DNA of 64,000 nucleotides. Origin: Acidobacteriota bacterium (GTDB taxonomy: Bacteria > Acidobacteriota > Holophagae > Holophagales > Holophagaceae). The position numbers were made by a program, and so were the translations under genes. The DNA lies in NCBI GenBank assembly GCA_021794095.1, contig JAJYRN010000013.1, forward strand, positions 9,465-73,464, read 5' to 3'. A model generated the notes under the pieces. That model was not told the origin of the DNA. It saw only the letters and a list, made by a program, of their open reading frames with translations, and did not search any database. How positions within the stretch are numbered: position 1 is the stretch's first letter; each line of letters begins with the position of its first letter. Below are positions 1 to 64,000 of this stretch, in pieces.

Positions 1-1354
1 TGGTGCCGAGGAGCAGCGCCGCCTCGCCCAGCAGGTCGCCCGCATGGGAACCCACCACCGTGAGGCCCACCACCCGGTCGGTGCCCTTCACCACCCGGGC
101 CTGGACGAAGCCTTCCTCCCCTTCCAACACGCCCCGGTCCAGGTCGGAGAAGGCCACCTGCAGGGCCTCGGTGTCGAGTCCCTGGGCGTGGGCCATGGCT
201 TCCGTCAGGCCCACCTGGCCGATCTCCGGCTGCGTGTAGGTGCACCAGGGCACCACCTGGTCGGCGACTTTGCCCCGGCCGAAGAAGAAGCCGTTCCGGA
301 GCACCATCCGGGCCTGGGCATCGGCCGTGTGGGTGAACTGGGGCCCGCCGGCGGCGTCGCCGGCCACGTAGACCCTCGGATTCGTAGTCCGGAGGCGCGG
401 ATCCAGCACGAGGCGCTTCCCGTCCATCCGGATGCCGGCGGAGTCGAGGCCCAGGCCCTCCAGGTTGAGGGCGCGGCCCGCCGCCACCAGGATGAGATCT
501 CCCCGGACCTCCCTGGGTCCGCCGGGGCCGTCGAGGGCCAGCACCCGGTCCTCGCCGTCACGGAAGGCCCGGAGGATCCGCGTCTGTTCATGAACCTCGA
601 TGGCGTCCCGCCGGAAGGCCGCCCGCAGGGCCACGCGCGCCAGCGTTTCATCTCTTGGCGCGAGCTGGCCCTGATCCACCAGGGTGACCTCCGATCCGAA
701 CTGCCGGAACGCCTGGGCCAGCTCGCAGCCGATGGGGCCGCCCCCGATGACCAGGAACCGACGCGGGAGGACCGTGAGCGAGAACACCGTCTCGTGGGTG
801 TGGAAGCCGGCCTCGGGAAGCCCCGGGATCGGCGGGACAAAGGCCCGTGCGCCCGTGGCGATGAGGGCCTTGCGGAATCGGAGCCGCTGCCCTCTCACCT
901 CCACCCGGTCGGGCCCCTCGAAGTGGCCCGGACCCAGGAACACGTCCACGCCCAGGCCCTGGAACCGCTCCGCGGAATCGTGCTGGGCCAAGGCGGCCCG
1001 CTTTTCCCGCATGCGCTCCATGAGGGCCGGGAAGTCTGCGGACACCTCCCCCCGGAGCCCCAGATCCGAGGCGGCGCGCCACTGGCGCAGGCGGGCCGAG
1101 GCGGCCAGCAGGGCCTTGCTGGGGACGCAGCCCGCGTTGAGGCAGTCGCCCCCCAGCAGGGCCTTCTCCACGAGGGCCACCTTGGCGCCGAGTCCCGCCG
1201 CTCCCGCCGCGGCCACCAGCCCCGCGGGGCCACCGCCCAGGACGACCAGATCGTACGTGGGCTGCGGCGTGGGATTCACCCAGTCCTGGGGCGCGACCCG
1301 CGCCCTCAGGGCCAGGTCGTGGGGGCTGTCGAGGCGGAGTCCATCAAGGCTCAT
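1..1354 (-). CDS. FAD-dependent pyridine nucleotide-disulfide oxidoreductase (MerA/LpdA-like); 3' end runs off the window
   Basis: Not in the ORF track. Manual translation from ATG 1354: MSLDGLRL...YDLVVLGGGPAGLVAAAGAAGLGAKVALVEKALLGGDCLNAGCVPSK (GxGxxG plus CxxxxC redox motif). At the window edge it reads VVGSHAGDLLGE. The start overlaps the end of the DedA gene. Confidence 0.9.
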   Translation of the reverse strand, partial: MSLDGLRLDSPHDLALRARVAPQDWVNPTPQPTYDLVVLGGGPAGLVAAAGAAGLGAKVALVEKALLGGDCLNAGCVPSKALLAASARLRQWRAASDLGLRGEVSADFPALMERMREKRAALAQHDSAERFQGLGVDVFLGPGHFEGPDRVEVRGQRLRFRKALIATGARAFVPPIPGLPEAGFHTHETVFSLTVLPRRFLVIGGGPIGCELAQAFRQFGSEVTLVDQGQLAPRDETLARVALRAAFRRDAIEVHEQTRILRAFRDGEDRVLALDGPGGPREVRGDLILVAAGRALNLEGLGLDSAGIRMDGKRLVLDPRLRTTNPRVYVAGDAAGGPQFTHTADAQARMVLRNGFFFGRGKVADQVVPWCTYTQPEIGQVGLTEAMAHAQGLDTEALQVAFSDLDRGVLEGEEGFVQARVVKGTDRVVGLTVVGSHAGDLLGEAALLLGT

Positions 1355-2057
1355 GGGGCAGCTCCAGGCGGGGTTCGGTTCCGGTTTCGGGAAGGGCCTG
1401 GGCCAGCGCCCGGCGGGCGATGTGGGTCACGCGCAGGGTGACGGCGAGGGTGGCGGCGAGCCCCAGGCCGAGCAGCCAGGCGGGAAGACCCGGGGTCGAG
1501 GTGGCGCCGGTGGCCACGCCCGCCGCGGCCCCCGCGCTGACGTAGAGGACGGTGGCGGGGAGCATGGCCAGCCAGGAGGCCAGCACGTAGTCGCCCAGCG
1601 GGATGTCCGTGAGGCCCAGGGCGTAGTTCAGGAGGCTGAAGGGGAACACGGGCGACAGCCGCAGCAGGGCCACCAGCCGCCAGCCCTCCCGGCCGATCGC
1701 CCGGTCCAGGGCTTGGAACCGTCCCCGGCCTTCGATCCGCGCCCGCACCCGGTCCCGCAGGAGGGTGCGACCGAGCAGGAAGGCCAGGCTGGCCCCCAGC
1801 ACGCTGGCGGGGGAGACCAGCAGGGTTCCCCGAACCGGGCCATAGATCCAGCCGGCGGCCAGGGTGAGGGGCAGGGCCGGCAGGCCGAGCACCGTGGCCG
1901 CCACATAGATCGCCGCGAACACCGCCACCCCCAGCCAGCCGGCCCCGTGGACCCAGGTTGTGAGGCCCTGGGTCCATGCGCCCAGGGGCGCCACGCGGCT
2001 GGCCAGCCCCAGGAGGAGCACGACCCCCAGCAGGGCCAGGAGCTTCACGCGCGCCAT
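1344..2057 (-). CDS. DedA/TVP38/TMEM64 (SNARE-associated) membrane protein
   Basis: Hydrophobic ORF with PALPLTLAAGWIYG, ALLRLSPVFPFSLLNYALG and YVLASWLAMLP motifs. Confidence 0.9.
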   Translation of the reverse strand: MARVKLLALLGVVLLLGLASRVAPLGAWTQGLTTWVHGAGWLGVAVFAAIYVAATVLGLPALPLTLAAGWIYGPVRGTLLVSPASVLGASLAFLLGRTLLRDRVRARIEGRGRFQALDRAIGREGWRLVALLRLSPVFPFSLLNYALGLTDIPLGDYVLASWLAMLPATVLYVSAGAAAGVATGATSTPGLPAWLLGLGLAATLAVTLRVTHIARRALAQALPETGTEPRLELPHEP

Positions 2058-2091
2058 GCGAAGCCCGCCCACAGGAAGATCCCGAAGCGGC

Positions 2092-3066
<975 letters not shown>

Positions 3067-3076
3067 GGGGCGCGCC

Positions 3077-4225
3077 TCAGCAGCAGCCAGGGCCGCAGGC
3101 GGAGGGACCGGCGCCGACCAGCCCCTCGGGATCCCGGCGCAGGGCGCCTGCCCCGCAGGAGAACGGTCGCGCCGGGTCCGGATCCACCGGGATCGCCGGT
3201 TCAAGGCGGTGGAACGCCTGCTCGTACGGGGCCTGCGTGAGCAGCCGGAAGGTCTTTCCGCACACGGCCGTGGGCACCCCGCGCTCGAAGGTGTGCCCAT
3301 CATCGTCCAGCACCTGGCGGAAGGGCCCGCGGTAGATCAGGGCCTGTCCTTCGTCGAGGCAGGGCCCCTGCTTGCCCTTGTAGGCGATCACGGTGACGGA
3401 GCGGAACTCGATGCCTTCGATCACCTGCCAGGGCGTGGTGTCGCGCGTGTGGAGGGTGATGCCGTGGAAGCCAGCCTCCTCGAAGGCCGCCAGGAAGGCT
3501 TCCTCCTGGAAGGCGCCAGAGAGGCACCCGCTCCACAGGTCGGGATCCCGGCGGAGAGCCTCGGGGACCTCCCGGCTCGCGACGATGTCGGAGATGACTG
3601 CCCGCCCGCCGCGCTTCAGCACGCGATGGATCTCCTGGAACAGGCGCTGCTTCTCCGCCTGGGCCACCAGGTTGAGGACGCAGTTCGACACCACGACATC
3701 CACGCCCTCCGCCGGGATCATGGGCCGGGCCTCCCGAAGCCTTCCCAGCTCCTCCTGGAGCGCTGCGTAGCCGCCCAGGTCCGCGACCGGGTGCTGGCCC
3801 AGCCAGGTGGCCACCTGGTCCAGGTCCAGGGCCAAATCCTGGATCCGTCCCCGCCGGAAGGAGAGGTTGTCGTAGCCCAGGGCCGCCGCCACCTGGGGCT
3901 GGGCCCCGCGGGCCAGGGCCAGCATGTCCTCGTTCAGGTCCACGCCGATGACCCGGCCCGAGGCGCCGACGATCTGGGCGGCGATGAAGGCGATCTTCCC
4001 GCCCCCGGAGCCCAGGTCGAGCACAGTTTCCCCCTCCCGGAGGTGGCGGGAGGGGTCTCCACAGCCGTAGTCCCGGTCCAGGACCTCCTGGGGGATGACC
4101 CGCAGGTACGCCGGATCGTAGTCCACGGGGCAGCACAGGGCCTCCTCCCGATCACGCGCCCCGGCGCTGTACCGCGCCTTGATCGCGGATTCGACCTGAA
4201 GGGAAGCTGCGCCCGGCGTGTCCAT
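3077..4225 (-). CDS. arsM: Arsenite methyltransferase-like SAM-dependent methyltransferase with C-terminal extension
   Basis: ALCCPVDY, YGCGDP, VLDLGSGGG, VVSNCVLNL and WSGCLSGA carry the ArsM-type cysteines. GGAG RBS 7 nt upstream of ATG 4225. Confidence 0.8.
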   Translation of the reverse strand: MDTPGAASLQVESAIKARYSAGARDREEALCCPVDYDPAYLRVIPQEVLDRDYGCGDPSRHLREGETVLDLGSGGGKIAFIAAQIVGASGRVIGVDLNEDMLALARGAQPQVAAALGYDNLSFRRGRIQDLALDLDQVATWLGQHPVADLGGYAALQEELGRLREARPMIPAEGVDVVVSNCVLNLVAQAEKQRLFQEIHRVLKRGGRAVISDIVASREVPEALRRDPDLWSGCLSGAFQEEAFLAAFEEAGFHGITLHTRDTTPWQVIEGIEFRSVTVIAYKGKQGPCLDEGQALIYRGPFRQVLDDDGHTFERGVPTAVCGKTFRLLTQAPYEQAFHRLEPAIPVDPDPARPFSCGAGALRRDPEGLVGAGPSACGPGCC

Positions 4226-4265
4226 GCCCATCTCCTGGGAATGGACATGGGGTGAAGCTGAGCAG

Positions 4266-4282
4266 TTTCCTGTTACAGGAAA
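4266..4282. promoter_or_regulatory. 17-bp perfect inverted repeat in the divergent arsM/transferase intergenic region (candidate operator)
   Basis: TTTCCTGT-T-ACAGGAAA. Confidence 0.45.
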
Positions 4283-4318
4283 TTCGCGCCGAGCATCCCA
4301 GTCAGAAGGGGGGACGCC

Positions 4319-4954
4319 ATGCCTTTGGACGCCTGGGTCGTCGTGTTCGCCAAGGCGCCGGTGGCGGGCCGCGTGAAGACCCGGCTGGCGGCGGAGGTCG
4401 GCCCCGAGATGGCCCTGCGGGTGTACCAGCGGATGGCGGAGCCGCTCTGGCGCGCGCTGCTGGCCTCCCGCGCCGAGCTGGGCTACGGCCTCTGTCTCGC
4501 CTACGACCCTCCCGAGGCAGCGGCCTCGATGAAGGCCTGGCTTCCCGGGGCGGATGCCTACCTGCCCCAGCGTCCGGGCAACCTGGGCGAGCGCCTGGCG
4601 GCCGCGCTGCGGTGGAGCCTGGATCAGGGGACAGGTCGTGTCACGGTCATCGGCACCGACTGCCCTGGCTTCACCCCGGAACACCTGCGGCAGGGCTTCC
4701 AGGCTTGTGATGCGCACCCGTTCGTCCTGGGGCCCGCCGCGGATGGCGGATTCTACGCCCTCACGCTGACGCCGGACGCGCGGGGCCTTCTGGATGCGCT
4801 CCCCGGGATCCCCTGGAGCAGTCCGGATACCGCTTCAAGCCTTCTGGCAGCGGCAGAGGCCCTGGGGCTCAAGGGGGCCTCGCTGCCTGAACTCCGCGAC
4901 CTGGACACCCTGGCGGATCTGACCTTCCACCGGAGGGCCTTCGGCTGGGGCTAG
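4319..4954 (+). CDS. TIGR04282-family (DUF2064/CofC-like) transferase associated with the rSAM/arsenosugar system
   Basis: VFAKAPVAGRVKTRLA, Q..GNLGERL, VIGTDCP, LGPAADGGFY, IPWSS and LRDLDT motifs. Confidence 0.88.
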   Translation: MPLDAWVVVFAKAPVAGRVKTRLAAEVGPEMALRVYQRMAEPLWRALLASRAELGYGLCLAYDPPEAAASMKAWLPGADAYLPQRPGNLGERLAAALRWSLDQGTGRVTVIGTDCPGFTPEHLRQGFQACDAHPFVLGPAADGGFYALTLTPDARGLLDALPGIPWSSPDTASSLLAAAEALGLKGASLPELRDLDTLADLTFHRRAFGWG

Positions 4955-4976
4955 GAGCGGCGACGGCACAGGAGGG

Positions 4977-5840
4977 TCATGGGGCCGAGAGCAGTTCCGG
5001 GAAGGCCACCCGCTGAGCCGATTCCTCGATCAGCCGCCGGATCAGCTCGGTATCCGGCTCCGGCTCAAGGTCTCGGGCGCTTCCTTGCTTCATGGTGGGA
5101 ATGACGCCGAAGCGTTCTTCCTCGCGGGTGAGCAGGAACTCAGAGGTGCAGTTGCGGCAATAGACATGCTCTCCACTGACCCGTTCGCGGCGGATGGCCA
5201 GGGTGGGCCCGCACAGGGGGCATTCCAGGAGGGGGATGCCCACGTCGCTGTGTCCCACGATGTGGTCGAAAATCCCGCGGCGACCAAGCTCCAGGAACCT
5301 GCGTCCCAGGTCTTGGTGGAACTGGGATCCGAGGTTTGCCTCGATGATCGAAAAAGCCTTGGGAGTCGGCATCCCCTTCCGGTAGGGGCGATGACTCGTC
5401 ATGGCATCGAAGGCATCGCAAATGCCCACGATGGCGGCGTCGGTCGGGATGTCGGGGCCCTTGAGCGCGTGGGGGTACCCCCGTCCATCCGGGGTCTCGT
5501 GATGGGACAGCACGGCCCGGCGCACCAAGGCCAACAGTGGATGACCGGAGAGGACCCTCAAGCCGACTTCCGGATGGGTCTTGATGACCTCGTACTCCTC
5601 GTCATTCAACCGGTCGGGTTTGCGCAGGATGGCGTCGGGCACCCCGATCTTCCCGAGGTCGTGCAGGAAGCCTCCGATGGCCACCCGTGCGACCTGCGCT
5701 TCGCCCAGGCCCACATTCTCCGCAAGGGCCTGGCTCATGCGGGAAACCCGCCACAGATGTCCGCCTGTGTAGGGATCCCTCGCTTCGACCATCCAGGCCA
5801 GCACGAGAAGGCTGGAGAGCAGGTCTTCCAGATGGTTCAT
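4977..5840 (-). CDS. HD-GYP domain phosphodiesterase with C-terminal zinc ribbon
   Basis: RDPYTGGH, LHDLGKIGVPDAILRKP, HHETPDGRGYP, CDAFDAMTSHRPYR; C-terminal CPLC...CRNC. Confidence 0.85.
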   Translation of the reverse strand: MNHLEDLLSSLLVLAWMVEARDPYTGGHLWRVSRMSQALAENVGLGEAQVARVAIGGFLHDLGKIGVPDAILRKPDRLNDEEYEVIKTHPEVGLRVLSGHPLLALVRRAVLSHHETPDGRGYPHALKGPDIPTDAAIVGICDAFDAMTSHRPYRKGMPTPKAFSIIEANLGSQFHQDLGRRFLELGRRGIFDHIVGHSDVGIPLLECPLCGPTLAIRRERVSGEHVYCRNCTSEFLLTREEERFGVIPTMKQGSARDLEPEPDTELIRRLIEESAQRVAFPELLSAP

Positions 5841-5900
5841 GGAGCCTCCGGCATGCAGGATTCCGAATACGGGCCCCTCCGCCCAAGGGAACCACGGGCC

Positions 5901-6176
5901 TCAGGTTGGGGGGGGACCGTTCGTCCCCTGCTTCCGGATCAGATCCATGGCGTGTTGAAGCGCCGCGTTGGCTTCGACAGGCGGTTCCGGTGAGGGTGGA
6001 GCGAACAGATCCTTGGCCCGGCCCGACAGGGTTCTCAGGCGGCCGTACAACCCCGCGCAGACCTTGCATATCAGGAGGTGGATGCGGATGCCCATCCGCT
6101 TCCGCCAGGGGAGCGCCCTCTCCATGTAGTCCGTCATGCAGGATTCGACTTCGGAACAGGACGGGAGTCCCATCAT
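5901..6176 (-). CDS. zf-HC2 (ZAS) anti-sigma factor
   Basis: Cx..E..MTDY...HLLICKVC motif; ATGA overlap with the stop codon of the sigma factor. Confidence 0.8.
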   Translation of the reverse strand: MMGLPSCSEVESCMTDYMERALPWRKRMGIRIHLLICKVCAGLYGRLRTLSGRAKDLFAPPSPEPPVEANAALQHAMDLIRKQGTNGPPPT

Positions 6177-6790
6177 GGCCACCTCCCGGACAACACGGGT
6201 TTCAGACGTTCCTGGAGGAACATGCGGGCCCGGTGCAGGCGCTGGCGCACCACCGCGGGGGTGATGTCCAGCTTCTCCGCAATCTCCTGGGTGTCCATCT
6301 CCTCGATGTCCTTGAGCACGAAGACCACCCGCAGGGAATCCGGCAGCAGATCCAGAGTCTTCATCATGCGCATCCGGACCTCCTGCCGCTCGAGGTGGAG
6401 GGGGGCATCGGCCTCGGTGCTCCAATCCAGTCTAGCCTCGGCTTCCATGGGACGGCCGTCGTCCTCCCCGTGTGACGCCAGATCCTCCATGAATTCCTCC
6501 CGCCGGCGCCGACGGGTTCGGAGTACCTGGAGCGCCGCATTGACGCAGATACGGTAGGCCCAGGAGCTGAACTGGCTGCGCCCCTCGAAATTGGGAAGGC
6601 TCATGGAGATGGATAGCAGGCCCTCCTGGAGGGCATCCTGCGCGTCGGAGGGGTCCTTCACGATGCGCAGGACAGCGTAATGGAACATCGCCAGGTGGGG
6701 CGTGAGGAGATCCTGGAAGGCGTCATGATCGCCCGCGGCCGCCCGCTGGATCAGGGCCTCGGTCCCTTCGGTGGCAAGCTGGTCGGTCAT
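6173..6790 (-). CDS. ECF RNA polymerase sigma-70 factor
   Basis: DAQDALQEGLL, FEGRSQFSSWAYRICVN, LPDSLRVVFVLKDIEEM...EIA...VRQRLHRARMFL. Confidence 0.92.
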   Translation of the reverse strand: MTDQLATEGTEALIQRAAAGDHDAFQDLLTPHLAMFHYAVLRIVKDPSDAQDALQEGLLSISMSLPNFEGRSQFSSWAYRICVNAALQVLRTRRRRREEFMEDLASHGEDDGRPMEAEARLDWSTEADAPLHLERQEVRMRMMKTLDLLPDSLRVVFVLKDIEEMDTQEIAEKLDITPAVVRQRLHRARMFLQERLKPVLSGRWP

Positions 6791-6954
6791 GGTGGGTTCA
6801 GTATGCCTGAAGCGGGCTTTCCCACGAATCCATTCGGCCTGCTCCGTTGGATTGAAGTCCGCGGGTCTCAGGCGGTCGCGTCTGCAAAAGCATTCTGACC
6901 CCCGGGGTGTGCCGGAAATGTGCGGGCCAGCGGATTGGGCCGCTCATACAGCAT

Positions 6955-6985
6955 CAGAGCCGAGGCAGGATTGCCCTCGGCTCTG
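6955..6985. terminator. GC-rich hairpin downstream of the 7010-7489 gene
   Basis: CAGAGCCGAGG-N9-CCTCGGCTCTG; no clear U-tract. Confidence 0.4.
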
Positions 6986-7009
6986 GTGCTTCCTGCGGGT
7001 CCGCGGCTG

Positions 7010-7489
7010 TCACGCCTTGGCGACCTGTGGGATCAACGCGCCGAGCGCGCCGCCCCACATCAGGTGCCCCAGGAGGAAGGCCATGGCATTCAGATTCCCC
7101 ATGGCCGGATCCACGAAGGGCGCGACGGCGAAGGCCATCACCGCGTAGATCACCCCGCCGAAGACCATCCCGGCCATGATCCTCGAGCCGATGGATTTGA
7201 GCCTCGGGGCGATCCCGAAGCCGAAGACGAGCCCGAGAATGACCGAGTTCATCATGTGCCCCATCAAGCCCGCCACCACAGCCATGGGATCGAAGGGAAC
7301 GGGGCGGGCGACGGACTGGAGGCCCCGGAACACGGTGGCCGCGATGTAGGTCGGTGCGGACCAGAAGCCGGCGCCGTGCGGAAGAAGCGCCTCGGCCATC
7401 ATCTCCCACATGCCCATCACCAGGCTGGCGATCAGTCCTGCGCCAAGCAGCCGGAGGGTGCGGTTGGAAGGGGTTGCGGTCTGGCTCAT
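7010..7489 (-). CDS. Hypothetical 4-TM membrane protein
   Basis: 159 aa, four hydrophobic segments with conserved-looking His residues (GLMGHMM, LLGHLMWG); RBS GAGGA. Confidence 0.75.
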   Translation of the reverse strand: MSQTATPSNRTLRLLGAGLIASLVMGMWEMMAEALLPHGAGFWSAPTYIAATVFRGLQSVARPVPFDPMAVVAGLMGHMMNSVILGLVFGFGIAPRLKSIGSRIMAGMVFGGVIYAVMAFAVAPFVDPAMGNLNAMAFLLGHLMWGGALGALIPQVAKA

Positions 7490-7686
7490 GGGATCCTCTG
7501 GGCGGGCAGGCCCGCGGCTTGGCTCACTAGGGGCCGGGTGGGATGGATGTCGCAGGTCTCACGGTTCGGAGCCTGCACATGTGTTCTGAACCTGGGGTGT
7601 CCCGTTGCGGAGGTGTGTGACGGGTATTTATCGGGGCGCCGCGAAGGCAAGCCGGACGCCCATTCTTTGGGACCGAACGGCCTGAA

Positions 7687-8379
7687 TCAGTCCAGTCCGA
7701 GCCATCCTGGGAGCTGGGTGAGATCCGTGATCTCCACATCCGGCGGCAGCGGGATCTGCTCGGGCGCCTGGCCGAACCGGTTGCACCAGGCCACCTGGAA
7801 CCCGAAGGCCTTGGCCGAGCAGGCGTCCCAGGCATTGGAGGACACGAAACAGATCTCCTGCCGCTGGAGGTCGAGATGCTTCGGGGCCAGGCCGTAGACC
7901 TCCGGGTGGGGCTTGAACACCCCCACTTCCTCGACGGAGAACACCCCATCCAGGCGGCCTGCAAGGCCTGCATGGGAGACGGCCGCGTCCAGCATGGCCG
8001 GTGTTCCATTGGAGAGGATGGCGAGCTTCAGCCCGTGATGCCGCAGCTGCGCAAGCAGCGCCGGGACTTCGGGATAGGCCGAGATGGTGAGGTAGAGCTC
8101 CATGAGTCGCTTCTTCAGCCCCGGCGCATCAAGCTGAAGGGTTCCCAGCGCGAAATCAAGGGCATCGCCCGTCACCTGCCAGAAATCCGCATGGTGGCCC
8201 GCCAAGCCCCGCAGCCAGGTGTACTGGAGCTGTTTGCTCCGCCACAGATCCGAGAGGGCCTCCCCGCGGTCACCCAGAAGCGCCCGGGCGCCCCCCGCCA
8301 CCGAGGCGACGTCAAAGAGGGTTCCGTAGGCGTCGAAGACACAGGCCTTCACCCCTGATCCACTGCTTCCTGTCGGCAT
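7687..8379 (-). CDS. Haloacid dehalogenase, type II (L-2-haloacid dehalogenase)
   Basis: VFDAYGTLFDV, WRSKQLQYTW, ILSNG, FKPHPEVY and FVSSNAWD motifs. Confidence 0.92.
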   Translation of the reverse strand: MPTGSSGSGVKACVFDAYGTLFDVASVAGGARALLGDRGEALSDLWRSKQLQYTWLRGLAGHHADFWQVTGDALDFALGTLQLDAPGLKKRLMELYLTISAYPEVPALLAQLRHHGLKLAILSNGTPAMLDAAVSHAGLAGRLDGVFSVEEVGVFKPHPEVYGLAPKHLDLQRQEICFVSSNAWDACSAKAFGFQVAWCNRFGQAPEQIPLPPDVEITDLTQLPGWLGLD

Positions 8380-8382
8380 GCT

Positions 8383-8994
8383 TCATCTCCTTCCAGGCAC
8401 CGGTTTTCCGGTGTTCTCAAGACCGGCCAGGGCGCTCCGCACGATGCCCTCGAGCATCTTCCGGTCTGGATCTGCACGCGCAAGCACGCGGAGCCCGAGC
8501 AGCACACCCAGAAGGTGGGAGGCGTGATGCTCCACATCCCGACCCGGGGGCAGGGAGCCGTCCTGGCGGGCCGCCTCCAGCCGATCCTTCAGGAACCTCC
8601 GGATGGCCAGGATCTTGGCGCGGACTAGCCGGGCGATCTCCGGATCGTGGGGGCTCAGCTCGAGGGCCGTGTTCACGAGGAAGCAGCCCATCCGATCCGG
8701 GTCGGCCCCGCCTTCCTTGGCCACGGCCTTGAAGAAGGAGGCAATGGCCTCCAGGGGCGGTCGTTCTCGGGCCAGGCGGTCCAGCCGGACGCGTATGTGC
8801 TGGGTGTCGTAGCGCTCCAGGATGGCCAGGAAGAGCGTCCGCTTGTCTCCGAAGCTGTGGTACAGGCTGCTGAGGGACACCCCGAGGCGATCGGCCAGAT
8901 CGCGCATGGAGGTGTCATGGAATCCATGTCGCCAGAACTGATCCAGGGCCAGGTCCAGGGCGGTGTCCCGATCGAACTGGAGGTCGCGCGGCAT
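8383..8994 (-). CDS. TetR/AcrR family regulator (NemR/ComR-like)
   Basis: MPRDLQFD..., FWRHGFHDTSMRDL, SLYHSFGDKRTLF, GCFLVNTALEL. GGAG RBS before ATG 8994. Confidence 0.9.
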   Translation of the reverse strand: MPRDLQFDRDTALDLALDQFWRHGFHDTSMRDLADRLGVSLSSLYHSFGDKRTLFLAILERYDTQHIRVRLDRLARERPPLEAIASFFKAVAKEGGADPDRMGCFLVNTALELSPHDPEIARLVRAKILAIRRFLKDRLEAARQDGSLPPGRDVEHHASHLLGVLLGLRVLARADPDRKMLEGIVRSALAGLENTGKPVPGRR

Positions 8995-9073
8995 GACAGC
9001 TCCTGAAACCCGGAGGACCGGACAGGATCGCATCTCGATTCCCATCCGGCCCCATTGTCGTCCAACCGGCGGT

Positions 9074-9637
9074 TCAGGCCCGGGCGGCTTGGGCTTCCCA
9101 GGCGAAGGCGCCAAAGGGGGCGTCCAGGGGCGTCTCCGCCAGGTGGTTCAGGTAGTTGCTGAGGGTCTTGTGGGAGACGAAGGCCACCACCTCGATCATC
9201 TGCCGTGGGGAGAAGCCGGCGGAGCGGAAGGCTTCGAGTGGGTGCGCCTCTACCCAGCCGCGCGTCTCGACCACAGCCTCGGCGAAGGCCCGGAGCGCCT
9301 GGAGCCGTGGATCAGAAAGGGATTTCCCCTCCCGGATCGCCTGAATGTCCGCTTCGGGGACCTTCCCCATGGTCGCCGCCACCGAGTGGGCGGCCACGCA
9401 GTAGGTGCAACCGTTGGCCCTGGAGACGGTCAGCCAGAGCAAGTTCCGCTCCTGCAAGGTGAAGTCGCTGCCTTGGAGGATCTCCGAGAAGGAGGTGTAG
9501 GCCTTCAAGGCGGCCGGGGATTCGGCCAGCACACCGTAGAGATTGGGAACGAACCCCATGCCCTTCTTCGCCTGTTCGAGGATCGGGCGCGACGCTTCGG
9601 GAGCGGTTTCGGGGCTGTGGATGGTGAATCGGATCAT
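9074..9637 (-). CDS. Carboxymuconolactone decarboxylase/AhpD-like protein
   Basis: GFVPNLY, NGCTYCVAAH (CxxC), KTLSNYLNH. RBS GGAGG before ATG 9637. Confidence 0.88.
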   Translation of the reverse strand: MIRFTIHSPETAPEASRPILEQAKKGMGFVPNLYGVLAESPAALKAYTSFSEILQGSDFTLQERNLLWLTVSRANGCTYCVAAHSVAATMGKVPEADIQAIREGKSLSDPRLQALRAFAEAVVETRGWVEAHPLEAFRSAGFSPRQMIEVVAFVSHKTLSNYLNHLAETPLDAPFGAFAWEAQAARA

Positions 9638-9685
9638 GCCTTCCTCCGTGCGCCATGAGCGGGCGCAAGCGGTGGGATGAAGGTG

Positions 9686-9703
9686 TTGGAACGATCGTTC
9701 CAA
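9686..9703. promoter_or_regulatory. 18-bp perfect palindrome, probable TetR operator
   Basis: TTGGAACGATCGTTCCAA, about 50 nt upstream of the CMD-TetR-HAD operon. Confidence 0.7.
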
Positions 9704-9707
9704 AAAA

Positions 9708-10356
9708 TCATCCCCCTTGCGGACCCGGCTGGTGGGAACGGGTCCACAGCACTTGGAAGAGAAGATCCGCCGCCGCCCGGTTGTAGAGCCGGACGGCCCG
9801 TTCGTCCTCGATATCCACATGACTTCGGATCAACCCCTCCATGTCGAGGTTGAGCAGGAAGAGCCCCCGGCCGGTTCCCGGCGGAGCCGGCTCCAGGCCG
9901 CCCAGCATCCCCGTATCGAAGGCGCCCACCACGAGGATGGCGCCGTCCATCGGCATGCGGCCCGTGGCGAGCCCCTGCTGAATCGCCGAGGCGACCATGG
10001 CGCCCCCGAGGCTGTGCCCAAGCACGAGCAGGGTCCCGCGACCGCCCAGATCCGCATGGAGCTGATTGAGAGCCTGATAGAGCCCCAACCGTCCGATCCG
10101 GAGGGCCCGCGCCTGGATGGAGCGGAACCCCAAGGGGCCGGAGTACCCGTCCCAGAGGATCAGCACCACCAGCTTCGAGCTGCGATCTTCGGGATGGCAG
10201 TAGGCGTGGATGGAGGCGCAACTGAGGCCGCCCGCCTCGTCCCGGGAACTGAGGCAGTCGAAGGCACCCCGGTAGATCCGGCGGGATCGTCGAAGGCGCG
10301 TGGCAGGCGAGCCCAAGAACGGCCACCGCAAGAATGGCGAGCCTCCGAAGGATCAT
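9708..10356 (-). pseudogene. Frameshifted alpha/beta-hydrolase lipoprotein
   Basis: Lipoprotein signal MILRRLAILAVAVLGLAC lies in the frame starting at 10356. The GHSLGG nucleophile elbow and high-GC3 codons lie in the +1 frame ending at 9708. The shift is near 10280. Confidence 0.55.
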
Positions 10357-10393
10357 GGTGTCCCCATTTGCCGGCCGAGGCTGAAGGCTTGGC

Positions 10394-10963
10394 CTAGTGG
10401 AAGAAGCCCACCAGCATGAGGTTCAGGGTCACCTCGTTCTTGAGGCTGATCTTGGCGGCCACGCTGTCGGCGCCGATGCCGAAATCGTTCCGGTTAAGGG
10501 GAACCGTGGCCCGGTAGGAATAGGTCAGGATGCCCGCGCCGTTGAGCCCGCTCTGCGCCGTGAACGTGATCTGAATCGGCTTCGAGACACCATGCATGGT
10601 CAGCGTGCCCTGGACCACCACCTTGTCGCCGTCCTTCCAGGCCTTGTTCGAGGTGAAGACGATCGTGGGGTACTTCGCCACATCGAAGAACTCCGCACTG
10701 CGGAGGTGCTTGTCCCGCAGGGCGTTGGCCGTATCCACGGACGTCGCATCCAGCTCGACGCGGATGGAAGCGCCCGCAAGGTCCGCCGGATCCCCTTTGA
10801 TGTTCAGCTTGTAGCGGTCGAACCGGCCCGGGACATCGAACAGCAGGGTCGAGGCCCGGAAGCCGAAGATGGTGTGGTTGGTATCCGGCGTGAAGGTCTG
10901 GGGCCCCGCGATGAGGGGAGCGGCCAACACAAAGGCGGATAGAAAGCAGGCAGACAGACGCAT
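10394..10963 (-). CDS. yceI: YceI family periplasmic lipid/polyisoprenoid-binding protein
   Basis: Signal peptide; DTNHT, VPGRF, SVDTANALRDKHLRSAEFFDVAKYPTIVF, GTLTMHGVSKP. Confidence 0.9.
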   Translation of the reverse strand: MRLSACFLSAFVLAAPLIAGPQTFTPDTNHTIFGFRASTLLFDVPGRFDRYKLNIKGDPADLAGASIRVELDATSVDTANALRDKHLRSAEFFDVAKYPTIVFTSNKAWKDGDKVVVQGTLTMHGVSKPIQITFTAQSGLNGAGILTYSYRATVPLNRNDFGIGADSVAAKISLKNEVTLNLMLVGFFH

Positions 10964-11134
10964 GACGCCCTCCGGAAGGTAGGTGGAATGGGAATGGCCC
11001 AGATGAGGACTTGGAGTGGCCTCGCCCCTCCGCCTGTGACGGGAGATTTTCAGTGCCAGGCTCTTGTCATGCTCCGCGAACGGGCATCAACTAAGGAGCG
11101 CTCGCGGTCCAAGATCCGCACGCTGGAGATTCCA

Positions 11135-11803
11135 ATGATGCACAAGGGTCCAGTCCTTCTCCTGATCGCTGCGTGGATGGCCATCGGCCTCTTGGCCCAG
11201 CCTCCCGCTAAGCCGGATGTCAAGGCCATCTTTGCGAAAGCCACGGCGGATCTTGAGAAGACGGGCCAAGCTGAACGCGCCATTCATCAGGGGCAGAAGG
11301 CGCCCGACTTTACCCTCCCCGACGCCAAGGGCCACCCTGTCCACCTGGCGGATCTCCTGAAGAAAGGCCCCGTGGTGCTGACCTTCTATCGCGGGGGGTG
11401 GTGCCCCTTCTGCAACCGCCAGCTCAAGAGCTACCAGGATCATCTCGCGGAGATCCGCGCCCTGGGGGCCGAGTTGGTGGCCGTCTCTCCCCAGCTTCCG
11501 GATTTCACCGTCTCGACGGCCGAGAAGGACGCCCTGACCTTTCCGGTGCTCAGTGATGTGGGCAACAAAGTGGCCCGTACCTATGGCCTCGTCTTCCGGG
11601 TGCCGGACGCGGTGATCCCCATCTACCGCCAGTTCGGAGTTGATCTGGAGAAGCGGAACGGCGACGCGTCCCACGAGCTGCCCATGCCCGGAACCTACAT
11701 CATCGGCCGCGACGGGATCGTCCGGCTCTCCTACGTCCAAGCCGACTACACCAAGCGGCTTCCCGTCGAGGATCTGCTCGCGGGGTTGCGGAAGATACGC
11801 TGA
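11135..11803 (+). CDS. Peroxiredoxin-like (AhpC/TSA, PRX-like2) protein with signal peptide
   Basis: APDFTLPD, VVLTFYRGGWCPFCNRQL, ELPMPGTYIIGRDG. GGAG RBS before ATG 11135. Confidence 0.88.
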   Translation: MMHKGPVLLLIAAWMAIGLLAQPPAKPDVKAIFAKATADLEKTGQAERAIHQGQKAPDFTLPDAKGHPVHLADLLKKGPVVLTFYRGGWCPFCNRQLKSYQDHLAEIRALGAELVAVSPQLPDFTVSTAEKDALTFPVLSDVGNKVARTYGLVFRVPDAVIPIYRQFGVDLEKRNGDASHELPMPGTYIIGRDGIVRLSYVQADYTKRLPVEDLLAGLRKIR

Positions 11804-11845
11804 TCTGAACGAGGGGGGACCGCCTGTCCGCCTTCGGCTCGCGAC
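11801..11845 (+). repeat. Partial copy of the 99-bp hairpin repeat
   Basis: TGATCTGAACGAGGGGGGACCGCCTGTCCGCCTTCGGCTCGCGA; begins at the stop codon of the peroxiredoxin-like gene. Confidence 0.85.
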
Positions 11846-11873
11846 GATGCAGGCTGGAACAGCCGAGGTGCCT

Positions 11874-12299
11874 GTGAACCGTGCTGCGCTGAAAGATGAA
11901 GTCTTCATGAACATGGCGCTGGAGTTGAGCCGCCTCGGAACCTGCTGCCGGTTGCAGGTCGGGGCGGTGTTGCTGCGCTCGGATGGGGGCATCGCGGCGG
12001 CGGGCTTCAATGGCGCGCTGCCGGGTATGCCGCACTGCACGCCCGGTACCTGCAAGCCCGGCCAGCGCTGCCTGCACACCAGCCACGCGGAAGAGAATGC
12101 CCTGGGCTTCTGCGATGGCCCCGTGGCCACGGCCTACGTCACCCACGAACCCTGCCTCGTCTGCACCCGGGCCCTGGTGCGGCGCGGGGTGCGTCGGGTG
12201 GTATTCCGCCATCCCTACGTCAGCATCGCGGAGCAGGAACGGATCGAACGGCAGGCGATCCTCGACCACTTCGCCGTCCGCTGGGAGTGTTTGACCTGA
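11874..12299 (+). CDS. dCMP deaminase/ComEB-like cytidine deaminase family protein
   Basis: TCCRLQVGAVL, GFNG, HAEENAL and HEPCLVC zinc motifs. GTG start after GAGG (alternative ATG at 11847). Confidence 0.85.
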   Translation: MNRAALKDEVFMNMALELSRLGTCCRLQVGAVLLRSDGGIAAAGFNGALPGMPHCTPGTCKPGQRCLHTSHAEENALGFCDGPVATAYVTHEPCLVCTRALVRRGVRRVVFRHPYVSIAEQERIERQAILDHFAVRWECLT

Positions 12300-12411
12300 A
12301 CGAGGGGGGACCGCCTGCTCACCTTCGGTTCGCGATGTCCCCCCTCGTGCACCCCCACGGGACGTTCCGGCCAAGCCGGAACATCCCGTCTGGCCTGAAC
12401 GAGGGGGGACC
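12292..12411 (+). repeat. 99-bp double-hairpin repeat, one full unit plus the start of a second
   Basis: GAGGGGGGAC at 12302 and 12401 (period 99); hairpins GAGGGGGGAC/GTCCCCCCTC and ACGGGACGTTCCGG/CCGGAACATCCCGT. Confidence 0.9.
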
Positions 12412-12421
12412 GGGCGGAGGT

Positions 12422-13373
12422 TCAGATGCCGCGGGTCTCCCAGGTGGGCACGGGCGCGGTTTCCAGGGTCAGTTCGGTCCCGTCATCCAGCACCAGCACG
12501 GTGCGTGGTCCCGGGCGGATCTCCATGATGGTGCGTCCCCGCAGGCGGTCCCCGGTGTCGCGCTGCCAGGGGATGCCCACGGGGTAGGTCTGGCGGTAGG
12601 CCTCGACCAGGGGCTCGAGGCTGGCGCAGAGCTGGTCCAGCGCCTGGCGGAAGGCGGTCCGGAACCCTTTGGGGGGGATTGGATCCAGCCCCGCGGCGGC
12701 CAGGAAGGTCTCCGGCCCCACGGGCCGCTGGGTGGCTGGGGTTTCCGTTTGCCAGCAGCGGTGGCTGTCCAGGGTTTCGCTTTCGAGGACCACGGCGCGA
12801 TCCCGATGGATGCCCAGCCAGAGGGACACCCGCCCGCAGGCGGTGCCCTGGCCTTCGAAATCGAGGGGTTGCTGGCCATCGTCCTGGAAGACCACGGCCC
12901 GGAGGGGCAGCCATTCGAAGGTCTCCACCACCTTGTCGGTCACAGGCCCGGTGCTGCCCCGTCGCAGCTCGGCCACGGCGTTGGCAAAGGCCTGGCGGAG
13001 GGTGGGCGAGGCAGATCACGCCTTCGGGCACGCCCAGGGCATCCAGAGCCAGGGGAGGTTCGTGCCAGCCGGCCGTCAGGGCCGGTACCACCTGCTGGAA
13101 CAGGATCAGGGCGGGATCCCAGTCCCAGTGCCGGCTGGGCTCGTAGCCCAATTCCCGGCAGAGGTCGAACCAGGGGGAACCCGGTGCGGCATCTCCCGGA
13201 CCATAGATGGCGTGGCCATCCAGGAAGATCCGGCAGCCGGGGCCTGAGGGCGGAAGGCGGCTGATGACCACCTCGTGGCGGCCCAGGGTGGCCAGGTCCG
13301 TCTCCTGGTACGGATGATCCTCCCGCCGCATCACCTTCAGCGGCGCGCCGAGGATCCAGGCATCCAGAGCCAC
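12422..13373 (-). pseudogene. Hypothetical protein split by a +1 frameshift near 13010
   Basis: GGAGGG RBS and GTG 13373 start a high-GC3 frame up to GVIC. Good codon usage then continues in the +1 frame (SPTLRQAFANAVAELRR...) to TGA at 12422. Confidence 0.55.
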
Positions 13374-13451
13374 GTATGCCCTCCGTGGATGGGAAACGTG
13401 GGGCCTGAAGGCTGATCCGTCAAGGAAATAAAGGGATTTGGTGGTTGAAAA

Positions 13452-15566
13452 TCAATTCAGCTTCGTCAGCGCGATGCCGGGGTAGTAGTGGGTGAGGATC
13501 TGCTCGAAGGTGGCGCCTTCCAGGGCCATGCCATAGGCGCCGGTCTGGCACATGCCTACGCCATGCCCCCAGCCCCGGCCGTAGAAGATCCAGTGGCGGT
13601 CAGCCCCCTGGCCCACGGTGAGGTAGCGGAAGACATTGTCCTTCAGGCCCAGCAGGCCCCGGATGTGCATGCCGTGGAGCCGGTGCGGTCGGCCCCGGTC
13701 ATCCACCAAGGTCGCCTCCAGCACCCGCCCTTCGGCATCGTGCTGAAGGCGGAGGGTGCGGATCCCCTTCACGGCCAGCCGCTTCTGCACCAGGGCCAGG
13801 AGGTCGGCCTCGGAGTATTCCACGCGCCAGTGGGCTGAGGGGCTGTAGCGGTCCCAGGCCGCGCCATCGGGATCCAGGCGGCGCACGAGAATACGGGCCG
13901 GGCCGCTGGCGGGGAGCCACATCAGCCGGTCTCCCACCTGGATCTCCGCCTTCGACACCAGCCGCAGGGAGCCATCCGGCGCTTTTTCCGCCAGGAGGAG
14001 ATCCGGCGCCAGCGCCAGGGGTTCGGGGCCGGCGTTCTTGCGCCGCACCTGGCGATCCAGGAGGAGGGTGCCTTCGCCAGGCGCGGAAGGGCTGAGGTCA
14101 TCCCAGAGCCGCGCCAGCACCTGAAGGGCATCCTGAAGGGTGGGGCCCCGGCGCGCGAGCCAGGCCCCGGCCGGTACCAGGCCGCGCCGGCTGAGGAATT
14201 CGGCCAGCAGGCGATCCCGCCCCGGCAGGCCATCGGCCTGGAAATAGGCCGCATCCTGGGGGCGTTCCTGGCCTTCCACGAGCTGGTCGAAGCCGAGGGC
14301 CCGGGCCAGGGCCAGGTAGAGGTTTCCGCTCGCCGGGAGCGGACGCGGCGCCATCCCGAGGTGCTGCTGGAGGGCGAGGACCGGCGCGGCGAGGCGGGCG
14401 GCCGTGGCGGGCGCATCCAGCACGTTCGGGTCGAGCCACGCGGCCGGAATGATGCCGTCCGCGAGGCGGAGCAGATCCCAGCTCAGCCAGGGCTGGCTGG
14501 CCGCGGCGGGGACCGGGACGCCCGAGGCGAAGGGAAGGGTGAGCGGCTTGGCGGGATAGTCGGGCACGCCCTTGAGGTAGGGCGCGTTGCCTCCGAAGAC
14601 CTGGGATACGTCCACCGTGTGTCCGCCGCAGTTGGCCATGAAGAGCGCCAGGATGGGCTTGCCGCCGTAGGTGGCGATGACGCCGGCTGTCTCCTGCACG
14701 GCCCGGTCCGTGAGTGCCTGCTCCGCATCCCGGCCGCCATAGACCTGATCGGCCACGGTGTCGGTCATGTCGAAGCCATCCTTCGCGTGTTTGCCCAGGT
14801 TGGCGATGGCGTAGGTGCGGGCCGCCACCGCCTGGGCCTTGAGCGCTTCCAGCGAGGGGAACTCCCAGGCGCCCATCTCCTTGGGCACCACGCCACGCAG
14901 GTAAGTCTCCAGATCCAGGGTGTTCACCGCGGCGAGCCGCCCCTGGGCATTGGGGAAGATCTCCACCTTGCCCCGGTAGCGGCCCTTGCCGACGAGGGTG
15001 GTCAGCTCGCCGGTCGGCTTCAGCCAGACGCCGTCGAGGGGCAGGGGGCGGCGCTCGTAGGCTTCGGTGATGGCATAGAGGGCGCGGCCTTTGCGGGGTG
15101 GCACGGTCAGGGGTTCGGAAGAGACCCAGAGCTCCTCCAGCCCCAGATCCTGGAGCTTGTGGAGCAGGGGTTCCGCCGCCGCGAGGGTCTGGAAATGGCC
15201 GGTGAGCACGCGCCAAGTGTCCGCATCCGGCACCTTCACCCGGTCCGGCACTTCACCGGCGGCGCGCAGGCGGGCCATGAGCCTCTCGGCGGCCTCCAGG
15301 GCGAGGGGATGGCTCACCTGCACCCGGTATTCCTCCGTGGGATCGGAGATGCCTTTGCTGTCCCACCAGATCCGGAGCTTCTCGCCCGGCGCCACGGCCA
15401 TCAGCGGGGTGCCGGCCCGGTCGCAGACCTGGCCGCCGCCCTCCAGCTGGATCACCCATTCCGAGGCCTGGGCCCCAAGCCCGATGCGCACCGTGGGCTC
15501 GGCGGCACGGATGGGGAGGCCCTGAAAAAGGAGAAGGAACAGGACGGGAAGAGAGAGGCGGAACAT
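13452..15566 (-). CDS. SpoIID/LytB-domain peptidoglycan enzyme with SPOR domain
   Basis: Signal peptide; SPOR-like YRVQV...WRVLTGHF; YLRGVVPKEMG, EALKAQAVAARTYA, GRGWGHGVGMCQTGA...ILTHYYPG. Confidence 0.9.
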   Translation of the reverse strand: MFRLSLPVLFLLLFQGLPIRAAEPTVRIGLGAQASEWVIQLEGGGQVCDRAGTPLMAVAPGEKLRIWWDSKGISDPTEEYRVQVSHPLALEAAERLMARLRAAGEVPDRVKVPDADTWRVLTGHFQTLAAAEPLLHKLQDLGLEELWVSSEPLTVPPRKGRALYAITEAYERRPLPLDGVWLKPTGELTTLVGKGRYRGKVEIFPNAQGRLAAVNTLDLETYLRGVVPKEMGAWEFPSLEALKAQAVAARTYAIANLGKHAKDGFDMTDTVADQVYGGRDAEQALTDRAVQETAGVIATYGGKPILALFMANCGGHTVDVSQVFGGNAPYLKGVPDYPAKPLTLPFASGVPVPAAASQPWLSWDLLRLADGIIPAAWLDPNVLDAPATAARLAAPVLALQQHLGMAPRPLPASGNLYLALARALGFDQLVEGQERPQDAAYFQADGLPGRDRLLAEFLSRRGLVPAGAWLARRGPTLQDALQVLARLWDDLSPSAPGEGTLLLDRQVRRKNAGPEPLALAPDLLLAEKAPDGSLRLVSKAEIQVGDRLMWLPASGPARILVRRLDPDGAAWDRYSPSAHWRVEYSEADLLALVQKRLAVKGIRTLRLQHDAEGRVLEATLVDDRGRPHRLHGMHIRGLLGLKDNVFRYLTVGQGADRHWIFYGRGWGHGVGMCQTGAYGMALEGATFEQILTHYYPGIALTKLN

Positions 15567-15578
15567 GCCTCCATTGGA

Positions 15579-16535
15579 TCATGGACGCCCAGGGGGAGCC
15601 GTGGTCCAGGCTTCGAGGGCCTGCCACCTCCGAGCGCGGAGGGCTTCCACGTCGAGCAGGTCCCCGGCCGGACCCCGCCGGTGGACCAGCAGAGCCAGGC
15701 AGGCCCGGTCCGAGGGGCGGAAGAACAGGGCGGGCCCCGTATAGCCGAAGTGGAACCACCAGCCCGAGGGAATCTTCGGGGGGCCCTCCGGCCTGGGCGC
15801 GGGCGGCGGCGCGGCTTCGGTGGACGCTTCGATGACCTGGCAGCCGATGCCTTCCGGTACACGCGACAGAAGCTGTCCAAACCGTCCTGGGCCGTCGAAG
15901 GCTCTCTGGAGCCCCAGGCCCCAGAGGACGCCCTCTTCACCACAGGCGGTCTCGACGGCCATCCGGATGGGCCAGCCTGCGGCCACCCAACGTGCCAGGG
16001 TGGTCTGCAACTGGGGCGCGGTGGTCCCGAAGCCCGCATGGCCAGTCATCCCGGCACGGGCATTGGCATCGTGGGGAAGGTGCGGATCCCGCGCCGGCAA
16101 GGGGGACTCGGTGGCGAGGGCCCAGGCGATGGCATCGGGGCCATCCGGAATGGTCACGGGCGCCTCGGACCAGGGCGCAGGCTGGAGGCCCAGGGCGGCG
16201 CCCAGCTTCGGGAAGGGCACCCCCGTCTCCCGCTGGAGCAGCTCGGCCAGCAACCGGTAGTTCAGGTCCGAGTAGGTGGCGAGCCCCGGCGTGGCTGGCC
16301 GCAACAGGGGATGACCGGCCACCGGCCGCCGGAGCTGGGCCGCGACGGATTCCCCGGTGAAGGGCCGCCAGGGGGGCAGGCCGGAGCTATGCGACAGCAG
16401 CTGACGGACCGTCAGCGGCCTCTCCCGGTCGTGGAAGCCCAGGGGCCAGCGGCGGTCCGCATCGAGGTTGAGGAAGGCCAGGGCCAGCGGCGCCGTCACC
16501 AGGGGTTTGGCGAGGGAGGCGAGGTCGTAGAACAT
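15579..16535 (-). CDS. Serine hydrolase, beta-lactamase/class C esterase family
   Basis: SxxK (ASLAK), LLSHSSGLP, YSDLNY, GHAGF, HFGYTG. ATG 16535 lies just after the upstream stop. Confidence 0.8.
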   Translation of the reverse strand: MFYDLASLAKPLVTAPLALAFLNLDADRRWPLGFHDRERPLTVRQLLSHSSGLPPWRPFTGESVAAQLRRPVAGHPLLRPATPGLATYSDLNYRLLAELLQRETGVPFPKLGAALGLQPAPWSEAPVTIPDGPDAIAWALATESPLPARDPHLPHDANARAGMTGHAGFGTTAPQLQTTLARWVAAGWPIRMAVETACGEEGVLWGLGLQRAFDGPGRFGQLLSRVPEGIGCQVIEASTEAAPPPAPRPEGPPKIPSGWWFHFGYTGPALFFRPSDRACLALLVHRRGPAGDLLDVEALRARRWQALEAWTTAPPGRP

Positions 16536-16542
16536 CGCGGCC

Positions 16543-17508
16543 CTAGGCGCGTCCCAGCTCCGCCAGGCTTTTCGCGACGGCCTTCTGCACCTGGTCTGCC
16601 ACGCGCATGGCCTCCTGCCCTTCTTCCCAGGTGACCCCTTCCGTGCCGAGGCCCAGACAGGCGGCATGGAAGGCTTCGATTTCCAGGCGCAGGGGCTCGC
16701 CCTCCTGGATATCCACCTGTTCAGGCTGGACCTGCGGTCCCTCGGGGCCCATCACCAGACGCAACAGCTCCAGCTTCTGGGCCGCGAAGTCCAGGCTGGC
16801 GTATTCCTTGTCGCCGAAGGCCCGCAGGGTGCGCTCCTTCTTGCGGGCCACGCGGCTGGCGGTGACGGTGGCGAAGGCGCCGCCCGCGAACTTCAGGCGG
16901 GCATTCACCAGGTCGGCGTAGGGGGTGAGCACCGGCACGCCCACGGCCTCCACGTCCACCACGGGACGCCCGACGAGGGCGCGCAGCAGATCCAGGTCGT
17001 GGATCATCACGTCCATCACCACATCCACTTCGAGGCTCCGGGCCGGGAAGGGCGACACCCGCACGGCTTCCAGGAAGCGGGGCTTGAAGCCGCGGTCCCG
17101 CAGGGCGGCGACGGCGGGATTGAAGCGTTCCAGGTGGCCCACCTGCGCGACCAGCCCGGGATTCGCCTGCCGGGCGGCGGCGAGGGCTTCCAGGAGGGCC
17201 AGGCCTTCCTCCAGGGTGGCCGCCAGGGGCTTCTCCATGAGGATGTGCTTACCGGCCTTCAGGGCCTGGAGGCCCAGGGCGTGATGAAAGCCGGTGGGCG
17301 CGGCGATCTGCACGGCATCCACCATCGGCAGCGCCTCGGCCAGCGTGGCCATCCAGGGCGCGCCCGACTTGGCCGCGATCTCCGGCCCGCGGATGGGATC
17401 CGGATCCACCACCACCGCCAGTGTCGCCTCGGGCGCCGAGGCGGCGATGCGGGCGTGATGCTGGCCCAGGTGCCCGACTCCAACGACGGCCACGCGCAGC
17501 TTGGACAT
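16543..17508 (-). CDS. Gfo/Idh/MocA oxidoreductase (GnnA-like UDP-GlcNAc dehydrogenase family)
   Basis: VAVVGVGHLG, ILMEKPLA, QVGHLERFNPA, DVMIHDLD. Confidence 0.85.
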   Translation of the reverse strand: MSKLRVAVVGVGHLGQHHARIAASAPEATLAVVVDPDPIRGPEIAAKSGAPWMATLAEALPMVDAVQIAAPTGFHHALGLQALKAGKHILMEKPLAATLEEGLALLEALAAARQANPGLVAQVGHLERFNPAVAALRDRGFKPRFLEAVRVSPFPARSLEVDVVMDVMIHDLDLLRALVGRPVVDVEAVGVPVLTPYADLVNARLKFAGGAFATVTASRVARKKERTLRAFGDKEYASLDFAAQKLELLRLVMGPEGPQVQPEQVDIQEGEPLRLEIEAFHAACLGLGTEGVTWEEGQEAMRVADQVQKAVAKSLAELGRA

Positions 17509-17574
17509 GGTGCCTCCCGACGGACGAGCCTAGCAGGGCTGGTAAGCTCAAAGGCTCACACTCACGAGGCGACC

Positions 17575-18057
17575 ATGAACCTCCACCTGGAAGCTGCCCA
17601 TGTCCTCCGCTGGCTGCACATCGTGGCCATTGCCACCGGTGGAGGCGCCGCCGTGGTGGCGCTGCTGCTGTCCGGGTTTGAAGATGGGCGCGAGGATCTG
17701 CGCGGCCTCGCTGCCACGGTCTGGGCCAAGGTCGTGGCCTGGGCTTTCCGCATGGCCGTGGTCTTCGGTGCGCTGCTGCTCGTGGTCCTGCTTCAGCAGG
17801 GGGACAATCCTTTCGTCGTGGGCCGGGCCTTTACGATCAAGCTGGTGCTGGCATTGATTCTCCTGGGACTATCGGAGATGACGCCGAAGGCCCTGGCCGC
17901 CGGGAAACGTGGATCGGCCCTCTTGGTCGTGGTGCTCTTCCTCACGACCACCTTTGTGATGTACAACCAGGGGCTCTTCGTTTCGGCGTCTCAGGTGCTC
18001 CCAGCATCTCAGGTGATTCCGCCGCCCCAGGCCACCGCCGGTCCCCAGGCCCATTGA
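17575..18057 (+). CDS. Hypothetical 4-TM membrane protein
   Basis: MNLHLEAAHVLRWLHIVA...; GAGG RBS; four hydrophobic segments including FTIKLVLALIL. Confidence 0.7.
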   Translation: MNLHLEAAHVLRWLHIVAIATGGGAAVVALLLSGFEDGREDLRGLAATVWAKVVAWAFRMAVVFGALLLVVLLQQGDNPFVVGRAFTIKLVLALILLGLSEMTPKALAAGKRGSALLVVVLFLTTTFVMYNQGLFVSASQVLPASQVIPPPQATAGPQAH

Positions 18058-18104
18058 TGCTTCTCTGACCCTCGGGATGGGGCCCGATGATGGGCCGCCA
18101 CGAA

Positions 18105-18354
18105 GCTCAGCGTCCGCCCGGAGGGCGTGGGGCACGGGCCCTCAGTCTTCGGGTTCCTCGTAGTCCGCGTTGTGCCGGGGGTCCCGCTCCGCGAGGCCGC
18201 GAAGCGGGGGAGTGGGAGGACGGCGCGATGCGGCGTCCGATCGCGGGCCGCCAGAGACGCGTGCGGCCGGGAAGTCCCGGCCGCTCAGCGTCCGCCCGGA
18301 GGGCGTGGGGCACGGGCCCTCAGTCTTCGGGTTCCTCGTAATCGGCGTTGTGCC
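18105..18354. repeat. 72-bp direct repeat (18105-18176 and 18283-18354) duplicating the yebC 3' end and downstream sequence
   Basis: The copies differ at 2 nt, both synonymous (GCC/GCG, GAT/GAC); both encode [10 protein letters not shown]. Confidence 0.92.
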
Positions 18355-19051
18355 ACACGTTCTGCACATCGTCGTTGTCTTCAAGGAGGTCCACCAGCTT
18401 GAGGAAGCTGGTGAGCTTGGATCCTTCGAGGGCGGTGCTGGTGCTGGGGGCCATGATGAGCTTGGCCTCGATGACGGGCAGCTTGGCGGCATCCACGGCA
18501 TCCTTCACGGCCTGGTAGGCCTCGGGGCTGGTCTTGATGACCCAGGCGCCGTCCTCGTTGGCCACGTCGTCGGCGCCAGCCTCCAGAGCCACCTCCATGA
18601 CCGTGTCTTCGGACACGTCGGGCTCCACCACGATCTGGCCCTGCTTGGTGAACAGGTAGGCCACCGAGCCCTGGGCGCCCAGATCGCCGCCGAACTTGGC
18701 GAAGTAGCTGCGGACCTCAGGCGTCGTGCGGTTCTTGTTGTCGGTCATGGCTTCGATCATCACGGCCACGCCACCGGGGCCGTAGCCCTCGTAGACCACC
18801 TCCTCGTAGGTCACGCCTTCGAGTTCACCGGTGCCCTTCTTGATGGCGCGTTCCCAGTTGTCCTTGGGCATGTTGCTGCCCTTGGCCTGATCCACCGCCA
18901 GACGCAGGCGGGGATTGCTGTTCACATCGCCACCGCCCAGGCGGGCGGCCACGGTGATCTCCTTGAGGATCCTTGTGAAGACCTTGCCGCGCTTGGCATC
19001 CGCGGCGCCCTTTTTGTGCTTGATGGTGGACCATTTGCTGTGGCCGGACAT
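18320..19051 (-). CDS. yebC: YebC/PmpR family protein
   Basis: [48 protein letters not shown]. Confidence 0.97.
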
Positions 19052-19096
19052 GGCTTGCTCCAGGGAAAGACGGTGGATCAGGGAGGGTGATTCGGA

Positions 19097-19816
19097 TCAG
19101 CCCCGCAGGGCCCGGCGTGACACGCGGGCGAAGGGGGGCGCCTCCTGGCGGAGCATGGGACGCTCGAGCAGGAACTGGTACCACTGCTCGCCGTAGACCT
19201 TCATCTTCATCGCCTTGCCATTCTGCAGGAGGTTCCGGTTGGTGACGAGCCGCTCGTCGCCCTTGCAGACGCCCAGGCCCTTGTTGAGGATCTCGATGGC
19301 CCGGTCGCGCTCGCCCATCTCGGCCAGGACGTAGGCGTAGACGGCATAGAGCAGGCTTTCCTTCTTTCCGCTCTTGAGGGCCAGGTCGAAGGTCGCCTTC
19401 GCCTTCTTCTTCTCGCCACGCTTCCACTGGAGGATGGCCAGCATGGCCTTGGCGATGTAGTGCTGCATGGAGGCGGAGGCCAGCAGCGGTTCGGCCTCAT
19501 CGTGCTTCTTGCGGATGTACTGGATGACGCCGATCTGGCCATCAATGCTGCTCTTGACCAGGAACTGCCGGGGGCCCAGGCGATAGCCCTCCCGCATGAT
19601 CTCGATGGCCGGGTCGAACTGCTGCTTCTTCAGCAACTCGCCGGCCCGGGTGAAGATCTTCTCCAGCTTGTTCTGCACCTGCCGCCCCTGCCAGATGAAC
19701 ACCGCCCCACCAGCCACCAAGGCGAAGGGCACACTGATCCAGGGACTGATGTGCAGCAGGCTCGAAAGCAGGACCACGGCGAGGGCAGCGCCCAGTCCGA
19801 GCAGGAGGTTGATCAC
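19097..19816 (-). CDS. Membrane-anchored TPR-like protein
   Basis: Two N-terminal TM segments followed by TPR-like helices. GTG 19816 with GGAG RBS (track starts at 19852). Confidence 0.7.
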   Translation of the reverse strand: MINLLLGLGAALAVVLLSSLLHISPWISVPFALVAGGAVFIWQGRQVQNKLEKIFTRAGELLKKQQFDPAIEIMREGYRLGPRQFLVKSSIDGQIGVIQYIRKKHDEAEPLLASASMQHYIAKAMLAILQWKRGEKKKAKATFDLALKSGKKESLLYAVYAYVLAEMGERDRAIEILNKGLGVCKGDERLVTNRNLLQNGKAMKMKVYGEQWYQFLLERPMLRQEAPPFARVSRRALRG

Positions 19817-19914
19817 GGAGACTCCGTTGGGGCGGCCCGCTGTTTGGGCCAAAGGCCCATTTTATCGGTGTTCGCGCCGTTTGGCCACGCCGGGTTGTCA
19901 GGCACCATGCAGGG

Positions 19915-20173
19915 GTGCGCGAGGGGGGACATCGCGAGCCGAAGGCGAGCAGGCGGTCCCCCCTCGTTCAGGTCAGACAGGGTGCCCCGGCTTCGCCGGG
20001 ACGCCCTGTGGGGGTGCAGGAGGGGGGACATCGCGAGCCGAAGGCGAGCAGGCGGTCCCCCCTCGTTCAGGTCAGACAGGGTGCCCCGGCTTCGCCGGGA
20101 CGCCCTGTGGGGGTGCAGGAGGGGGGACATCGCGAGCCGAAGGCGAGCAGGCGGTCCCCCCTCGTTCAGGTCA
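19915..20173 (-). repeat. Tandem array of the 99-bp double-hairpin repeat (about 2.5 units)
   Basis: GAGGGGGGAC at 19921, 20020 and 20119 (period 99); the array starts at the ybeY stop codon. Confidence 0.95.
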
Positions 20174-20905
20174 GGCGATGACGCCGCTCCGGGAAGGGGC
20201 CGCCCGCTTCCGGCGGACGACCCGGCGGGTGGCGGGGGCTGCGGCCGCCGCTTCCTTCCGGGGACGCCCGGGACCGCGCTTCACGGGGGTCTCCTTGGGC
20301 TTGGGGGCTTTCCGGATTTTCGCTTTCTGGTCTTTCTTGGCCCGTTCGCGCCGCACCAGGGCGGCGGCGGCCCGGCCGGTGACCACCACCCGGGTGCCGT
20401 TCTTCAGCCTCTTGACCTTGCTGCCGGGCTTCCGCCCGCGCTTGAGGGTCATGGAGAGCGGTTCTTCCTGCAGCAGTTCGCGCTCCAGTTGTTCCTGCAA
20501 CGCCATCATTTCCCCGTGGTCCTTCTCGTGGTCGAAGCCGCACAGGTGAAGAAAACCATGGATCACAAGGGTTTCAACCTCACGCCGGCGGCTGACACCG
20601 AACTTGCGGGCCATTTTATCCGCCATGGGGAGGCTGATGACGATATCGCCCAGATGAGGGAAGGCGCCCTTCTCAGCAGCTGAAGGGAAACTCAGCACAT
20701 CCGTCGTGGTGTTTTTTTCACGATGGATGCGGTTGAGTTTTCTCATGCCGACATCATCCACATAGGTCAAGGAGACGCCCTGGGCTTCCGGCGCAAGGCG
20801 ATCCCGGAGCTGATGAAAAAGAGCGCCGAGGGAATGTTCACCAGGGCCGCGCATTTTGCTTCGACTGGACCAGTCAATCAGGAAGGGCAATGTCGTTGTG
20901 TCCAT
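20171..20905 (-). CDS. ybeY: rRNA maturation endoribonuclease YbeY with long basic C-terminal tail
   Basis: MRKLNRIHREKNTTTDVLSF, LGDIVIS, LVIHGFLHLCGFDHE; about 90-aa Lys/Arg-rich extension. Confidence 0.92.
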   Translation of the reverse strand: MDTTTLPFLIDWSSRSKMRGPGEHSLGALFHQLRDRLAPEAQGVSLTYVDDVGMRKLNRIHREKNTTTDVLSFPSAAEKGAFPHLGDIVISLPMADKMARKFGVSRRREVETLVIHGFLHLCGFDHEKDHGEMMALQEQLERELLQEEPLSMTLKRGRKPGSKVKRLKNGTRVVVTGRAAAALVRRERAKKDQKAKIRKAPKPKETPVKRGPGRPRKEAAAAAPATRRVVRRKRAAPSRSGVIA

Positions 20906-21128
20906 GACCAGCTCCTGTGCAAATACACCAAAGGATGATCATCATCGTCTCCTGAATATGAATCGTCAATGCTTCGTGGATAAATGAATGATTTTTGGTG
21001 ATGTAAATAGTGATGATCGGTGTAGTTCGCAAGGTGAGAGGGTGGTACGATTTGTTGATTCCAGTTGATAAACCAAGGTCCAATTCAGGATTCAACGGCC
21101 AGGAAGGCACTCCTGCCATCATCGAAGC

Positions 21129-21710
21129 ATGACGTGTCCGCACCTGCCTCCCCATCTGGACGCACCCCTGGCCCGCTACCTCGATCTGCTGGACCGGTGG
21201 AACCAGACCCATGCCCTGACGGCCCTGCCCCGGGCTGCCCGGGCGGAAGAACTCCTCCTGGATGCCGCCGCCCTTCTCCCCTGGTTGGAATCTCTGACGG
21301 CCGGGAGCCGGGTGGCCGATTTCGGTACCGGGATGGGCATCCCCGCGGTCGTGATTGCCCTGGCGCGCCCGGAGTTGCAGGTGCTGGCCGTGGATGCCTC
21401 GGCCAAGAAGCTGGCCTTTGTGCGGCAAGCCTGCCTGGAACTCCCGATCCCCAATCTCCTGCCCGTCCAGGGGCGCCTGGAGGCGCTCACGCCCCTGGTG
21501 GCGGATCTGGGTGTGGCCAAGGCGCTCGGTTCCTTCGAGCAACTGCTGGGCTGGTGGCAACGCCATGGCCGTCCGGGATCCCGATTCCTCGCGCTGAAGG
21601 GGCCCGACTGGCAGCGGGAGCCCGTGCCCACAGGGTGGACGGCCACGCCGCACCCGTACGTGCTGCCCACCCGCGGAAGCCGGACGGTGGTGGAACTCGC
21701 CCAAAAATAA
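21129..21710 (+). CDS. rsmG: 16S rRNA m7G527 methyltransferase
   Basis: LDRWNQTHALTA, VADFGTGMGIPAV, VDASAKKLAF, LALKG. Confidence 0.88.
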   Translation: MTCPHLPPHLDAPLARYLDLLDRWNQTHALTALPRAARAEELLLDAAALLPWLESLTAGSRVADFGTGMGIPAVVIALARPELQVLAVDASAKKLAFVRQACLELPIPNLLPVQGRLEALTPLVADLGVAKALGSFEQLLGWWQRHGRPGSRFLALKGPDWQREPVPTGWTATPHPYVLPTRGSRTVVELAQK

Positions 21711-21733
21711 CGGGGCCCTGGTCAGGGCCCCGT
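21710..21733. terminator. Hairpin between convergent rsmG and LysM genes
   Basis: ACGGGGCCCTG-GT-CAGGGCCCCGT. Confidence 0.55.
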
Positions 21734-21756
21734 CAGGTCAGGCGAACACGGGTGGC

Positions 21757-22941
21757 TCAGCGGGTGGCCAGATCCCTCATCCGGATCTCCTCCTGGGAGC
21801 GCAGCACGCGGCCCGTGGCATTGGTGGGTTCTACGCGAACGATCAGAATCTGGCCGAGGTAGTGGTGGATCGTTTCTTTGGCCTGCTTCTGCTTGGGGCC
21901 GGTCGTGGCGCCTGGGAATGATTTGGTTCGCACCGCCAGCAGGACATCACCGACTTTCAGGCCGTTGTTGCTGCCCCGGTCCAGGATGAGCATGTCGCCG
22001 CTGGAGGTATCAATGCGGGCATCCCGGGCGTAGGCCACCATGGCTGGGTCAGGCTGCATCTGCACGGGATCTGTGATGTCGGTACGCAGATGGAGGGGCA
22101 TGGTCGCCGGCTCGGTGAACCGGACCAGATGGTTGCCGACTTCCACCGAATCCATGCAGCGCTCGATGATGCCCACAGCGCCCTTGTCCATGGTGCTGGT
22201 GACCCGGATAACGCCCACCTGCTGGAGGACATCACCCAGGGGTTTCCGGCCACCCCGTGGGTTCGCCAGGCGGGTGGCGACGGTCTTCAGAATCAGGAAC
22301 CGGTCCCCCTGGCGTACACCCTGGTCGGTGCCACCGTTGATATAGATGGTCTCGCCTTCGCCGAGGAATTTCCGCTCATCGTCGCGGTTGCCGGTGATCT
22401 GGAAGGCACCCTGGCTCTTGTAGTAGGCCTGAGCACCCTCGGGAACCAGGAAGGGCAGTTGGATGAAATCCTGAAAACTGAAGCCGAGTTCAGGCTTCAC
22501 AGGCACCGAATAGCCGGAGAGTCCCTGGTCAGGTTCAAGGTTGGACACCTCGGGGGGCACCGAGCCCGCCGTCGCAACTTTGCGGGTCAGGTCAATCACC
22601 AGCGGATCGCCCGGGAAGATCCAATGGGGATCCTTGATCCATTGGTTGAGTTCCCAGATCTGGGGCCAGGCGTAGGTATTGCCAAGATACTTGCCTGCCA
22701 AATCCCAGAGGGTGTCCCCCTTCTGGACGATGTGGCTGCGGGAACCCTCGGGCAGCTTGAGTTCCCTGGGGTACTGCCAGCGGGACGCGTGGGGGGCCAC
22801 TTGGATGGGGCCTGCAGGCTGATTCTCCTGGGCCTTCAGCAGGGGGGTAGCCACGCTCAGAGCGAGGAATCCTGCCACCAGACCGCGTGAGGCCACAAGG
22901 GCACTCAACCGGCCAACATGTTGGCGAATAGGCTGGTACAT
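21757..22941 (-). CDS. LysM peptidoglycan-binding periplasmic protein
   Basis: Signal region; HIVQKGDTLWDLAGKYLGNTYAWPQIWELNQWIKDPHWIFPGD; C-terminal beta-rich domains. Confidence 0.88.
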   Translation of the reverse strand: MYQPIRQHVGRLSALVASRGLVAGFLALSVATPLLKAQENQPAGPIQVAPHASRWQYPRELKLPEGSRSHIVQKGDTLWDLAGKYLGNTYAWPQIWELNQWIKDPHWIFPGDPLVIDLTRKVATAGSVPPEVSNLEPDQGLSGYSVPVKPELGFSFQDFIQLPFLVPEGAQAYYKSQGAFQITGNRDDERKFLGEGETIYINGGTDQGVRQGDRFLILKTVATRLANPRGGRKPLGDVLQQVGVIRVTSTMDKGAVGIIERCMDSVEVGNHLVRFTEPATMPLHLRTDITDPVQMQPDPAMVAYARDARIDTSSGDMLILDRGSNNGLKVGDVLLAVRTKSFPGATTGPKQKQAKETIHHYLGQILIVRVEPTNATGRVLRSQEEIRMRDLATR

Positions 22942-22972
22942 CGGAATCCCCCTGGGAGGAAAGGTGCGCTGA

Positions 22973-23884
22973 TTATAGATCCTCGACACGGATCATATCC
23001 GAAAATAATGACAACCTGTTGCGTACATCATCCTGGGTGACCTGTTCAAGGCGTTCGGTGGAAAACCGTTCCACCGTGAAGCTGGCCATCACGGAACCCA
23101 CGAGGGTGGCGTGTTTCAAGGCGGTGGTGTCCATGCGGTCCATCCAGGCCAGGTAGCCCAGGAACCCGCCCGCGAAGGTGTCACCGGCCCCGGTGGGATC
23201 AAAAACTTCTTCCAGAGGATAAGCGGGAGCGCCAAATACCCCTTCGGGCGTGAAAAGGGCCACGCCATATTCGCCCCGCTTGACCACAAGAATCCGTGGC
23301 CCCAGCGCCTGGACCCGGCGGTAGGCCTTCAGAAGGCTGTGTTCCTGGGTGAGTTCGCGCACTTCTGCATCGTTGACCAGAAGGATGTCCACTTCCCGCA
23401 GCACCTGCTCGAGGGCGGGCCGGGCGCCGTGGATCCAGTAGTTCATGGTGTCGAGGGCGATCCAGCGGGGCCGCTGCGCCATCTGTCGCACCACATCCAG
23501 TTGGAGCACCGGATCAATGTTGCCCAGGAACAGGTAGGGGGACAGGCGGTGGCTTTCGGGAAGATCCGGGCGGAAGGAGGCGAAGACGTTCAGGTGGGTG
23601 GCCAGAGTCCTCGCTTCGTTCAGGTCATAGCCGTAGGCGCCTTGCCAATGAAAACTTTGCCCCGGCACGTGGGAGAGGCCCTTGAGATCAATGGGGCGGC
23701 CCTCGAACACCCGCATCTGCTCAGGGCCGAAATCCTCGCCGACCACGGCGACGATCCGAACCGGGTGGAAGCAGCTGGCGCTGAGGGAGAAATAGGTGGC
23801 CGAGCCGCCGAGGGCGCGTTCCCGGCGTCCGAATGGGGTTTCCACGTCGTCGAATGCGACACTGCCGATCGCCAATAGGCTCAT
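22973..23884 (-). CDS. PfkB family carbohydrate/nucleoside kinase
   Basis: GSVAFD, LGGSATY, VNDAE, VVKRGEYG, DPTGAGDTFAGGF. Confidence 0.93.
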   Translation of the reverse strand: MSLLAIGSVAFDDVETPFGRRERALGGSATYFSLSASCFHPVRIVAVVGEDFGPEQMRVFEGRPIDLKGLSHVPGQSFHWQGAYGYDLNEARTLATHLNVFASFRPDLPESHRLSPYLFLGNIDPVLQLDVVRQMAQRPRWIALDTMNYWIHGARPALEQVLREVDILLVNDAEVRELTQEHSLLKAYRRVQALGPRILVVKRGEYGVALFTPEGVFGAPAYPLEEVFDPTGAGDTFAGGFLGYLAWMDRMDTTALKHATLVGSVMASFTVERFSTERLEQVTQDDVRNRLSLFSDMIRVEDL

Positions 23885-23941
23885 GGAGGCTCCTTCAGAA
23901 GGGTCCAGGCCAGACGCGCGCCTGGCCGCGGGCCCTTGGCG

Positions 23942-24670
23942 TCAGGCGGGTGGGGCGAAATAGAGGAGCCACGCCTGGGCGCCTCCCATGGGGACCGGGG
24001 CCTGGGCGTAGCGGGTGATCATCGGGGCTTCCCCTGATTCGAGAAGGACCAGAAGGCCTTCATGCAGCGCGGGGTCGGTGCCCAGAAGCACCTGGATGGA
24101 CCGCCAGCCCAGCAGGAAACCGTCCGCCAGGCGGTCCTTGAGCCGCTCGATGGCATCCTGCCGGGAGTGCCCGCGGAGGTCGAGGATGCCGTCCACCTCC
24201 AGGGCCATGCCCGCCGCGAGCTGAAAGCGCACCGGACGCGCGGAGAGTGGCGGCGGAAGCGCCGGTTCCACCGGCGGGGGCGGCGCCGGGTCGGGTTCCG
24301 CCACCGGCTCGGGAACTTCGAGCACCGGAACCGGAGCTGCCGGCCGAGGCGGCGGGAGGGGTGTGGACTTCGGGCGCACGGCCGGCCGGGCCAGGGGCTT
24401 GAGGCCCTTGAGATCCGCGACAGCTTCCGCGAAGGTGTCCGGCGGTGGGGGAGGGGGTTCTACAGGTGCCGCCTGAACCTCCGGAATCCGGGTGGGAGCC
24501 GGGCGGGCCTGCCGCCGCCCCATGGCCGCCAGGAATAGGGCGTCCTCTGTGTTCAAATCTGCGGGTGTCAACGGCTTATCAGGAGGTTTGGGCACCGGCT
24601 TCGGAGGGGGTGGCATGGGCGCCTCCCCCAACTGCTGCTTCAGTTTCGCGAGATCCTGTTTCCAGACCAT
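23942..24670 (-). CDS. Smr/SmrA-like domain protein with Pro-rich linker
   Basis: DALFLAAM and FAEAVADLKGLKPL N-terminal motifs; C-terminal LDLRGHSRQDA...GGAQAWLLYF. Confidence 0.7.
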   Translation of the reverse strand: MVWKQDLAKLKQQLGEAPMPPPPKPVPKPPDKPLTPADLNTEDALFLAAMGRRQARPAPTRIPEVQAAPVEPPPPPPDTFAEAVADLKGLKPLARPAVRPKSTPLPPPRPAAPVPVLEVPEPVAEPDPAPPPPVEPALPPPLSARPVRFQLAAGMALEVDGILDLRGHSRQDAIERLKDRLADGFLLGWRSIQVLLGTDPALHEGLLVLLESGEAPMITRYAQAPVPMGGAQAWLLYFAPPA

Positions 24671-24876
24671 GGCCGCCTCAGTGGTCCAGGGTAGGCCATG
24701 CGGAGCTGATGCCAAAGGCCTGCTGTTGCAATCCCGCACCACTGGCTGGGGCATCCTGCGACGGATCCATGCCGGATCAACCGCGGTCAGGCCTGTCCGT
24801 TCCAATCGTGGGGGCGCTTTCCCGCATCTGGCACGCGCTTCGCTCCTAGACTGTTCACACCGCCCACGGAGGCCCC

Positions 24877-25527
24877 ATGCGCCGCATCGCTCTGCTGACC
24901 GCCCTTCCGCTGCTCCTGGCTTCGGGTTCTGCCCTCCGAGCCCAGTCGCCCCACATGGGGTTCAGCCTCAATCTGCTGATCCCGACGGGAGATTTCAACA
25001 GCAAGAGCTACCCGCCCTATTTCGATGCTTCAGGCAACCTCATCCCCACCCAGACGGACAGCTATGACCTGGGCCTGGGTGGGACGTTCTTCCTCAGTTT
25101 CCCGGTGGACCGCAGCGTGGCCTTCCGGTTGAGCTTCAGCGGTGCCGCCAATTCCGGGAGCAACACGGCCCCGGGGCAGGCGACGATCAACCTCCGCCAT
25201 TCCGAATTCAACCTGGGCGGCGAGGTGGAACTCTTTCCGGAAGGGACGGCCTACCGGCACCGGGGCCTCTATTTCCTGGGGGGCATTTCTGCGGATTTCG
25301 AGCAGTTCGACCGCAGCTTCGGGGATCCCGGATGGGATTACACCAACACCACCCGCAAGAGCCGGATGGGGGGCACAGTTGGGATTGGCCACACCTTCGG
25401 CTTCGATGCCGGGTCGCGGTTCACCCTCGAATGCGTGTTCCACAAGACCTTGACCGGCAACAACCTGAACGCGGGTGATCCTCCCAACACCGATTACGTC
25501 CGGCTGGGCTTCGGCTGGGTGTTCTGA
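24877..25527 (+). CDS. Outer-membrane beta-barrel protein (OmpA/OmpW-like, 8-stranded)
   Basis: Signal peptide, alternating hydrophobic strands, terminal YVRLGFGWVF. Confidence 0.85.
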   Translation: MRRIALLTALPLLLASGSALRAQSPHMGFSLNLLIPTGDFNSKSYPPYFDASGNLIPTQTDSYDLGLGGTFFLSFPVDRSVAFRLSFSGAANSGSNTAPGQATINLRHSEFNLGGEVELFPEGTAYRHRGLYFLGGISADFEQFDRSFGDPGWDYTNTTRKSRMGGTVGIGHTFGFDAGSRFTLECVFHKTLTGNNLNAGDPPNTDYVRLGFGWVF

Positions 25528-25534
25528 AGCGAAG

Positions 25535-25570
25535 CAAGAAAGCGGCCCCCGTCCGGGGGCCGCTTTCTTG
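25535..25570. terminator. Bidirectional rho-independent terminator
   Basis: CAAGAAAGCGGCCCCC-GTCC-GGGGGCCGCTTTCTTG between convergent genes. Confidence 0.8.
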
Positions 25571-25588
25571 TCTCGCTTCCGGGCTTTT

Positions 25589-26461
25589 CTAACGCCGTTT
25601 TACGGCGTGTTTCCGCTTGCTCCGCGGGGCCATGGGCCTCGGCATGGGGGATGGCGTCGCCTCCTGGCCCAGGAGGTAGCGCACGAAGTGGGACACCTCG
25701 GCGTTGCCCGGATCCAGTTTCTCCAGGCGGCGGGCGTAGGCCAGCCGTTCCGCCTGGGGGCGGGAGTCGTCGCCCTTCACCTGAATGAGCTTTTCGGCCA
25801 CGTAGCGGGCAGGCCCGCCGGCTTGGGCGATGTCCGTTTTCTCCTGACCCAGGAAGGCCTGCCAGGCTGACAGGGCCTGGGTGGTGCTCGCCTGGTCCTG
25901 TTTCAACGTGGCCAGGATGCTGGCGATGTCCGCCAGGGATTTCTGGCTGTGGGCAATGGCCGCTTGTTGCTCCTGGACGAAAATCTTCAGCTGTTGGTGG
26001 AGCTTGATCTGGTCCTGCGTGAGCCCCGGTGCGTCATCCAGAGCCTTCAGGCGAAGCTGCTGAGTCGCCAGGCCATCCTGGAATTCCTTGAGCTTGGCCT
26101 CATGCTCGGCGCGGGTCTTGGCCAGCAGAGCCGTCGCGTTGGTGAGGTTCTCGGTCGCGGCGGCCTGGGCCCTCTGCAGATGGGCCACCGCGTCCTCCCA
26201 ACTGCCTTCGGACACGCACGCCCGGGCCGCGAGCCCCTGGAGGGCGACCAGGGCGTGCATGTCGTTGTAGTCGGAAGGATTGACGGAGACGCCCTCGCGG
26301 CCCAGAAGCGCCTCGATGCCCTTGCGGACGATGGGCGCATCGCCCCGGTCTATCTGGGCTTCCCAGGGGATGCGGACTTCACGGAGCCGATCCGACAGGG
26401 ACTGGCCCGCGAGGGCGGTCGCCAAGGCCAGAAGGGCAGCGGTGGGCAGGCGCTTCAGCAC
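25589..26461 (-). CDS. Secreted alpha-helical coiled-coil/TPR-like protein (paralog B)
   Basis: GTG 26461 starts a signal peptide (LKRLPTAALLALATALAG); EGSWEDA, long coiled coil, RRLEKLDPGN, basic tail. Confidence 0.75.
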   Translation of the reverse strand: MLKRLPTAALLALATALAGQSLSDRLREVRIPWEAQIDRGDAPIVRKGIEALLGREGVSVNPSDYNDMHALVALQGLAARACVSEGSWEDAVAHLQRAQAAATENLTNATALLAKTRAEHEAKLKEFQDGLATQQLRLKALDDAPGLTQDQIKLHQQLKIFVQEQQAAIAHSQKSLADIASILATLKQDQASTTQALSAWQAFLGQEKTDIAQAGGPARYVAEKLIQVKGDDSRPQAERLAYARRLEKLDPGNAEVSHFVRYLLGQEATPSPMPRPMAPRSKRKHAVKRR

Positions 26462-26468
26462 GGGTACC

Positions 26469-27506
26469 TTACTTCCGCTTTTTGGGGTGGTACTTGCGAA
26501 GGACGGGCTTGTGTTCAACTACAAAAGGCTTCTTGCCCTCGACCAGGTTGTGCAGGACTCGCTCGGCCATCGGGTTGCCCGGATCCAGGACCAGCAGGCG
26601 GTTGACGAAGTCCACCTGTTCCATGGGGGAGGACAACCCCGTGATGTTCTCGTGCTTCCGCAGGACAGCATCCACCCAGGTGCGGTTGCCCACCACCTTC
26701 ACCCGCCGTTTGGCTTCCTGCGCGTTGAAGTCGGCGATCTCCTTGGCCTGGGCGGCCGTATTGGCCTTCACCTTGGCCAGATCATCCGACGCAGCCTTGA
26801 CCATGTCAGCGGCTTCCCGGGTGTTCTCGGTCATGTACTTGGAGACGATGGCGGCCTTGGCGGCATTGTCCTGGTGCAGCTTGATGGTGGCGGCGATCTG
26901 GGCGATCTCCTGCTGCTGCTCCGTAGCCACCTTGCCGCGGGCGTTGATGTCTTCGGCTTCCTGCTTGGTGAGGGTCTTCTTCTTGGCGGCCACATCCGCC
27001 TTGACCTGGTTGAATTCGGTGGTGAACGCCTTGAGCTTGGCCTCCAGGTCCGCCTGGCGGGGCTGGTTGGCGGCAATGTAGGCCTTCCCATCGGCGACCG
27101 CCTTGTCCCACACCGCCTGGATGGGCTGCTGGCCCTTGGCCAGGTCGGCCTGGAAGGTCTGGGCGAGGGTCAGGCGCTTGGCCTGGATGTCCTGGGCCTT
27201 TTCCCACTGGCCGGCGGCGATGGCGGTGCTGGCCCACAGACGGTACATGGACATCAGACCCTGGGTCTGATCAAGACTCCGGACAATGGTTTGGAGGTTC
27301 GAGGCGTCAAAGGCGGGGGGCTGGGCCGGGATCAGCGCGCCGGCCTTGGCCATGGCGTCCTGGGCCTTGAATTCCTTCAGGAGCTGGTTGACGGAAGGCA
27401 GGGCGGCATTGAACTGCTGCCGCAGATCCGGTGGGGCCGGAGCGGGCGCGGGGGCCTGGGCGACCAGCGCCAGGGCGGGAAGGAAGACAAGGGTGGCCGG
27501 ACGCAT
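26469..27506 (-). CDS. Secreted alpha-helical coiled-coil/TPR-like protein (paralog A)
   Basis: GGAG RBS, signal peptide; AGQWEKA, long coiled coil, RLLVLDPGN, basic tail. Confidence 0.78.
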   Translation of the reverse strand: MRPATLVFLPALALVAQAPAPAPAPPDLRQQFNAALPSVNQLLKEFKAQDAMAKAGALIPAQPPAFDASNLQTIVRSLDQTQGLMSMYRLWASTAIAAGQWEKAQDIQAKRLTLAQTFQADLAKGQQPIQAVWDKAVADGKAYIAANQPRQADLEAKLKAFTTEFNQVKADVAAKKKTLTKQEAEDINARGKVATEQQQEIAQIAATIKLHQDNAAKAAIVSKYMTENTREAADMVKAASDDLAKVKANTAAQAKEIADFNAQEAKRRVKVVGNRTWVDAVLRKHENITGLSSPMEQVDFVNRLLVLDPGNPMAERVLHNLVEGKKPFVVEHKPVLRKYHPKKRK

Positions 27507-27599
27507 GGGATCTCCAGGAAAGTCCAACCCCCAGGGTAAACGAAAGGAGTCCGCCTGTCCCCGGGTCGGTACCCGGGGCAGGCCTCCTTGTGATCCAGC

Positions 27600-29525
27600 T
27601 CAATCCCCCGTGCGCTGGGCTTCCAAGTGGAGCCACTCGTTTTCCAGGGTTTCCAGGGCGGCGGCGACGGCGGCCCGGTCCTCCAGGGCCCGGTGCCCGG
27701 GGCTGTCGGAACGCAGGAAGGCCGCCGGATCCGCGAGCAGGGCATCCAGGGCGGCGACCTGCGCCTGCAAAGCCTCGAGCGCCGTCTCGACCTCCAGGAG
27801 GCGCCGCTGCTCCTTCTGGGTGAGTCCCGGTTTGCGGGGGCGGGGGGCGGTTTCCCGGACCTTCGCCGCGGGTTCCGCCTGGGCCAGGGCGGCCTGGGCG
27901 GCCCGCTCTCCCCGGAGCGACCGCACGGTGGAGGGGGGGCCTTCGTAGAGTTCCCAGCGCACGGCTCCCGCCGGGTTCCAGGCCAGGGTATGGGTCGCCA
28001 CCTGGTCCAGAAAGAACCGGTCGTGGCTCACCACCAGCAGGGTGCCGGGGAAGGCCATCAGGGCTTCCTCCAGGTTCTGGAGGGTGGGGATGTCCAGGTC
28101 GTTGGTGGGTTCGTCCAGCACCAGCAGATCCACGGGGGTGAGCATGGCCTTGGCCAGGAGCAGCCGGTTCCGCTCCCCGCCACTGAGGGTGTCGGCAAGG
28201 CGCGCCTGCTGGTCCACGGGGAAGCCGAACCGGGTGAGGTAGACGTGGGCCAGGATGGTGGAGCCGCCCACATTCACGACCGCGGCCCGGTCGGCCAGGT
28301 TGTCCAGGATGCTCCGCCGCCCGTCGAGTTCGCCCCGGCCCTGGGAGATGGCTGCTACGGCCAGCTTTGGATGCCGGATGACATCCCCGGCGTCCGGCGC
28401 CCACTCCCCTAGCAGCAGGCGAAGCAGGGTGGACTTGCCGCACCCGTTGGGACCGAGCAGCGCCAGGCGCAGGCCGCGTTGGAGGTTGAGATCAAGACCA
28501 CCGATCAATTCTGGGCCGCCCGGGTGGGCAAAGCGCAGGCCCTCAGTCCGCAGCAGGGCATCGCTGCGGTTCCCCCCCGCCGCGAAGGTCAGGCTTTGGC
28601 GGGTTTCCATCCGGGTCCGGTCCTCCACGGTGTCTTTCAAGTCGAGCACCTCCTGGATGCGCAGCTTGGATTTCCGTGTGCGGGCCTTCGCGCCCCGGCG
28701 CAGCCAGGCCATTTCCCGGCGAAGGCGGTTCTGCATGTGCTCGGTCAGCCGCGACTCGCGGAAGGCACGGTCCGATTTCTCCAGGAGGTAGTCGCTGTAG
28801 CCCCCGTCATAACTGCGGAGGACGCCGTCCTCCAGTTCCAGCATCCGCGTCACCACGGCATCGAGCAGGTGGCGGTCATGGGTGATGAGCAGCAGGGCGC
28901 CTTCGAAGGTCTGGAGCCACGCTTCGAGTTTCTCCACCTGGTCGGGGTCCAGGTGGTTGGTGGGCTCGTCCAGCACCAGCACATCGGGATCCTTGAGCCA
29001 GGCCTGGGCCAGGGCCACACGTTTGCGCCACCCACCCGACAGCGATTCGACTGGGGCCGCCAAGTCGGCGAGCCCCCAGATGACGGCCGCTTCCTTCAGC
29101 CTCGGTTCCAGATCCCAGCCCAGGTGATGGAGCTGGTGCTCGACCACCGCCAGTTCCTGGTGCAGGCGATCCATTTCGCTGCCGGTGGCTCCGGGCAGGC
29201 GGTCATGGATGGACTGGTGCCGCGCCAGCAGGCTCCGGTGATCGCCCAGCGCTTCTTCCAGGGCGCTCCGCACCGTGGCGCCCGGCGCAAAGGGGGGCTC
29301 CTGGCTCAGGCGGGCTACGCGTAGCCCCTGCGTGACCACCACCTCGCCGGTGTCAGGCGCTTCCTCACCCGCCAGCACCCGGAACAGCGTGCTCTTGCCG
29401 GCACCGTTCCTGCCAATGAGTCCCACTTTCTCCTGCTGGAAAAGGCCGAGATTCAGGCCGTCCAGGACGGGGTCGGCCCCGAAGCGTTTCGTGACATTGA
29501 TCAAACTCAAGGCAATGGGTGGCAC
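27600..29525 (-). CDS. uup: ABC-F family ATP-binding protein Uup
   Basis: Two ABC domains (GRNGAGKS/LSGGWRKR/LDEPTNHLD; GPNGCGKS/LSGGERNR/LDEPTNDLD) and a C-terminal KPGLTQKEQRRL coiled coil. Confidence 0.92.
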   Translation of the reverse strand: MPPIALSLINVTKRFGADPVLDGLNLGLFQQEKVGLIGRNGAGKSTLFRVLAGEEAPDTGEVVVTQGLRVARLSQEPPFAPGATVRSALEEALGDHRSLLARHQSIHDRLPGATGSEMDRLHQELAVVEHQLHHLGWDLEPRLKEAAVIWGLADLAAPVESLSGGWRKRVALAQAWLKDPDVLVLDEPTNHLDPDQVEKLEAWLQTFEGALLLITHDRHLLDAVVTRMLELEDGVLRSYDGGYSDYLLEKSDRAFRESRLTEHMQNRLRREMAWLRRGAKARTRKSKLRIQEVLDLKDTVEDRTRMETRQSLTFAAGGNRSDALLRTEGLRFAHPGGPELIGGLDLNLQRGLRLALLGPNGCGKSTLLRLLLGEWAPDAGDVIRHPKLAVAAISQGRGELDGRRSILDNLADRAAVVNVGGSTILAHVYLTRFGFPVDQQARLADTLSGGERNRLLLAKAMLTPVDLLVLDEPTNDLDIPTLQNLEEALMAFPGTLLVVSHDRFFLDQVATHTLAWNPAGAVRWELYEGPPSTVRSLRGERAAQAALAQAEPAAKVRETAPRPRKPGLTQKEQRRLLEVETALEALQAQVAALDALLADPAAFLRSDSPGHRALEDRAAVAAALETLENEWLHLEAQRTGD

Positions 29526-29595
29526 GCGGGGTTCCTCGGACCTTCCAGAATCCCATGGTTGAGGGGATCCTTGCCCCAGAGATCGTGAGGGTGCC

Positions 29596-30165
29596 ATGGG
29601 CCTCCAGGATGAACTTCAGCTGTCGAAACTGCCGTCCCCTGGGGTGCAGCTCACGCTCCAGATCATGCTCACGCGGGAGGCCGTGGTCCGGCTGCAGGAG
29701 CGGCTGTTCGAAGCCCATGGGCTGACCATCCAGCAGTACAACGTGCTCCGCATCGTCCGGGGGGGCCCCACCAAGGGGCACCCCATCTATGAAATCGAGC
29801 ACCGCATGATCTACCGCTTTGCCAATGTCACCCGGCTGGTGGACCGGCTGGAAGTCCAGGGACTGCTGAAGCGCGTCCAGGACGCGAAGGACCGCCGGGT
29901 GAGCCGGGTGGTGATCACGCCGAAGGGGAAACGCCTCATGGATGGCCTGGATGGGCCAGTCCAGGACCTCACGGGCCGCATGACGGGATGTTTCTCGGAG
30001 GCGGAATGCCTCGCCCTGGCGGACAGCCTGGAGCAGCTGCGCGAGCATTGTTTCCGGGAAGAGGCGGGTCAGACGCGGTGTCCCGGCTTGGCCGGGACAC
30101 CGCGTGGGGGTGCACGAGGGGGGACATCGCGAGCCGAAGGCGAGCAGGCGGTCCCCCCTCGTTGA
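29596..30165 (+). CDS. MarR family transcriptional regulator with repeat-derived C-terminal tail
   Basis: GLTIQQYNVLRIV, NVTRLVDRLEVQGLLKR..DAKDRRVSRVVITPKG; the last about 30 codons are a 99-bp repeat copy. Confidence 0.9.
   Translation: MGLQDELQLSKLPSPGVQLTLQIMLTREAVVRLQERLFEAHGLTIQQYNVLRIVRGGPTKGHPIYEIEHRMIYRFANVTRLVDRLEVQGLLKRVQDAKDRRVSRVVITPKGKRLMDGLDGPVQDLTGRMTGCFSEAECLALADSLEQLREHCFREEAGQTRCPGLAGTPRGGARGGTSRAEGEQAVPPR
30068..30165 (-). repeat. Full copy of the 99-bp double-hairpin repeat inside the marR 3' end
   Basis: ACGCGGTGTCCCGG/CCGGGACACCGCGT followed by GAGGGGGGAC...GTCCCCCCTC. Confidence 0.9.
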
Positions 30166-30168
30166 TCA

Positions 30169-31947
30169 TTAGCCCCCGGAACGGGGTGTCGTTACCTCCA
30201 GCTGATCCAGCAGGAGGAAGGACTCGGATTCGGAAACGCCGCTGACCAGGAGCCAGCGTCCCTGCGGCAATTCCACCCAGAGGGCCCTGGCTCCGGGGCT
30301 CCACCAGCCGGTCTGCTGGGTCCGCGCGCCGGCGAGGTGGTGCGCGCCCACCCGGTCGGAAGCGTCCGGCTGCGTGGTGGCTTCCACGGCCCAGGGTCCG
30401 CCCTGGCGAGTGGTCAGCGTGAGGAGGCCGCCCGCGAGGCGCCAGCGGCCGCCAGGCACCCGGAGGCGGCTGCCATCCGGGGCGGTCACCTGGTCCCCCG
30501 CGATCCGGATGCCGCGCTCCCAGGATTCAGGCCGCCAGACCAGGCCCTGCAGAGCGGTGGCGGCGCTGTCCCACCCCACGCTGCCCAGGTCCGCCAGATC
30601 CGAATCGGCGAGCTTGATGCGGAACGCAGAGGCCGGGGCCTGGTCGAAGGTGGGGTCCACGGGCACCCAGCGGTTCCCTAGCTTCACCTCCACCCAGAAG
30701 TGCAGGCCGAGCATACGGTCCACCGCCACCCAGCCGACGACCCCCCGCGCAGGCACGCCGAGCTTGCGCAGCAGCGCCACGGCCAGCACGCCGTGCTCGG
30801 TGCAATCCCCGGCCGGGTGGTGGCAGACCTCCAGGGCCGAGGCGAAGCCGACGCTGTAGTCCTTCTCGGTGATCCAGTCGAAGACAAAGTCCATCACGCG
30901 CCGGGTCAGTTGCCAGCGGCTCAGGCCTGGCGGAAGCGCCATCCGGCGGAGCAGGCCGTCGAAGGCCGGATCCCGGAAGGGCACCAGGGGGGTGGGTGCG
31001 AGGTAGGGCGCGTCCGCAGCGGCAGGCGTCCCGGTGCTTGGGGGCTCGGCGGCTTCGGCGGGTGTGGGCGGCTGGGCCTGGCGCAGGCGCCACCGGCCAT
31101 CGGGCAGCCGCTGCTGCTGGGCGTCCTCGGGCAGGGCCGGCGTGCCGCCGGTCACCCGCAGGGTCACCTCCGGCAGCCAGGGCAGGAAGGGGTTGGGCTC
31201 CAGGGGCTGGAGGGTGCGTTCGAAGAAGCCGGTGGTTGCGGGCGCCTGGGCGGGGGCCGGGAGTTCAGTCCGCTGGACCAGGAAGGGCAGGGCGCCCAGC
31301 AGGCCGGTCTGCCGGACTTCTCCGGCGATCGGGGAGATCCAGGATTCCAGGGGACTGCGCACGGTGCCATCGGTCTCCTGGCCGCGGTAGTGGATGGCCT
31401 CGGGGAAGCCCGGCAGGGGATCGGGCCCCTGGGGCTGGAGCGCCACCGTGCTCCACTGCTGGAGCGGGAAGGAGTAGGTCACGGCTTGCAGAGGTTGCCG
31501 CAGACGGGCGGCCTGCCGGTAGCGGGCTTCCAGGTCCCCCGGCCAGAGCAGGGCCCCCTCCGGCACGGGCTGGGTGATGGGGGTGCCGTTCTTCGGGACC
31601 AGGCGTAGCACGCCCGGCGCTTTGGGCGACCAGCTGGCGGTGCCTTCGAAGGGCTCCCGCGAAAGCTGGACCTTCCAGGTGAAGGCCAGGCTGCCGTCCG
31701 GCGCACGGCGGACGGTCTCCTTCAGATCCTGGCGGATGTCCATGCCCATGCGCGTCAGGGTGATCCACTCGTGGCTCACGGCCACCTGGCCGGGGCCCTC
31801 GGCGTGGATGTCCAGGGAGGCGCCACCCGCCTCCTGGCCGCCGATCCACTGGCGGAAGGTCCGCAGGGGCAGGGACTGACCGGGGCTTGGGGCGGCCAGC
31901 AGGCCACAGGCCAGGAGGGAGGCGGGCAAGAGGGGGGTCCAGCGCAT
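30169..31947 (-). CDS. Secreted transglutaminase-like domain protein
   Basis: Signal peptide; GDCTEHGVLAVALLRKLGVPAR, LHFWVEV, WVPVDPT (Cys-His-Asp triad). Confidence 0.88.
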   Translation of the reverse strand: MRWTPLLPASLLACGLLAAPSPGQSLPLRTFRQWIGGQEAGGASLDIHAEGPGQVAVSHEWITLTRMGMDIRQDLKETVRRAPDGSLAFTWKVQLSREPFEGTASWSPKAPGVLRLVPKNGTPITQPVPEGALLWPGDLEARYRQAARLRQPLQAVTYSFPLQQWSTVALQPQGPDPLPGFPEAIHYRGQETDGTVRSPLESWISPIAGEVRQTGLLGALPFLVQRTELPAPAQAPATTGFFERTLQPLEPNPFLPWLPEVTLRVTGGTPALPEDAQQQRLPDGRWRLRQAQPPTPAEAAEPPSTGTPAAADAPYLAPTPLVPFRDPAFDGLLRRMALPPGLSRWQLTRRVMDFVFDWITEKDYSVGFASALEVCHHPAGDCTEHGVLAVALLRKLGVPARGVVGWVAVDRMLGLHFWVEVKLGNRWVPVDPTFDQAPASAFRIKLADSDLADLGSVGWDSAATALQGLVWRPESWERGIRIAGDQVTAPDGSRLRVPGGRWRLAGGLLTLTTRQGGPWAVEATTQPDASDRVGAHHLAGARTQQTGWWSPGARALWVELPQGRWLLVSGVSESESFLLLDQLEVTTPRSGG

Positions 31948-31988
31948 CCCCCCAGTCTATCGGCGGTGGAAGGCGCCACACTGGCAGG

Positions 31989-32726
31989 GTGATCCGGACC
32001 TGCGATGCCATCGTTCTCAAGGCCACCCCCTATGCCGAGGGCGGGGCCGTGGTGTCGTTCCTGGGCGAGCATGGCGAGCGTTTGACGGGGGTGGCCAAAG
32101 GGATCAAAAAGCCCACGGCCAAGTGGGTGGCCGCCTTCGAGCCCCTGGGCATGGTGCGGGTGGCTTTCTTCGGGAAGGAGCAGGCCGATCTGAAGCGCAT
32201 CACCCGCTGCGACCTGGCCTTCAGCCCCCTCACCCTGGGCCACCTGGAGGCGAGCCTGGTGATGGCCTGTTTGGCCGACCTCTTCGACCGGGTGGCCCGG
32301 GAAGGCATCGAGGATGAACGCCTCTACCGGCTGCTGAGCGCCTGTGGCCGGGCCCTGAAAGCGAAGCCGGACAACGCGCTCGGCATTCTCGCCTATGCCG
32401 AGCATTGGTTGCTCCATTGCCTCGGCCTGCTGCCCCATCCCCAGGTCTGCGGACGGTGCGGCAGCCGGGAAGCCCCTCTGGTGCTGCTGAGTGATGATCT
32501 GGGGTGGTGTTGCGCGGCCTGTACCCCCGTGGATCCGGCCGAAGCCCTTCCACCGGGCACCCGGGCATTCCTGCGCCAGTTGCGCACCGCGCCGGCCGAG
32601 GAGGCCCCTGTGCCGGACCCCGCAGACGGGGCCCAGCAGGCGGTCACAGCCCTCCTGCGCCAGCGGCTGCTCCGCGAGCTGGGGGGGCGCCTCCGCAGCT
32701 ACGAGGTGCTCTGGCGACTGGTGTGA
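31989..32726 (+). CDS. recO: DNA repair protein RecO
   Basis: AIVLKATPYAE, GVAKGIKKP, AAFEP; C-terminal CGRC...CAAC zinc finger; GTG 31989. Confidence 0.88.
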   Translation: MIRTCDAIVLKATPYAEGGAVVSFLGEHGERLTGVAKGIKKPTAKWVAAFEPLGMVRVAFFGKEQADLKRITRCDLAFSPLTLGHLEASLVMACLADLFDRVAREGIEDERLYRLLSACGRALKAKPDNALGILAYAEHWLLHCLGLLPHPQVCGRCGSREAPLVLLSDDLGWCCAACTPVDPAEALPPGTRAFLRQLRTAPAEEAPVPDPADGAQQAVTALLRQRLLRELGGRLRSYEVLWRLV

Positions 32727-32789
32727 CTGGGTCCAAACTTGCCCCCGGCGATCCGGCCGCCGATGGGATCTTCAGGATCGAGGACGCGC

Positions 32790-35360
32790 ATGGGGCAGGA
32801 TCATTCGCTCTGGGAACATTTCGGGGGAGGGCGCCTGCTCATTGACGCCGTGATTCTGGTTGCCCTCGGGTCGCTGGAATACGCCATCCTGAGCCATCCT
32901 GCCGCCATCCAGCCCGGCGAAGGCGCGGTACTCGTGATGGTTTTCGCGGGGTTGCTGATTCTCGGTCGCCGGGGCATCAGCTGGCAGCGCGCCCAGGCCC
33001 TCAATGCCTTCCTGCCAGATTGGGCTGGACGCATCCTCCGTGGCAGCCGGCAGCCCGTGGTGCCCCCGCAGGGCCTCACCGAGGAGGCCGATCTGGCCGC
33101 CCGGGCCTTGAATATGGTCCTGGCGGATGCGCGGGCCGCGGAACTGGCCCTGGCTGCCCTTCAGGAGTCGGTGGCCCGCGACTGGCGCGACGTGGATGCC
33201 TGTCTCCAGGAAGCCGAGCGGAAGCTGGCCCAGGTGCGCCAGGCCCGGCACGAATCCGCGGACAAGCTCGCCCAGGCCAGTTCAGAACTGCGGGCGGCCT
33301 TCGAAGACACCCTCCAGCTGGACCGGATCGAGTTGGATCAGCGGCTCCGGGCCGACCAGTGGCGCCTCCAGGCGCAGTCCTTCACGGGATTCCTTGAGCA
33401 GGTCAAAGCCGGCCTCGGACAGTTCGAGAACCTGCTGGAGGAACTGCGGGACACATTCCCGCGCCTGCTCCGGGAGGGGGATGCCCTGGCGCGGCTGGCC
33501 AATTCGGGCATGCGCCATGGCGCCCGGATGGGGATGGCGGTCCGCGGCCTCGTGGCCCACACGCCGCGCCTGCTGGAAGAGGCTGCCGCGCGCACGGATC
33601 AGTTCCGTCAGTTCCGGAAGGCCGCGGACGAGTTGCGGGACCAGGCCGAGGCCCTGGGCCGTCGCATGGAGTCGTTCCGCACGGAGGCTACGGAGCGGAC
33701 CCGGGCCTTCGGAGGGGTGCAGGGTTCCCTCCAGGCGGTGGACCATGCCGCCCAGCAGGCGGGATTGCTTGCGGTCAATGCGGCCATCCTCGCCCAACAG
33801 GGCGGTGGCACCGCCGGGATCCAGGCCATCGGCGGGCGCCTTCGCCAGCTTGCTGGCCAGACCACCCGCGGCGCGGCGGAAATCGAGCGGGCCCTGGAAG
33901 TCCATGCCCGTGGGCTGGAGCATGAGACAGCCGGCCTATGGGACTTGCAGGAGGTGACGGAATCCCTGCTGGCCGCCATCCAGAACCTGTTGCGCTGGGC
34001 GGGGCGCCTGGACCAGCAGGGCCAGGAACTCGAGCGCCTGCTGGATTCCGAGGTGACCCACGTGGATCAGGTGCGCCAGCTCTCGGAGCAGGCGGAGCTG
34101 GCCCTGCACGAGGTGGGCGAGCGCTCCCACGCCATCGAAACGGCCATGGGCCGGCTCTGGAGCGTGGAGGCCAAGCTTCTGCCCGAGTTGGAGCGGCTGT
34201 CCCGCAGCGGAGGTCGCCTGTCGGACGCGGGCGGTGATCTCTCCCGCATCAGCCAACTGAACATCGAGGAGATCTGGGGAATCCTGGGGCGACACCGGGA
34301 GATCCGGCGGACCCAGGCCTACCGGCAGGTGGTCACTGGCGATCTGGCCCAGCTCCTCGCGGTGGAGGAGCTTGAGGGCGAGCCCGTCGCCCGGATGGCC
34401 TGGGCGCGGAGCTCCAGGGAGTTTCGGCTGGCGACCCCGCTGGAACCCCTCCGGCCACGGGGTACGTGTACTCCCGATGGGGCGTGCAGCCTCCAGCTGC
34501 TTGGCCTGGATCCCCTGGGCATGCCCGAGCCATCCGCCCTGCAACGGGTCAGCTGGACCCGCGCCGGACAGGAATGGCTGCTCGAGCTGCAGGACTCTCT
34601 CTGCTCGGAGGAGGCCCGCATGAACCTCTTCGAGGGCCTTCGGCACAGCGACCTCCTGACCTGTTTCCCGGGTACGCAAATCCGCATCGCCCACGAGGGC
34701 GTGCGGCTGACCCTGCCCGAGCCTTTCGCCCAGATGCCCCGGTTCCTCGCGGGGCTTGGCCTGATGCTTCCCTTGAGCGCGGAGGCCCTGGCTGTCCCGC
34801 CCCGCCCCGTGGCACCTGTTCCCGGGCGCATCCAGGTGCTCCTGTGGACGGGGCCGGACCTGGAACCGGCCATCCGTGCCCGGCTGCGGGAGCGGATCCA
34901 CGCCCTGGTCCAGGAGATTCCTGGGCACCACCTGCTGCTCCCCGAGGCGGCCCATGAAGGCGAGCGTCCTTCCTGTCCGTGGGTGGGCGAGGCGATGGAT
35001 GCGACCCTGGGGCTGAGCGACTGTCCGCCCATCCGCCTCCTGCCCCTCGCGGGGGCGCCCGAGGATCTGGCCGGCTGGCGCCCTCGTTTGGCCCAGGCGG
35101 GTGGGAGCGAGGGACGTGACGCCGGGCCCGCCCTGGTGGCGGTCCAGGTGAGTCCTGTGGATCCCGTCCTGCTGCTGGTCCAGCTATTCGGCCCAGGCCG
35201 AGGCCTCGCCGGGGAGGAGCACCCCGAGCTGGCCCCCCTGCGCGCGCGCCTGCATCGCGAGGTGCTGGCCCTGGAAGCGCCACGGCCCTACAAGGGTGCC
35301 TGGGATCTGCTGGAGACCTTCCAGCAGAAGGAATGGCTCATGGGGCTGCCGGCCCTGTGA
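32790..35360 (+). CDS. Atypical methyl-accepting chemotaxis-like protein with long C-terminal extension
   Basis: Two N-terminal TM segments, HAMP-like segment, coiled coil, QQAGLLAVNAAILAQQGG...GRLRQLAGQT hairpin-tip motif. Confidence 0.7.
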   Translation: MGQDHSLWEHFGGGRLLIDAVILVALGSLEYAILSHPAAIQPGEGAVLVMVFAGLLILGRRGISWQRAQALNAFLPDWAGRILRGSRQPVVPPQGLTEEADLAARALNMVLADARAAELALAALQESVARDWRDVDACLQEAERKLAQVRQARHESADKLAQASSELRAAFEDTLQLDRIELDQRLRADQWRLQAQSFTGFLEQVKAGLGQFENLLEELRDTFPRLLREGDALARLANSGMRHGARMGMAVRGLVAHTPRLLEEAAARTDQFRQFRKAADELRDQAEALGRRMESFRTEATERTRAFGGVQGSLQAVDHAAQQAGLLAVNAAILAQQGGGTAGIQAIGGRLRQLAGQTTRGAAEIERALEVHARGLEHETAGLWDLQEVTESLLAAIQNLLRWAGRLDQQGQELERLLDSEVTHVDQVRQLSEQAELALHEVGERSHAIETAMGRLWSVEAKLLPELERLSRSGGRLSDAGGDLSRISQLNIEEIWGILGRHREIRRTQAYRQVVTGDLAQLLAVEELEGEPVARMAWARSSREFRLATPLEPLRPRGTCTPDGACSLQLLGLDPLGMPEPSALQRVSWTRAGQEWLLELQDSLCSEEARMNLFEGLRHSDLLTCFPGTQIRIAHEGVRLTLPEPFAQMPRFLAGLGLMLPLSAEALAVPPRPVAPVPGRIQVLLWTGPDLEPAIRARLRERIHALVQEIPGHHLLLPEAAHEGERPSCPWVGEAMDATLGLSDCPPIRLLPLAGAPEDLAGWRPRLAQAGGSEGRDAGPALVAVQVSPVDPVLLLVQLFGPGRGLAGEEHPELAPLRARLHREVLALEAPRPYKGAWDLLETFQQKEWLMGLPAL

Positions 35361-35632
35361 CGGCCTTCCTGCAGACGCCTGGGGCAAGGGACGAAGGCGC
35401 TATCCCGTTCCGATTCCGAATGGACAGTGTGTGACGACTTCGTGGCGGTACGCCCCGTTTATCAGGATCCTGTAACATCTGCGCCCCTGGGTTGACGGCC
35501 GTTTCAGGTCACCGATACCTCTACCAAGCGATCTTTGGACACCTGTAGCCGGCAGCGATCCAGGGCCCGGGGTCGCTGCCGCCGCATGAAGCGGCCTGCA
35601 GGCTCCCCGGACGCCGACCCACAGGAGATGCC

Positions 35633-36388
35633 ATGTCCAGCCTCGCCTTTCCGGGCGGCCCAGGGCCTGTCTGCCCGGACCTTCCCCCCGCCCTCCGCCT
35701 CCACGCCATCGCGGCCTCCGCGCCGCCCCGGGAGCGCGCCCGCAGCCTGCTGATGGCCAGCACCATCTACCTCGCCCTGGCCGGAGGGGGAATCCTCCTG
35801 AGCCGCACGAAGGCTGTGCTGCCGCCCACCCTGATCCGTACCGTACCGCCCTCGCCCCTTGTGAATGTGATCCTGAATCCCGTGCTGCCGCGCCCGGCGG
35901 GGGCAGCCGCCGCCACGGGCCCCGTCTCCCCCCTGATGGCGGAACCTGTGCGCGCGTTACCCAGGGATTTCGATCCTCCCGCGCTTCCCACCGACCTGCC
36001 CACCGGGGATATCAGCCATCTCCAGCCGGAGGGAGCCGCCTCCGGCGCCTTGCCTGTGGGCGTCGTCCCGCCCAGCGGGAGCGGATCGGTCGAGGCCTCC
36101 CAGGCCAGGGCGGTGGCGTTGGAGGTGAGTGCCCTGGACATCCTGCGCAAGGTGGACCCAGCCTATCCTCCCATGGCCCGCGCAGCCCATCTCCAGGGTA
36201 CCGTGGTCCTGCAGATGACCATTGACGCCAGGGGCGTTCCTACCGAGGTGCAGGTGCTCGCCGGGCCTCCCGCCTTCCGGGAGGAGGCCCTCCGCGCGGC
36301 CCGCCAGTGGCGCTTCGAGCCCGCCCGGGTCAATGGCGAGGCGGTGCCGGCCAGCTTCCGGCTCACCCTCAACTTCCGCCTGCGGTGA
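35633..36388 (+). CDS. tonB: TonB family energy transducer
   Basis: Single TM segment, Pro-rich linker, PAYPPMARAAHLQGTVVLQMTIDARG, AARQWRFEPARVNG. Confidence 0.9.
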   Translation: MSSLAFPGGPGPVCPDLPPALRLHAIAASAPPRERARSLLMASTIYLALAGGGILLSRTKAVLPPTLIRTVPPSPLVNVILNPVLPRPAGAAAATGPVSPLMAEPVRALPRDFDPPALPTDLPTGDISHLQPEGAASGALPVGVVPPSGSGSVEASQARAVALEVSALDILRKVDPAYPPMARAAHLQGTVVLQMTIDARGVPTEVQVLAGPPAFREEALRAARQWRFEPARVNGEAVPASFRLTLNFRLR

Positions 36389-36395
36389 GAGGCCC

Positions 36396-36461
36396 ATGAA
36401 CGCACGGCTTCGCAGCGACATCAACGTGACGCCCCTGGCGGCTGCGCGGGAGAAAAACTGA
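36396..36461 (+). pseudogene. Truncated exbD/tolR stub (21 aa)
   Basis: GAGG RBS; MNARLRSDINVTPL matches the ExbD/TolR INVTPL motif, then unrelated AAAREKN and stop. Confidence 0.65.
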
Positions 36462-36479
36462 CCGCGTGCTAACCTGAGG

Positions 36480-36850
36480 CCGTGGATCAGGGCGCCGCTG
36501 CTCGCAAGGGCAGAGGAAAGTCCGGGCTCCGCAGGGTACTGGGCCTGGTAACGCCAGGGCGGGGCGACCCGACGGACAGTGCAACAGAGAACAGACCGCC
36601 GATGGATCTCCGGATCACAGGCAAGGGTGAAACGGTGGGGTAAGAGCCCACCGCCGGACTGGCAACAGGACGGGCACGGTAAACCCCCCAGGGAGCAAGA
36701 CCAAATAGGCCGGCGCACCGCGCAAGCGGCGAGGGTTGACCCGACCGAGCCGGCGGGTAGGTCGCTTGAGGTGGCTGGCGACATCCATCCCAGAGGAATG
36801 GCGCCCTCCTTCGAGAGAAGCAGACAGAACCCGGCTTACCGATCCACCGG
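36480..36850 (+). ncRNA. rnpB: RNase P RNA, bacterial class A
   Basis: GAGGAAAGTCCGGGCTCC, AGTGCAACAGA, GGTAAACCCC, GAGCAAG and ACAGAACCCGGCTTA motifs; P1 stem GTGGATC/GATCCAC. Confidence 0.96.
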
Positions 36851-36868
36851 AGCCCCCGCAAGGGGGCT
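36851..36868 (+). terminator. Hairpin after rnpB
   Basis: AGCCCCC-GCAA-GGGGGCT. Confidence 0.5.
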
Positions 36869-36904
36869 TCGCGCCGTGCCCCGGGCACGTGTTTCCATAG
36901 AACG

Positions 36905-38059
36905 ATGCGGCGCCCCTCCCCGAAGACCCTCGCTCTGGCCGTCACGGCCCTGGCCTTCCATGTGGACACGCTGCTGTACTACCTGCTGGTGCCCCTGCTG
37001 CCCCGGTACGCGCGCGACCTCCACCTGAATCCGATGGAGGTGGGCATCCTCTTCGGAAGCTACGCCGTGGCGCTGCTGGCCGCGACGCTCCCGCTGGCGG
37101 TGCTCGTGGACCGGGTCGGCCGGCGCCGCCCGATGCTCTGGGGGCTGGCCGGACTGGGTGCGGCCACGCTGGTGTTTGCCGTCTCGCGGAACTACTGGCT
37201 GCTGGTGGCGGCCCGGGCCCTCCAGGGCATGGCCGGCGCCGCCACTTGGCTGCCAGGTATGGCGCTGCTGGCCGACCACTTTCCCGCGGAAGAGCGTGGG
37301 CGGGCCATGGGCACCGCTTTCGCCGCGGCGAACCTGGGCATCCTGGTGGGCCCTCCGCTCTCGGGCTTCCTCGACCAGCATATGGGCCCTGCCGCGCCCT
37401 TCCTGGTGGGGGCTGCGATGGTCGCCGTGGATGCCGCCGGCCGGGCGTTCCTTCTGCCGGAGACGGAGGCCGTGCGTGGGCCCCGGCTGCCCTTCCGCCA
37501 GCTCCTGGCCCTGCCGGTGGTGAGGCTCTTCGCCGGCGCCATGGCGCTGGGTTCGGCCCTCTGGGCGCTCCTGGAATCCACCCTGCCCCTCGACATGGAC
37601 CATCGCCTGGGACTTTCCGCCACGGCCATCGGGTTCTGTTTCGCAGCGGCGGCCCTGGCCCACACGTTCACGTCGCCACTCATGGGGCGCCTGTCGGATC
37701 GCATTGGCCGGACCCGGGTGCTGCGCATAGGCCTCGTCCTCGTGGCGCTCCTGCTGCCTCTGCCCGCGCTCTTGCCGAAAAGCTGGATGGTGATGGCCGC
37801 CATGCTGGCCCTGGGTAGCGCGGCCAGCTTCCTGATGAGCCCGTGCAGTCCCGCGGTGGCAGATCAGGTGGAACGCATGGGGAGCCAGAGCTTCGCCTCG
37901 GCCTTTTCCATCCTCAACCTGGCCTACTCAGTGGGCATGATGGCGGGCCCCATCGTGGGGGGCGCATTGGTGCAGGGTCTGGGTGTGCCTGGCGCCATGG
38001 GGGTGGCGAGTCTCGGCTTCGGCACCTACCTCGCGGCCACCCGTGGCGTCAGCGTCTGA
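36905..38059 (+). CDS. MFS transporter (DHA1/VMAT-like)
   Basis: 12 TM segments; motif A in both halves (VDRVGRRRP, GRLSDRIGRTR). Confidence 0.92.
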   Translation: MRRPSPKTLALAVTALAFHVDTLLYYLLVPLLPRYARDLHLNPMEVGILFGSYAVALLAATLPLAVLVDRVGRRRPMLWGLAGLGAATLVFAVSRNYWLLVAARALQGMAGAATWLPGMALLADHFPAEERGRAMGTAFAAANLGILVGPPLSGFLDQHMGPAAPFLVGAAMVAVDAAGRAFLLPETEAVRGPRLPFRQLLALPVVRLFAGAMALGSALWALLESTLPLDMDHRLGLSATAIGFCFAAAALAHTFTSPLMGRLSDRIGRTRVLRIGLVLVALLLPLPALLPKSWMVMAAMLALGSAASFLMSPCSPAVADQVERMGSQSFASAFSILNLAYSVGMMAGPIVGGALVQGLGVPGAMGVASLGFGTYLAATRGVSV

Positions 38060-38765
38060 CCGCCCGGTAGATCCAGCGTTCAGCGTCCGGAGCCCAGGCC
38101 CGGCCATCCAGAGCTCCGAATGCCGCGTCGAGATCGAATCCACCCAGCGCCAAGGCGGTCCGGATGTCCGCATCCGTGGGAATCCAGATGTCATGCCGGA
38201 AGGCCTTGCCCTGGCAGCGCCGCTCGGCCAGAATCCGCTGCTGATCGCGGCTCCAGCGCACGCGCTCGGAGTAGCCCAGGGCCGGGAAATCCCGCCAGCG
38301 GTCCCCGACGCGCCGGGTGCTCTCCCGCAGATGGTCCCGGCCCGCCAGATCGAGGAGCAGGATGCCTCCCGGCCGGAGTACCCGGGCGAATTCAGTGATC
38401 TGTCGAAGGTTCTCGGCCTCGGTGGCGAAGTAGCCCCAGCTTGTGAAGGCGCAAAACACGCCATCGGCGCAGCCGTGGCGGAAGGGCAGGCTTCGCAGAT
38501 CGAGGCGGGCGAGCGGTCCCGGCTGTTCCGCGGCATGACGCCGGAGGTTGAGCCGGCTCAGGTCGCCCCCTGCCACCCATAGCCCCTGGGCAGCGAGGTG
38601 GGGCCTCAGGCGCCCCCAGCCACAGGGGAGGTCCAGCACCCGGCTGCCGGGCGGCAAGGCCAGGAGCCTGGCCAGGGCCGGGCCTTCGGTTCCAGCATCC
38701 GCCGCCTTGTCCGCATAGATATCAAAGTAGGCGGGGTCGTCGAAATCCCGGATGAACCAGTCCAT
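38049..38765 (-). CDS. Class I SAM-dependent methyltransferase
   Basis: VLDLPCGWGR, GGDLS, FTSWGYF, RVLRPGGILLLD (alternative start 38777). Confidence 0.88.
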   Translation of the reverse strand: MDWFIRDFDDPAYFDIYADKAADAGTEGPALARLLALPPGSRVLDLPCGWGRLRPHLAAQGLWVAGGDLSRLNLRRHAAEQPGPLARLDLRSLPFRHGCADGVFCAFTSWGYFATEAENLRQITEFARVLRPGGILLLDLAGRDHLRESTRRVGDRWRDFPALGYSERVRWSRDQQRILAERRCQGKAFRHDIWIPTDADIRTALALGGFDLDAAFGALDGRAWAPDAERWIYRAVRR

Positions 38766-38794
38766 GGTGCCCGGCATGAACGAGTGGGTTCGGC

Positions 38795-39379
38795 TCAGGC
38801 TTCCGGTTCTGTCTCGGGCTCGCTTTCGGCCTCGGCTTTGACCAGCTTCACCGCAGGCGCAGCGGCCTGGGTGCCCACGATGCCTTTCCACTGGTAGCGG
38901 GTGCCGCGCTTCTGGCCGGTCTTGGTGATGAGCTTCTCTTCCTCCAGGTCCGTGAACAGGCGGCGAAGGGTTCCGGGGGCCCAGTCGAAATCTTTGAGGC
39001 CGAGGGATTCCTGGGCTTCAAAACTGCTGAGGGAGCCCGCCATCTGGAGTTTCTGGATCAGGCGCTGCTTCAGATCCTGCAACTGGCCCTTGGTCCGCCG
39101 ACCGCCGGCTTTCAGATCCGGGGCGGGCGCCTCGGGTGCGGCCGGAGGTTCGTGGCTGCGGACGGGCATGGTTGGGGCGGGGGCGGGGGACGCCCCCGCC
39201 ATCTGGCTGTCCGGGAAGAAGCTGCCATCCAGGTAGAGATCCTGGGCCAAGTCGCGGAACAGCACCACCACACTGGCAGCGGCAATGCCCTCCTGGTGGA
39301 AGGCGACAGTGATCCGGTCGCCGATCCGCTGCTTCTGGTCCTGAGACAGGGAAGAGGATTGAATCATTACTACGGCCAT
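38795..39379 (-). CDS. Hypothetical protein: tautomerase-like N-terminal domain plus C-terminal winged helix
   Basis: VMIQSSSLSQDQKQRIGDRITVAF...VVVLF resembles the 4-OT fold; LRRLFTDLEEEKLITKTGQKRGTRYQW resembles a wHTH wing. Confidence 0.6.
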   Translation of the reverse strand: MAVVMIQSSSLSQDQKQRIGDRITVAFHQEGIAAASVVVLFRDLAQDLYLDGSFFPDSQMAGASPAPAPTMPVRSHEPPAAPEAPAPDLKAGGRRTKGQLQDLKQRLIQKLQMAGSLSSFEAQESLGLKDFDWAPGTLRRLFTDLEEEKLITKTGQKRGTRYQWKGIVGTQAAAPAVKLVKAEAESEPETEPEA

Positions 39380-39484
39380 GGGGGCACTCCACTATGCAGG
39401 GAACCCTTTAAGAATACCTCTTTATTTGCTGCGTGCCCGGACAGATTTTTTATTACACTTGGGATGACGTCTCCAGAGGACACC

Positions 39485-39985
39485 ATGCGCAAGCCCAAGA
39501 CAAACATGCCCGACGAGCAGCAGCGGTTCGAACGTTTCCTCCGGTCCCGGCAGCTCAAGCTCACCGGCGAGCGGCAGGAACTGGTGGCGGAAGTCTTCGC
39601 CCAGGCCCAGCACTTCGATGCGGATCAGCTCCACATGGCGCTGAAGCAGCAGGGCAAGGCCATCAGCCGGGCCACGGTCTACCGGACCCTCGACCTGCTG
39701 GTCCAGTGCGGGCTCGTGCGCAAGAGCAGCTTCGGGGACCAGCACGCGCACTACGAACCCGTACGGAGCGACGAGCATCACGATCACCTGATCTGCATGA
39801 ACTGCCACGGCATCATCGAGTTCTTCCGGCCGGATCTCGAACAGTTGCAGGATGCGATCTGTTCGGAGCACGCCTTCAAGCCGCTCCATCACAGCCTTCA
39901 GATCTTCGGGCTCTGCAAGGTCTGCCGGGAGCTTGAGCCGGAGGGCTTGGCCATGTCCCAGCGGATCAGTCAACTGAGCGTTTAA
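39485..39985 (+). CDS. fur: Fur family transcriptional regulator
   Basis: LKLTGER, ISRATVYRTLDLL, HHDHLICMNC, GLCKVC. Confidence 0.93.
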   Translation: MRKPKTNMPDEQQRFERFLRSRQLKLTGERQELVAEVFAQAQHFDADQLHMALKQQGKAISRATVYRTLDLLVQCGLVRKSSFGDQHAHYEPVRSDEHHDHLICMNCHGIIEFFRPDLEQLQDAICSEHAFKPLHHSLQIFGLCKVCRELEPEGLAMSQRISQLSV

Positions 39986-40002
39986 TGCTTCTCCGGGGGT
40001 TC

Positions 40003-40222
40003 CGCGCTGCGCGCACACCCCCGGACCCCCGCGCAGAAGCCCGGCGGAGCCGGGCTTCTGCTTGTACCCCGTGAGCCTTTCGCGCTGCGCACACACTTCC
40101 GGACCCCCGCGCAGAAGCCTGGCGGAGCGGGGCTCCTGCTTGTAACCCGTGAGCCTTTCGCGCTGCGCGCACACTTCCGAATCCCCGTGCAGAAGTCGGG
40201 CGGAGCGGGGCTTCTGCTTGTA
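40003..40222. repeat. 3 x 78-bp tandem hairpin repeat
   Basis: Units start at 40003, 40081 and 40159; hairpin GCAGAAGCCCG-GCGGAGC-CGGGCTTCTGC. Confidence 0.92.
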
Positions 40223-40295
40223 GCCTTCATGCTCCTGTCCGGGACCATGGTCTTGGGCTGATGGCTGTCAGCCCGGCTTGGCGCTAGGCTGGGTC

Positions 40296-41363
40296 ATGCC
40301 GAAACTGACGATCCAGGATCTCCAGCGCCTTCCCAAGACCGATCTGCATGTCCATCTGGACGGCAGCCTTCGCATCCCGACGATTCTCGAACTGGGGGAG
40401 CAGCAGAAGGTGAAGCTGCCTGCGGATACGGTGGAGGGCTTGCGTCCCTTTGTGGAAGTGGGCGAGGACTGCAAGTCGCTGGTGGAGTACCTGAAAGCCT
40501 TCGACGTCACGCTCTCGGTGATGCAGACCTACGACAGCCTGGTGCGCACCGCCTTCGAGCTGGCGGAGGACTCCGCGAAGGAGAACGTGCGCTACCTGGA
40601 AGTGCGCTACAGCCCCATCCTGCACCAGCAGAAGGGCCTCACCCTGCACGCCATTGTCCAGGCCGTGCTGGAGGGCCTGGCCCAGGCCGAGAAGCAGTAC
40701 AACATCAAGACCGGCGTCATCCTCTGCGGCATGCGGCACATCTCGCCGGACATCTCGCTGCGCCTCGCGGACCTCACCGTGGCCTTCAAGAACAAGGGCG
40801 TGGTGGGCTTCGACCTGGCGGGCGCGGAAGAAAATTTCCCTGCCAAGCGCCACAAGGACGCCTTCGGCCGCGTACTCCAGAACAACATCAACTGCACCCT
40901 TCATGCCGGCGAGGCCTACGGGCCCGAGAGCATCCACCAGGCCATTCACCTCTGCGGCGCGCACCGCATCGGCCACGGCGTCCGCCTCATCGAGGATGGC
41001 GACCTCCTGAACTACGTGAACGACCATCGCATCCCGCTGGAGTGCTGCCCCTCGAGCAACGTGCAGACCAAGGCCGTGAAGAAGATGGCCGACCATCCCA
41101 TCCGACTCTTCTACGACCTGGGCCTGCGCGTCACGGTGAACACCGACAATCGCATGGTCACGAACACCACCGTGAGCCGCGAGTTCCAGGTCATCCACGA
41201 GGAGCTGGGATTCAACCTCGAGGAGATCAAGGAGCTCATCATCATGGGCTTCAAGAGCGCCTTCCTGCCCTACGCCCTCAAGCGGGCCCTGCTCGCGGAA
41301 GTGGTGCACGAGTTGAAGGCCTTCAAGCCCGGCAGCCTGGAAAGCAAACGGGAACATCTCTGA
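40296..41363 (+). CDS. add: Adenosine deaminase
   Basis: LPKTDLHVHLDGS, GFDLAG, TLHAGE, HRIGHG, ECCPSSN, VNTDN. Confidence 0.93.
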   Translation: MPKLTIQDLQRLPKTDLHVHLDGSLRIPTILELGEQQKVKLPADTVEGLRPFVEVGEDCKSLVEYLKAFDVTLSVMQTYDSLVRTAFELAEDSAKENVRYLEVRYSPILHQQKGLTLHAIVQAVLEGLAQAEKQYNIKTGVILCGMRHISPDISLRLADLTVAFKNKGVVGFDLAGAEENFPAKRHKDAFGRVLQNNINCTLHAGEAYGPESIHQAIHLCGAHRIGHGVRLIEDGDLLNYVNDHRIPLECCPSSNVQTKAVKKMADHPIRLFYDLGLRVTVNTDNRMVTNTTVSREFQVIHEELGFNLEEIKELIIMGFKSAFLPYALKRALLAEVVHELKAFKPGSLESKREHL

Positions 41364-41389
41364 TATCCTGACTGGAGAGGTCAGGATTC

Positions 41390-42385
41390 ATGCTGGATCG
41401 CTTCGCCACCTTTCTCGATCGTCACGCCCGGGTGCTGCTGACCACCCATGAAAACCCGGATGGGGATGGTGTGGGCGCCGCCGTGGGGCTGGCTGCGCAT
41501 CTGAAGGCGCGAGGCCGCGAGGCCCGGATCGTGGTCACGCCGTCCCTGCCGGAGAACCTGCGCTTCCTGGATCCCGAGGGCTGGATCGAGGCCCACGATT
41601 CCGAGGGCGTTCATCGTGATCTGGCGGGGTGGCCGGATGCCTGGGTGCTGGTGGATGCGTCCGAGCCCCACCGCATGGGCCCGCTGTTCCCCGCCTTCGA
41701 GGCCACCGGCGCCACCCGCGCCTGCCTGGATCACCACCTCAAGGATGCCCCGGCGGGCTTCGATGAGGAGTTCACGGATGCCACGGCCAGCGCCAGCGCG
41801 GAGCTGGTCTACGAGCTGGTACGGCCCTGCTTCCAGGGGCCCCTGCCGCCGGTCATAGCCCAGGCGCTCTACGCCGGGATCGTCAGTGACACGGGCAACT
41901 TCCGGCACTCGAATGCCACGCCCCGGATCCACCACATCGCCGCGGATCTGGTGGGGCAGGGCATCCATCCTGCCCGCACCTACAACGCCCTCTACCAGAC
42001 CGCCACACCCGCCAAGCTGAAACTCTTCGGCCGGGCCCTCGAGGGCCTCCAGCTCCGGGGCGGTGGTCGCTTCGCCTACGTGGCGGTGACCCTGGCCGAC
42101 CTGGCCGCCTGCGGCGCGACGCACGAAGATCTGGATGAATTGGTGGAAGAACCGCGGAAGCTCAAGGGTGTGGAAGTGGCGGCGCTCTTTTCCGAGGCCG
42201 CGGATGGCCGCGCCAAGGTCAGCTTGCGTTCCCGTGAGCGGGTGGATGTCAATGCCGTCTGCCGCCAGTTCGGGGGCGGCGGCCATCGTCTGGCTTCCGG
42301 AGCCAAGGCGGCGCTGCCCCTCGCCACCTTGATCGCCCAGGTGGAAGCGGCCGTCCTGGCCCAGATGGGTTGCGATATTGTCTAG
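41390..42385 (+). CDS. nrnA: DHH family phosphoesterase (NrnA-like)
   Basis: THENPDGDG, LDHH, GIVSDTGNF, VSLRS, FGGGGHRLASG. Confidence 0.92.
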   Translation: MLDRFATFLDRHARVLLTTHENPDGDGVGAAVGLAAHLKARGREARIVVTPSLPENLRFLDPEGWIEAHDSEGVHRDLAGWPDAWVLVDASEPHRMGPLFPAFEATGATRACLDHHLKDAPAGFDEEFTDATASASAELVYELVRPCFQGPLPPVIAQALYAGIVSDTGNFRHSNATPRIHHIAADLVGQGIHPARTYNALYQTATPAKLKLFGRALEGLQLRGGGRFAYVAVTLADLAACGATHEDLDELVEEPRKLKGVEVAALFSEAADGRAKVSLRSRERVDVNAVCRQFGGGGHRLASGAKAALPLATLIAQVEAAVLAQMGCDIV

Positions 42386-42489
42386 AAAATTTATTGAACG
42401 CAATTCCTTGCGCGTCGCCCCATTCGATTCCAGACTCAAGAGCACCTTCTCCGGCATCCAAAGGATGTCGGACTTCCTCCCGGATCCCC

Positions 42490-43152
42490 ATGGCCCCCAA
42501 AGAACCCAGCAGCGCCCCCAAGCTTGAGCTGTTCTGCAAGCTGCAGACGGAGAAGGTGCCCTTCATCGCCAAGGCCCATGTCCCTTCCATCTTCGGGAAG
42601 TTCACGGTCTATGGCTTCCTGGAGCACGCCACGGGGAAGGAACATCTGGCCGTCGTGAGTGGTGAGATTGACGCCCGGCGGCGGATCCCGGTGCGGATCC
42701 ACTCTGAATGCTGGACGGGCGATGTGCTGGGCAGCCTGAAGTGCGACTGCCGCCAGCAGCTGGAGGAGGGCTTGCGTCATATCGCCGAGCACGGCGGCAT
42801 GCTGCTCTACCTGCGTCAGGAGGGACGCGGGATCGGCCTCCTCAACAAGCTGAAGGCCTATGCCCTGCAGGAGCAGGGGCAGGATACGGTGGAGGCCAAC
42901 CACTCCCTCGGCTTTCCGGACGATCTCCGCACCTACGACTGTGCGGTGGAGATGCTGAAGTTCTTCGGCATCACCCAGGTCAAGCTGCTCACCAACAATC
43001 CGCGGAAGATCGGCGCCCTGGAATCGGCGGGCATCGAAGTGGAGCGGGAGCGGCATCAGCTGGCCGCCAACCCCTACAACCTGCGCTACCTCAAGACCAA
43101 GGCCCGCAAGAGCGGGCACATGCTGGATTTCGAAGAGGAAGCGCTGTCATAG
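42490..43152 (+). CDS. ribA: GTP cyclohydrolase II
   Basis: VRIHSECWTGDVLGSLKCDC, YLRQEGRGIGL, LLTNNPRK. Confidence 0.95.
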   Translation: MAPKEPSSAPKLELFCKLQTEKVPFIAKAHVPSIFGKFTVYGFLEHATGKEHLAVVSGEIDARRRIPVRIHSECWTGDVLGSLKCDCRQQLEEGLRHIAEHGGMLLYLRQEGRGIGLLNKLKAYALQEQGQDTVEANHSLGFPDDLRTYDCAVEMLKFFGITQVKLLTNNPRKIGALESAGIEVERERHQLAANPYNLRYLKTKARKSGHMLDFEEEALS

Positions 43153-43953
43153 GCCCTTCAAGGCCGCGAGTTCCTGGGGGGTGAGGAAGCGCCACTCCCC
43201 TGGTTTCAGGAACTGGTCGGCCAGGGGGCCGAATTGAACCCGGCGGAGTTTGCTCACGGGATGGCCCACGGCGGCGAACATGCGCCGGATCTGCTGGTTC
43301 TTGCCTTCGGTGAGGGTGACTTTCAACCAGGGGTTGTCCCCTTTCTCGGCGACCTCGATGTGGCAGGGCTTGAGACGCCGCCCGCTCAGGCGGAAGCCTT
43401 CCTGGAATTCCTTGAGAAGTTCAGGCTTGGGCGTCCGGTGCACCTTCACGAGGTAGACCTTGGGAACCTCGTGATCCGGTCCCGACAGCGTCTGGGCCAG
43501 GGCGCCGTCATTCGTGAGCAGCAACAACCCTTCGGAATTGAAATCGAGCCGGCCGACGGGATAGATCCGGGCGTCCACCCCCTTCAGCAAGGCCATCACC
43601 GTGGGGCGGCCCTGGTCGTCCTTCACGGTGGTGACATAGCCCTTGGGCTTGTTCATCAGGATGTAGACCGGTGCCTCCCGGTGGATGGGCATCAGGTCCA
43701 CGGTGATCTCGTCGCGGGAGGGATCGGCCTTGGCGCCGAGTTCCATCACCGTCTGCCCATTCACCTGGACCCGGCCCTCGAGGATGATGGCTTCGCAGGC
43801 CCGGCGGCTGGCGATGCCCGCAGCGGCCAGAAGTTTCTGGAGGCGCTCCGTTCCGGGCCGCGGGCCTCGGGGTTCGGCGGGCGGCGCGGGACGCCGACGG
43901 GGCGCAACGGGACGGGCAGCGGTCTTCGGCCCTTTCGGGGCGGGCTTGGCCAT
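43147..43953 (-). CDS. rluB: rRNA pseudouridine synthase (RluB/RsuA family)
   Basis: S4 domain ERLQKLLAAAGIASRR; YPVGRLDFNSEGLLLLTNDG; EGKNQQIRRMF. Confidence 0.92.
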   Translation of the reverse strand: MAKPAPKGPKTAARPVAPRRRPAPPAEPRGPRPGTERLQKLLAAAGIASRRACEAIILEGRVQVNGQTVMELGAKADPSRDEITVDLMPIHREAPVYILMNKPKGYVTTVKDDQGRPTVMALLKGVDARIYPVGRLDFNSEGLLLLTNDGALAQTLSGPDHEVPKVYLVKVHRTPKPELLKEFQEGFRLSGRRLKPCHIEVAEKGDNPWLKVTLTEGKNQQIRRMFAAVGHPVSKLRRVQFGPLADQFLKPGEWRFLTPQELAALKGL

Positions 43954-44026
43954 GGCTTCTCCTTCGGCATCTCACGACGCGGAAGAATCAGTCTAGCAGG
44001 CCTCCGGTGCTGGCCGGGCCTTCGTC

Positions 44027-44596
44027 TCAACGGGCATGGGTATGGGTGGCCCTCATGAAATAGTGGATGCCGGAGGCCAGCACCAGGGCTGCGACCAGGT
44101 AGTACATGGCGGGATGGAGCCGGGCCATCCAGGGATGGGGGCCGAGGGCGTTGAAGCAGAGACCCAGTGAAACGGCGACCAGCTGGGTGGCCGTGCTCAG
44201 TTTGCCGAGCAGGCTCGGCTGGAACCGGCTGGTGCTGAGGCGGTCCACGGAGGCGAACGCATAGAAGGAGATCACCAGATCGCGGGAGATCGCCAGGATG
44301 GCCACCCACACCGGGATGGGCGCCGTCATGCCATCGGTCCGCCAGGCCATGAGGATGAAGGCCGTAGTCATGAGGAGCTTGTCGGCCGCAGGATCCATCA
44401 CAGCCCCCAGATCCGAACGCTGGTTCAGGGCGCGGGCGATGAACCCGTCCAGCAGATCCGTGACCCCCGCCGCCGCGAAGATGATGAAGGCCTGCCAGTA
44501 GTGCCCATACCAGACCGCGATGGCGAAGAACGGAACCGCCAGGATCCGGAGCAGGGTCAGAACATTCGGCAGGGTCAGGGACCGGGAAGGATGCAT
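44027..44596 (-). CDS. pgsA: CDP-alcohol phosphatidyltransferase (PgsA/cardiolipin synthase type)
   Basis: TLPNVLTLLRI, TDLLDGFIAR...GAVMDPAADK. Confidence 0.88.
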   Translation of the reverse strand: MHPSRSLTLPNVLTLLRILAVPFFAIAVWYGHYWQAFIIFAAAGVTDLLDGFIARALNQRSDLGAVMDPAADKLLMTTAFILMAWRTDGMTAPIPVWVAILAISRDLVISFYAFASVDRLSTSRFQPSLLGKLSTATQLVAVSLGLCFNALGPHPWMARLHPAMYYLVAALVLASGIHYFMRATHTHAR

Positions 44597-44681
44597 CCGG
44601 GATAGTCTAGACGCAGATCACTTCCTGTTTGCAGGCCCTTGTCGCAAGCTTGAATGGGGTTACACTCGAAGTCGGAGTTGA

Positions 44682-44698
44682 GATTATGACTCATAATC
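44682..44698. promoter_or_regulatory. AT-rich 17-bp palindrome over the feoA start codon (candidate Fur-type box)
   Basis: GATTATGA-C-TCATAATC. Confidence 0.55.
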
Positions 44699-44931
44699 AA
44701 TCAGTCCCACTGAGCTGCCTCCAGCCCGGGGAGCAGGGGGAGGTGGTGCAGGTGAAGGCACAGGGGACCATTCGTCAGCGTTTGCTGGAAATGGGCTTCA
44801 TCCGAGGGGCCCGCCTGCGCGTGGAGAAACTGGCCCCCCTGGGTGATCCCATGGAGCTTGTGATCAAGGGGTACCACCTGTCCCTTCGCCGGGAGGAGAG
44901 CGGTTGCATTCTGGTCCAGCGGGTGGCTTGA
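44686..44931 (+). CDS. feoA: Ferrous iron transport protein A
   Basis: RQRLLEMGF, APLGDPM, LSLRREE. Confidence 0.92.
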   Translation: MTHNQSVPLSCLQPGEQGEVVQVKAQGTIRQRLLEMGFIRGARLRVEKLAPLGDPMELVIKGYHLSLRREESGCILVQRVA

Positions 44932-47105
44932 TGCCGATGGTCATTGCCCTCGCTGGCAACCCCAATTGCGGGAAGACGACCATTTTCAATGCGCTGACCG
45001 GGGCCCGCCACCATGTCGGGAACTGGCCGGGTGTGACCGTAGAGCGGCGGAGCGGCACCTTCGAGCAGGACGGGCTGGTGCTGGAGGTGGTGGACCTGCC
45101 GGGCACCTATTCTCTTTCCACCCGCAGCGAGGATGAGCGGGTGGCCGCCCAGGCCCTGGCCTCGCGCGAAGTGGACCTGGTGCTGAATGTGCTGGATGCC
45201 TCCAACCTGGAGCGGAACCTCTACCTCAGCACCCAGCTGCTGGAACTGGGCAAGCCGGTGGTGTTTGTCCTGAACATGATGGACGATGCCCTGAAGCGGG
45301 GCGTCCAGGTTGATGTGGAAGCCCTCGAAAGCCTGCTGGGCGGACCGGTTATCGCCACTGTGGGCAACCGGGAGGAGGGCATCGGCCCTCTGAAGAGCCT
45401 GCTCGCCTCCCTGGCCCGGGGCGAGACCGCGCGCTGCCGGCCCATCGCCGTGGACTACGGACACGATCTGGAAGGCGAACTGAAGAAGCTGGAGAAGGAG
45501 ATCCAGCGGGACGAGACTCTGGCGGCCAGCACGCCTCCCCGCTGGCTGGCCCTCCAGCTGCTCGAGGGCAGCCCGGCTGTCAAAGCGGCCCTGGTGGAGA
45601 GCCATGCGCGCGAGGCCATTGGACAGCAGTTGGCTAAAAGCACTGCCTTCCTGGAGCACCACCTCGGCCAGGATGCGGCCACCCTGGTGGCCGAGGGCCG
45701 CTATGGATTCGCTCACGGATTGGTGAAGGAGGCCGCCCCCGCGCCGGAAACGGAGGGCATGACTGCCACCGGGCGTCTGGATGCCCTCCTCACTCACCGG
45801 TACCTGGGCATTCCCATCTTCATCGTCATTCTGGGGCTGGTGTACTCGGTGTCCTTCATCCTCGGGAAGATCCCCCAGGACTGGATCGCCGAGGGCTTCA
45901 ATGCCCTTTCCGCCTTCGCCGGCAACCATCTTCCACCGGGCGAACTCACCAGTCTGCTGGTGGATGGCGTCATCCCTGGCGTGAGCGCAGTCATCGTGTT
46001 CGTGCCCGTGATCATGATCCTCATGGGCTGCATCGCCTTCCTGGAGGACACGGGCTACATGGCCCGGGCCGCCTTCATCATGGACCGCCTCATGCACGTG
46101 ATGGGGCTGCATGGGAAGAGCTTCATCCCGCTCATCATGGGCAGCGGCTGCAACGTGCCGGCCATCCAGGCCGCGCGCACGATCGAGAGCCGCCAGGACC
46201 GCCTGATCACCATTCTCGTGACGCCGCTGGTGTCCTGCTCGGCGCGCCTGCAGATCTACATCGTCATCGCGGGCACCTTCTTCACGCCGGTGAAGGCCGC
46301 CATGGTCATCGTGGCCATGCACTTCCTCGGGCTTGGTTTGGCGGTGCTCATGGGCCGGCTGCTGCGCTCGGCGCTGTTCAGCGGTCCCAGTTCGCCGTTC
46401 GTGATGGAGTTGCCCCCGTACCGCCTGCCCGTGCTGAAGAGCACGCTGGTGCACATGTGGGAGAAGGGTTCCATCTTCCTCACCCGGGCCGGTACGACCA
46501 TTTTCGCAGGGGCCACGCTGGTGTGGTTCCTGTCCCGCTATCCCGGCATCGCCAATCCCCAGTGGACCGAGGATTACCTCCAGCAGCGCCAGGCGGTGCT
46601 GGCCCTGCACCTGCCGCAGGCCCAGACGGACAGCCAGATGCGCGCCCTGGCTCTGGCCCACGAGAGCCGCATCGTCAACAGCAGCTTCGCCGCCCGGATC
46701 GGGAAGCGGGTTGCCCCGGTGCTCCAGCCCATCCTGGACCCCGATCATCTGCGGCATCAGGCGTGGAAGGATGTCATCGCCCTCACGGCCGGGTTCGTCG
46801 CCAAGGAGATCGTGGTTTCCACCATGGCCGTCATCCACCAGGCCAGTGATGAACCTCGGCCCGGCGAGCGGCTGAGCCCCCTGCAGGTCGCCCTGCGCGA
46901 CCGCTCGGGACTCACGCCCCTTACGGCCCTGGCGTTCATGATCTTCACGCTCATCTACACGCCCTGTCTGGGCACGGTGGCCATGATCCGCCGCGAGGCG
47001 GGAAGCTGGGGATGGGCGGGCCTTTCCGTCGCCTATGGCCTGGTGCTGGGGTGGGGGCTGGCCTGGATGACGGTGGTGGTGGGACGGTGGATGGGTTACG
47101 CGTGA
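44931..47105 (+). CDS. feoB: Ferrous iron transport protein B
   Basis: GNPNCGKT, VGNWPGVTVE, DLPGTYSL, NMMD, GCNVPA, PFVMELPPY, YTPCLGT. Confidence 0.97.
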   Translation: MPMVIALAGNPNCGKTTIFNALTGARHHVGNWPGVTVERRSGTFEQDGLVLEVVDLPGTYSLSTRSEDERVAAQALASREVDLVLNVLDASNLERNLYLSTQLLELGKPVVFVLNMMDDALKRGVQVDVEALESLLGGPVIATVGNREEGIGPLKSLLASLARGETARCRPIAVDYGHDLEGELKKLEKEIQRDETLAASTPPRWLALQLLEGSPAVKAALVESHAREAIGQQLAKSTAFLEHHLGQDAATLVAEGRYGFAHGLVKEAAPAPETEGMTATGRLDALLTHRYLGIPIFIVILGLVYSVSFILGKIPQDWIAEGFNALSAFAGNHLPPGELTSLLVDGVIPGVSAVIVFVPVIMILMGCIAFLEDTGYMARAAFIMDRLMHVMGLHGKSFIPLIMGSGCNVPAIQAARTIESRQDRLITILVTPLVSCSARLQIYIVIAGTFFTPVKAAMVIVAMHFLGLGLAVLMGRLLRSALFSGPSSPFVMELPPYRLPVLKSTLVHMWEKGSIFLTRAGTTIFAGATLVWFLSRYPGIANPQWTEDYLQQRQAVLALHLPQAQTDSQMRALALAHESRIVNSSFAARIGKRVAPVLQPILDPDHLRHQAWKDVIALTAGFVAKEIVVSTMAVIHQASDEPRPGERLSPLQVALRDRSGLTPLTALAFMIFTLIYTPCLGTVAMIRREAGSWGWAGLSVAYGLVLGWGLAWMTVVVGRWMGYA

Positions 47106-47112
47106 GGCAACT

Positions 47113-47325
47113 ATGAACCTGCAAACCCTGATTGCGATGTCGCTGGTGCTGGTCGCCGGCCTCTGGTTCGCCCGGGGGTTCCTGTTGGCCGCCCTGGGCC
47201 GTGGCGGCTGCGCCAGCGGCGGTTCCTGCGGCTCCTGCCGCTCGGCCGGATGCAACGTGGCCCGGTTCGAGGCCATCCGCGTGGCACAGGAAGCGCAAAC
47301 CAAGCGCCCCGGCTCCGTCAAATAA
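47113..47325 (+). CDS. FeoB-associated Cys-rich small membrane protein
   Basis: One TM segment followed by CASGGSCGSCRSAGC, directly after feoB. Confidence 0.75.
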   Translation: MNLQTLIAMSLVLVAGLWFARGFLLAALGRGGCASGGSCGSCRSAGCNVARFEAIRVAQEAQTKRPGSVK

Positions 47326-47424
47326 AGACTGGCGTGGCGGAACCGGCTTCCAACACCTTCAAGGGGGCTGGATCGGCGGGGATGTACACGGGCCGCATGC
47401 CCAGATTGGGGATGTGTAGGTTGT

Positions 47425-50400
47425 CTACTTCAGTCCCAGGCTTGCTGCTTGCTGTTGGAGGCTTTTCCAGTGGTCCAGGGTGCCCTGGAGCAGGGCGTCC
47501 AGACGCTGGTACCCGGCCTTTGCATCGGGGGAAGGCTCCCCATCGGCGCCATCCACGGCGTGCAGAAGCTGGCCGAGGGCGCCCCCCAGGTAGCGGAAAT
47601 TCCCGGTGCTTGTGATGGGGACGGCCCACACATTGGCGGGGTTCGCCGTTTCCGCCAGCCCCATCAACGTGCTGAGCTTCTGGTCCAAGGTGCGGAGGGC
47701 TTCGCCCTGCGCGCCCTGCTGGGGCCTGGCGCGCAGGAGGCGGTGGAGCTTCCGGGCCGCGCCTTCCGCAGTGGCCAACTGGACCTGCAAGGCCTCGATG
47801 CGCGCGCCAAGCGCATCCTGGTGCAGGAAGGCTTCCGCCGGAAGATGCACGCGGGGATCCGGGACCACCTCCAGCGGCTGACGGAGGGTGTGCCCGTCCA
47901 CGGTCAGCGCCACGGTGTAGTGGCCCGGCGGCACCCAGCGGCCATCGGCATAGGCATTCCCGTGGGACAGCGCCGGGGGCAGCATCCGGTGCAGCGGCCA
48001 CACGAAGCGGTGCTGGCCGGGGGTGGTGGCCAGGGTGGAGGGCCGGGGGATCCATTCGGGGGCGGCGTGGGCGGTGGCGGGATCCGGGGCAGGAGCGCGG
48101 TCCGCGCTGGAGTAGCGACGTACCAGTTGCCCCTTGGCGTCGCGGATCTCCAGGGTGATCGGTCCCGTGGGGGTGGCCGCCAGCACGTAGTCAATCCAGG
48201 CGCCGAACGGCGGATTCGGGGCCTGGGGTTCTTCCTTGGTCAGGGGCGTGCCGGTGAAGGTGGCCGGCCGGAGCCGGAGGACGGTGGCGGGTTTCAGCAG
48301 CCGCGTCTGGAGGGGGCCAGGTTCCGCCTGGCGCAGGGGGGCTAGGCCATCGAGGATCCAGAAGCCCCGGCCGTGGGTGGCGATCACCAGGTCGTTCCCA
48401 TGCACCGTGAGATCCCGCACCGAGACCCAGGGCAGGTCCAGTTGCAGGGATTGCCACTGGTCGCCGGCGTCGAAGGACACGAAGATGCCCTGTTCCGTGG
48501 CGGCGTAGAGCAGGCCCCGGCGCGCGGGATCCTCGCGCACAGCGTTGAGGAAGGCGCCCTTGGGAAGGCCCGAGGTGATGGCCGTCCAGTGCTTCCCGCC
48601 ATCGCGGGTGCGGTAGAGGTGAGGCTGGCGGTCCTCGATCCGATGTCGGTCCACGGCCACATAGGCGGCGCCCGCGTCGAAGGGCGAGGCTTCGATGCCG
48701 GCGATCTTGGACCAGGGGCCGAGTTCCGGCGGCGTGACCGCCTCCCAGTGGGCGCCGCCATCCGGGGTGCGCCAGACGAGGCCGTCATCCGTGCCCACCC
48801 ACAGCAGCTTCCCGTCGAGGGGCGAGGGCGCGATGGCGTAGATGACGCCCCGGCGGGGATCGGCACCCGCATCGCAGGTCATGCCTGCGGCCTGCAGGGC
48901 CGGCGGCGCGCCGGGATCCGGCCGGGTGAGGTCCGGGCTGATCGCGTCCCAGTGCAGGCCGCCATCGGTGGTGCGGAACAGCCGCTGGTTGCCGAAATAG
49001 AGGGCCTTCGGGCCCCGCCGGGAGAAGGCCAGGGGCAGGGTCCAGGCGCGGCGGTAGAGGCCGGGCTTCGCGAGGGTGGGATCCACGGAGCGGGTCTGCT
49101 CAGTCGTGAGGTCAAGCCGGTCCACGGCGCCCCCGTAGATCACCTTCGGATTGTCGGGATCGGGCGCGATCATGCCGGATTCCCCCCCGGTGGTGAGTTC
49201 GTGGAACTGCTCCAGGCTGATGGTGCCGTGGAAGGTGGTGAGGCTGGGGAGGCCCACCGCGCCGGAATCCTGCTGGGCCCCGTAGACGTGGTAGGGGAAG
49301 CCCTGGTCTGTGGCCACGTGGTAGATCTGGGCCGTGGGCTGGTTCAGGCGGGAACTCCAGGTGCGTCCACCGTTCACGGTGACCTGGGCGCCCTGATCGG
49401 AGCCCACGATCTGCCGCCGGGGATCGGCGGGATCCACCCACAGCTCGTGGAAGTCGTCGCCCGTGAAGTCGCCGCTCTGGGCGACGAAGTGCCCTCCGCC
49501 ATCCTCCGAGCGCAGGAGGATGGTGTTCATCACCCAGATCCGGTTGGCATCCGCGGGATCCACCGTGATCCGGCCGAAGTACCAGCCCCGGGCCCAGATG
49601 CGGGGATCGGCGCTGGTGCGCGTCCAGTGGCCACCGGCATCCTCCGACCGGTAGAGGCCGCCCTCCGGCCCATCCACCAGGGCGTACACCCGGTGGGGAT
49701 CCGCATTGGACAACGCGAGTCCAATCCGGCCCGCGCTGGCGGGGAAGCCGCCGCCCGCGATGCGGCTCCAGTGGGTGCCGCCATCCACCGATTTCCAGAG
49801 GCCGGAACCCGGACCTTCCAGGGGCGGATAGATGCTCCAGGGGGTGCGCCGGGTCTGCCACAGCGACGCGTAGATCACTTCCGGATTCCCGGGTTCGAAG
49901 GCCAGGTCAATGGCGCCGGTGGCGGCATCGGGGCCCAGCACTTTGGTCCAGGTGCGTCCGCCGTCCTCCGTGCGGAATACGCCCCGCTCGGCGCTGGGCC
50001 CGTAAGGGTGGCCGAGGGCCGCCACGAAGACCCGGTCCGCGTTCCGGGGATCCACGAGGATCCGTCCGATCTGCTGGGTATCCGCCAGGCCGAGGTGGGT
50101 CCAGGTGCTTCCGCCATCCGTGGAGCGATACAGGCCATCGCCCTGGGTGATGTCCGAGCGCATGTCCGCTTCGCCGGTGCCCACGTAGATCACATCCGGG
50201 TTGGACGGCGCCACGGCCAGGGCGCCGATGGCCTGGGTGGGCTGGCCGTCGAAGCGCGGCTGCCAGGTGTGGCCCGCATCATCCGTCTCCCACACGCCCC
50301 CATCCACCGCACCGAACCAGAACCGTTTCGGATGGCCGGGCACACCGCTGACCGCCAGCACCCGCCCGCCCCGGAAGGGCCCGATCATCCGCCAATGGAG

Positions 50401-50484
50401 ATCCTGGAATTGCGCAGGAGCGACCTGACCGTGGGCCGCCAGGGTCGCCAGCATCAAGAAGACGGATGGCGCGTGGCGGAACAT
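47425..50484 (-). CDS. Secreted VPS10/BNR (Asp-box) repeat beta-propeller protein, putative glycosyl hydrolase
   Basis: Signal peptide; WRMIGPFRGGR; many S/T-x-D-G-G-x-x-W Asp boxes; 1019 aa. Confidence 0.88.
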   Translation of the reverse strand: MFRHAPSVFLMLATLAAHGQVAPAQFQDLHWRMIGPFRGGRVLAVSGVPGHPKRFWFGAVDGGVWETDDAGHTWQPRFDGQPTQAIGALAVAPSNPDVIYVGTGEADMRSDITQGDGLYRSTDGGSTWTHLGLADTQQIGRILVDPRNADRVFVAALGHPYGPSAERGVFRTEDGGRTWTKVLGPDAATGAIDLAFEPGNPEVIYASLWQTRRTPWSIYPPLEGPGSGLWKSVDGGTHWSRIAGGGFPASAGRIGLALSNADPHRVYALVDGPEGGLYRSEDAGGHWTRTSADPRIWARGWYFGRITVDPADANRIWVMNTILLRSEDGGGHFVAQSGDFTGDDFHELWVDPADPRRQIVGSDQGAQVTVNGGRTWSSRLNQPTAQIYHVATDQGFPYHVYGAQQDSGAVGLPSLTTFHGTISLEQFHELTTGGESGMIAPDPDNPKVIYGGAVDRLDLTTEQTRSVDPTLAKPGLYRRAWTLPLAFSRRGPKALYFGNQRLFRTTDGGLHWDAISPDLTRPDPGAPPALQAAGMTCDAGADPRRGVIYAIAPSPLDGKLLWVGTDDGLVWRTPDGGAHWEAVTPPELGPWSKIAGIEASPFDAGAAYVAVDRHRIEDRQPHLYRTRDGGKHWTAITSGLPKGAFLNAVREDPARRGLLYAATEQGIFVSFDAGDQWQSLQLDLPWVSVRDLTVHGNDLVIATHGRGFWILDGLAPLRQAEPGPLQTRLLKPATVLRLRPATFTGTPLTKEEPQAPNPPFGAWIDYVLAATPTGPITLEIRDAKGQLVRRYSSADRAPAPDPATAHAAPEWIPRPSTLATTPGQHRFVWPLHRMLPPALSHGNAYADGRWVPPGHYTVALTVDGHTLRQPLEVVPDPRVHLPAEAFLHQDALGARIEALQVQLATAEGAARKLHRLLRARPQQGAQGEALRTLDQKLSTLMGLAETANPANVWAVPITSTGNFRYLGGALGQLLHAVDGADGEPSPDAKAGYQRLDALLQGTLDHWKSLQQQAASLGLK

Positions 50485-50676
50485 GGATCCCCCTCAGCGC
50501 GGGCCAGACCCGCATCCGCAGATCATAGCCGAAAGGCATCGTGCTGCGAGGGTTGCCCGTACCCAGGGAGGTCTACACGGTCATGAGGTGCTCCCCGCAG
50601 GATGGCAGGCAAGCTCAGCTGCGGCCTACCCACATGAAAGGGAAAGGAACCGAGGCCATCCGATGCCGATCTCCAT

Positions 50677-50772
50677 GGGCTGGTAGCGGGTGAGGATTTT
50701 GCTGCCCCGCTCATAGCTTCCGCTCACCAACTGGAACAGGAGATGCACGGTCCTTCGCCTAGAGAGCGGGCG
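50677..50772 (-). mobile_element. Degraded IS21-family IstB fragment
   Basis: Manual translation PLSRRRTVHLLFQLVSGSYERGSKILT resembles the IstB motif LLFQLVSRRYERGSxILT; no intact ORF. Confidence 0.6.
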
Positions 50773-50789
50773 GCAGGCCTAGGGCTTGG

Positions 50790-51030
50790 ATGTTAATTGT
50801 TGTTAAGACTCCATGGATCGCATGAATAAAATAAAAATAATAACTTTAATCATTTTAATTTTTATATTAATTTAAATCCAAACAAAATCGAAAAAATCTT
50901 ATCGCGTTGCAAGGCATATAGGGCATTTTGAATATTGAAGAATCTCGTCTAGCCTGCAATATTCCGAACTTCATGGTTGTCTTTCCGAATCGGGACCTGG
51001 TCGGTCGGACATTTTGTTGTTTGGATGAGA
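50790..51030. promoter_or_regulatory. Strongly AT-rich upstream region of the giant gene
   Basis: Runs such as AATAAAATAAAAATAATAACTTTAATCATTTTAATTTTTATATTAATTTAAA in an otherwise very GC-rich window. Confidence 0.6.
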
Positions 51031-51034
51031 TTCC

Positions 51035-54000
51035 ATGCTCCATTATGCAAAACAACCCGTTTCCCGTGCCTTGACATTGACACTTTGTCTTTGGACTAGT
51101 TTGGGATTTGGTCGGACGGTTCGACTTAAACGCGGCCCACGGCCCGAAGGAACTTCTGCTGCAGGTGTGACTCCCCATGTGACGGTCGGGATGGCCTCTC
51201 TGCTTCGAGCGGGGGCGTTGGCTGTGACTTCTCTCGACCTGGTGGGGCTCGAACTCCGCCTGCCTTCGACTCCCATGAATCTGCCTCGGAATGCCCCCTT
51301 TTTCGTGCCCGTCCAGCTCGGGCTCCGGGGCCAGCCCGTGGGACAGGCCTCGAACCCTTACCCTGCCGATGCGGAGCTTCAGGGGACTTTGACCGGGCCC
51401 GGGCTCTCGGCCCCGGTAGCGCTGTCTGGCACGCTGGCATCGGGACTTTCCGTTCCCGGGTTGCCGGAGGCTGGCGATTACACGATCTCGGGTGTTCAGC
51501 TGGTCCACGATTCTCGGGTCCTTCTGAAGGCCCAGCAGAATGCCTTCAGCGTTCATTGCCTCGGGGATGTCCTGGTCACCAGCGTCTCCGCCTCGCCCAT
51601 GACGATGGATGAGATCAAGCAGGCCGGGATCCAGCTTGAACCGGGAGACTACACGGGCCGCCGGTTCGAGATGACCCTGTCCGTCGGCGGGAAGCAGGTG
51701 TCTCTCAACATTCCTGTGGCCATTCCGGTCTACAACGGTCTGGAAGATCCTCGCGGTTCAGTGGGACCCGTGGGGCTGAAGATCGGGAACATTCAGGGCG
51801 CCATTCCGAATGGCCTATCGGTGGTGCTGGCGGATATTGTGCCGGATAAGGATCCCTTCAGCCTCAGCCGTCCCTCGGTGTCCTTTGAAATGCGGAACAA
51901 CTTCAAGGCGCTGCTGGTGATTCCGGGGAGCATCGGGTACCTCAAGCAGATCTACAAAGTCAACGTGGCCGTGTTCGACGCGTTGGACCCCAGCTCTCCC
52001 TACCGGATCAGCCACCTTGCGGCCACTTGGCTTCCCCCCGCAGGGCTTGATGGCATGCCCGGCACACCGGACGACCCCCTCCTGGCCACGGGCGGGGAGA
52101 GCCTGGCCCAAGTCCTGGTCGGGCCGAAGGGGAATTCCACCCTGTCTGGCGGTCAGACGGCCATGGCCACCTTCGACCTTCTCGGCAACGCCGAAGGCAG
52201 CCATCCGCTCGACTTCAAGATCGTGGGCCAGTTCGAAGGAGGGGACCTGGATCAGCCGGTGGCCCTGACCGGGGTGGCCCACGGCAAGGTGCTGGTCCAG
52301 GACCCGAATTTCAACTTGATGCTGGTCCACCCGGATGTGGTGCGCCGGGGACAGACCTACACGCTGGAGGCCCACCTCACCAACACGTCCCAGACCCTGG
52401 CCAACGCCGTCAGCCTCACCATTGACAAGGCCCGGCTGGCAGGGACCCAGCTCATCGGGGATGCCACCCAGACCATTGACACCCTTCTGCCTGGCCAGAC
52501 CGTGGTGATGAAGTTCAGGCTCCAGGCCTTCATCAGCGGCCAGGTGACCAGCTCCTACCTCTACATTGATCCGGGCAACACCATCGGCTTCCAGCTCAGC
52601 ACGGGAATCGGGCCCAGGGATGTGTGCCTCAACCCAGATACCCTGTCCCTGCCCGACAGCCTGGTGGACCCCACGCGGGGCATTCCCAAGCCGCTCCAGG
52701 AAGCCATGCTGGCGCTGCTCAATGCAGGCTACGACGTAGCGACCTCCCAGCAAGCCCTGCCACCTGGGGTGCTGCCCATCTCCCGGGCCACCATCACCAC
52801 CACCATGGCCGAGTCGCTTTCACAGGAAGGGCTCTTCCTGGGCATGGGACTCGACAAGGCCCGGGTCTGGTGGGACCTGTGGACCCTGTTCACCCGGAAT
52901 CCAGATGCCGGGTTCGATCAGCTGATGCGGACCACCCAGGTGGGGGCCGACCTCCGGAACGCCTTTCTCTCAGCCTGGGCCTGGGCGAACGGAGCCAAGG
53001 GACCGGCGGTGCGTGCGAAGGATTTCGCGACGTTCAATTCCGGCCTATCGGACATGGCTCTGGTGGGGATCCAGGGGGCCGGACCGGGCCTCCAGATCGC
53101 CGCCTCGAACGGCCATGGGGGCATCTTGGAAATGGGGCTTCCCGAATCAGATCAGGCGCCTGTCCCGGTACCAGGCCTTGGGCTGCCAGATTCGGCCTGG
53201 GGGGCCTCGGGTGGACTTCAGCTGCTGCAGGTTCCAATGGGGCCCAAGGACACCGTTCGGCTGGCTGTGGCGAACCAGGGGCCGGAGACCCGGACCCTGA
53301 CCCTTGGTCTGGTCAATCCCCTGGCTGGAAGCGCCGTTCCCGTGTCGAACACCCTGACGGTAACCCTCGAAAAGGGGGAGTCCGCCATGCTCAAACTCGG
53401 GGCCACGCGAATCGTGAGTGCCGAGTTGACCTCATCCCAAGGGGATGCGCAAGGCCAGGTGCTGGCGCAGAACACCGAGGACGCGCCCGCCGAGCCCTTT
53501 CAGGTACTGGGGATCCACCGCTACGACCTCAGCGTGTCTGGGAGCGCGGATCCCTACGGCACTCAGGTCATGATCCTCTTCAACCGTCCGAACATGGCTC
53601 TGAACGTGCCGGATGGGGACGCGGGTTTCCAGACCGCTTCGGCCCTGGTCCAGATCGAGGCCAACCAGTTCTGGCGGAAGGTCATGGCTCCGAATCCTGA
53701 GACCGGTGTGGTGCCTCCCGCGCCCGCCGCGCTTCTCCAGGCCTTCCCCCGCGTGGTCTCCTGCTACCTGGAGAAGCCGGTGGGCCCCTACATCCATCGG
53801 AGCCTGACCCTCTCGTCCCAGTGGACTGATCAGGATGGCCACCCGATTCAGGGACCGTTGACCTGGGACATCCAGAGCGGGCTACTCCCCGGCGGAGCGG
53901 TCGTAAAGGGGCATTTCCGCCGGCTTGATGGCACCGGCGTGCCGGGGCACCTGACTTACTGGTACCAGCAGCGGGTCGACAACACCGCGGTTGACCTGGC

Positions 54001-57000
54001 TACGGGTTATTCCTTCGCCGATGAAATGATCGACTTCTACTACCCCTTGATCACGAACAACGTGGCCACCGAGGCGGATGGTTCCTTCCAGCTCGACTAC
54101 GTGCCAGCCCCCATCGGCGACTTCATCGGTCCCTTCGTGCTCCAGGGTGGGTTCCCCGAAGGGACAGCCTTCGCGGAGGCTTCGGTCCTCGGTAATGGCC
54201 AGACCATCCAGATGGACTTGGTCCTGGAAGGCAAAGGATCGGTGGATGGCACCGTGCTCGATGCCGAGGGGCAGCCCATCGAAGGTGCCCAGGTGCTGGC
54301 CATCCAGGAACAACAGAGTTCGGATTTTACCCGAGGCACGGGGGGCGGCCACTTCAGCGCGGGGGGCGTCACGGATGCCCAGGGCCACTACCACCTGGAA
54401 GGACTCAAGACCGGGGTCTTCAGCCTCCAGGTCCTCAAGGGCGACCTGGGTGCCGTGAGCGGCGGAGAGATCACCACGGATGGCCAGATGGTCAGCCTGA
54501 ACGTGGTGCTGCAGGGGAAGGTGGGTACCATCCGGGCGCGGGTGCTCGATCCCAAGGGGCTTCTGCGCAGGGATCAGACCGTGCGCCTCGGCATCCCTGG
54601 AGGGCTCGTCCGGAACGGTTCCTCGGCGGGAAGCTGGACTTACCCCCTCGAAGGCAAACCCGGCCCAGACGGATGGGTGACCTTCACCAAGGTTCCCGCA
54701 GGGGATGTGCAGCTCATTGCCCCGTATTCCGCACCTACCCAGGCGCCCGGCTGGCAGGGGTTCCTGAAGCCGGACCAGACCCTTCAGATCGAACTGAAGA
54801 TGGCGGATCCCACCCAACTCGGATCCGTCCAGGCCCTGGTGGTGGATGCCGGCGGGAGTCCGGTTCCAGGGGCTTTCCTGAAGTTCGACTCTGGCGCCAG
54901 CATGAATTTCGTGGCCCAGACGGGGGACGATGGGCTGACCCCGCCTGTCCCGGTCCTTTCGGGCCAGGCGGTCCAAGGCTTCGTCTACCACCCCCACTGG
55001 ACAGGCCTCACGGCCACCAACAGCGTGCAGGTCCAGGCCGGCGGGCACTACATCCTCAAGGCGGTCCTGCCTGCCCGGTGCGTCCTGACTGGCGCTGTGA
55101 TCCGCCCCGACGGCTCCCCCGTGGCGGGGGCCTACGTGGCCATTCCTCCGGTCTACAGCGACAACACCCGCAACCGTCTCGCCATCACGGATACCCACGG
55201 GGCCTACACGATCCCCAACGTGCCCGCGGGTGGGGCCTACCGGCTGGCGGCCGTGGGTCCTGACTTGCGGACGGCGGTGAACGTGCAGGTCCCCGTGGCG
55301 TTGTCAGACACCAGCTTGACCGTGAACCTCACCTTGCCGGAGGTGGCCCACAACACCCTGACGGGGACGGTGTACCAGCCGCTGTCTGGCGCAGGACAGC
55401 GGGTTCCCACCAACGCGACCCTCGGCGTCTATGGCCAGCTGCCCGATATCGCGGCATCGCAGGGAGGGAACTCCCGGTGGGGGCTGCCAGAGCAGGCTCT
55501 GGTCGGAGCCGTGAACGAGGACGATATGCCCCCGACGCGGGTGGGGCAGTTCGCCATCCCCAACCTGCCAGCAGGCCCCTACACCCTGAACGCCAGCAGC
55601 AGTCTGTTCCCGAGCCTGGTGATGATGGCCGGGGATTTCGGGGCGGACACCTCCGGTACCAAATCGCTGGACGTCTACCTCCACGACAACAATGTCGGGC
55701 TCGTGCAGGGCAGGGTGGCCCAGCCGGACGGCCAGACGCCCGTGGCGGCCGGGGCCCGGGTGATGGTCATGATCGGCGGGCATTCCTTGATCCAGGTGCT
55801 CACCCAGGAAGGGGGAACCTACGTGTTTCCCAGGGTCCTTCCGCCCAATGATTTTTACATGCTGCGTGTCGAGGACCCCCAGACCGGCGATATCACGGTG
55901 AAGCCCTTCTCCCTGAATGCGCGGGAAATCAAGACCCTTAATGTCCGGCTTTGGGGCTGGGGCGATCTCACGGTGAAGGTGCAGGACAGCCATGGGAATC
56001 CCCTGATTGGGGTGGGGGCCACAACCTGCGGCACAGTCACCCTTCAGCACAGCAAGTCCAACCTCGTCGGCCTCGCCGACATGCCCCTGCTGCAGCTGCC
56101 GGTCACGCCGGCCGATCAGGGAACCCTGGTCTTCCCGCATCTGCTGGAGGGGCCCATCACCATCCAGCTCAAGGACACTTCGGGCCTCTCCGGCGTGGCT
56201 TCGGCGGAGCTCCCGATCGGGGGTGGAAACCAGACCGTGGTGGTACGCCTCCAGCCCGTGGGGCGGATCCAGGGCACCCTGTTGCGGGCGGATGGAACAC
56301 CCGTGGCGGCGGGCCGGGTGGACGCCTATCAGGGGGGGCGCTGGTTGGGGACCTGCCCGACCTTCGTGCAGTTCCCCACCGATCCGAATCCGGTGCCGGG
56401 CCATTTCATGTTCGATCCCCTGCCCACCGGGCCCATCCGTCTGGAAGCCTGGGATCCGGATAGCCGGCAGACCGGGCAGGCCACCGTGAATGTGGAGGAC
56501 AATCAGACAGCCACGCTGACCATGAAGACCTTGGATACCGGGCAGGTGACCATCCAGGTACTCCAGGAAGGCAAGCCGGTCCTGCGCGCGGGCATCAACG
56601 TGACTTACCAGGGCGGCCCAGCCATGAGCTTCGCCACCCAGGCCACGGCCGACGAGAGTGGGTCTGCGACGTTCATCCTGCCGCCAGGGACCTACGCCGT
56701 GGAAGCAACGGATCCGGTCTCGCTGGCTTCCGGGAGCCTGACCTTCACGCGGGAGCTCAATCAGGCCCCCTGCTCCAAGAGCCTGGACCTCCAGCCGGTC
56801 CGTTCCGTCTTCGTGACGGTGCTGCCTCCTCCGCCCCTACCGGGGCAGACCCCCGTGGACCTGACGGGATGGCGTCTCCGTGCAGATGGATTGAATCGAA
56901 CCATCCTCCTGGATTCGAACGGCCAGGGGACCCTTCTTGACATGCCGGTAGGAACCTATGCCCTGGCGCTGTACGACGCGGCGAACCGCTTCCGGGGGCG

Positions 57001-60000
57001 GCAGCCCTTCCAAGTCATGGTCAATGGCGGCGCCCTCCAATCCGCCCGGTTCCAGGCCACGGCCATCGGGTCGGTGCTGGTGAAGGTGGTGGATGCGAAT
57101 GGCAAGCTCGTGGCGGGTGCGGAGGTCACCGGAGCAGGAGACTCCCTGTTCACGGATCTCTCAGGCCAGGCCCTCTTCCATGGCGTTCCGCAGGGAGTCG
57201 GGAGCCTGCGGGCCAGCCTGGGAACCCAACAGGTCTCAGGCCAATATGAAATCGCTCTCGAAAACCAGCAGGCTTCAGCCGCCCTCGCCTTCGCCCCGAC
57301 GGCCGCGCTCCATGGTGTGGTGCGGGATGCGCTGGGGCAGGTGGCATCCTATGTGGCTGTCTCCTGTGTGGGCCAGGCCGACACGGCCACCGATGCGCGG
57401 GGGGCCTTTGCCCTCCGGAGCTTGCCGATCGGGGTTCCCCTTACTCTGGTGGCCACAACCGCCCAGGGGCGGATCGGAACCTCGGCGACGGTGACCTTGG
57501 GACAGGGGGATGATCCCGAAGTGGACATCACCCTCCCGGCCGCCGGGACGCTGGCGGGCCAGGTGACGGATGCCCTGCGTCCGACGCTTCCCTCCCTGAG
57601 CATCCATGTCCTGAATGCCCAGGGTCAGGGCCTTGCCACCACCGGTTCAGACCAAACCGGGGCCTTCCAGATCCCGAACCTGCCGGCCGGACAGCCTCTG
57701 ACCGTGGTGGTTGTCTGGGATGACGGGCGGACCGAGGCCCTACGCCAGACCTTCACCATTCCGGGTGAAGGCCAGACCGTCAACCTGGTCTTGCCCCTGC
57801 CACCCTTCGTGAACCTCTCCGGGTGGACCCTGGATTCCGCCGGCGCCAACCAGCCCATGGACGTCCAGCTCATGGACGCTGCCGGATCCATCGTGATGGA
57901 CCGTGCGACCACCACGGTGGATATCCCCACCTTCTACTTCCGGTATCTGAAGGCAGGGGACACCTACCAGCTTCGGGGCTTCGATCCAGCCACGGGCGCG
58001 GGATGGGCCCGCCTGTCCCTCACGCCCTCCGGCAGCCAACTCCAGGAGACGGTGAACCTCCAACGCCCTGTACCGCATCCCCTGCTCCTTCAGGTGGTCT
58101 ACCCCGATGGAAGCGCGGTCCCCGGGGGCGGACATTACACCCTGACACTCCAGGGAAGCATCTCTGGGCACTGGGAAGGTGACCTCGGGTCCGACGGCTC
58201 GGCGACCGTGCCCGATGTCCTTCAGGGGCCGGCCACGATCGAAGTGAGTGGGGTTCCGGGCCAGCCGATGCTTTCCGTGAACGTGACCCTCGCTGCTCCC
58301 GGGGCTTCGCCGCAGTTGGTGCAGGTCCAAGCCTTCGGCGTGGGGCGGGCTCAGGTTGCCATTCGGACCGTGTCGGGTCGTCTGCTGACGGGCGGCGCCC
58401 TCGTGGCCCGATCTGCGGACGGAGGGGTGGTGCCAGCCATCCCCGAAGGAGATGGAGCCTATCTGCTCCAAGGCCTGCTGGTGGGACCTACCTATACCCT
58501 GGTCGGTTCTGGATTCGGCACCTTGGGGCAGGCCCCGGTCATTGCCCTGACTCACCACGGAGATGCCATCGCCGTGACCTACCCGGCACCCGATCAGGGC
58601 GACCTCCTGGGGAGCGTTAAGGATGCCAAGGGTCTTCCGGTGGCGGGAGCCCTGGTCTCCCTGAACGGCGGGCCGGGCCTGGCCTCAGACAACTCGGGCC
58701 AGTTCCGGTTCGACGGCATCCCCCTGGGACCGTTCAGTCTGGTCGCAACGATTCCTGGCCGGCTCGATCGCGCTGGATCCGACGGGAACCTCAGCCAGGA
58801 TGGCGAAGTCCAGACCCAAGATCTCACCCTCAAGGGGGTCGGATCCCTGAGCGTGACCGTGGTCACCATGGAGGGGACGCCCATGCCTGGACAGTCGGTG
58901 TCCATCCGGAATACTGCGCCGTACGCGGGGGGATTCACCCGGACCTCCGTGTCCGATTCCAATGGGGTGGCCACCTTCCCGGAGGTGCTGGAGGGCCCGA
59001 TCCAGGTCGCGGCAACCCTCCAGGGACAGGTCCGGACGGTGTCGGGGACGCTGGTGGCAGGAGGCAACCTCTCCCTGACCTTGACAGCCCGCGATACCAC
59101 CACGCTTTCGGGTCACATCCATCGCGCTTCCGGTCTGGCTTGGCCAGTCGGAGCGAAGGCCCTGATCGGTCCGTGGCAGGTCGCCCTTGCCACGGATGGC
59201 ACCCTGGCCGGATCGGCTCCATCGAAACCGATCGAGTACTCCGCCGGTTCCATCCCCGTCTCCGTGCTTCTGCCAAGCGGAAGCACGGTCGACATCGGAT
59301 CCCTCTCCCTCGTCAAGAACGCGCCAACGGTTCTGGATCTGGCCGCTCCTCCCTACGGAAGCGTCCAGGGCGTTCTCAGCGATGCCTCGGGGAAGCCCCT
59401 GCCCGGGGGGATAGTGACCTGCCGGGGCATCGTGTCCACCACGGGCCTTGATGGCTCGTACCTGCTGGATGGCCTGCCGATGGGATCCCTCGACCTGAAA
59501 GCCACGCTGGCCGGACGGCCGGAGTGGGCCGAAGGCCTGGCGACCCTGGCCCTGGATGGGGACCACAAGTCCATCGCTCTGCGCATGAAGGGGGTGGGCC
59601 AAGTCTCGGTGAAGGTGCTGGACGCGTCCGGCCAACCGATACCGAGTGTCCAGGTGTCGCTCCGCAACCTCAGCCCGTTTGCGCCCACGCAGCCCTGGAC
59701 CGCCATGACGGGTCCGGATGGGACTGCGCCCTTCAGCGGCATTGTCGAGGGCACCCTTCAAGCCAGTGCGGACATCCACGGGAGGACCTACACCCAGAGC
59801 GGCTCCCTGGCTCCGGGAGGGGCGGCGTCTCTCACGATCCAGGAGACGGTCTTCACCGTCTTCTCGGGTCGCGTGAAGCGTACGGATCCGAGCCTCTCTT
59901 GGCCGGTGGGAGCCCAGTTCCAGATCCTGAGCCAGACCTATCCCCTAGCCGCTGACGGCACGATCCAAGTTCCGACCCCCGCACCTCAGATCCAGTTCGT

Positions 60001-63000
60001 GACAGGGGCTGCTACCGGCCAGGTGCTGCTCCCGGATGGCACGGAACTCGACTGCGGATCCCTGACGCTGGTGAGGAACGGCGCGACCCTTGTGGCTCTG
60101 ACCGCCCCACCCTTCGGAACCCTGACCGTCACGGTGGAGGACTCGAAGCAGCTCCCGGTGGCCGGGGCCTGGGTCCGTGCAGGAAGGTTCCAAGGAATTT
60201 CCGGTTCGCAAGGGAAAGTCGAGGGCATCACTCTTCTGGGCGGAACCACCTCGGTCTCGGCCGGGAATGCCTCCCTGGTGGGGGGAACCAGCGTCCAGTT
60301 GAATTCGGACGGGCAAGCCGTTCCCTGCACTGTGGTCCTCCAATCGAATGCGGTCTCGCTGCCGGCCTACCTGAGCCTGGCGGGGCTGCACCGCCCCAAC
60401 GGCCTCAGGGTGGAAACCAGCGGCCACCAGCTTTTCGACTGGGGGGGCGGCAGCTCCGCGACCCTGAGCGTGGACGGAGCGTCTCCGGCCTGGCCCCAGC
60501 CTCCCGGGGGCGTGGCCCAGTGGGTGGAGAAGGATCGCCAGCTGAGCTACACCGCCAGCCAGGGACCCATCGAGGTCACCGTCCAGCGGAGCGTGGCCCC
60601 GCCGGGGATCGTGGTCCGAGAGGAAATCCGCCTCCGCAACACGGATACCCAGCCTCACCAGGTGGCCTTGCATCAGACGAGGTCATGGCCTGACTGGTAC
60701 TGGGCGGATGCTGGCGTGCGCGGGTACCCTTCGGACAATCCCCAGCCGGTGCTGGATGGGGCCACGCCGGATCTCGGACTGACCACCACGACGGGAGGGT
60801 CCTGGTTCTGGGGCGATGGGGCCGAGCGCCCCAGTTCCTGCCAGCTCGCCCAGGCCTACTCGACAGCATCCGTCAACCTGGACTGGCCCACCTGGAGCCT
60901 GGCCGCGGGCGCCTCCAAGGTGATTGCCTTGGCCTACGCGCCCTATGGCACCTCGGGCCCGAATCCCCTTCAACCCGGTGCCGCCGCTCGGCTGGCCTCT
61001 CGCCTCCAGGGCTCTGCTCCTGAATGGACCTATGGCCAGACCCTGGGCCCCTGGTCGAACTGGAAGGGAGAAGGGACGGACATCCCGACACCGCTGCCCC
61101 CCTGGAACCAGTCCGCCAAGCTGGACCTCCAGGACGCGTTGGGCCGCACCCCCATCAACCTGTCTCAGCTGACGTGGACCTATCAGCCCGATGACGCCCT
61201 GGCTCCCGTGGTGTCCGGGTGGGGCGCCGTGGCGCTGAGCAACCTTCCCGACGGAGGAACCCTGAAAGTCACGCTTCCCTCCCCGACGGGGACGCCCGTG
61301 GTGGAAGCGGTCCATGTGGACGTGCTTCGCGATGGGTCCATCCAGCTCCCCCAGGCCGCTTCGCTGTCCGTGACCGTCGTCGATGACCAGGGACAGCCCG
61401 TATCCGGGGCCGAGGTGGATGCAGGGGAGTCTGCCTGGTTTGCCACCGACGGCCAGGGACTCGTCGGGCCCCTCCTTCAGGCCCCTGGCGGCTATTCGAT
61501 CAAGGCCATGAGGCCGGGCAACAACACCTTTATTCACGTGACGGGCACGGGAACGTGCCTGGCGGGTCAGGACATGCCCGTCCGCCTGGTCCTTCCCGCC
61601 ACGGGCTCGATCCGCCTGACTTTGCTCGACGCCACGGGAACGGCCTATTCCGGGGGCTTCACCGCCTACCTTCAGACGCAGGACAGCGACGGCGGCAGCC
61701 GCAGCGTGGCCGCCTCCGGCAGCGGAGGCCAGGCCACGTGGCCGTACGTGCTGCCCGGCGACTGGACCCTCCAGTTGACGGATCCAAGGGGCAGCGGCCT
61801 GCCCATCCAGGTGCCCGTCCATGTGACTGCTGATGCCGAATCCGCCGTGGTGGCCACCCTGCCTTCCCTGGGGCAGGTCCAGGTCTCGGTCCTGACGCCC
61901 GCAGGCGTGGCGGCCCAGGCTGGAATCTCCGTCAGCCTGCAAGATGGCACCTGGACGAGCGGGTACACGAATGCATCTGGCCAGGTGCTCTTCTCTAACG
62001 TGGCCCCAGGGACGGTCACCCTTTCGGCTACCAATCCCGCTAATGGGCTTCCGGCCTATGCCTCCGCCCAGGTGGCCGCGAACCAGGCAACTGCGATGGT
62101 CCTGACCCTGTCTGGGGCGGGCACCCTCCGGTTCACCCTGACGAATGCCGGAGGGGCGCCCATCCCGGGCCGCTGGCTGTACGTGGCCGATGCGACGGGA
62201 CGCTACCGCTACAGTCAACAGACCAACACGTCAGGACAGGCCGTATTCACAAACTTGCCCACCGGCATGCCGCTCCTCCTCAAGGACAGTGCCAGCGCGT
62301 ATCCCTGGAGTCCGGCCCTTCCGGACCAAGCCTTCACATTCCATCATGACCAGGAATCGCAGGCTCTGTCCTACGCCCTTCCTGCGGGCGACTTGCAGGT
62401 GGTGGTCACCTGGGGCGGGGTTCCCGCTCCCAACCAGCAACTCCAGTTGGGGCTCCAGGGAAGCACCACGGATAACCGGATCTGCATCACGGATGCCCAG
62501 GGAAAAGTTCAGCTGCAGCAGATCCCCTCCCCAGCCATCCTGACCTATTCCATCCGAGGTCATGAGGGGCTCATCCCCATGAGTGGTGGAAGCCTGACCT
62601 TCCCCATTGATCTGCCGCCCCCAGCCTCTCTGACGGTCACCTTGACGCGGGCCGATGGGCAGGCGCCCCCGACGTCTGGCTCCGTCTACTATCAGGACTG
62701 GTCCTGGATGGCCACTCCGGGGGATGGCCAGACGGGCGCGCCTTCCCAAGTCAGCTCGGGACAGGCCACCTGGAACGTCCTGGACGTGGGAACGAGCCAG
62801 GACATCCAGGCCTCCCTTCCCATGAACTCCCATCTCTGGGGATGGGGATACGTTGCGAAGGGGCAGACAAGCAGCGAAACCTGGACCGCCAAGGGGTCCA
62901 TCACCCTCAAGGCGGGGACCAACAACCTGACCCTGACCCTTCCAGCGCGCGCCTCGGCCAGGATCCGGTTCGTGGACGCCTCCGGCGCCCCCATCACGGG

Positions 63001-64000
63001 GCCCATGAATGGCGATCTGATCACATTCCAGGTCATGGATTCGACGAATCCCGCCCTGGTGGGCCAAGCCACGAACACCTCCCTGTTCGACGGCATGAAC
63101 CTGCCCGAGGTGTTCACAGAAGGCGTGCACCACCTGAAGGCGAGTTCGGCCTTCTGGGGCGACCTCGGGACCGTGATCCTCACCGTCCGGCCACAAGATG
63201 ATGGGAAGACCCTGGATGTGCCGGTGACGCTCCCCTGGGTCCAGCAGGCCTACCGGTTCGCGGCCCTGGCGTCGGACGGGGCAACTCCGGTTCCGGCCGC
63301 CTCCTTCCTCATTGATACAGGGAAGGGAACGCTGCAGATCGGGAGCGGAACGCTTCCCCTCTCGGGCACCTTCTGGGCGCCTGGAGGCCAGCCGGTGACC
63401 GTTACGACTCAGTTCATGACGCCACTCACCGGTCGGTTCGTGACGGCCTCGCTGCCTGCCATAACCGGAAACGCGGCCTGGGATCTGAGCTTCCAGATGC
63501 CCCTGACGGTGCTCCGCGGGCGATTGAAGGATCTCGATGGAACCTGGTTGTCCAAGGTGGAGGGTTTCGCCTACCAGGATCCGCCGGATAAGATCCGGGT
63601 GCGCCTGCCCAGGGTTCCCATGTCGGATGCGAACTACGTGGTGCTGCTCGGGGAGGATCCCGGCCGGCAGGTGGATCTGACCTTGTTCGACGAGGATTCG
63701 GGGCTGGGCCAGAAGGCGTCGGCGGTCGTGCCATCCCTGGGAGCCGCCACCACGGTGGAGCCCTCAATGCCGGACTATGGCTGGCTGTCGGTGCCCACGT
63801 TCACGCTTCCGGATGGCAGCCATCCCCCAAGCGTGGACCTCGCCATCGCCTCCTCGGATCCCGGATTGGTGGACCCAAGCTACGCCCACTGGCGGACCGT
63901 CACGCCGCCCCAGGCGGCGCCTGGGTTCTCGCCCACGCTGTCGGGGAATGGCCCCCAGGTGAACCTGGATGGGTTCGGGGCCACCCTGGGTGGCGGTCTC
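51035..64000 (+). CDS. Giant secreted multi-domain beta-sandwich protein (carboxypeptidase-regulatory-like/Cna-B/Ig-like repeats), >4,322 aa, 3' end beyond the window
   Basis: ATG 51035 follows the in-frame TGA at 51026-51028; hydrophobic N-terminus ALTLTLCLWTSLGFG. Spot translations at 51.7, 55.3, 57.8, 58.6, 60.1, 62.2 and 64.0 kb are in frame. The ORF track lists no stop-terminated ORF in this frame. Repeated G-x-V-x-G-x-V-x-D-x-x-G-x-P motifs. Confidence 0.9.
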   Translation, partial: MLHYAKQPVSRALTLTLCLWTSLGFGRTVRLKRGPRPEGTSAAGVTPHVTVGMASLLRAGALAVTSLDLVGLELRLPSTPMNLPRNAPFFVPVQLGLRGQPVGQASNPYPADAELQGTLTGPGLSAPVALSGTLASGLSVPGLPEAGDYTISGVQLVHDSRVLLKAQQNAFSVHCLGDVLVTSVSASPMTMDEIKQAGIQLEPGDYTGRRFEMTLSVGGKQVSLNIPVAIPVYNGLEDPRGSVGPVGLKIGNIQGAIPNGLSVVLADIVPDKDPFSLSRPSVSFEMRNNFKALLVIPGSIGYLKQIYKVNVAVFDALDPSSPYRISHLAATWLPPAGLDGMPGTPDDPLLATGGESLAQVLVGPKGNSTLSGGQTAMATFDLLGNAEGSHPLDFKIVGQFEGGDLDQPVALTGVAHGKVLVQDPNFNLMLVHPDVVRRGQTYTLEAHLTNTSQTLANAVSLTIDKARLAGTQLIGDATQTIDTLLPGQTVVMKFRLQAFISGQVTSSYLYIDPGNTIGFQLSTGIGPRDVCLNPDTLSLPDSLVDPTRGIPKPLQEAMLALLNAGYDVATSQQALPPGVLPISRATITTTMAESLSQEGLFLGMGLDKARVWWDLWTLFTRNPDAGFDQLMRTTQVGADLRNAFLSAWAWANGAKGPAVRAKDFATFNSGLSDMALVGIQGAGPGLQIAASNGHGGILEMGLPESDQAPVPVPGLGLPDSAWGASGGLQLLQVPMGPKDTVRLAVANQGPETRTLTLGLVNPLAGSAVPVSNTLTVTLEKGESAMLKLGATRIVSAELTSSQGDAQGQVLAQNTEDAPAEPFQVLGIHRYDLSVSGSADPYGTQVMILFNRPNMALNVPDGDAGFQTASALVQIEANQFWRKVMAPNPETGVVPPAPAALLQAFPRVVSCYLEKPVGPYIHRSLTLSSQWTDQDGHPIQGPLTWDIQSGLLPGGAVVKGHFRRLDGTGVPGHLTYWYQQRVDNTAVDLATGYSFADEMIDFYYPLITNNVATEADGSFQLDYVPAPIGDFIGPFVLQGGFPEGTAFAEASVLGNGQTIQMDLVLEGKGSVDGTVLDAEGQPIEGAQVLAIQEQQSSDFTRGTGGGHFSAGGVTDAQGHYHLEGLKTGVFSLQVLKGDLGAVSGGEITTDGQMVSLNVVLQGKVGTIRARVLDPKGLLRRDQTVRLGIPGGLVRNGSSAGSWTYPLEGKPGPDGWVTFTKVPAGDVQLIAPYSAPTQAPGWQGFLKPDQTLQIELKMADPTQLGSVQALVVDAGGSPVPGAFLKFDSGASMNFVAQTGDDGLTPPVPVLSGQAVQGFVYHPHWTGLTATNSVQVQAGGHYILKAVLPARCVLTGAVIRPDGSPVAGAYVAIPPVYSDNTRNRLAITDTHGAYTIPNVPAGGAYRLAAVGPDLRTAVNVQVPVALSDTSLTVNLTLPEVAHNTLTGTVYQPLSGAGQRVPTNATLGVYGQLPDIAASQGGNSRWGLPEQALVGAVNEDDMPPTRVGQFAIPNLPAGPYTLNASSSLFPSLVMMAGDFGADTSGTKSLDVYLHDNNVGLVQGRVAQPDGQTPVAAGARVMVMIGGHSLIQVLTQEGGTYVFPRVLPPNDFYMLRVEDPQTGDITVKPFSLNAREIKTLNVRLWGWGDLTVKVQDSHGNPLIGVGATTCGTVTLQHSKSNLVGLADMPLLQLPVTPADQGTLVFPHLLEGPITIQLKDTSGLSGVASAELPIGGGNQTVVVRLQPVGRIQGTLLRADGTPVAAGRVDAYQGGRWLGTCPTFVQFPTDPNPVPGHFMFDPLPTGPIRLEAWDPDSRQTGQATVNVEDNQTATLTMKTLDTGQVTIQVLQEGKPVLRAGINVTYQGGPAMSFATQATADESGSATFILPPGTYAVEATDPVSLASGSLTFTRELNQAPCSKSLDLQPVRSVFVTVLPPPPLPGQTPVDLTGWRLRADGLNRTILLDSNGQGTLLDMPVGTYALALYDAANRFRGRQPFQVMVNGGALQSARFQATAIGSVLVKVVDANGKLVAGAEVTGAGDSLFTDLSGQALFHGVPQGVGSLRASLGTQQVSGQYEIALENQQASAALAFAPTAALHGVVRDALGQVASYVAVSCVGQADTATDARGAFALRSLPIGVPLTLVATTAQGRIGTSATVTLGQGDDPEVDITLPAAGTLAGQVTDALRPTLPSLSIHVLNAQGQGLATTGSDQTGAFQIPNLPAGQPLTVVVVWDDGRTEALRQTFTIPGEGQTVNLVLPLPPFVNLSGWTLDSAGANQPMDVQLMDAAGSIVMDRATTTVDIPTFYFRYLKAGDTYQLRGFDPATGAGWARLSLTPSGSQLQETVNLQRPVPHPLLLQVVYPDGSAVPGGGHYTLTLQGSISGHWEGDLGSDGSATVPDVLQGPATIEVSGVPGQPMLSVNVTLAAPGASPQLVQVQAFGVGRAQVAIRTVSGRLLTGGALVARSADGGVVPAIPEGDGAYLLQGLLVGPTYTLVGSGFGTLGQAPVIALTHHGDAIAVTYPAPDQGDLLGSVKDAKGLPVAGALVSLNGGPGLASDNSGQFRFDGIPLGPFSLVATIPGRLDRAGSDGNLSQDGEVQTQDLTLKGVGSLSVTVVTMEGTPMPGQSVSIRNTAPYAGGFTRTSVSDSNGVATFPEVLEGPIQVAATLQGQVRTVSGTLVAGGNLSLTLTARDTTTLSGHIHRASGLAWPVGAKALIGPWQVALATDGTLAGSAPSKPIEYSAGSIPVSVLLPSGSTVDIGSLSLVKNAPTVLDLAAPPYGSVQGVLSDASGKPLPGGIVTCRGIVSTTGLDGSYLLDGLPMGSLDLKATLAGRPEWAEGLATLALDGDHKSIALRMKGVGQVSVKVLDASGQPIPSVQVSLRNLSPFAPTQPWTAMTGPDGTAPFSGIVEGTLQASADIHGRTYTQSGSLAPGGAASLTIQETVFTVFSGRVKRTDPSLSWPVGAQFQILSQTYPLAADGTIQVPTPAPQIQFVTGAATGQVLLPDGTELDCGSLTLVRNGATLVALTAPPFGTLTVTVEDSKQLPVAGAWVRAGRFQGISGSQGKVEGITLLGGTTSVSAGNASLVGGTSVQLNSDGQAVPCTVVLQSNAVSLPAYLSLAGLHRPNGLRVETSGHQLFDWGGGSSATLSVDGASPAWPQPPGGVAQWVEKDRQLSYTASQGPIEVTVQRSVAPPGIVVREEIRLRNTDTQPHQVALHQTRSWPDWYWADAGVRGYPSDNPQPVLDGATPDLGLTTTTGGSWFWGDGAERPSSCQLAQAYSTASVNLDWPTWSLAAGASKVIALAYAPYGTSGPNPLQPGAAARLASRLQGSAPEWTYGQTLGPWSNWKGEGTDIPTPLPPWNQSAKLDLQDALGRTPINLSQLTWTYQPDDALAPVVSGWGAVALSNLPDGGTLKVTLPSPTGTPVVEAVHVDVLRDGSIQLPQAASLSVTVVDDQGQPVSGAEVDAGESAWFATDGQGLVGPLLQAPGGYSIKAMRPGNNTFIHVTGTGTCLAGQDMPVRLVLPATGSIRLTLLDATGTAYSGGFTAYLQTQDSDGGSRSVAASGSGGQATWPYVLPGDWTLQLTDPRGSGLPIQVPVHVTADAESAVVATLPSLGQVQVSVLTPAGVAAQAGISVSLQDGTWTSGYTNASGQVLFSNVAPGTVTLSATNPANGLPAYASAQVAANQATAMVLTLSGAGTLRFTLTNAGGAPIPGRWLYVADATGRYRYSQQTNTSGQAVFTNLPTGMPLLLKDSASAYPWSPALPDQAFTFHHDQESQALSYALPAGDLQVVVTWGGVPAPNQQLQLGLQGSTTDNRICITDAQGKVQLQQIPSPAILTYSIRGHEGLIPMSGGSLTFPIDLPPPASLTVTLTRADGQAPPTSGSVYYQDWSWMATPGDGQTGAPSQVSSGQATWNVLDVGTSQDIQASLPMNSHLWGWGYVAKGQTSSETWTAKGSITLKAGTNNLTLTLPARASARIRFVDASGAPITGPMNGDLITFQVMDSTNPALVGQATNTSLFDGMNLPEVFTEGVHHLKASSAFWGDLGTVILTVRPQDDGKTLDVPVTLPWVQQAYRFAALASDGATPVPAASFLIDTGKGTLQIGSGTLPLSGTFWAPGGQPVTVTTQFMTPLTGRFVTASLPAITGNAAWDLSFQMPLTVLRGRLKDLDGTWLSKVEGFAYQDPPDKIRVRLPRVPMSDANYVVLLGEDPGRQVDLTLFDEDSGLGQKASAVVPSLGAATTVEPSMPDYGWLSVPTFTLPDGSHPPSVDLAIASSDPGLVDPSYAHWRTVTPPQAAPGFSPTLSGNGPQVNLDGFGATLGGGL

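Follow-up and report, generated by a model that had tools for sequence, protein, structure and literature searches.

The REP and BIME repeats of Enterobacteria and Pseudomonas are GC-rich palindromes of high copy number, located mostly just 3′ of genes. They form mosaic clusters of a conserved palindrome and linker motifs, comprise species-specific sub-families that evolve in concert and serve as landing sites for insertion sequences. REP palindromes are 20–40 nt in size and have a GTAG foot; their orientation is alternating or inverted (a REPIN consists of two inverted REPs), and the cognate RAYT gene is usually flanked by repeats. Rhizobium-specific intergenic mosaic elements (RIMEs) are intergenic units of ~100 nt with two different large palindromes, present in tens of copies; to our knowledge, no relationship with stop codons has been described for them. 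Miniature elements derived from IS200/IS605 (palindrome-associated transposable elements) possess subterminal hairpins, lack inverted ends and target duplications and are found in one orientation beside a short specific motif. Classical MITEs, such as Correia and RUP, are small, non-coding, dispersed and polymorphic in their presence; they have terminal inverted repeats, a fixed target duplication and a parent IS that shares their ends. MIRUs are 46–101-nt units, often tandem, located within operons and oriented with transcription, which couple an internal ORF to the downstream start by a −4 overlap. They appear to be mobile and to insert with reading frames abutting gene boundaries, with little harm (PMC12548453).

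The 99-nt repeat unit considered here is present at four loci of a 64,000-nt stretch of DNA (the window), all of them located where the preliminary description had placed them (Table 1). The repeat family, which belongs to Holophagaceae (Geothrix/Holophaga, Acidobacteriota), is undescribed, as had been suspected: the only Rfam match in the window at the gathering score is RNase P RNA, the array gave nothing better than E = 4.6, and no description was found in full-text literature searches. The unit is probably a non-autonomous, orientation-specific mobile DNA element of Holophagaceae, without a recognisable transposase; on the best reading, its behaviour is close to that of REP/BIME, IS200-type and MIRU elements.

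Read on the strand co-directional with the upstream gene, the unit consists of a left end TGAYATSAAC (dividing as TGA-YATSAAC), a 46-nt hairpin (H1), a CCCCC spacer (with GTGCACCCCC-A between the hairpins), a 33-nt hairpin (H2) and CTGR. H1 is an 11-bp G/C stem around conserved internal loops, CCTGCTC and TCGCGAT, with a small apical stem. H2 is a stem of free sequence with a 3-nt loop and a conserved tip, GGC-NAA-GCC; it is the variable hairpin recognised earlier, with a stem of 15 bp instead of the 14 bp then given. The consensus of its loop is GCCAAGC (CAA 43 times and GAA seven times among 73 unique H2 sequences), and the GCGAAGC loop of the preliminary description, confined to the 19915–20173 array and a few other copies, is a minority variant and not a feature of the family. 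H1 and H2 share no sequence relationship, and the folds of both strands of the unit are more stable than those of shuffled controls (z −2.8 to −6.0). The unit corresponds to 33 codons, with TGA at both ends in one frame; the left-end ATG (CATGAAC) is replaced by ATC (CATCAAC) in about half of the copies. Terminal inverted repeats are absent, the left end TGAYATSAACGAGG and the right end ...ACGTCTGA not being inverted copies. No U-tract stands behind a hairpin: H1 is followed by GTGCACCCCC and H2 by CTGR. Adjoining units are always arranged head-to-tail, never as inverted pairs, and the junctions within arrays have CTGN in common.

Table 1. Repeat units and hairpins in the window, in positions of the whole stretch
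Feature	Position	Strand	Description
Decayed partial unit	11801–11844	+	Left end TGATCTGAAC, H1 5′ arm and apex; ends after GCTCGCGA
Complete unit	12292–12389	+	Left end TGACCTGAAC, spacer GTGCACCCCC
H1 of the 12292 unit	12301–12347	+	Outer stem CGAGGGGGGAC/GTCCCCCCTCG
H2 of the 12292 unit	12357–12389	+	15-bp stem, loop CAA
Truncated second unit	12390–12413	+	First 24 nt (CTGGCCTGAACGAGGGGGGACCGG), directly after the 12292 unit
Tandem array	19915–20173	−	Two complete 99-nt units and an H1-only unit, period exactly 99
Array unit 1	20075–20173	−	H1 20118–20164; H2 20076–20108, loop GAA on the minus strand
Array unit 2	19976–20074	−	H1 20019–20065; H2 19977–20009
Array unit 3	19915–19975	−	H1 only (19920–19966), without H2
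Single complete unit	30069–30172	−	H2 30073–30105 (perfect 15-bp stem); H1 30115–30161; left end CTAATGATCAAC

The TGA at 11801–11803 is the stop codon of an upstream AhpC/TSA-family gene (10988–11803); the orthologue of this copy in the close relative G050 has decayed in another way. A dCMP-deaminase gene (11874–12299) stops at the second TGA of the 12292 unit (12297–12299). This site is empty in several outgroup species, where the convergent genes are just 17–38 nt apart and the deaminase ends in ...RWEQLGEA*, as against ...RWECLT* here. The TGA of array unit 1 (reverse complement of 20171–20173) terminates a YbeY-family gene (20171–20905); unit 2 shows 100% identity to unit 1 over their common length, and unit 3 lies upstream of a TPR gene (19097–19852). 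The TAA of the 30069 unit (reverse complement of 30169–30171) is the stop codon of a transglutaminase-like gene (30169–31947), TCAG at 30069–30072 (CTGA on the minus strand) represents the ancestral site and contains the original TGA stop, and a convergent MarR ORF (29596–30165) reads through the unit.

The dispersal first seen in the window holds for the whole 2.99-Mb genome, where nhmmer found 80 copies of H1 at 59 loci; together with 88 matches to H2, this far exceeds chance occurrence. Within the class, a covariance model, R1, matched 80 of 121 genomes; every one of these belongs to Holophagaceae, and they come from 11 of 27 genera. The named matches are Geothrix species, Holophaga foetida and Holophagaceae MAGs. 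Fifteen near-identical copies occur in H. foetida, and one complete genome carries at least 32. The closest dispersed copies in the genome under study differ at no fewer than 5 of 102 positions, which gives no hint of very recent movement in it.

The compensatory changes reported earlier at four stem positions are real and far wider. Across species, double-sided changes are seen in 13 of the 15 H2 pairs, 93% of H2 cells are paired (44–49% with the partner slid), and none of 500 shuffles reached the observed covariation score, which upholds selection on structure. Within the genome, stem position 4 of H2 is CG in 10 cases, TA in nine, GC in nine and AT in two, with one mismatch. H2 stems remain paired despite sequence change, also between orthologues. 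In the window, the arms pair perfectly in the 30069 unit, as had been stated for all variants; the other two variants are not fully paired, with a C.A mismatch at stem position 7 and, in the array variant, also a T.G pair. H1 is indeed near-invariant in its core: eight of 11 pairs tested across species never vary, and its unpaired bases are invariant across genera. In its inner stem, G30-C38 alternates with A30-T38.

The earlier assignment to REP/BIME-like or MITE-like elements stands as a likeness, given the dispersal and insertion polymorphism, and not as membership of REP/RAYT or classical MITEs, since the defining features of both are lacking. All of the REP/BIME traits of copy number, base composition, location, mosaic build, sub-families and insertion outlined above recur here. 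The hairpins, however, are 46 and 33 nt long without GTAG, units are direct, and no RAYT is present in this genome or most of the genus; as the unit overlaps a stop codon, it is also not strictly extragenic, unlike REP. An insertion in an H1 loop is an IS110-derived MITE; in this genome it has a parent IS, and its inverted ends, of 18 nt, are clear. The RIME appears similar in unit size, build and copy number, and differs in sequence and phylum. The traits listed for IS200/IS605 miniatures are likewise found, an apparent lack of target duplication among them, whereas a Y1 transposase, related hairpins and a significant replication-strand bias are not. Classical MITEs are matched in size, non-coding nature, dispersal and presence/absence polymorphism, and not in terminal inverted repeats or an end-sharing parent IS; a fixed target duplication is also not apparent. 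As with MIRUs, the unit is oriented with transcription and its boundary lies at a neighbouring gene's stop codon, at about 34 of 59 loci; in contrast to MIRUs, the link is to stop codons, the left-end ATG is not conserved and its frame ends at neither the right end nor the next start, two long hairpins dominate, the phylum is different and no sequence similarity was found. Integron attC sites, whose paired core sites RYYYAAC and GTTRRRY form the R box in cassette arrays beside intI, were rejected: the left end has just ...SAAC, the opposite end lacks a complementary GTTRRRY, and copies are dispersed at 59 loci and inserted without a gene. Intrinsic (Rho-independent) terminators were rejected too, on the missing U-tract after H1 or H2 and a unit located between overlapping operon genes.

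Movement is indicated mainly by comparison of this genome (G000) with G050 (about 93% identity). One 99–102-nt unit is gained or lost as a block between these close relatives: three units are present here and absent in G050 (C3:7709, C4:47167 and C11:39569) and one is present in G050 and absent here (L066), with net differences of 99, 100, 100–102 and 100 nt, respectively, and otherwise intact flanks. At 30069–30172, both G050 and the outgroup G041 lack the 100–102 nt and keep TCAG; as the outgroup site is also empty, this unit is an insertion in the present lineage. Such outgroup polarisation applies to one of the four loci, and to only two of the polymorphic sites. The sequences of the empty sites are ATGA, CTGG, TCGA and CTGA, and the junction-adjacent bases differ more than expected; the cut sites are thus placed only approximately. 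Filled sites are flanked by CTGR-like tetranucleotides, with a surplus of 0, 2, 0 and 0–2 nt after removal of one unit, and no consistent target duplication is seen at polymorphic sites. Units are gained next to a YTGA/CTGR-like motif, which in most cases is a gene's TGA stop. Once the element is in place, its first triplet (TGA or TAA) is the stop codon, and the original TGA stands in frame at the right end, 33 codons farther downstream. At least one insertion split two overlapping operon genes, the next start codon being 3 nt past the element. Local multiplication of units also produces head-to-tail arrays with a period of 99; the two genomes compared differ in array copy number (4 versus 2 and 1 versus 2), and the private variants common to units of one array indicate local duplication. 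Decay consists of deletions that take out one hairpin or span short direct repeats; some G050 orthologues have lost only H1 and others only H2, and one 21-nt deletion in the inner part of H1 is found repeatedly.

Across the 59 loci, a co-directional coding ORF ends within −7 to +8 of the left end at 42. The first base of the stop lies at element position 1 in 28 loci, at 0 or 2 in three more and at 6 in six; at about 34 loci, the gene takes its stop codon from the element's TGA or TAA. The base preceding the left TGA is C in 18, T in seven, A in one and G in none. In other species, 17 of 41 copies have a stop (TGA, TAG or TAA) 12–13 nt ahead of the G-run. Effects on the RNA have been reported for REP elements near stop codons in E. 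coli. A host RNA function that keeps the element here, whether in mRNA 3′-end protection, operon segment stability or slower translation termination, is a possible, albeit unlikely, explanation; two stable hairpins beginning 7 nt past the stop codon would then form an exonuclease barrier. The sense orientation directly after stops, here and in other species, and the stability of both strands agree with it, as does the pairing of H2 maintained through sequence change. Several insertions are kept at orthologous sites in two to four species, and this retention, with H2 different yet paired, could instead reflect host-level selection. On the other hand, mismatches on the gene-sense strand (G.U-type 15, A.C 16 in the cross-species set) show no strand preference, unlike RNA-selected helices, and neither hairpin has a U-tract behind it. 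The insertion between overlapping operon genes argues against a strong terminator, 17 of the 59 loci are away from gene ends, and copies are freely truncated.

Y1_Tnp (PF01797, RAYT/IS200) is absent from this 99.25%-complete genome, from G050 and from the complete genome with at least 32 copies. As far as Y1 enzymes are concerned, the lack of a cognate transposase noted for the window extends to the whole genome. In the genus, Y1_Tnp occurs in just eight of 61 genomes, as multicopy IS200/IS605 with no repeat nearby. The IS200 of H. foetida was rejected as a parent (other end hairpins, CCCCCGGCAGAGCCGGGGG; no element nearby), as was the single IS110-family element of this genome, the ends of which are unrelated to the unit. 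Neither a longer autonomous copy among those of H. foetida nor a longer element sharing the unit's ends was found. A Y2_Tnp search, silent in its control genomes, carries no weight.

On these results, an IS200/IS605- or RAYT-type single-strand element, served in trans by a Y1 HUH transposase, is a distinctly improbable reading of the unit. The enzyme would recognise the hairpins on one strand, cut after CTGR and insert the unit 3′ of a CTGR tetranucleotide; since this target sequence also closes the element, head-to-tail arrays would arise on re-insertion. Two subterminal hairpins without terminal inverted repeats or consistent duplication, the orientation fixed relative to the tetranucleotide, the CTGN of each array junction and the presence of IS200 in H. 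foetida, the genome with near-identical copies, are consistent with this. Besides the missing enzyme, the lack of relationship between H1 and H2 contrasts with the paired end hairpins of IS200/IS605, and private variants within arrays point to local duplication. No significant orientation bias was seen against GC skew: the G-rich strand carries the gene sense at 18/51, 21/57 and 24/58 loci, depending on the size of the skew window (p = 0.05, 0.06 and 0.24).

E. coli BIMEs bind gyrase, IHF and Pol I. By analogy, the units might be DNA-level binding sites for a conserved host protein in chromosome organisation or replication, with incidental spread; this reading is very doubtful. The invariant unpaired bases of H1 would suit such a site, and the Watson–Crick preference is equal on both strands, as for a double-stranded or cruciform feature; yet no regular spacing or distribution along contigs was seen, so strict a link to gene orientation and stop codons would not be expected of an architectural site, no candidate protein was found, and copies are lost without obvious constraint. 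A merely local tandem repeat, minisatellite or chance palindrome with no dispersal mechanism, for which the varying array copy number might speak, is scarcely credible in view of 59 dispersed loci, empty sites in relatives and a family-wide range.

For the mobile element favoured here, H1 may be a sequence-specific recognition module for the mobilising protein, with H2 required merely as a hairpin. Integration at the CTGR core would be specific to strand or site, in the manner of HUH single-strand transposition or of small-core recombination, and the mobilising enzyme would be other than a RAYT/IS200 protein encoded in this genome. The family looks old and at present inactive in this genome. 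Selection after integration would retain mainly gene-end insertions, since built-in stop codons would make such insertions harmless.

The 99-nt repeats, in which a hairpin with a near-invariant core (H1) is followed by a second hairpin (H2), are a genuine, hitherto undescribed family of small mobile elements found across Holophagaceae. They are dispersed, insert as exact units, lie in a definite relationship to stop codons, covary in their stems and decay. To our knowledge, small interspersed repeats, well studied in Proteobacteria and Mycobacteria, have hardly been studied at all in Acidobacteriota. A text search of the literature found no report of REP, MITE or interspersed repeats in Geothrix or Holophaga, and the unit has no Rfam match at gathering or permissive thresholds, in agreement with the preliminary description, which had called the family possibly undescribed.

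Inspection and self-comparison of the window recovered the four loci of that description. In the self-comparison, four 99-nt copies at 19905-20201 (spacings of 99 and 99) and 30100-30198 are the reverse complement of 12263-12412 and 11800-11844. The genome containing the window (2.99 Mb, 67% G+C, 28 contigs) carries 80 H1 hairpins at 59 loci, according to an iterated nhmmer search, and an H2 profile gives 88 matches. Most loci consist of a single H1+H2 unit with CTGR at its end; copies reduced to H1 or to H2, or carrying internal deletions, also occur. Thirteen loci are head-to-tail arrays of 2-4 units with a period of exactly 99 nt, and these arrays grow locally, since the units of one array share private variants. 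Further sub-families with the H1 core include 89-90-nt tandem arrays whose second hairpin is different, and a variant, 'H1b', that differs at the apex. The anatomy of the unit and the positions of the features are collected in the table.

Table. Anatomy of the 99-nt unit and features of the window and of the genome containing it (C, contig)
Feature	Location	Strand	Description
Unit, left end		gene-sense	10 nt
H1, outer stem			CGAGGGGGGAC/GTCCCCCCTCG, AT bulge, then CGC/GCG
H1, inner part			internal loop CTGCTC/TC, then GCC-TTC-GGC
Spacer between H1 and H2			GTGCACCCCCA
H2			15 bp + 3-nt loop
Unit, right end			CTGR
Window loci	11801-11844; 12292-12413; 19915-20173; 30069-30172		third locus is an array
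AhpC/TSA gene	window		stop supplied by element
dCMP deaminase	window		C-terminus ...RWECLT* instead of ...RWEQLGEA*
YbeY-family gene	window		stop supplied by element
Transglutaminase-like gene	window		ends ...G-TAA instead of ...N-TGA
Convergent MarR-family ORF	window 29596-30165	+	crosses inserted unit on the strand open in all frames; gains 32-residue tail
72-nt direct duplication	window 18105-18354		copies 178 nt apart, 97% identical; unrelated to 99-nt family
Bacterial RNase P RNA, class A	window 36479-36854	+	279 bits (Rfam search)
Second repeat family, 78-nt unit	window 40000-40233		three tandem copies; ~10 other loci in genome; unit carries H2-like hairpin CAGAAGCCCGGC-GGA-GCCGGGCTTCTG
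Further H1-core sub-families	C3:32022-32336; C13:4940-5070; C6:23852; C16:42562; C20:45354		
IS110/IS1111-family IS (PF01548)	C16:72157-74047, outside window		18-nt inverted ends AGGAGCTGGAACGRAATA
99-nt elements with IS110-family insertions	C26:20242-20583 and C2:9661-9822		pair of sites; one element split by MITE in H1 apical loop, another abutted at its left end by an IS110-family copy

An exact copy of the core GCGAGCAGGCGGTCCCCCC is present in over 100 public genome stretches; nearly all of these belong to Geothrix species, Holophaga foetida or Holophagaceae MAGs, and the three matches outside Holophagaceae lack the remainder of the element. With a covariance model built on the complete unit, 80 of the 121 genomes of the class searched were matched; all 80 fall within a single family and are spread over 11 of 27 genera, and the other families gave no matches, so that the dispersed family proposed earlier is confirmed beyond the window. 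Copy counts per genome from this model are lower bounds (at least ~32 where highest). The core has no match in viral contigs.

The gene-sense strand of the unit is defined as the one reading TGAYATSAAC-GAGGGGGGAC... Both strands fold more stably than shuffled sequence (z -2.8 to -6.0), and the unit has no terminal inverted repeats. Inspection of H1 by eye did not bear out its reading as an integron attC site or as a kink-turn. A set of 36 diverse copies from many species was aligned without difficulty, and 95% of cells are paired in the two-hairpin structure, versus 44-49% with the partners slid. The compensatory changes reported from the window, ascribed there to selection on structure, hold across species: both sides change in 13 of the 15 H2 pairs, with up to four Watson-Crick types per pair, and the covariation score was reached by none of 500 shuffles. 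Within the genome containing the window, H2 stem position 4 is CG in 10 cases, TA in 9, GC in 9 and AT in 2, and the small apical stem of H1 alternates between G-C and A-T. Eight of the 11 pairs of the H1 core never vary in the cross-species set, and its unpaired bases are invariant too. With one hairpin fixed in sequence and the other paired but free, H1 appears to act as a site recognised by its sequence, and H2 to be a hairpin required for shape alone.

Mismatches in H2, read on the gene-sense strand, are A.C more often than G.T within this genome's own sub-family (62 vs 19), but not in the diverse cross-species set (16 vs 15), so the excess reflects shared ancestry, and naming the folded strand from it was abandoned; H1 has no such bias. 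That almost all pairs are Watson-Crick, and that G.T does not exceed A.C, is more suggestive of a DNA palindrome than of a helix selected as RNA.

An ORF that runs in the same direction and has the codon composition of coding sequence terminates within -7 to +8 of the left end of the element at 42 of the 59 loci. The stop is the first triplet of the element (TGA, sometimes TAA) in 28 loci, lies within one base of it in three more and is the second TGA, in CATGAAC/CCTGAAC, at six. In 17 of 41 copies from other species and sub-families, a stop (TGA, TAG or TAA) precedes the G-run by 12-13 nt. The base preceding the left TGA is almost always a pyrimidine (C 18, T 7, A 1, G 0), giving the motif YTGA, the same as at the right end. 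Empty sites read ATGA, CTGG, TCGA and CTGA, and nothing consistent across comparisons of empty and filled sites supports a fixed target duplication. The unit equals 33 codons, with TGA at each end in one frame and the opposite strand open in all three; insertion at a stop therefore leaves the upstream gene with a stop, and a convergent gene reads through. The closest relative (G050, a MAG at ~93% identity) has no unit in the MarR-family ORF, which there runs on into the convergent gene and has a different end point. In Holophaga foetida (L033, L099 and L101), several copies lie directly after terminator-like T-run hairpins, for example at GGGCGGCCCCAGGGCCGCCCTTTCT|CTATGAAAGGGG, and not on stop codons.

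Comparison with G050 revealed three loci, C3:7709, C4:47167 and window 30069-30172, filled in the genome containing the window and empty in the relative, and one, L066, with the opposite state. The net differences are 99, 100, 100-102 and 100 nt, with flanks otherwise collinear. At window 30069-30172, neither G050 nor the more distant G041 has the unit, which identifies an insertion in the lineage of the window's genome; the adjoining TCAG is kept in both. The two convergent genes at window 12292 are separated by just 17-38 nt in several outgroup species. The near-identity of the 15 Holophaga foetida copies indicates a recent burst there. The closest dispersed copies in the window's genome differ at 5 or more of 102 positions, so the family looks old in that genome. 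Other orthologous pairs have lost H1 alone or H2 alone, show a recurrent 21-nt deletion between CTCG repeats or differ in array length. At some orthologous loci, divergence in the H2 stem or at the apex of H1 far exceeds that of the flanks (at C4:214360, the window's genome and G050 differ in their H1 apices); gene conversion among copies, or a site used more than once, is the likely cause.

The likeness to REP/BIME or MITE elements suggested at the outset stands as regards dispersal, mobility and mosaic arrays and fails as regards inverted ends and a Y1 HUH gene, which would encode the RAYT/IS200-type transposase. No such transposase was found in the window's genome, in G050, in 53 of the 61 genomes of the genus or in one complete genome carrying at least 32 copies; a link to RAYT/IS200 is therefore discarded, both here and for most of the genus. 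Holophaga foetida has IS200 copies, with different hairpins and none near the element. Y2_Tnp (IS91-type) gave no match, but control genomes were equally silent. The single IS110-family element of the genome, with further copies at contig ends of C2, C14, C16 and C20, was dismissed as mover: it has its own inverted ends and its own MITEs (~19, dispersed, 255-300 nt), unrelated to the 99-nt unit. Its occasional landing in or beside 99-nt elements resembles the targeting of REPs by insertion sequences. Genes flanked by inverted elements at C8:198-201 kb are ordinary hydrogenase-maturation, sigma/anti-sigma and kinase genes. No longer, possibly autonomous copy was found among H2 hairpins without an adjacent H1 in this genome or among the 15 Holophaga foetida copies, and element orientation is not significantly related to GC skew.

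In behaviour the family resembles REP/BIME, IS200-type and MIRU elements, yet in each case a defining feature is missing. It shares hairpin ends without inverted repeats or duplications with IS200-type elements, mosaic arrays with BIMEs and codon-exact placement with MIRUs, thus joining features usually split among separate classes, without the enzyme on which those classes rely. H1 would be the recognition site, and integration at YTGA may be strand- or core-specific. A speculative reading, to which we give a rather low probability, is that the mover is an enzyme of a type new to miniature elements, perhaps a conserved Holophagaceae chromosomal protein, which reads the invariant H1 loop and integrates at YTGA, with stops preferred and a replacement stop brought along.

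The element breaks short-read assemblies, misleads gene callers, which extend ORFs along its fully open strand, and offers a strain-typing marker for Geothrix and Holophaga. Many proteins have their C-terminal residues changed by it, among them, in this window, the deaminase and the transglutaminase-like protein, as well as the tail of MarR. Should the mobilising protein prove to be new, the invariant H1 offers a ready-made recognition site for finding it, and the proposed mechanism, if true, would make translation stops the basis of a transposition strategy.

Follow-up and report, generated by a model that had tools for sequence, protein, structure and literature searches.

A giant exported beta-sandwich protein of Acidobacteriota, encoded beside a toxin-ended giant, as the probable fibre partner of a two-giant antagonism module

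The 64,000-nt stretch of Acidobacteriota DNA analysed here (the window; contig C11:9465-73464, with window-equivalent coordinates continuing past 64000) ends inside a giant gene (giant gene 1). Its product, giant 1, is best explained by its genomic context as a fibre or adhesin that, itself non-toxic, belongs to a Sec-dependent antagonism module of two giants, a reading to which we assign a probability of about 0.55. Giant 1 is probably the fibre/adhesin half of such a weapon because a toxin-ended giant almost always adjoins it.

Giant gene 1 is a single open ORF in frame +2. A sequence-only reading of the window had claimed a frame of more than 4,300 aa without a stop, and this was borne out, the part within the window encoding 4,322 aa. 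Extending the frame to its stop, as that reading had proposed, reveals no in-frame stop before window-equivalent 64525 (C11:73989), 525 nt past the window end; the complete gene runs from 51035 to that position (C11:60499-73989) and encodes 4,496 aa. The GC3 of 0.80 compared with a GC2 of 0.51 is the usual coding bias for a 67% GC genome. Because Logan contigs from four metagenome runs in two studies cover 50500-64000 with 0-1 differences and no indels, the long frame is not an assembly artefact. GC falls to 0.60 across 50001-52000, and the AT-rich region upstream of the gene contains one sigma-70-like match (50803-50832), a number no greater than chance expectation. A search for RNA-seq runs containing the locus found none.

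Giant 1 begins with a signal peptide (Table 1), as had been read from its N-terminus, and its homologues likewise start with signal peptides, which precede the conserved LRxGALA start of a family-defining N-terminal module (N-module). The N-module, ~950 aa long, has no usable match in Pfam, NCBIfam or PDB sequences; the sole hit of the sequence searches with the N-module, the insert and the C-terminus, a mitochondrial RNA polymerase (E 0.36), is spurious. Three features earlier picked out by eye recur in the family alignment or the AF2 models: a distinctive region, which contains the most conserved motif LLVIPGSIGYLKQ (family pattern IPGx[IV]G[YF]L[KHN]Q), a helical segment at ~52.7-53.0 kb, which coincides with a modelled helical bundle, and an Ig-like VMILFNRP domain, which is a conserved beta domain with an invariant G and F.

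Well over a dozen carboxypeptidase-regulatory-like sandwiches had been read by eye downstream of the N-module. Our own iterated HMM recognises 27 CarboxypepD_reg copies, three divergent sandwiches are present besides, and Pfam CarboxypepD_reg (PF13620) matches ten stretches with a score of 304 bits against a cut-off of 32.3. The divergent sandwiches of the first array (residues 2254-2349, 2686-2776 and 2938-3029) are conserved in homologues, and the divergent third domain of a duplicated three-domain unit matches two collinear places in every close homologue. Pfam also reports SpaA and SdrD_B matches, together with faint ones to MG4 and bMG3. The consensus over the 27 repeats conserves only V, D, G, P, T, L and A, and the whole protein contains 1.8% Lys and 15 Cys; a reading of the array as isopeptide-stabilised pilin repeats was rejected, the conserved Lys/Asn isopeptide pattern being absent from the consensus. 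The different beta-rich domain foreseen at 60.3-61.1 kb is an insert between the two arrays, for which AF2 predicts a beta-rich structure with one helix (pLDDT ~55-80).

The C-terminal region is all-beta in AF2 (pLDDT ~80), and an outer-membrane barrel is not seen in the model. Conservation among close relatives covers its first ~335 aa, and the last ~160 aa are variable; the C-terminal 544 aa contain no Pfam or NCBIfam match and no known sorting signal. The earlier impression that giant 1 lacks a catalytic motif agrees with Pfam and NCBIfam, which detect no catalytic domain in it or in its short and long relatives. Among the domains suggested as Pfam targets, CarboxypepD_reg was found, and T9SS, autotransporter and RHS domains were not found in cis.

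Table 1 Features of giant gene 1, its product and the downstream genes (window or window-equivalent coordinates; C11, contig coordinates).
Feature	Coordinates	Strand	Residues	Basis or remark
AT-rich (~25% GC) upstream region	50790..51034	+		probable promoter/regulatory region of operon
Giant gene 1, in-window part	51035..64000	+		open-ended ORF listing, assembly extension, Logan contigs
Sec-type signal peptide (MLHYAKQPVSRALTLTLCLWTSLGFG)	51035..51112	+	1-26	by-eye reading; homologues likewise
N-module, family-defining	51203..54064	+	~57-1010	several beta-sandwich domains and a helical bundle
Most conserved motif LLVIPGSIGYLKQ	51911..51949	+	293-305	invariant V/P/G/L/Q columns in family alignment
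Helical bundle within N-module	52655..53053	+	541-673	AF2 helices, model positions 487-619, pLDDT ~75-88
Conserved Ig-like YGTQVMILFNRP domain	53504..53869	+	~824-945	invariant G788/F795 (model numbering); AF2 beta strands
First CarboxypepD_reg-like sandwich array	54242..60340	+	1070-3102	20 recognised copies and 3 divergent; PF13620, iterated HMM
Tandem duplication, three-domain unit	58604..60121	+	2524-2776 and 2777-3029	third domain matches two collinear places
Beta-rich insert, 258 aa	60341..61114	+	3103-3360	no Pfam match; conserved in 6 close homologues
Second CarboxypepD_reg-like array, 7 sandwiches	61115..62890	+	3361-3952	iterated HMM, AF2
C-terminal region	62891..64000, continuing to window-equivalent 64522	+	3953-4496	further beta-sandwich-like domains
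OmpA-family gene	C11:74044-75351 (64580-65887)	+		OmpA_C domain
Giant gene 2, 3,294 aa	C11:75348-85232 (65884-75768)	+		VanY/M15 end at residues 3160-3263
AT-rich secreted ORF 1	C11:85244-85720 (75780-76256)			after giant gene 2
AT-rich secreted ORF 2	C11:85988-86449 (76524-76985)			after giant gene 2

The AF2 models of giant 1 are all-beta but for the one helical bundle. The best Foldseek match of a C-terminal 1,200-residue model is the neck and base of the GhpA grappling hook (E 2.5e-15), and its other matches include the TIE protein, Gram-positive pilins, RTX-adhesin extender repeats, 4p99, 6xi3 and SdrD. The N-module matches MG/Ig arrays only, A2M, TEP, C3 and CD109 among them, and the S-layer proteins SbsB/SbsC and SlaA/B also appear among the matches of giant 1. 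The TM-scores of these matches are very low (≤0.2), as what is common to them is the repeated sandwich fold and nothing more; at this level, the modelled fold is like that of extended fibres, GhpA, pilins and adhesin extenders among them. The previous description of giant 1 as an extended surface adhesin, scaffold or toxin-delivery stalk is supported, and we infer its surface location and functional coupling.

On sequence grounds, the N-module giants form an unnamed but widespread family. The module is found in at least 804 protein clusters (E ≤ 1e-30; clusters at 50% identity), mostly from Acidobacteriota, and is always N-terminal in host proteins of up to 6,685 aa; the giant 1 copy shares 72-25% identity with those of 44 clusters. 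Among species-representative genomes, searched with a trimmed 8-sequence N-module alignment, the family motif pattern identifies 295 relatives, and giant 1 itself carries this motif as well as an N-module directly after the signal peptide. Of the 301 genomes sampled from the phylum, 37 (~12%) carry the module. Since just two of the 13 same-genus genomes of that sample possess it, the genome of giant 1 included, the N-module giant is an accessory element. The non-pathogenic type strain Geothrix fermentans DSM 14018 and Holophaga foetida DSM 6591 have N-module giants. A family member is also present in a Caldilineaceae MAG (Chloroflexota), and distant relatives bear lectin tips, namely Laminin_G_3 (three times) and F5/8 type C (LamG, discoidin).

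The genes for an effector, an anchor and secretion had been placed beyond the window. Inspection of the downstream genes reveals an OmpA-family gene, a toxin-ended giant (giant 2) and two AT-rich secreted ORFs, so that a candidate effector, in the form of the VanY-ended giant 2, and a candidate anchor are accounted for, whereas no dedicated secretion genes were found adjoining giant gene 1. A 54-nt gap separates giant gene 1 from the OmpA-family gene, which overlaps giant gene 2 by 4 nt, and no terminator-like site was found between the three genes. In the OmpA-family protein, a beta-rich, barrel-like N-domain with the end ...VGWRF is joined by a Pro-rich linker to the OmpA_C domain; by analogy, the protein is a candidate anchor for giant 1, and its gene lies between two giants in this genome only and is island-specific.

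In giant 2, a signal peptide is followed by a long filament of repeats and, at the C-terminus, by a variable toxin. VanY (PF02557) scores 25.8 bits on the whole protein, just above the cut-off of 25; with the C-terminal 199 aa alone, the score is 32.3 bits. The SxHxxGxAxD / H zinc-ligand pattern of VanY/M15 LAS enzymes can be read by eye in SGFRSRSYQ, HSTGKCVD and VHY, and this end has no match among PDB sequences. The toxin domain coincides exactly with a drop in GC to 0.30, which extends over both AT-rich secreted ORFs and marks a low-GC toxin cassette. The two ORFs, which are not paralogues of each other, are candidate immunity genes and orphans, a search for homologues of the first having found none. 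On its right-hand side the island has no definable border, as the contig ends in a 125-bp repeat common to several contig ends.

In 22 of 23 decidable loci, a second giant gene adjoins the N-module giant on the same strand; the pairs span classes and phyla, and their reading frames often overlap or nearly touch. At one locus, G056, an adjacent giant is absent. The partner giants end in VanY (here), Phosphodiest, PT-HINT+Tox-GHH, RHS+PT-HINT, RHS or DUF900, domains by which the partner classifies as a polymorphic toxin. The pair is also carried by Geothrix fermentans DSM 14018, where the partner ends in a DUF900 hydrolase. A by-eye assignment of one further partner C-terminus (G150) as a lytic transglycosylase was dropped, as Pfam and a PDB sequence search did not confirm it. 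No common N-terminal docking domain was found in the partner giants, which share only Glucodextran_B repeats; because their N-termini are not conserved over the family, there is no obvious common docking piece. A literature search for two-giant pairing and for Geothrix giant proteins returned no readable source, and the proteins described in an Omnitrophota giant-gene preprint differ from the N-module giants. A conserved, equally giant, non-toxic partner gene is not among the trafficking modes in the portions of Zhang et al. 2012 (PMC3482391) covered here.

This pairing bears on the strongest alternative, which we consider unlikely: that giant 1 acts alone, as a giant adhesin or a biofilm-matrix or S-layer-like protein binding surfaces, minerals or polysaccharides, and that the toxin giant is an uncoupled cargo of the same accessory island. 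The family has structural and lectin-type domains only, the fold matches include S-layer proteins and adhesin extenders, G056 is unpaired and partner N-termini vary, all as such a protein would lead one to expect; same-strand adjacency across classes and phyla is nevertheless hard to account for without coupling, and the partner varies while the N-module of giant 1 stays conserved. A role as an export or translocation helper that threads giant 2 over the envelope or into the target, analogous to TpsB/CdiB and with adhesion secondary, appears improbable. It would suit a conserved partner of a variable toxin that is encoded first in its operon and carries an invariant N-module with no assigned role; against it, no membrane beta-barrel, POTRA or transmembrane segment is predicted in giant 1, both AF2 models are soluble sandwich arrays, and the family extends to Chloroflexota, a phylum increasingly regarded as monoderm. 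A periplasmic protease trap resembling alpha-2-macroglobulin, or an envelope-protection protein of that kind, suggested by the A2M-type Foldseek matches of the N-module and the faint MG4 and bMG3 hits, is rejected as very improbable, in that the thioester motif and thioester domain are both absent (no CxEQ by eye at Cys 531 or 910, the only Cys within or close to the helical stretch of the N-module, which spans ~130 aa against a ~300-aa thioester domain), no A2M-family Pfam domain reaches threshold, TM-scores are ≤0.13, and such a fold leaves 27 transthyretin-like sandwiches and a toxin partner unexplained.

Several observations also count against the antagonism-module reading: the unconserved partner N-termini, the OmpA-like gene placed between the giants in this genome alone, the unpaired G056, the orphan immunity candidates, the low TM-scores, the VanY match barely above its cut-off and an outer-membrane translocation route that was sought and not found.

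The closest known proteins are GhpA of Aureispira sp. CCB-QB1 (PDB 9flp, 9fly and others; Lien et al., bioRxiv 10.1101/2024.01.29.577165) and the GhpA-like GhlA from Litorilinea aerophila (bioRxiv 10.1101/2025.08.19.671072), which are 5,898 and 6,596 aa long and form 180-240 nm surface fibres that catch other cells. Like them, giant 1 is a predicted Sec-exported giant of tandem beta-sandwich domains. GhpA is anchored by its neighbours PorP (barrel) and PorE (OmpA-like) (bioRxiv 10.1101/2024.01.29.577165), and by analogy the operon of giant 1 has an OmpA-family neighbour as a possible anchor. Unlike GhpA, to which it has no sequence homology, giant 1 lacks a T9SS C-terminal domain (Pfam/NCBIfam, C-terminal 544 aa); its repeats are of the CarboxypepD_reg/transthyretin-like rather than the Ig-like or DUF11 type, and its N-module has no relation to the hook of GhpA. 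The co-operating system of GhpA is a T6SS; the N-module giants instead have a giant polymorphic toxin as their partner. GhpA/SprB-type fibres are parallel multimers (heptamers) anchored by PorP/PorE homologues; of such neighbours, only an OmpA-family gene was seen at the giant 1 locus.

Polymorphic toxin systems (Zhang, Aravind et al. 2012, PMC3482391) have Sec ('T2SS-type') leaders, PT-HINT/RHS pre-toxin parts and C-terminal toxin cassettes. Giant 2 is like them in its leader, filament, variable end, compositional break and small downstream ORFs; giant 1, by contrast, has no toxin, pre-toxin (PT-HINT, RHS) or immunity domain in Pfam, and the gene directly downstream of it is of the OmpA family rather than an immunity gene. 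The CdiA-CdiB arrangement, in which a conserved partner goes with a giant filamentous protein bearing a polymorphic toxin at its C-terminus and an immunity gene follows downstream, is likewise similar, but a TPS (Haemagg_act) domain, FHA repeats and an Omp85/POTRA transporter are missing here (Pfam gives no TPS/TpsB match in either giant or in the OmpA-like protein), and the conserved partner is a predicted 4,496-aa soluble fibre instead of a 16-stranded barrel. With RTX adhesins (MpIBP, LapA), SprB and CnaB/SpaA pilins, giant 1 shares a beads-on-a-string extender and putative ligand-binding domains near one end. It differs from RTX adhesins, SprB and Gram-positive pilins in lacking RTX, a T1SS signal, a T9SS CTD and LPXTG, from CnaB/SpaA pilins in having no conserved isopeptide Lys/Asn in its repeats, and from giant repetitive adhesins in general by an N-terminal module unique to its family. 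Outer-membrane translocation signals (T9SS CTD, TPS, RTX, autotransporter) were not found in giant 1 by Pfam.

If giant 1 is the fibre partner of a two-giant module, one operon would encode giant 1, in this genome an OmpA-type protein, the toxin giant 2 and then the candidate immunity genes. Giant 1 would be exported by Sec and form a non-enzymatic fibre with some 40 beta-sandwich 'beads' and an extended length of ~150-180 nm when scaled by proportion to GhpA. The N-module would most likely be its assembly or docking end, the sandwich array a spacer, and the 258-aa insert with the C-terminal domains a variable, ligand-binding end. The fibre would be displayed at the cell surface, its anchored end possibly held by the OmpA-like product, a presumed outer-membrane and peptidoglycan-binding protein; there it may bind neighbouring cells and, in physical contact with giant 2, bring the toxin to the envelope of a competitor or prey. 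Tentatively, and with considerable doubt, giant pairs could represent a previously undescribed apparatus for contact-dependent antagonism or predation, Sec-dependent and independent of T5SS, T6SS, T7SS and T9SS, widespread in Acidobacteriota and scattered in other phyla, in which giant 1, a fibre of ~150 nm, would catch neighbouring cells or dock onto them and the second giant, also a fibre, would carry interchangeable toxins (peptidoglycan hydrolase, lipase-like hydrolase, phosphodiesterase, HNH nuclease or RHS cage).

In soils and sediments, Acidobacteriota rank with the most abundant bacteria, yet little is known of how they compete. The first Acidobacteria genome papers reportedly noted a large class of high-molecular-weight exported proteins; our literature search returned no readable source for the statement on 'high-molecular-weight excreted proteins'. 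Here, a ~950-aa module marks hundreds of predicted giant exported fibre proteins, nearly always beside a giant polymorphic toxin, and the pairing idea is directly testable because a cultured type strain, Geothrix fermentans DSM 14018, has the pair. Should both giants act together, they would constitute a new form of toxin delivery to neighbours that needs no known specialised secretion system, and part of the high-molecular-weight exported protein class of Acidobacteria would thereby gain a function.

A single reading frame, referred to here as giant 1, occupies the end of the window. With open ends allowed, the ORF listing gives a frame of 4,322 aa without a stop, in agreement with the hidden protein of more than 4,300 aa proposed by the sequence-only reading, and following the frame past the window end adds 174 codons before the stop, giving a protein of 4,496 aa. 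The window corresponds to C11:9465-73464 in an assembly (2.99 Mb, 67% GC, 99% complete) that is probably a MAG. Codon GC in giant 1 (0.80 at the third position, 0.51 at the second) is like that of other genes on this contig (C11), Logan contigs from four runs in two studies cover window 50500-64000 with 0-1 differences and zero indels, and metagenomes from mine tailings, mine drainage, soil and hot springs contain the locus; the long frame is no assembly artefact. One Logan contig skips 377 nt within the gene, its shorter side being only 21 nt, which most likely reflects a repeat-induced or foreign join rather than a genuine deletion variant. The first ~100 nt of giant 1 (signal-peptide codons) are lower in GC, as is the stretch immediately upstream; a regulatory role or recombination at the 5' end could account for this.

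All structural features that the sequence-only reading described for giant 1 were confirmed, coordinates included. The signal-like N-terminus corresponds to residues 1-26, which resemble a Sec signal peptide; homologues also begin with signal peptides, located just before a conserved LRxGALA that opens a ~950-aa module (N-module, residues ~57-1010) conserved down to ~25% identity. The N-module sequence has no match in Pfam, NCBIfam or PDB sequences, its invariant columns are chiefly Gly/Pro plus the motif LLVIPGSIGYLKQ, and its alignment contains no conserved His, Cys, Ser, Asp or Lys set pointing to catalysis. An AlphaFold2 model built from a 14-sequence alignment (pLDDT 69.9) comprises several β-sandwiches, a poorly predicted stretch at 202-303, and a ~130-residue bundle at 541-673 that accounts for the helical segment read by eye.

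The 'well over a dozen' CarboxypepD_reg-like sandwiches read by eye number 27, spanning residues 1070-3952 (HMM iterated on the protein itself; Pfam PF13620, 304 bits). Three ~90-residue gaps in the array are divergent sandwiches kept in homologues, and two of them show that a three-domain unit has been duplicated in tandem, as it has in every close homologue. The repeat consensus carries no conserved Lys/Asn, which rules out CnaB-type isopeptides, and giant 1 has only 15 Cys in total. Residues 3103-3360, the different β-rich domain noted at ~60.3-61.1 kb, and residues 3953-4496 are without Pfam matches. A second AlphaFold2 model (residues 3096-4295, pLDDT 72.6) is all-β, with moderate confidence for the 3103-3360 insert, good confidence for the C-terminal part and no membrane barrel. 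Foldseek places it closest to GhpA, matching the neck and base regions of that protein (9flp, E 2.5e-15; 9fly); next come the B. anthracis TIE protein, pilins of Gram-positive bacteria and the extender repeats of RTX adhesins. The repeated sandwich is all that these have in common with it, which keeps the TM-scores low.

A word-indexed search with giant 1 returned 44 clusters of 2,900-5,600 aa from Holophagaceae, other Acidobacteria and one Caldilineaceae MAG, all with 'hypothetical' or repeat-derived names only. Searched against 1.84 billion representative proteins, the N-module profile gave 1,938 matches at E≤1e-3 (1,361 at E≤1e-10, 804 at E≤1e-30), and among the matches listed the module is always N-terminal, in proteins of up to 6,685 aa. 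A motif scan of species-representative genomes found 295 relatives, the majority in Acidobacteriota (Holophagae, Vicinamibacteria, Thermoanaerobaculia, Terriglobia) and the remainder including scattered MAGs labelled Desulfuromonadales, Nitrospirota, Binatia and others; the 295 include Geothrix fermentans DSM 14018 and Holophaga foetida DSM 6591, both in culture. The N-module is present in 37 of 301 sampled genomes of the phylum and in only 2 of the 13 same-genus genomes of that sample (this one counted), indicating an accessory gene. Neither long nor short relatives contain domains beyond β-sandwich and lectin-type ones. Several distant relatives terminate in three Laminin_G_3 domains or in F5/8 type C domains, which points to a binding function for the C-terminal end.

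Downstream of giant 1 lie an OmpA-family gene and a second giant gene (giant 2), with no terminator-like sites found between the three. The OmpA-family protein has a signal peptide, a β-rich N-domain ending in the β-signal-like ...GVTVAVGWRF, a Pro-rich linker and an OmpA_C domain (Pfam 56.6 bits); no full-length orthologue was found among 20 other Geothrix genomes, and in all other loci examined the gene is missing from between the giants. Giant 2 comprises a lipoprotein-like leader, 12 Glucodextran_B repeats, a long central region and a VanY/M15 C-terminus (25.8 bits in the whole protein, 32.3 bits in the last 199 aa) whose zinc-ligand pattern is readable by eye. GC drops from ~0.66 to ~0.30 exactly at the start of this domain, and the two low-GC ORFs that follow are orphans in a homologue search. 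In the polymorphic-toxin framework (PMC3482391), toxin cassettes with periplasmic immunity genes are recognised by a break in composition at the C-terminal enzymatic domain and by small secreted ORFs behind it; judged by sequence, the end of giant 2 and the two ORFs show both features and would represent such a cassette. The cassette evidently came from, or was exchanged with, a low-GC source. A dispersed repeat at the contig end breaks the assembly and hides the right border of the island.

Coordinates of features at the giant-1 locus (contig C11; L002, a stretch of it that runs on beyond the window) and at related loci
Feature	Position	Remark
FeoB-like gene	window 44904-47105 (+)	upstream neighbour, read by eye
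BNR/sortilin-type repeat protein, 1,019 aa	window 47425-50484 (-)	upstream neighbour, read by eye; a Sortilin/BNR gene also lies 3' of the giant pair at related locus L104
Low-GC region	window 50790-51140	~245 bp of ~25% GC (genome 67%) immediately 5' of giant 1, then the lower-GC first ~100 nt of the gene
Giant 1	window 51035-64000 (+)	stop at C11:73989
Logan contig skip	window 54856-55234	run X1
Duplicated unit (sandwich, sandwich, divergent sandwich)	window 58604-60121	residues 2524-2776 and 2777-3029
OmpA-family gene, 435 aa	C11:74044-75351 (L002 6945-8252)	54 nt past giant-1 stop
Giant 2, 3,294 aa	C11:75348-85232	start overlaps OmpA-family stop by 4 nt
~30% GC cassette	C11:~84600-86700 (L002 17500-19600)	VanY end and two orphan secreted ORFs
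Two low-GC ORFs, 158 and 153 aa	C11:85244-85720, 85988-86449	signal peptides; 3' of giant 2
GC-rich piece, 95 bp	C11:85731-85825 (L002 18632-18726)	between the two AT-rich ORFs; 92% identical copy at start of contig C18
Repeat, last ~125 bp of C11	C11:86964-87088 (L002 19865-19989)	100% identical at ends of at least 6 contigs (C10, C11 start, C13, C21, C22, C26)
LytTR-type two-component system	L105 7857-9675	one relative; directly 5' of giant-1 homologue
IS110-family transposase	L131 1629-3113	another relative; immediately 3' of toxin giant
G. fermentans DSM 14018 partner	L134 308-1810	12,736-bp contig

At 22 of 23 decidable loci, the giant-1 homologue is adjoined by a second giant encoded on its own strand; at a few of these, the partner lies upstream or 1-3 small genes separate the pair. 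Complete partners range from 2,100 to more than 6,600 aa. Their C-termini carry PT-HINT and Tox-GHH (genome G089), RHS and PT-HINT (G051), RHS repeats (G017), a type I phosphodiesterase domain (G278), a possibly truncated DUF900 α/β-hydrolase (G. fermentans) or, in this genome, VanY; that of G150 received no assignment from Pfam or PDB sequence searches. The DUF900 match covers profile positions 6-105 of 232 and stops just past the AHSMGN motif, with lower local GC (0.50); this toxin end may be truncated or carry a frameshift. Between this genome and G150, the partner is conserved over its central ~2,500 residues, and a search with ~1,600 of the central residues found counterparts with 36-41% identity in G. 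fermentans and G090. The ends, by contrast, vary, and the partner is thus a giant polymorphic toxin. Giant 1 is the conserved non-toxic companion of this toxin. RHS and toxin parts in the sampled loci are on the partner gene, not on the N-module protein. Partner N-termini compared family-wide are not conserved, so no common docking piece is evident.

GhpA, the protein of the Aureispira grappling hook, is a 5,898-aa Sec/T9SS substrate forming a 240-nm heptameric fibre for catching prey, with the distal hook made by its N-terminal ~1,400 residues and a gene cluster encoding an outer-membrane barrel (PorP-like) and OmpA-like (PorE-like) basal body (bioRxiv 10.1101/2024.01.29.577165); in Litorilinea (Chloroflexota), similar hooks of 180 nm are built from a DUF11 giant (bioRxiv 10.1101/2025.08.19.671072). 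Both show that one giant sandwich-repeat protein can build a long surface fibre. They are analogues of giant 1, not relatives, and giant 1, unlike GhpA, has no T9SS domain. The variable lectin tips suggest that the giant-1 C-terminus may be distal, in contrast to the N-terminal hook of GhpA. By comparison with GhpB/C, the OmpA-family protein might anchor the fibre in the envelope in this genome.

On genomic grounds, we favour giant 1 as a surface fibre or adhesin that cooperates with the toxin giant (probability about 0.55). An adhesin or matrix protein independent of its neighbour, a reading that the one decidable locus with no adjoining second giant (G056) would suit and the prevailing pairing would not, is less likely. 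That giant 1 is an export helper for giant 2 is improbable. Foldseek matches of the N-module are to multi-sandwich proteins only (A2M/TEP/C3, transglutaminase C-terminal barrels, S-layer proteins; TM-scores ≤0.15), and an A2M-like periplasmic trap, whose defining features giant 1 lacks, is very improbable.

Taken singly, the components of the pair belong to known kinds, one being a giant sandwich-repeat fibre and the other a polymorphic toxin; a literature search found no description of the ~950-aa module or of an obligate two-giant arrangement. Early Acidobacteria genome papers reportedly remarked on numerous high-molecular-weight excreted proteins. That the pair constitutes a distinct toxin-delivery apparatus is a tentative proposal, possible on the genomic evidence and less probable than the cooperating fibre itself. 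All functional claims on the pair come from genomic inference, and its presence in a cultured type strain (G. fermentans) makes them open to direct test.
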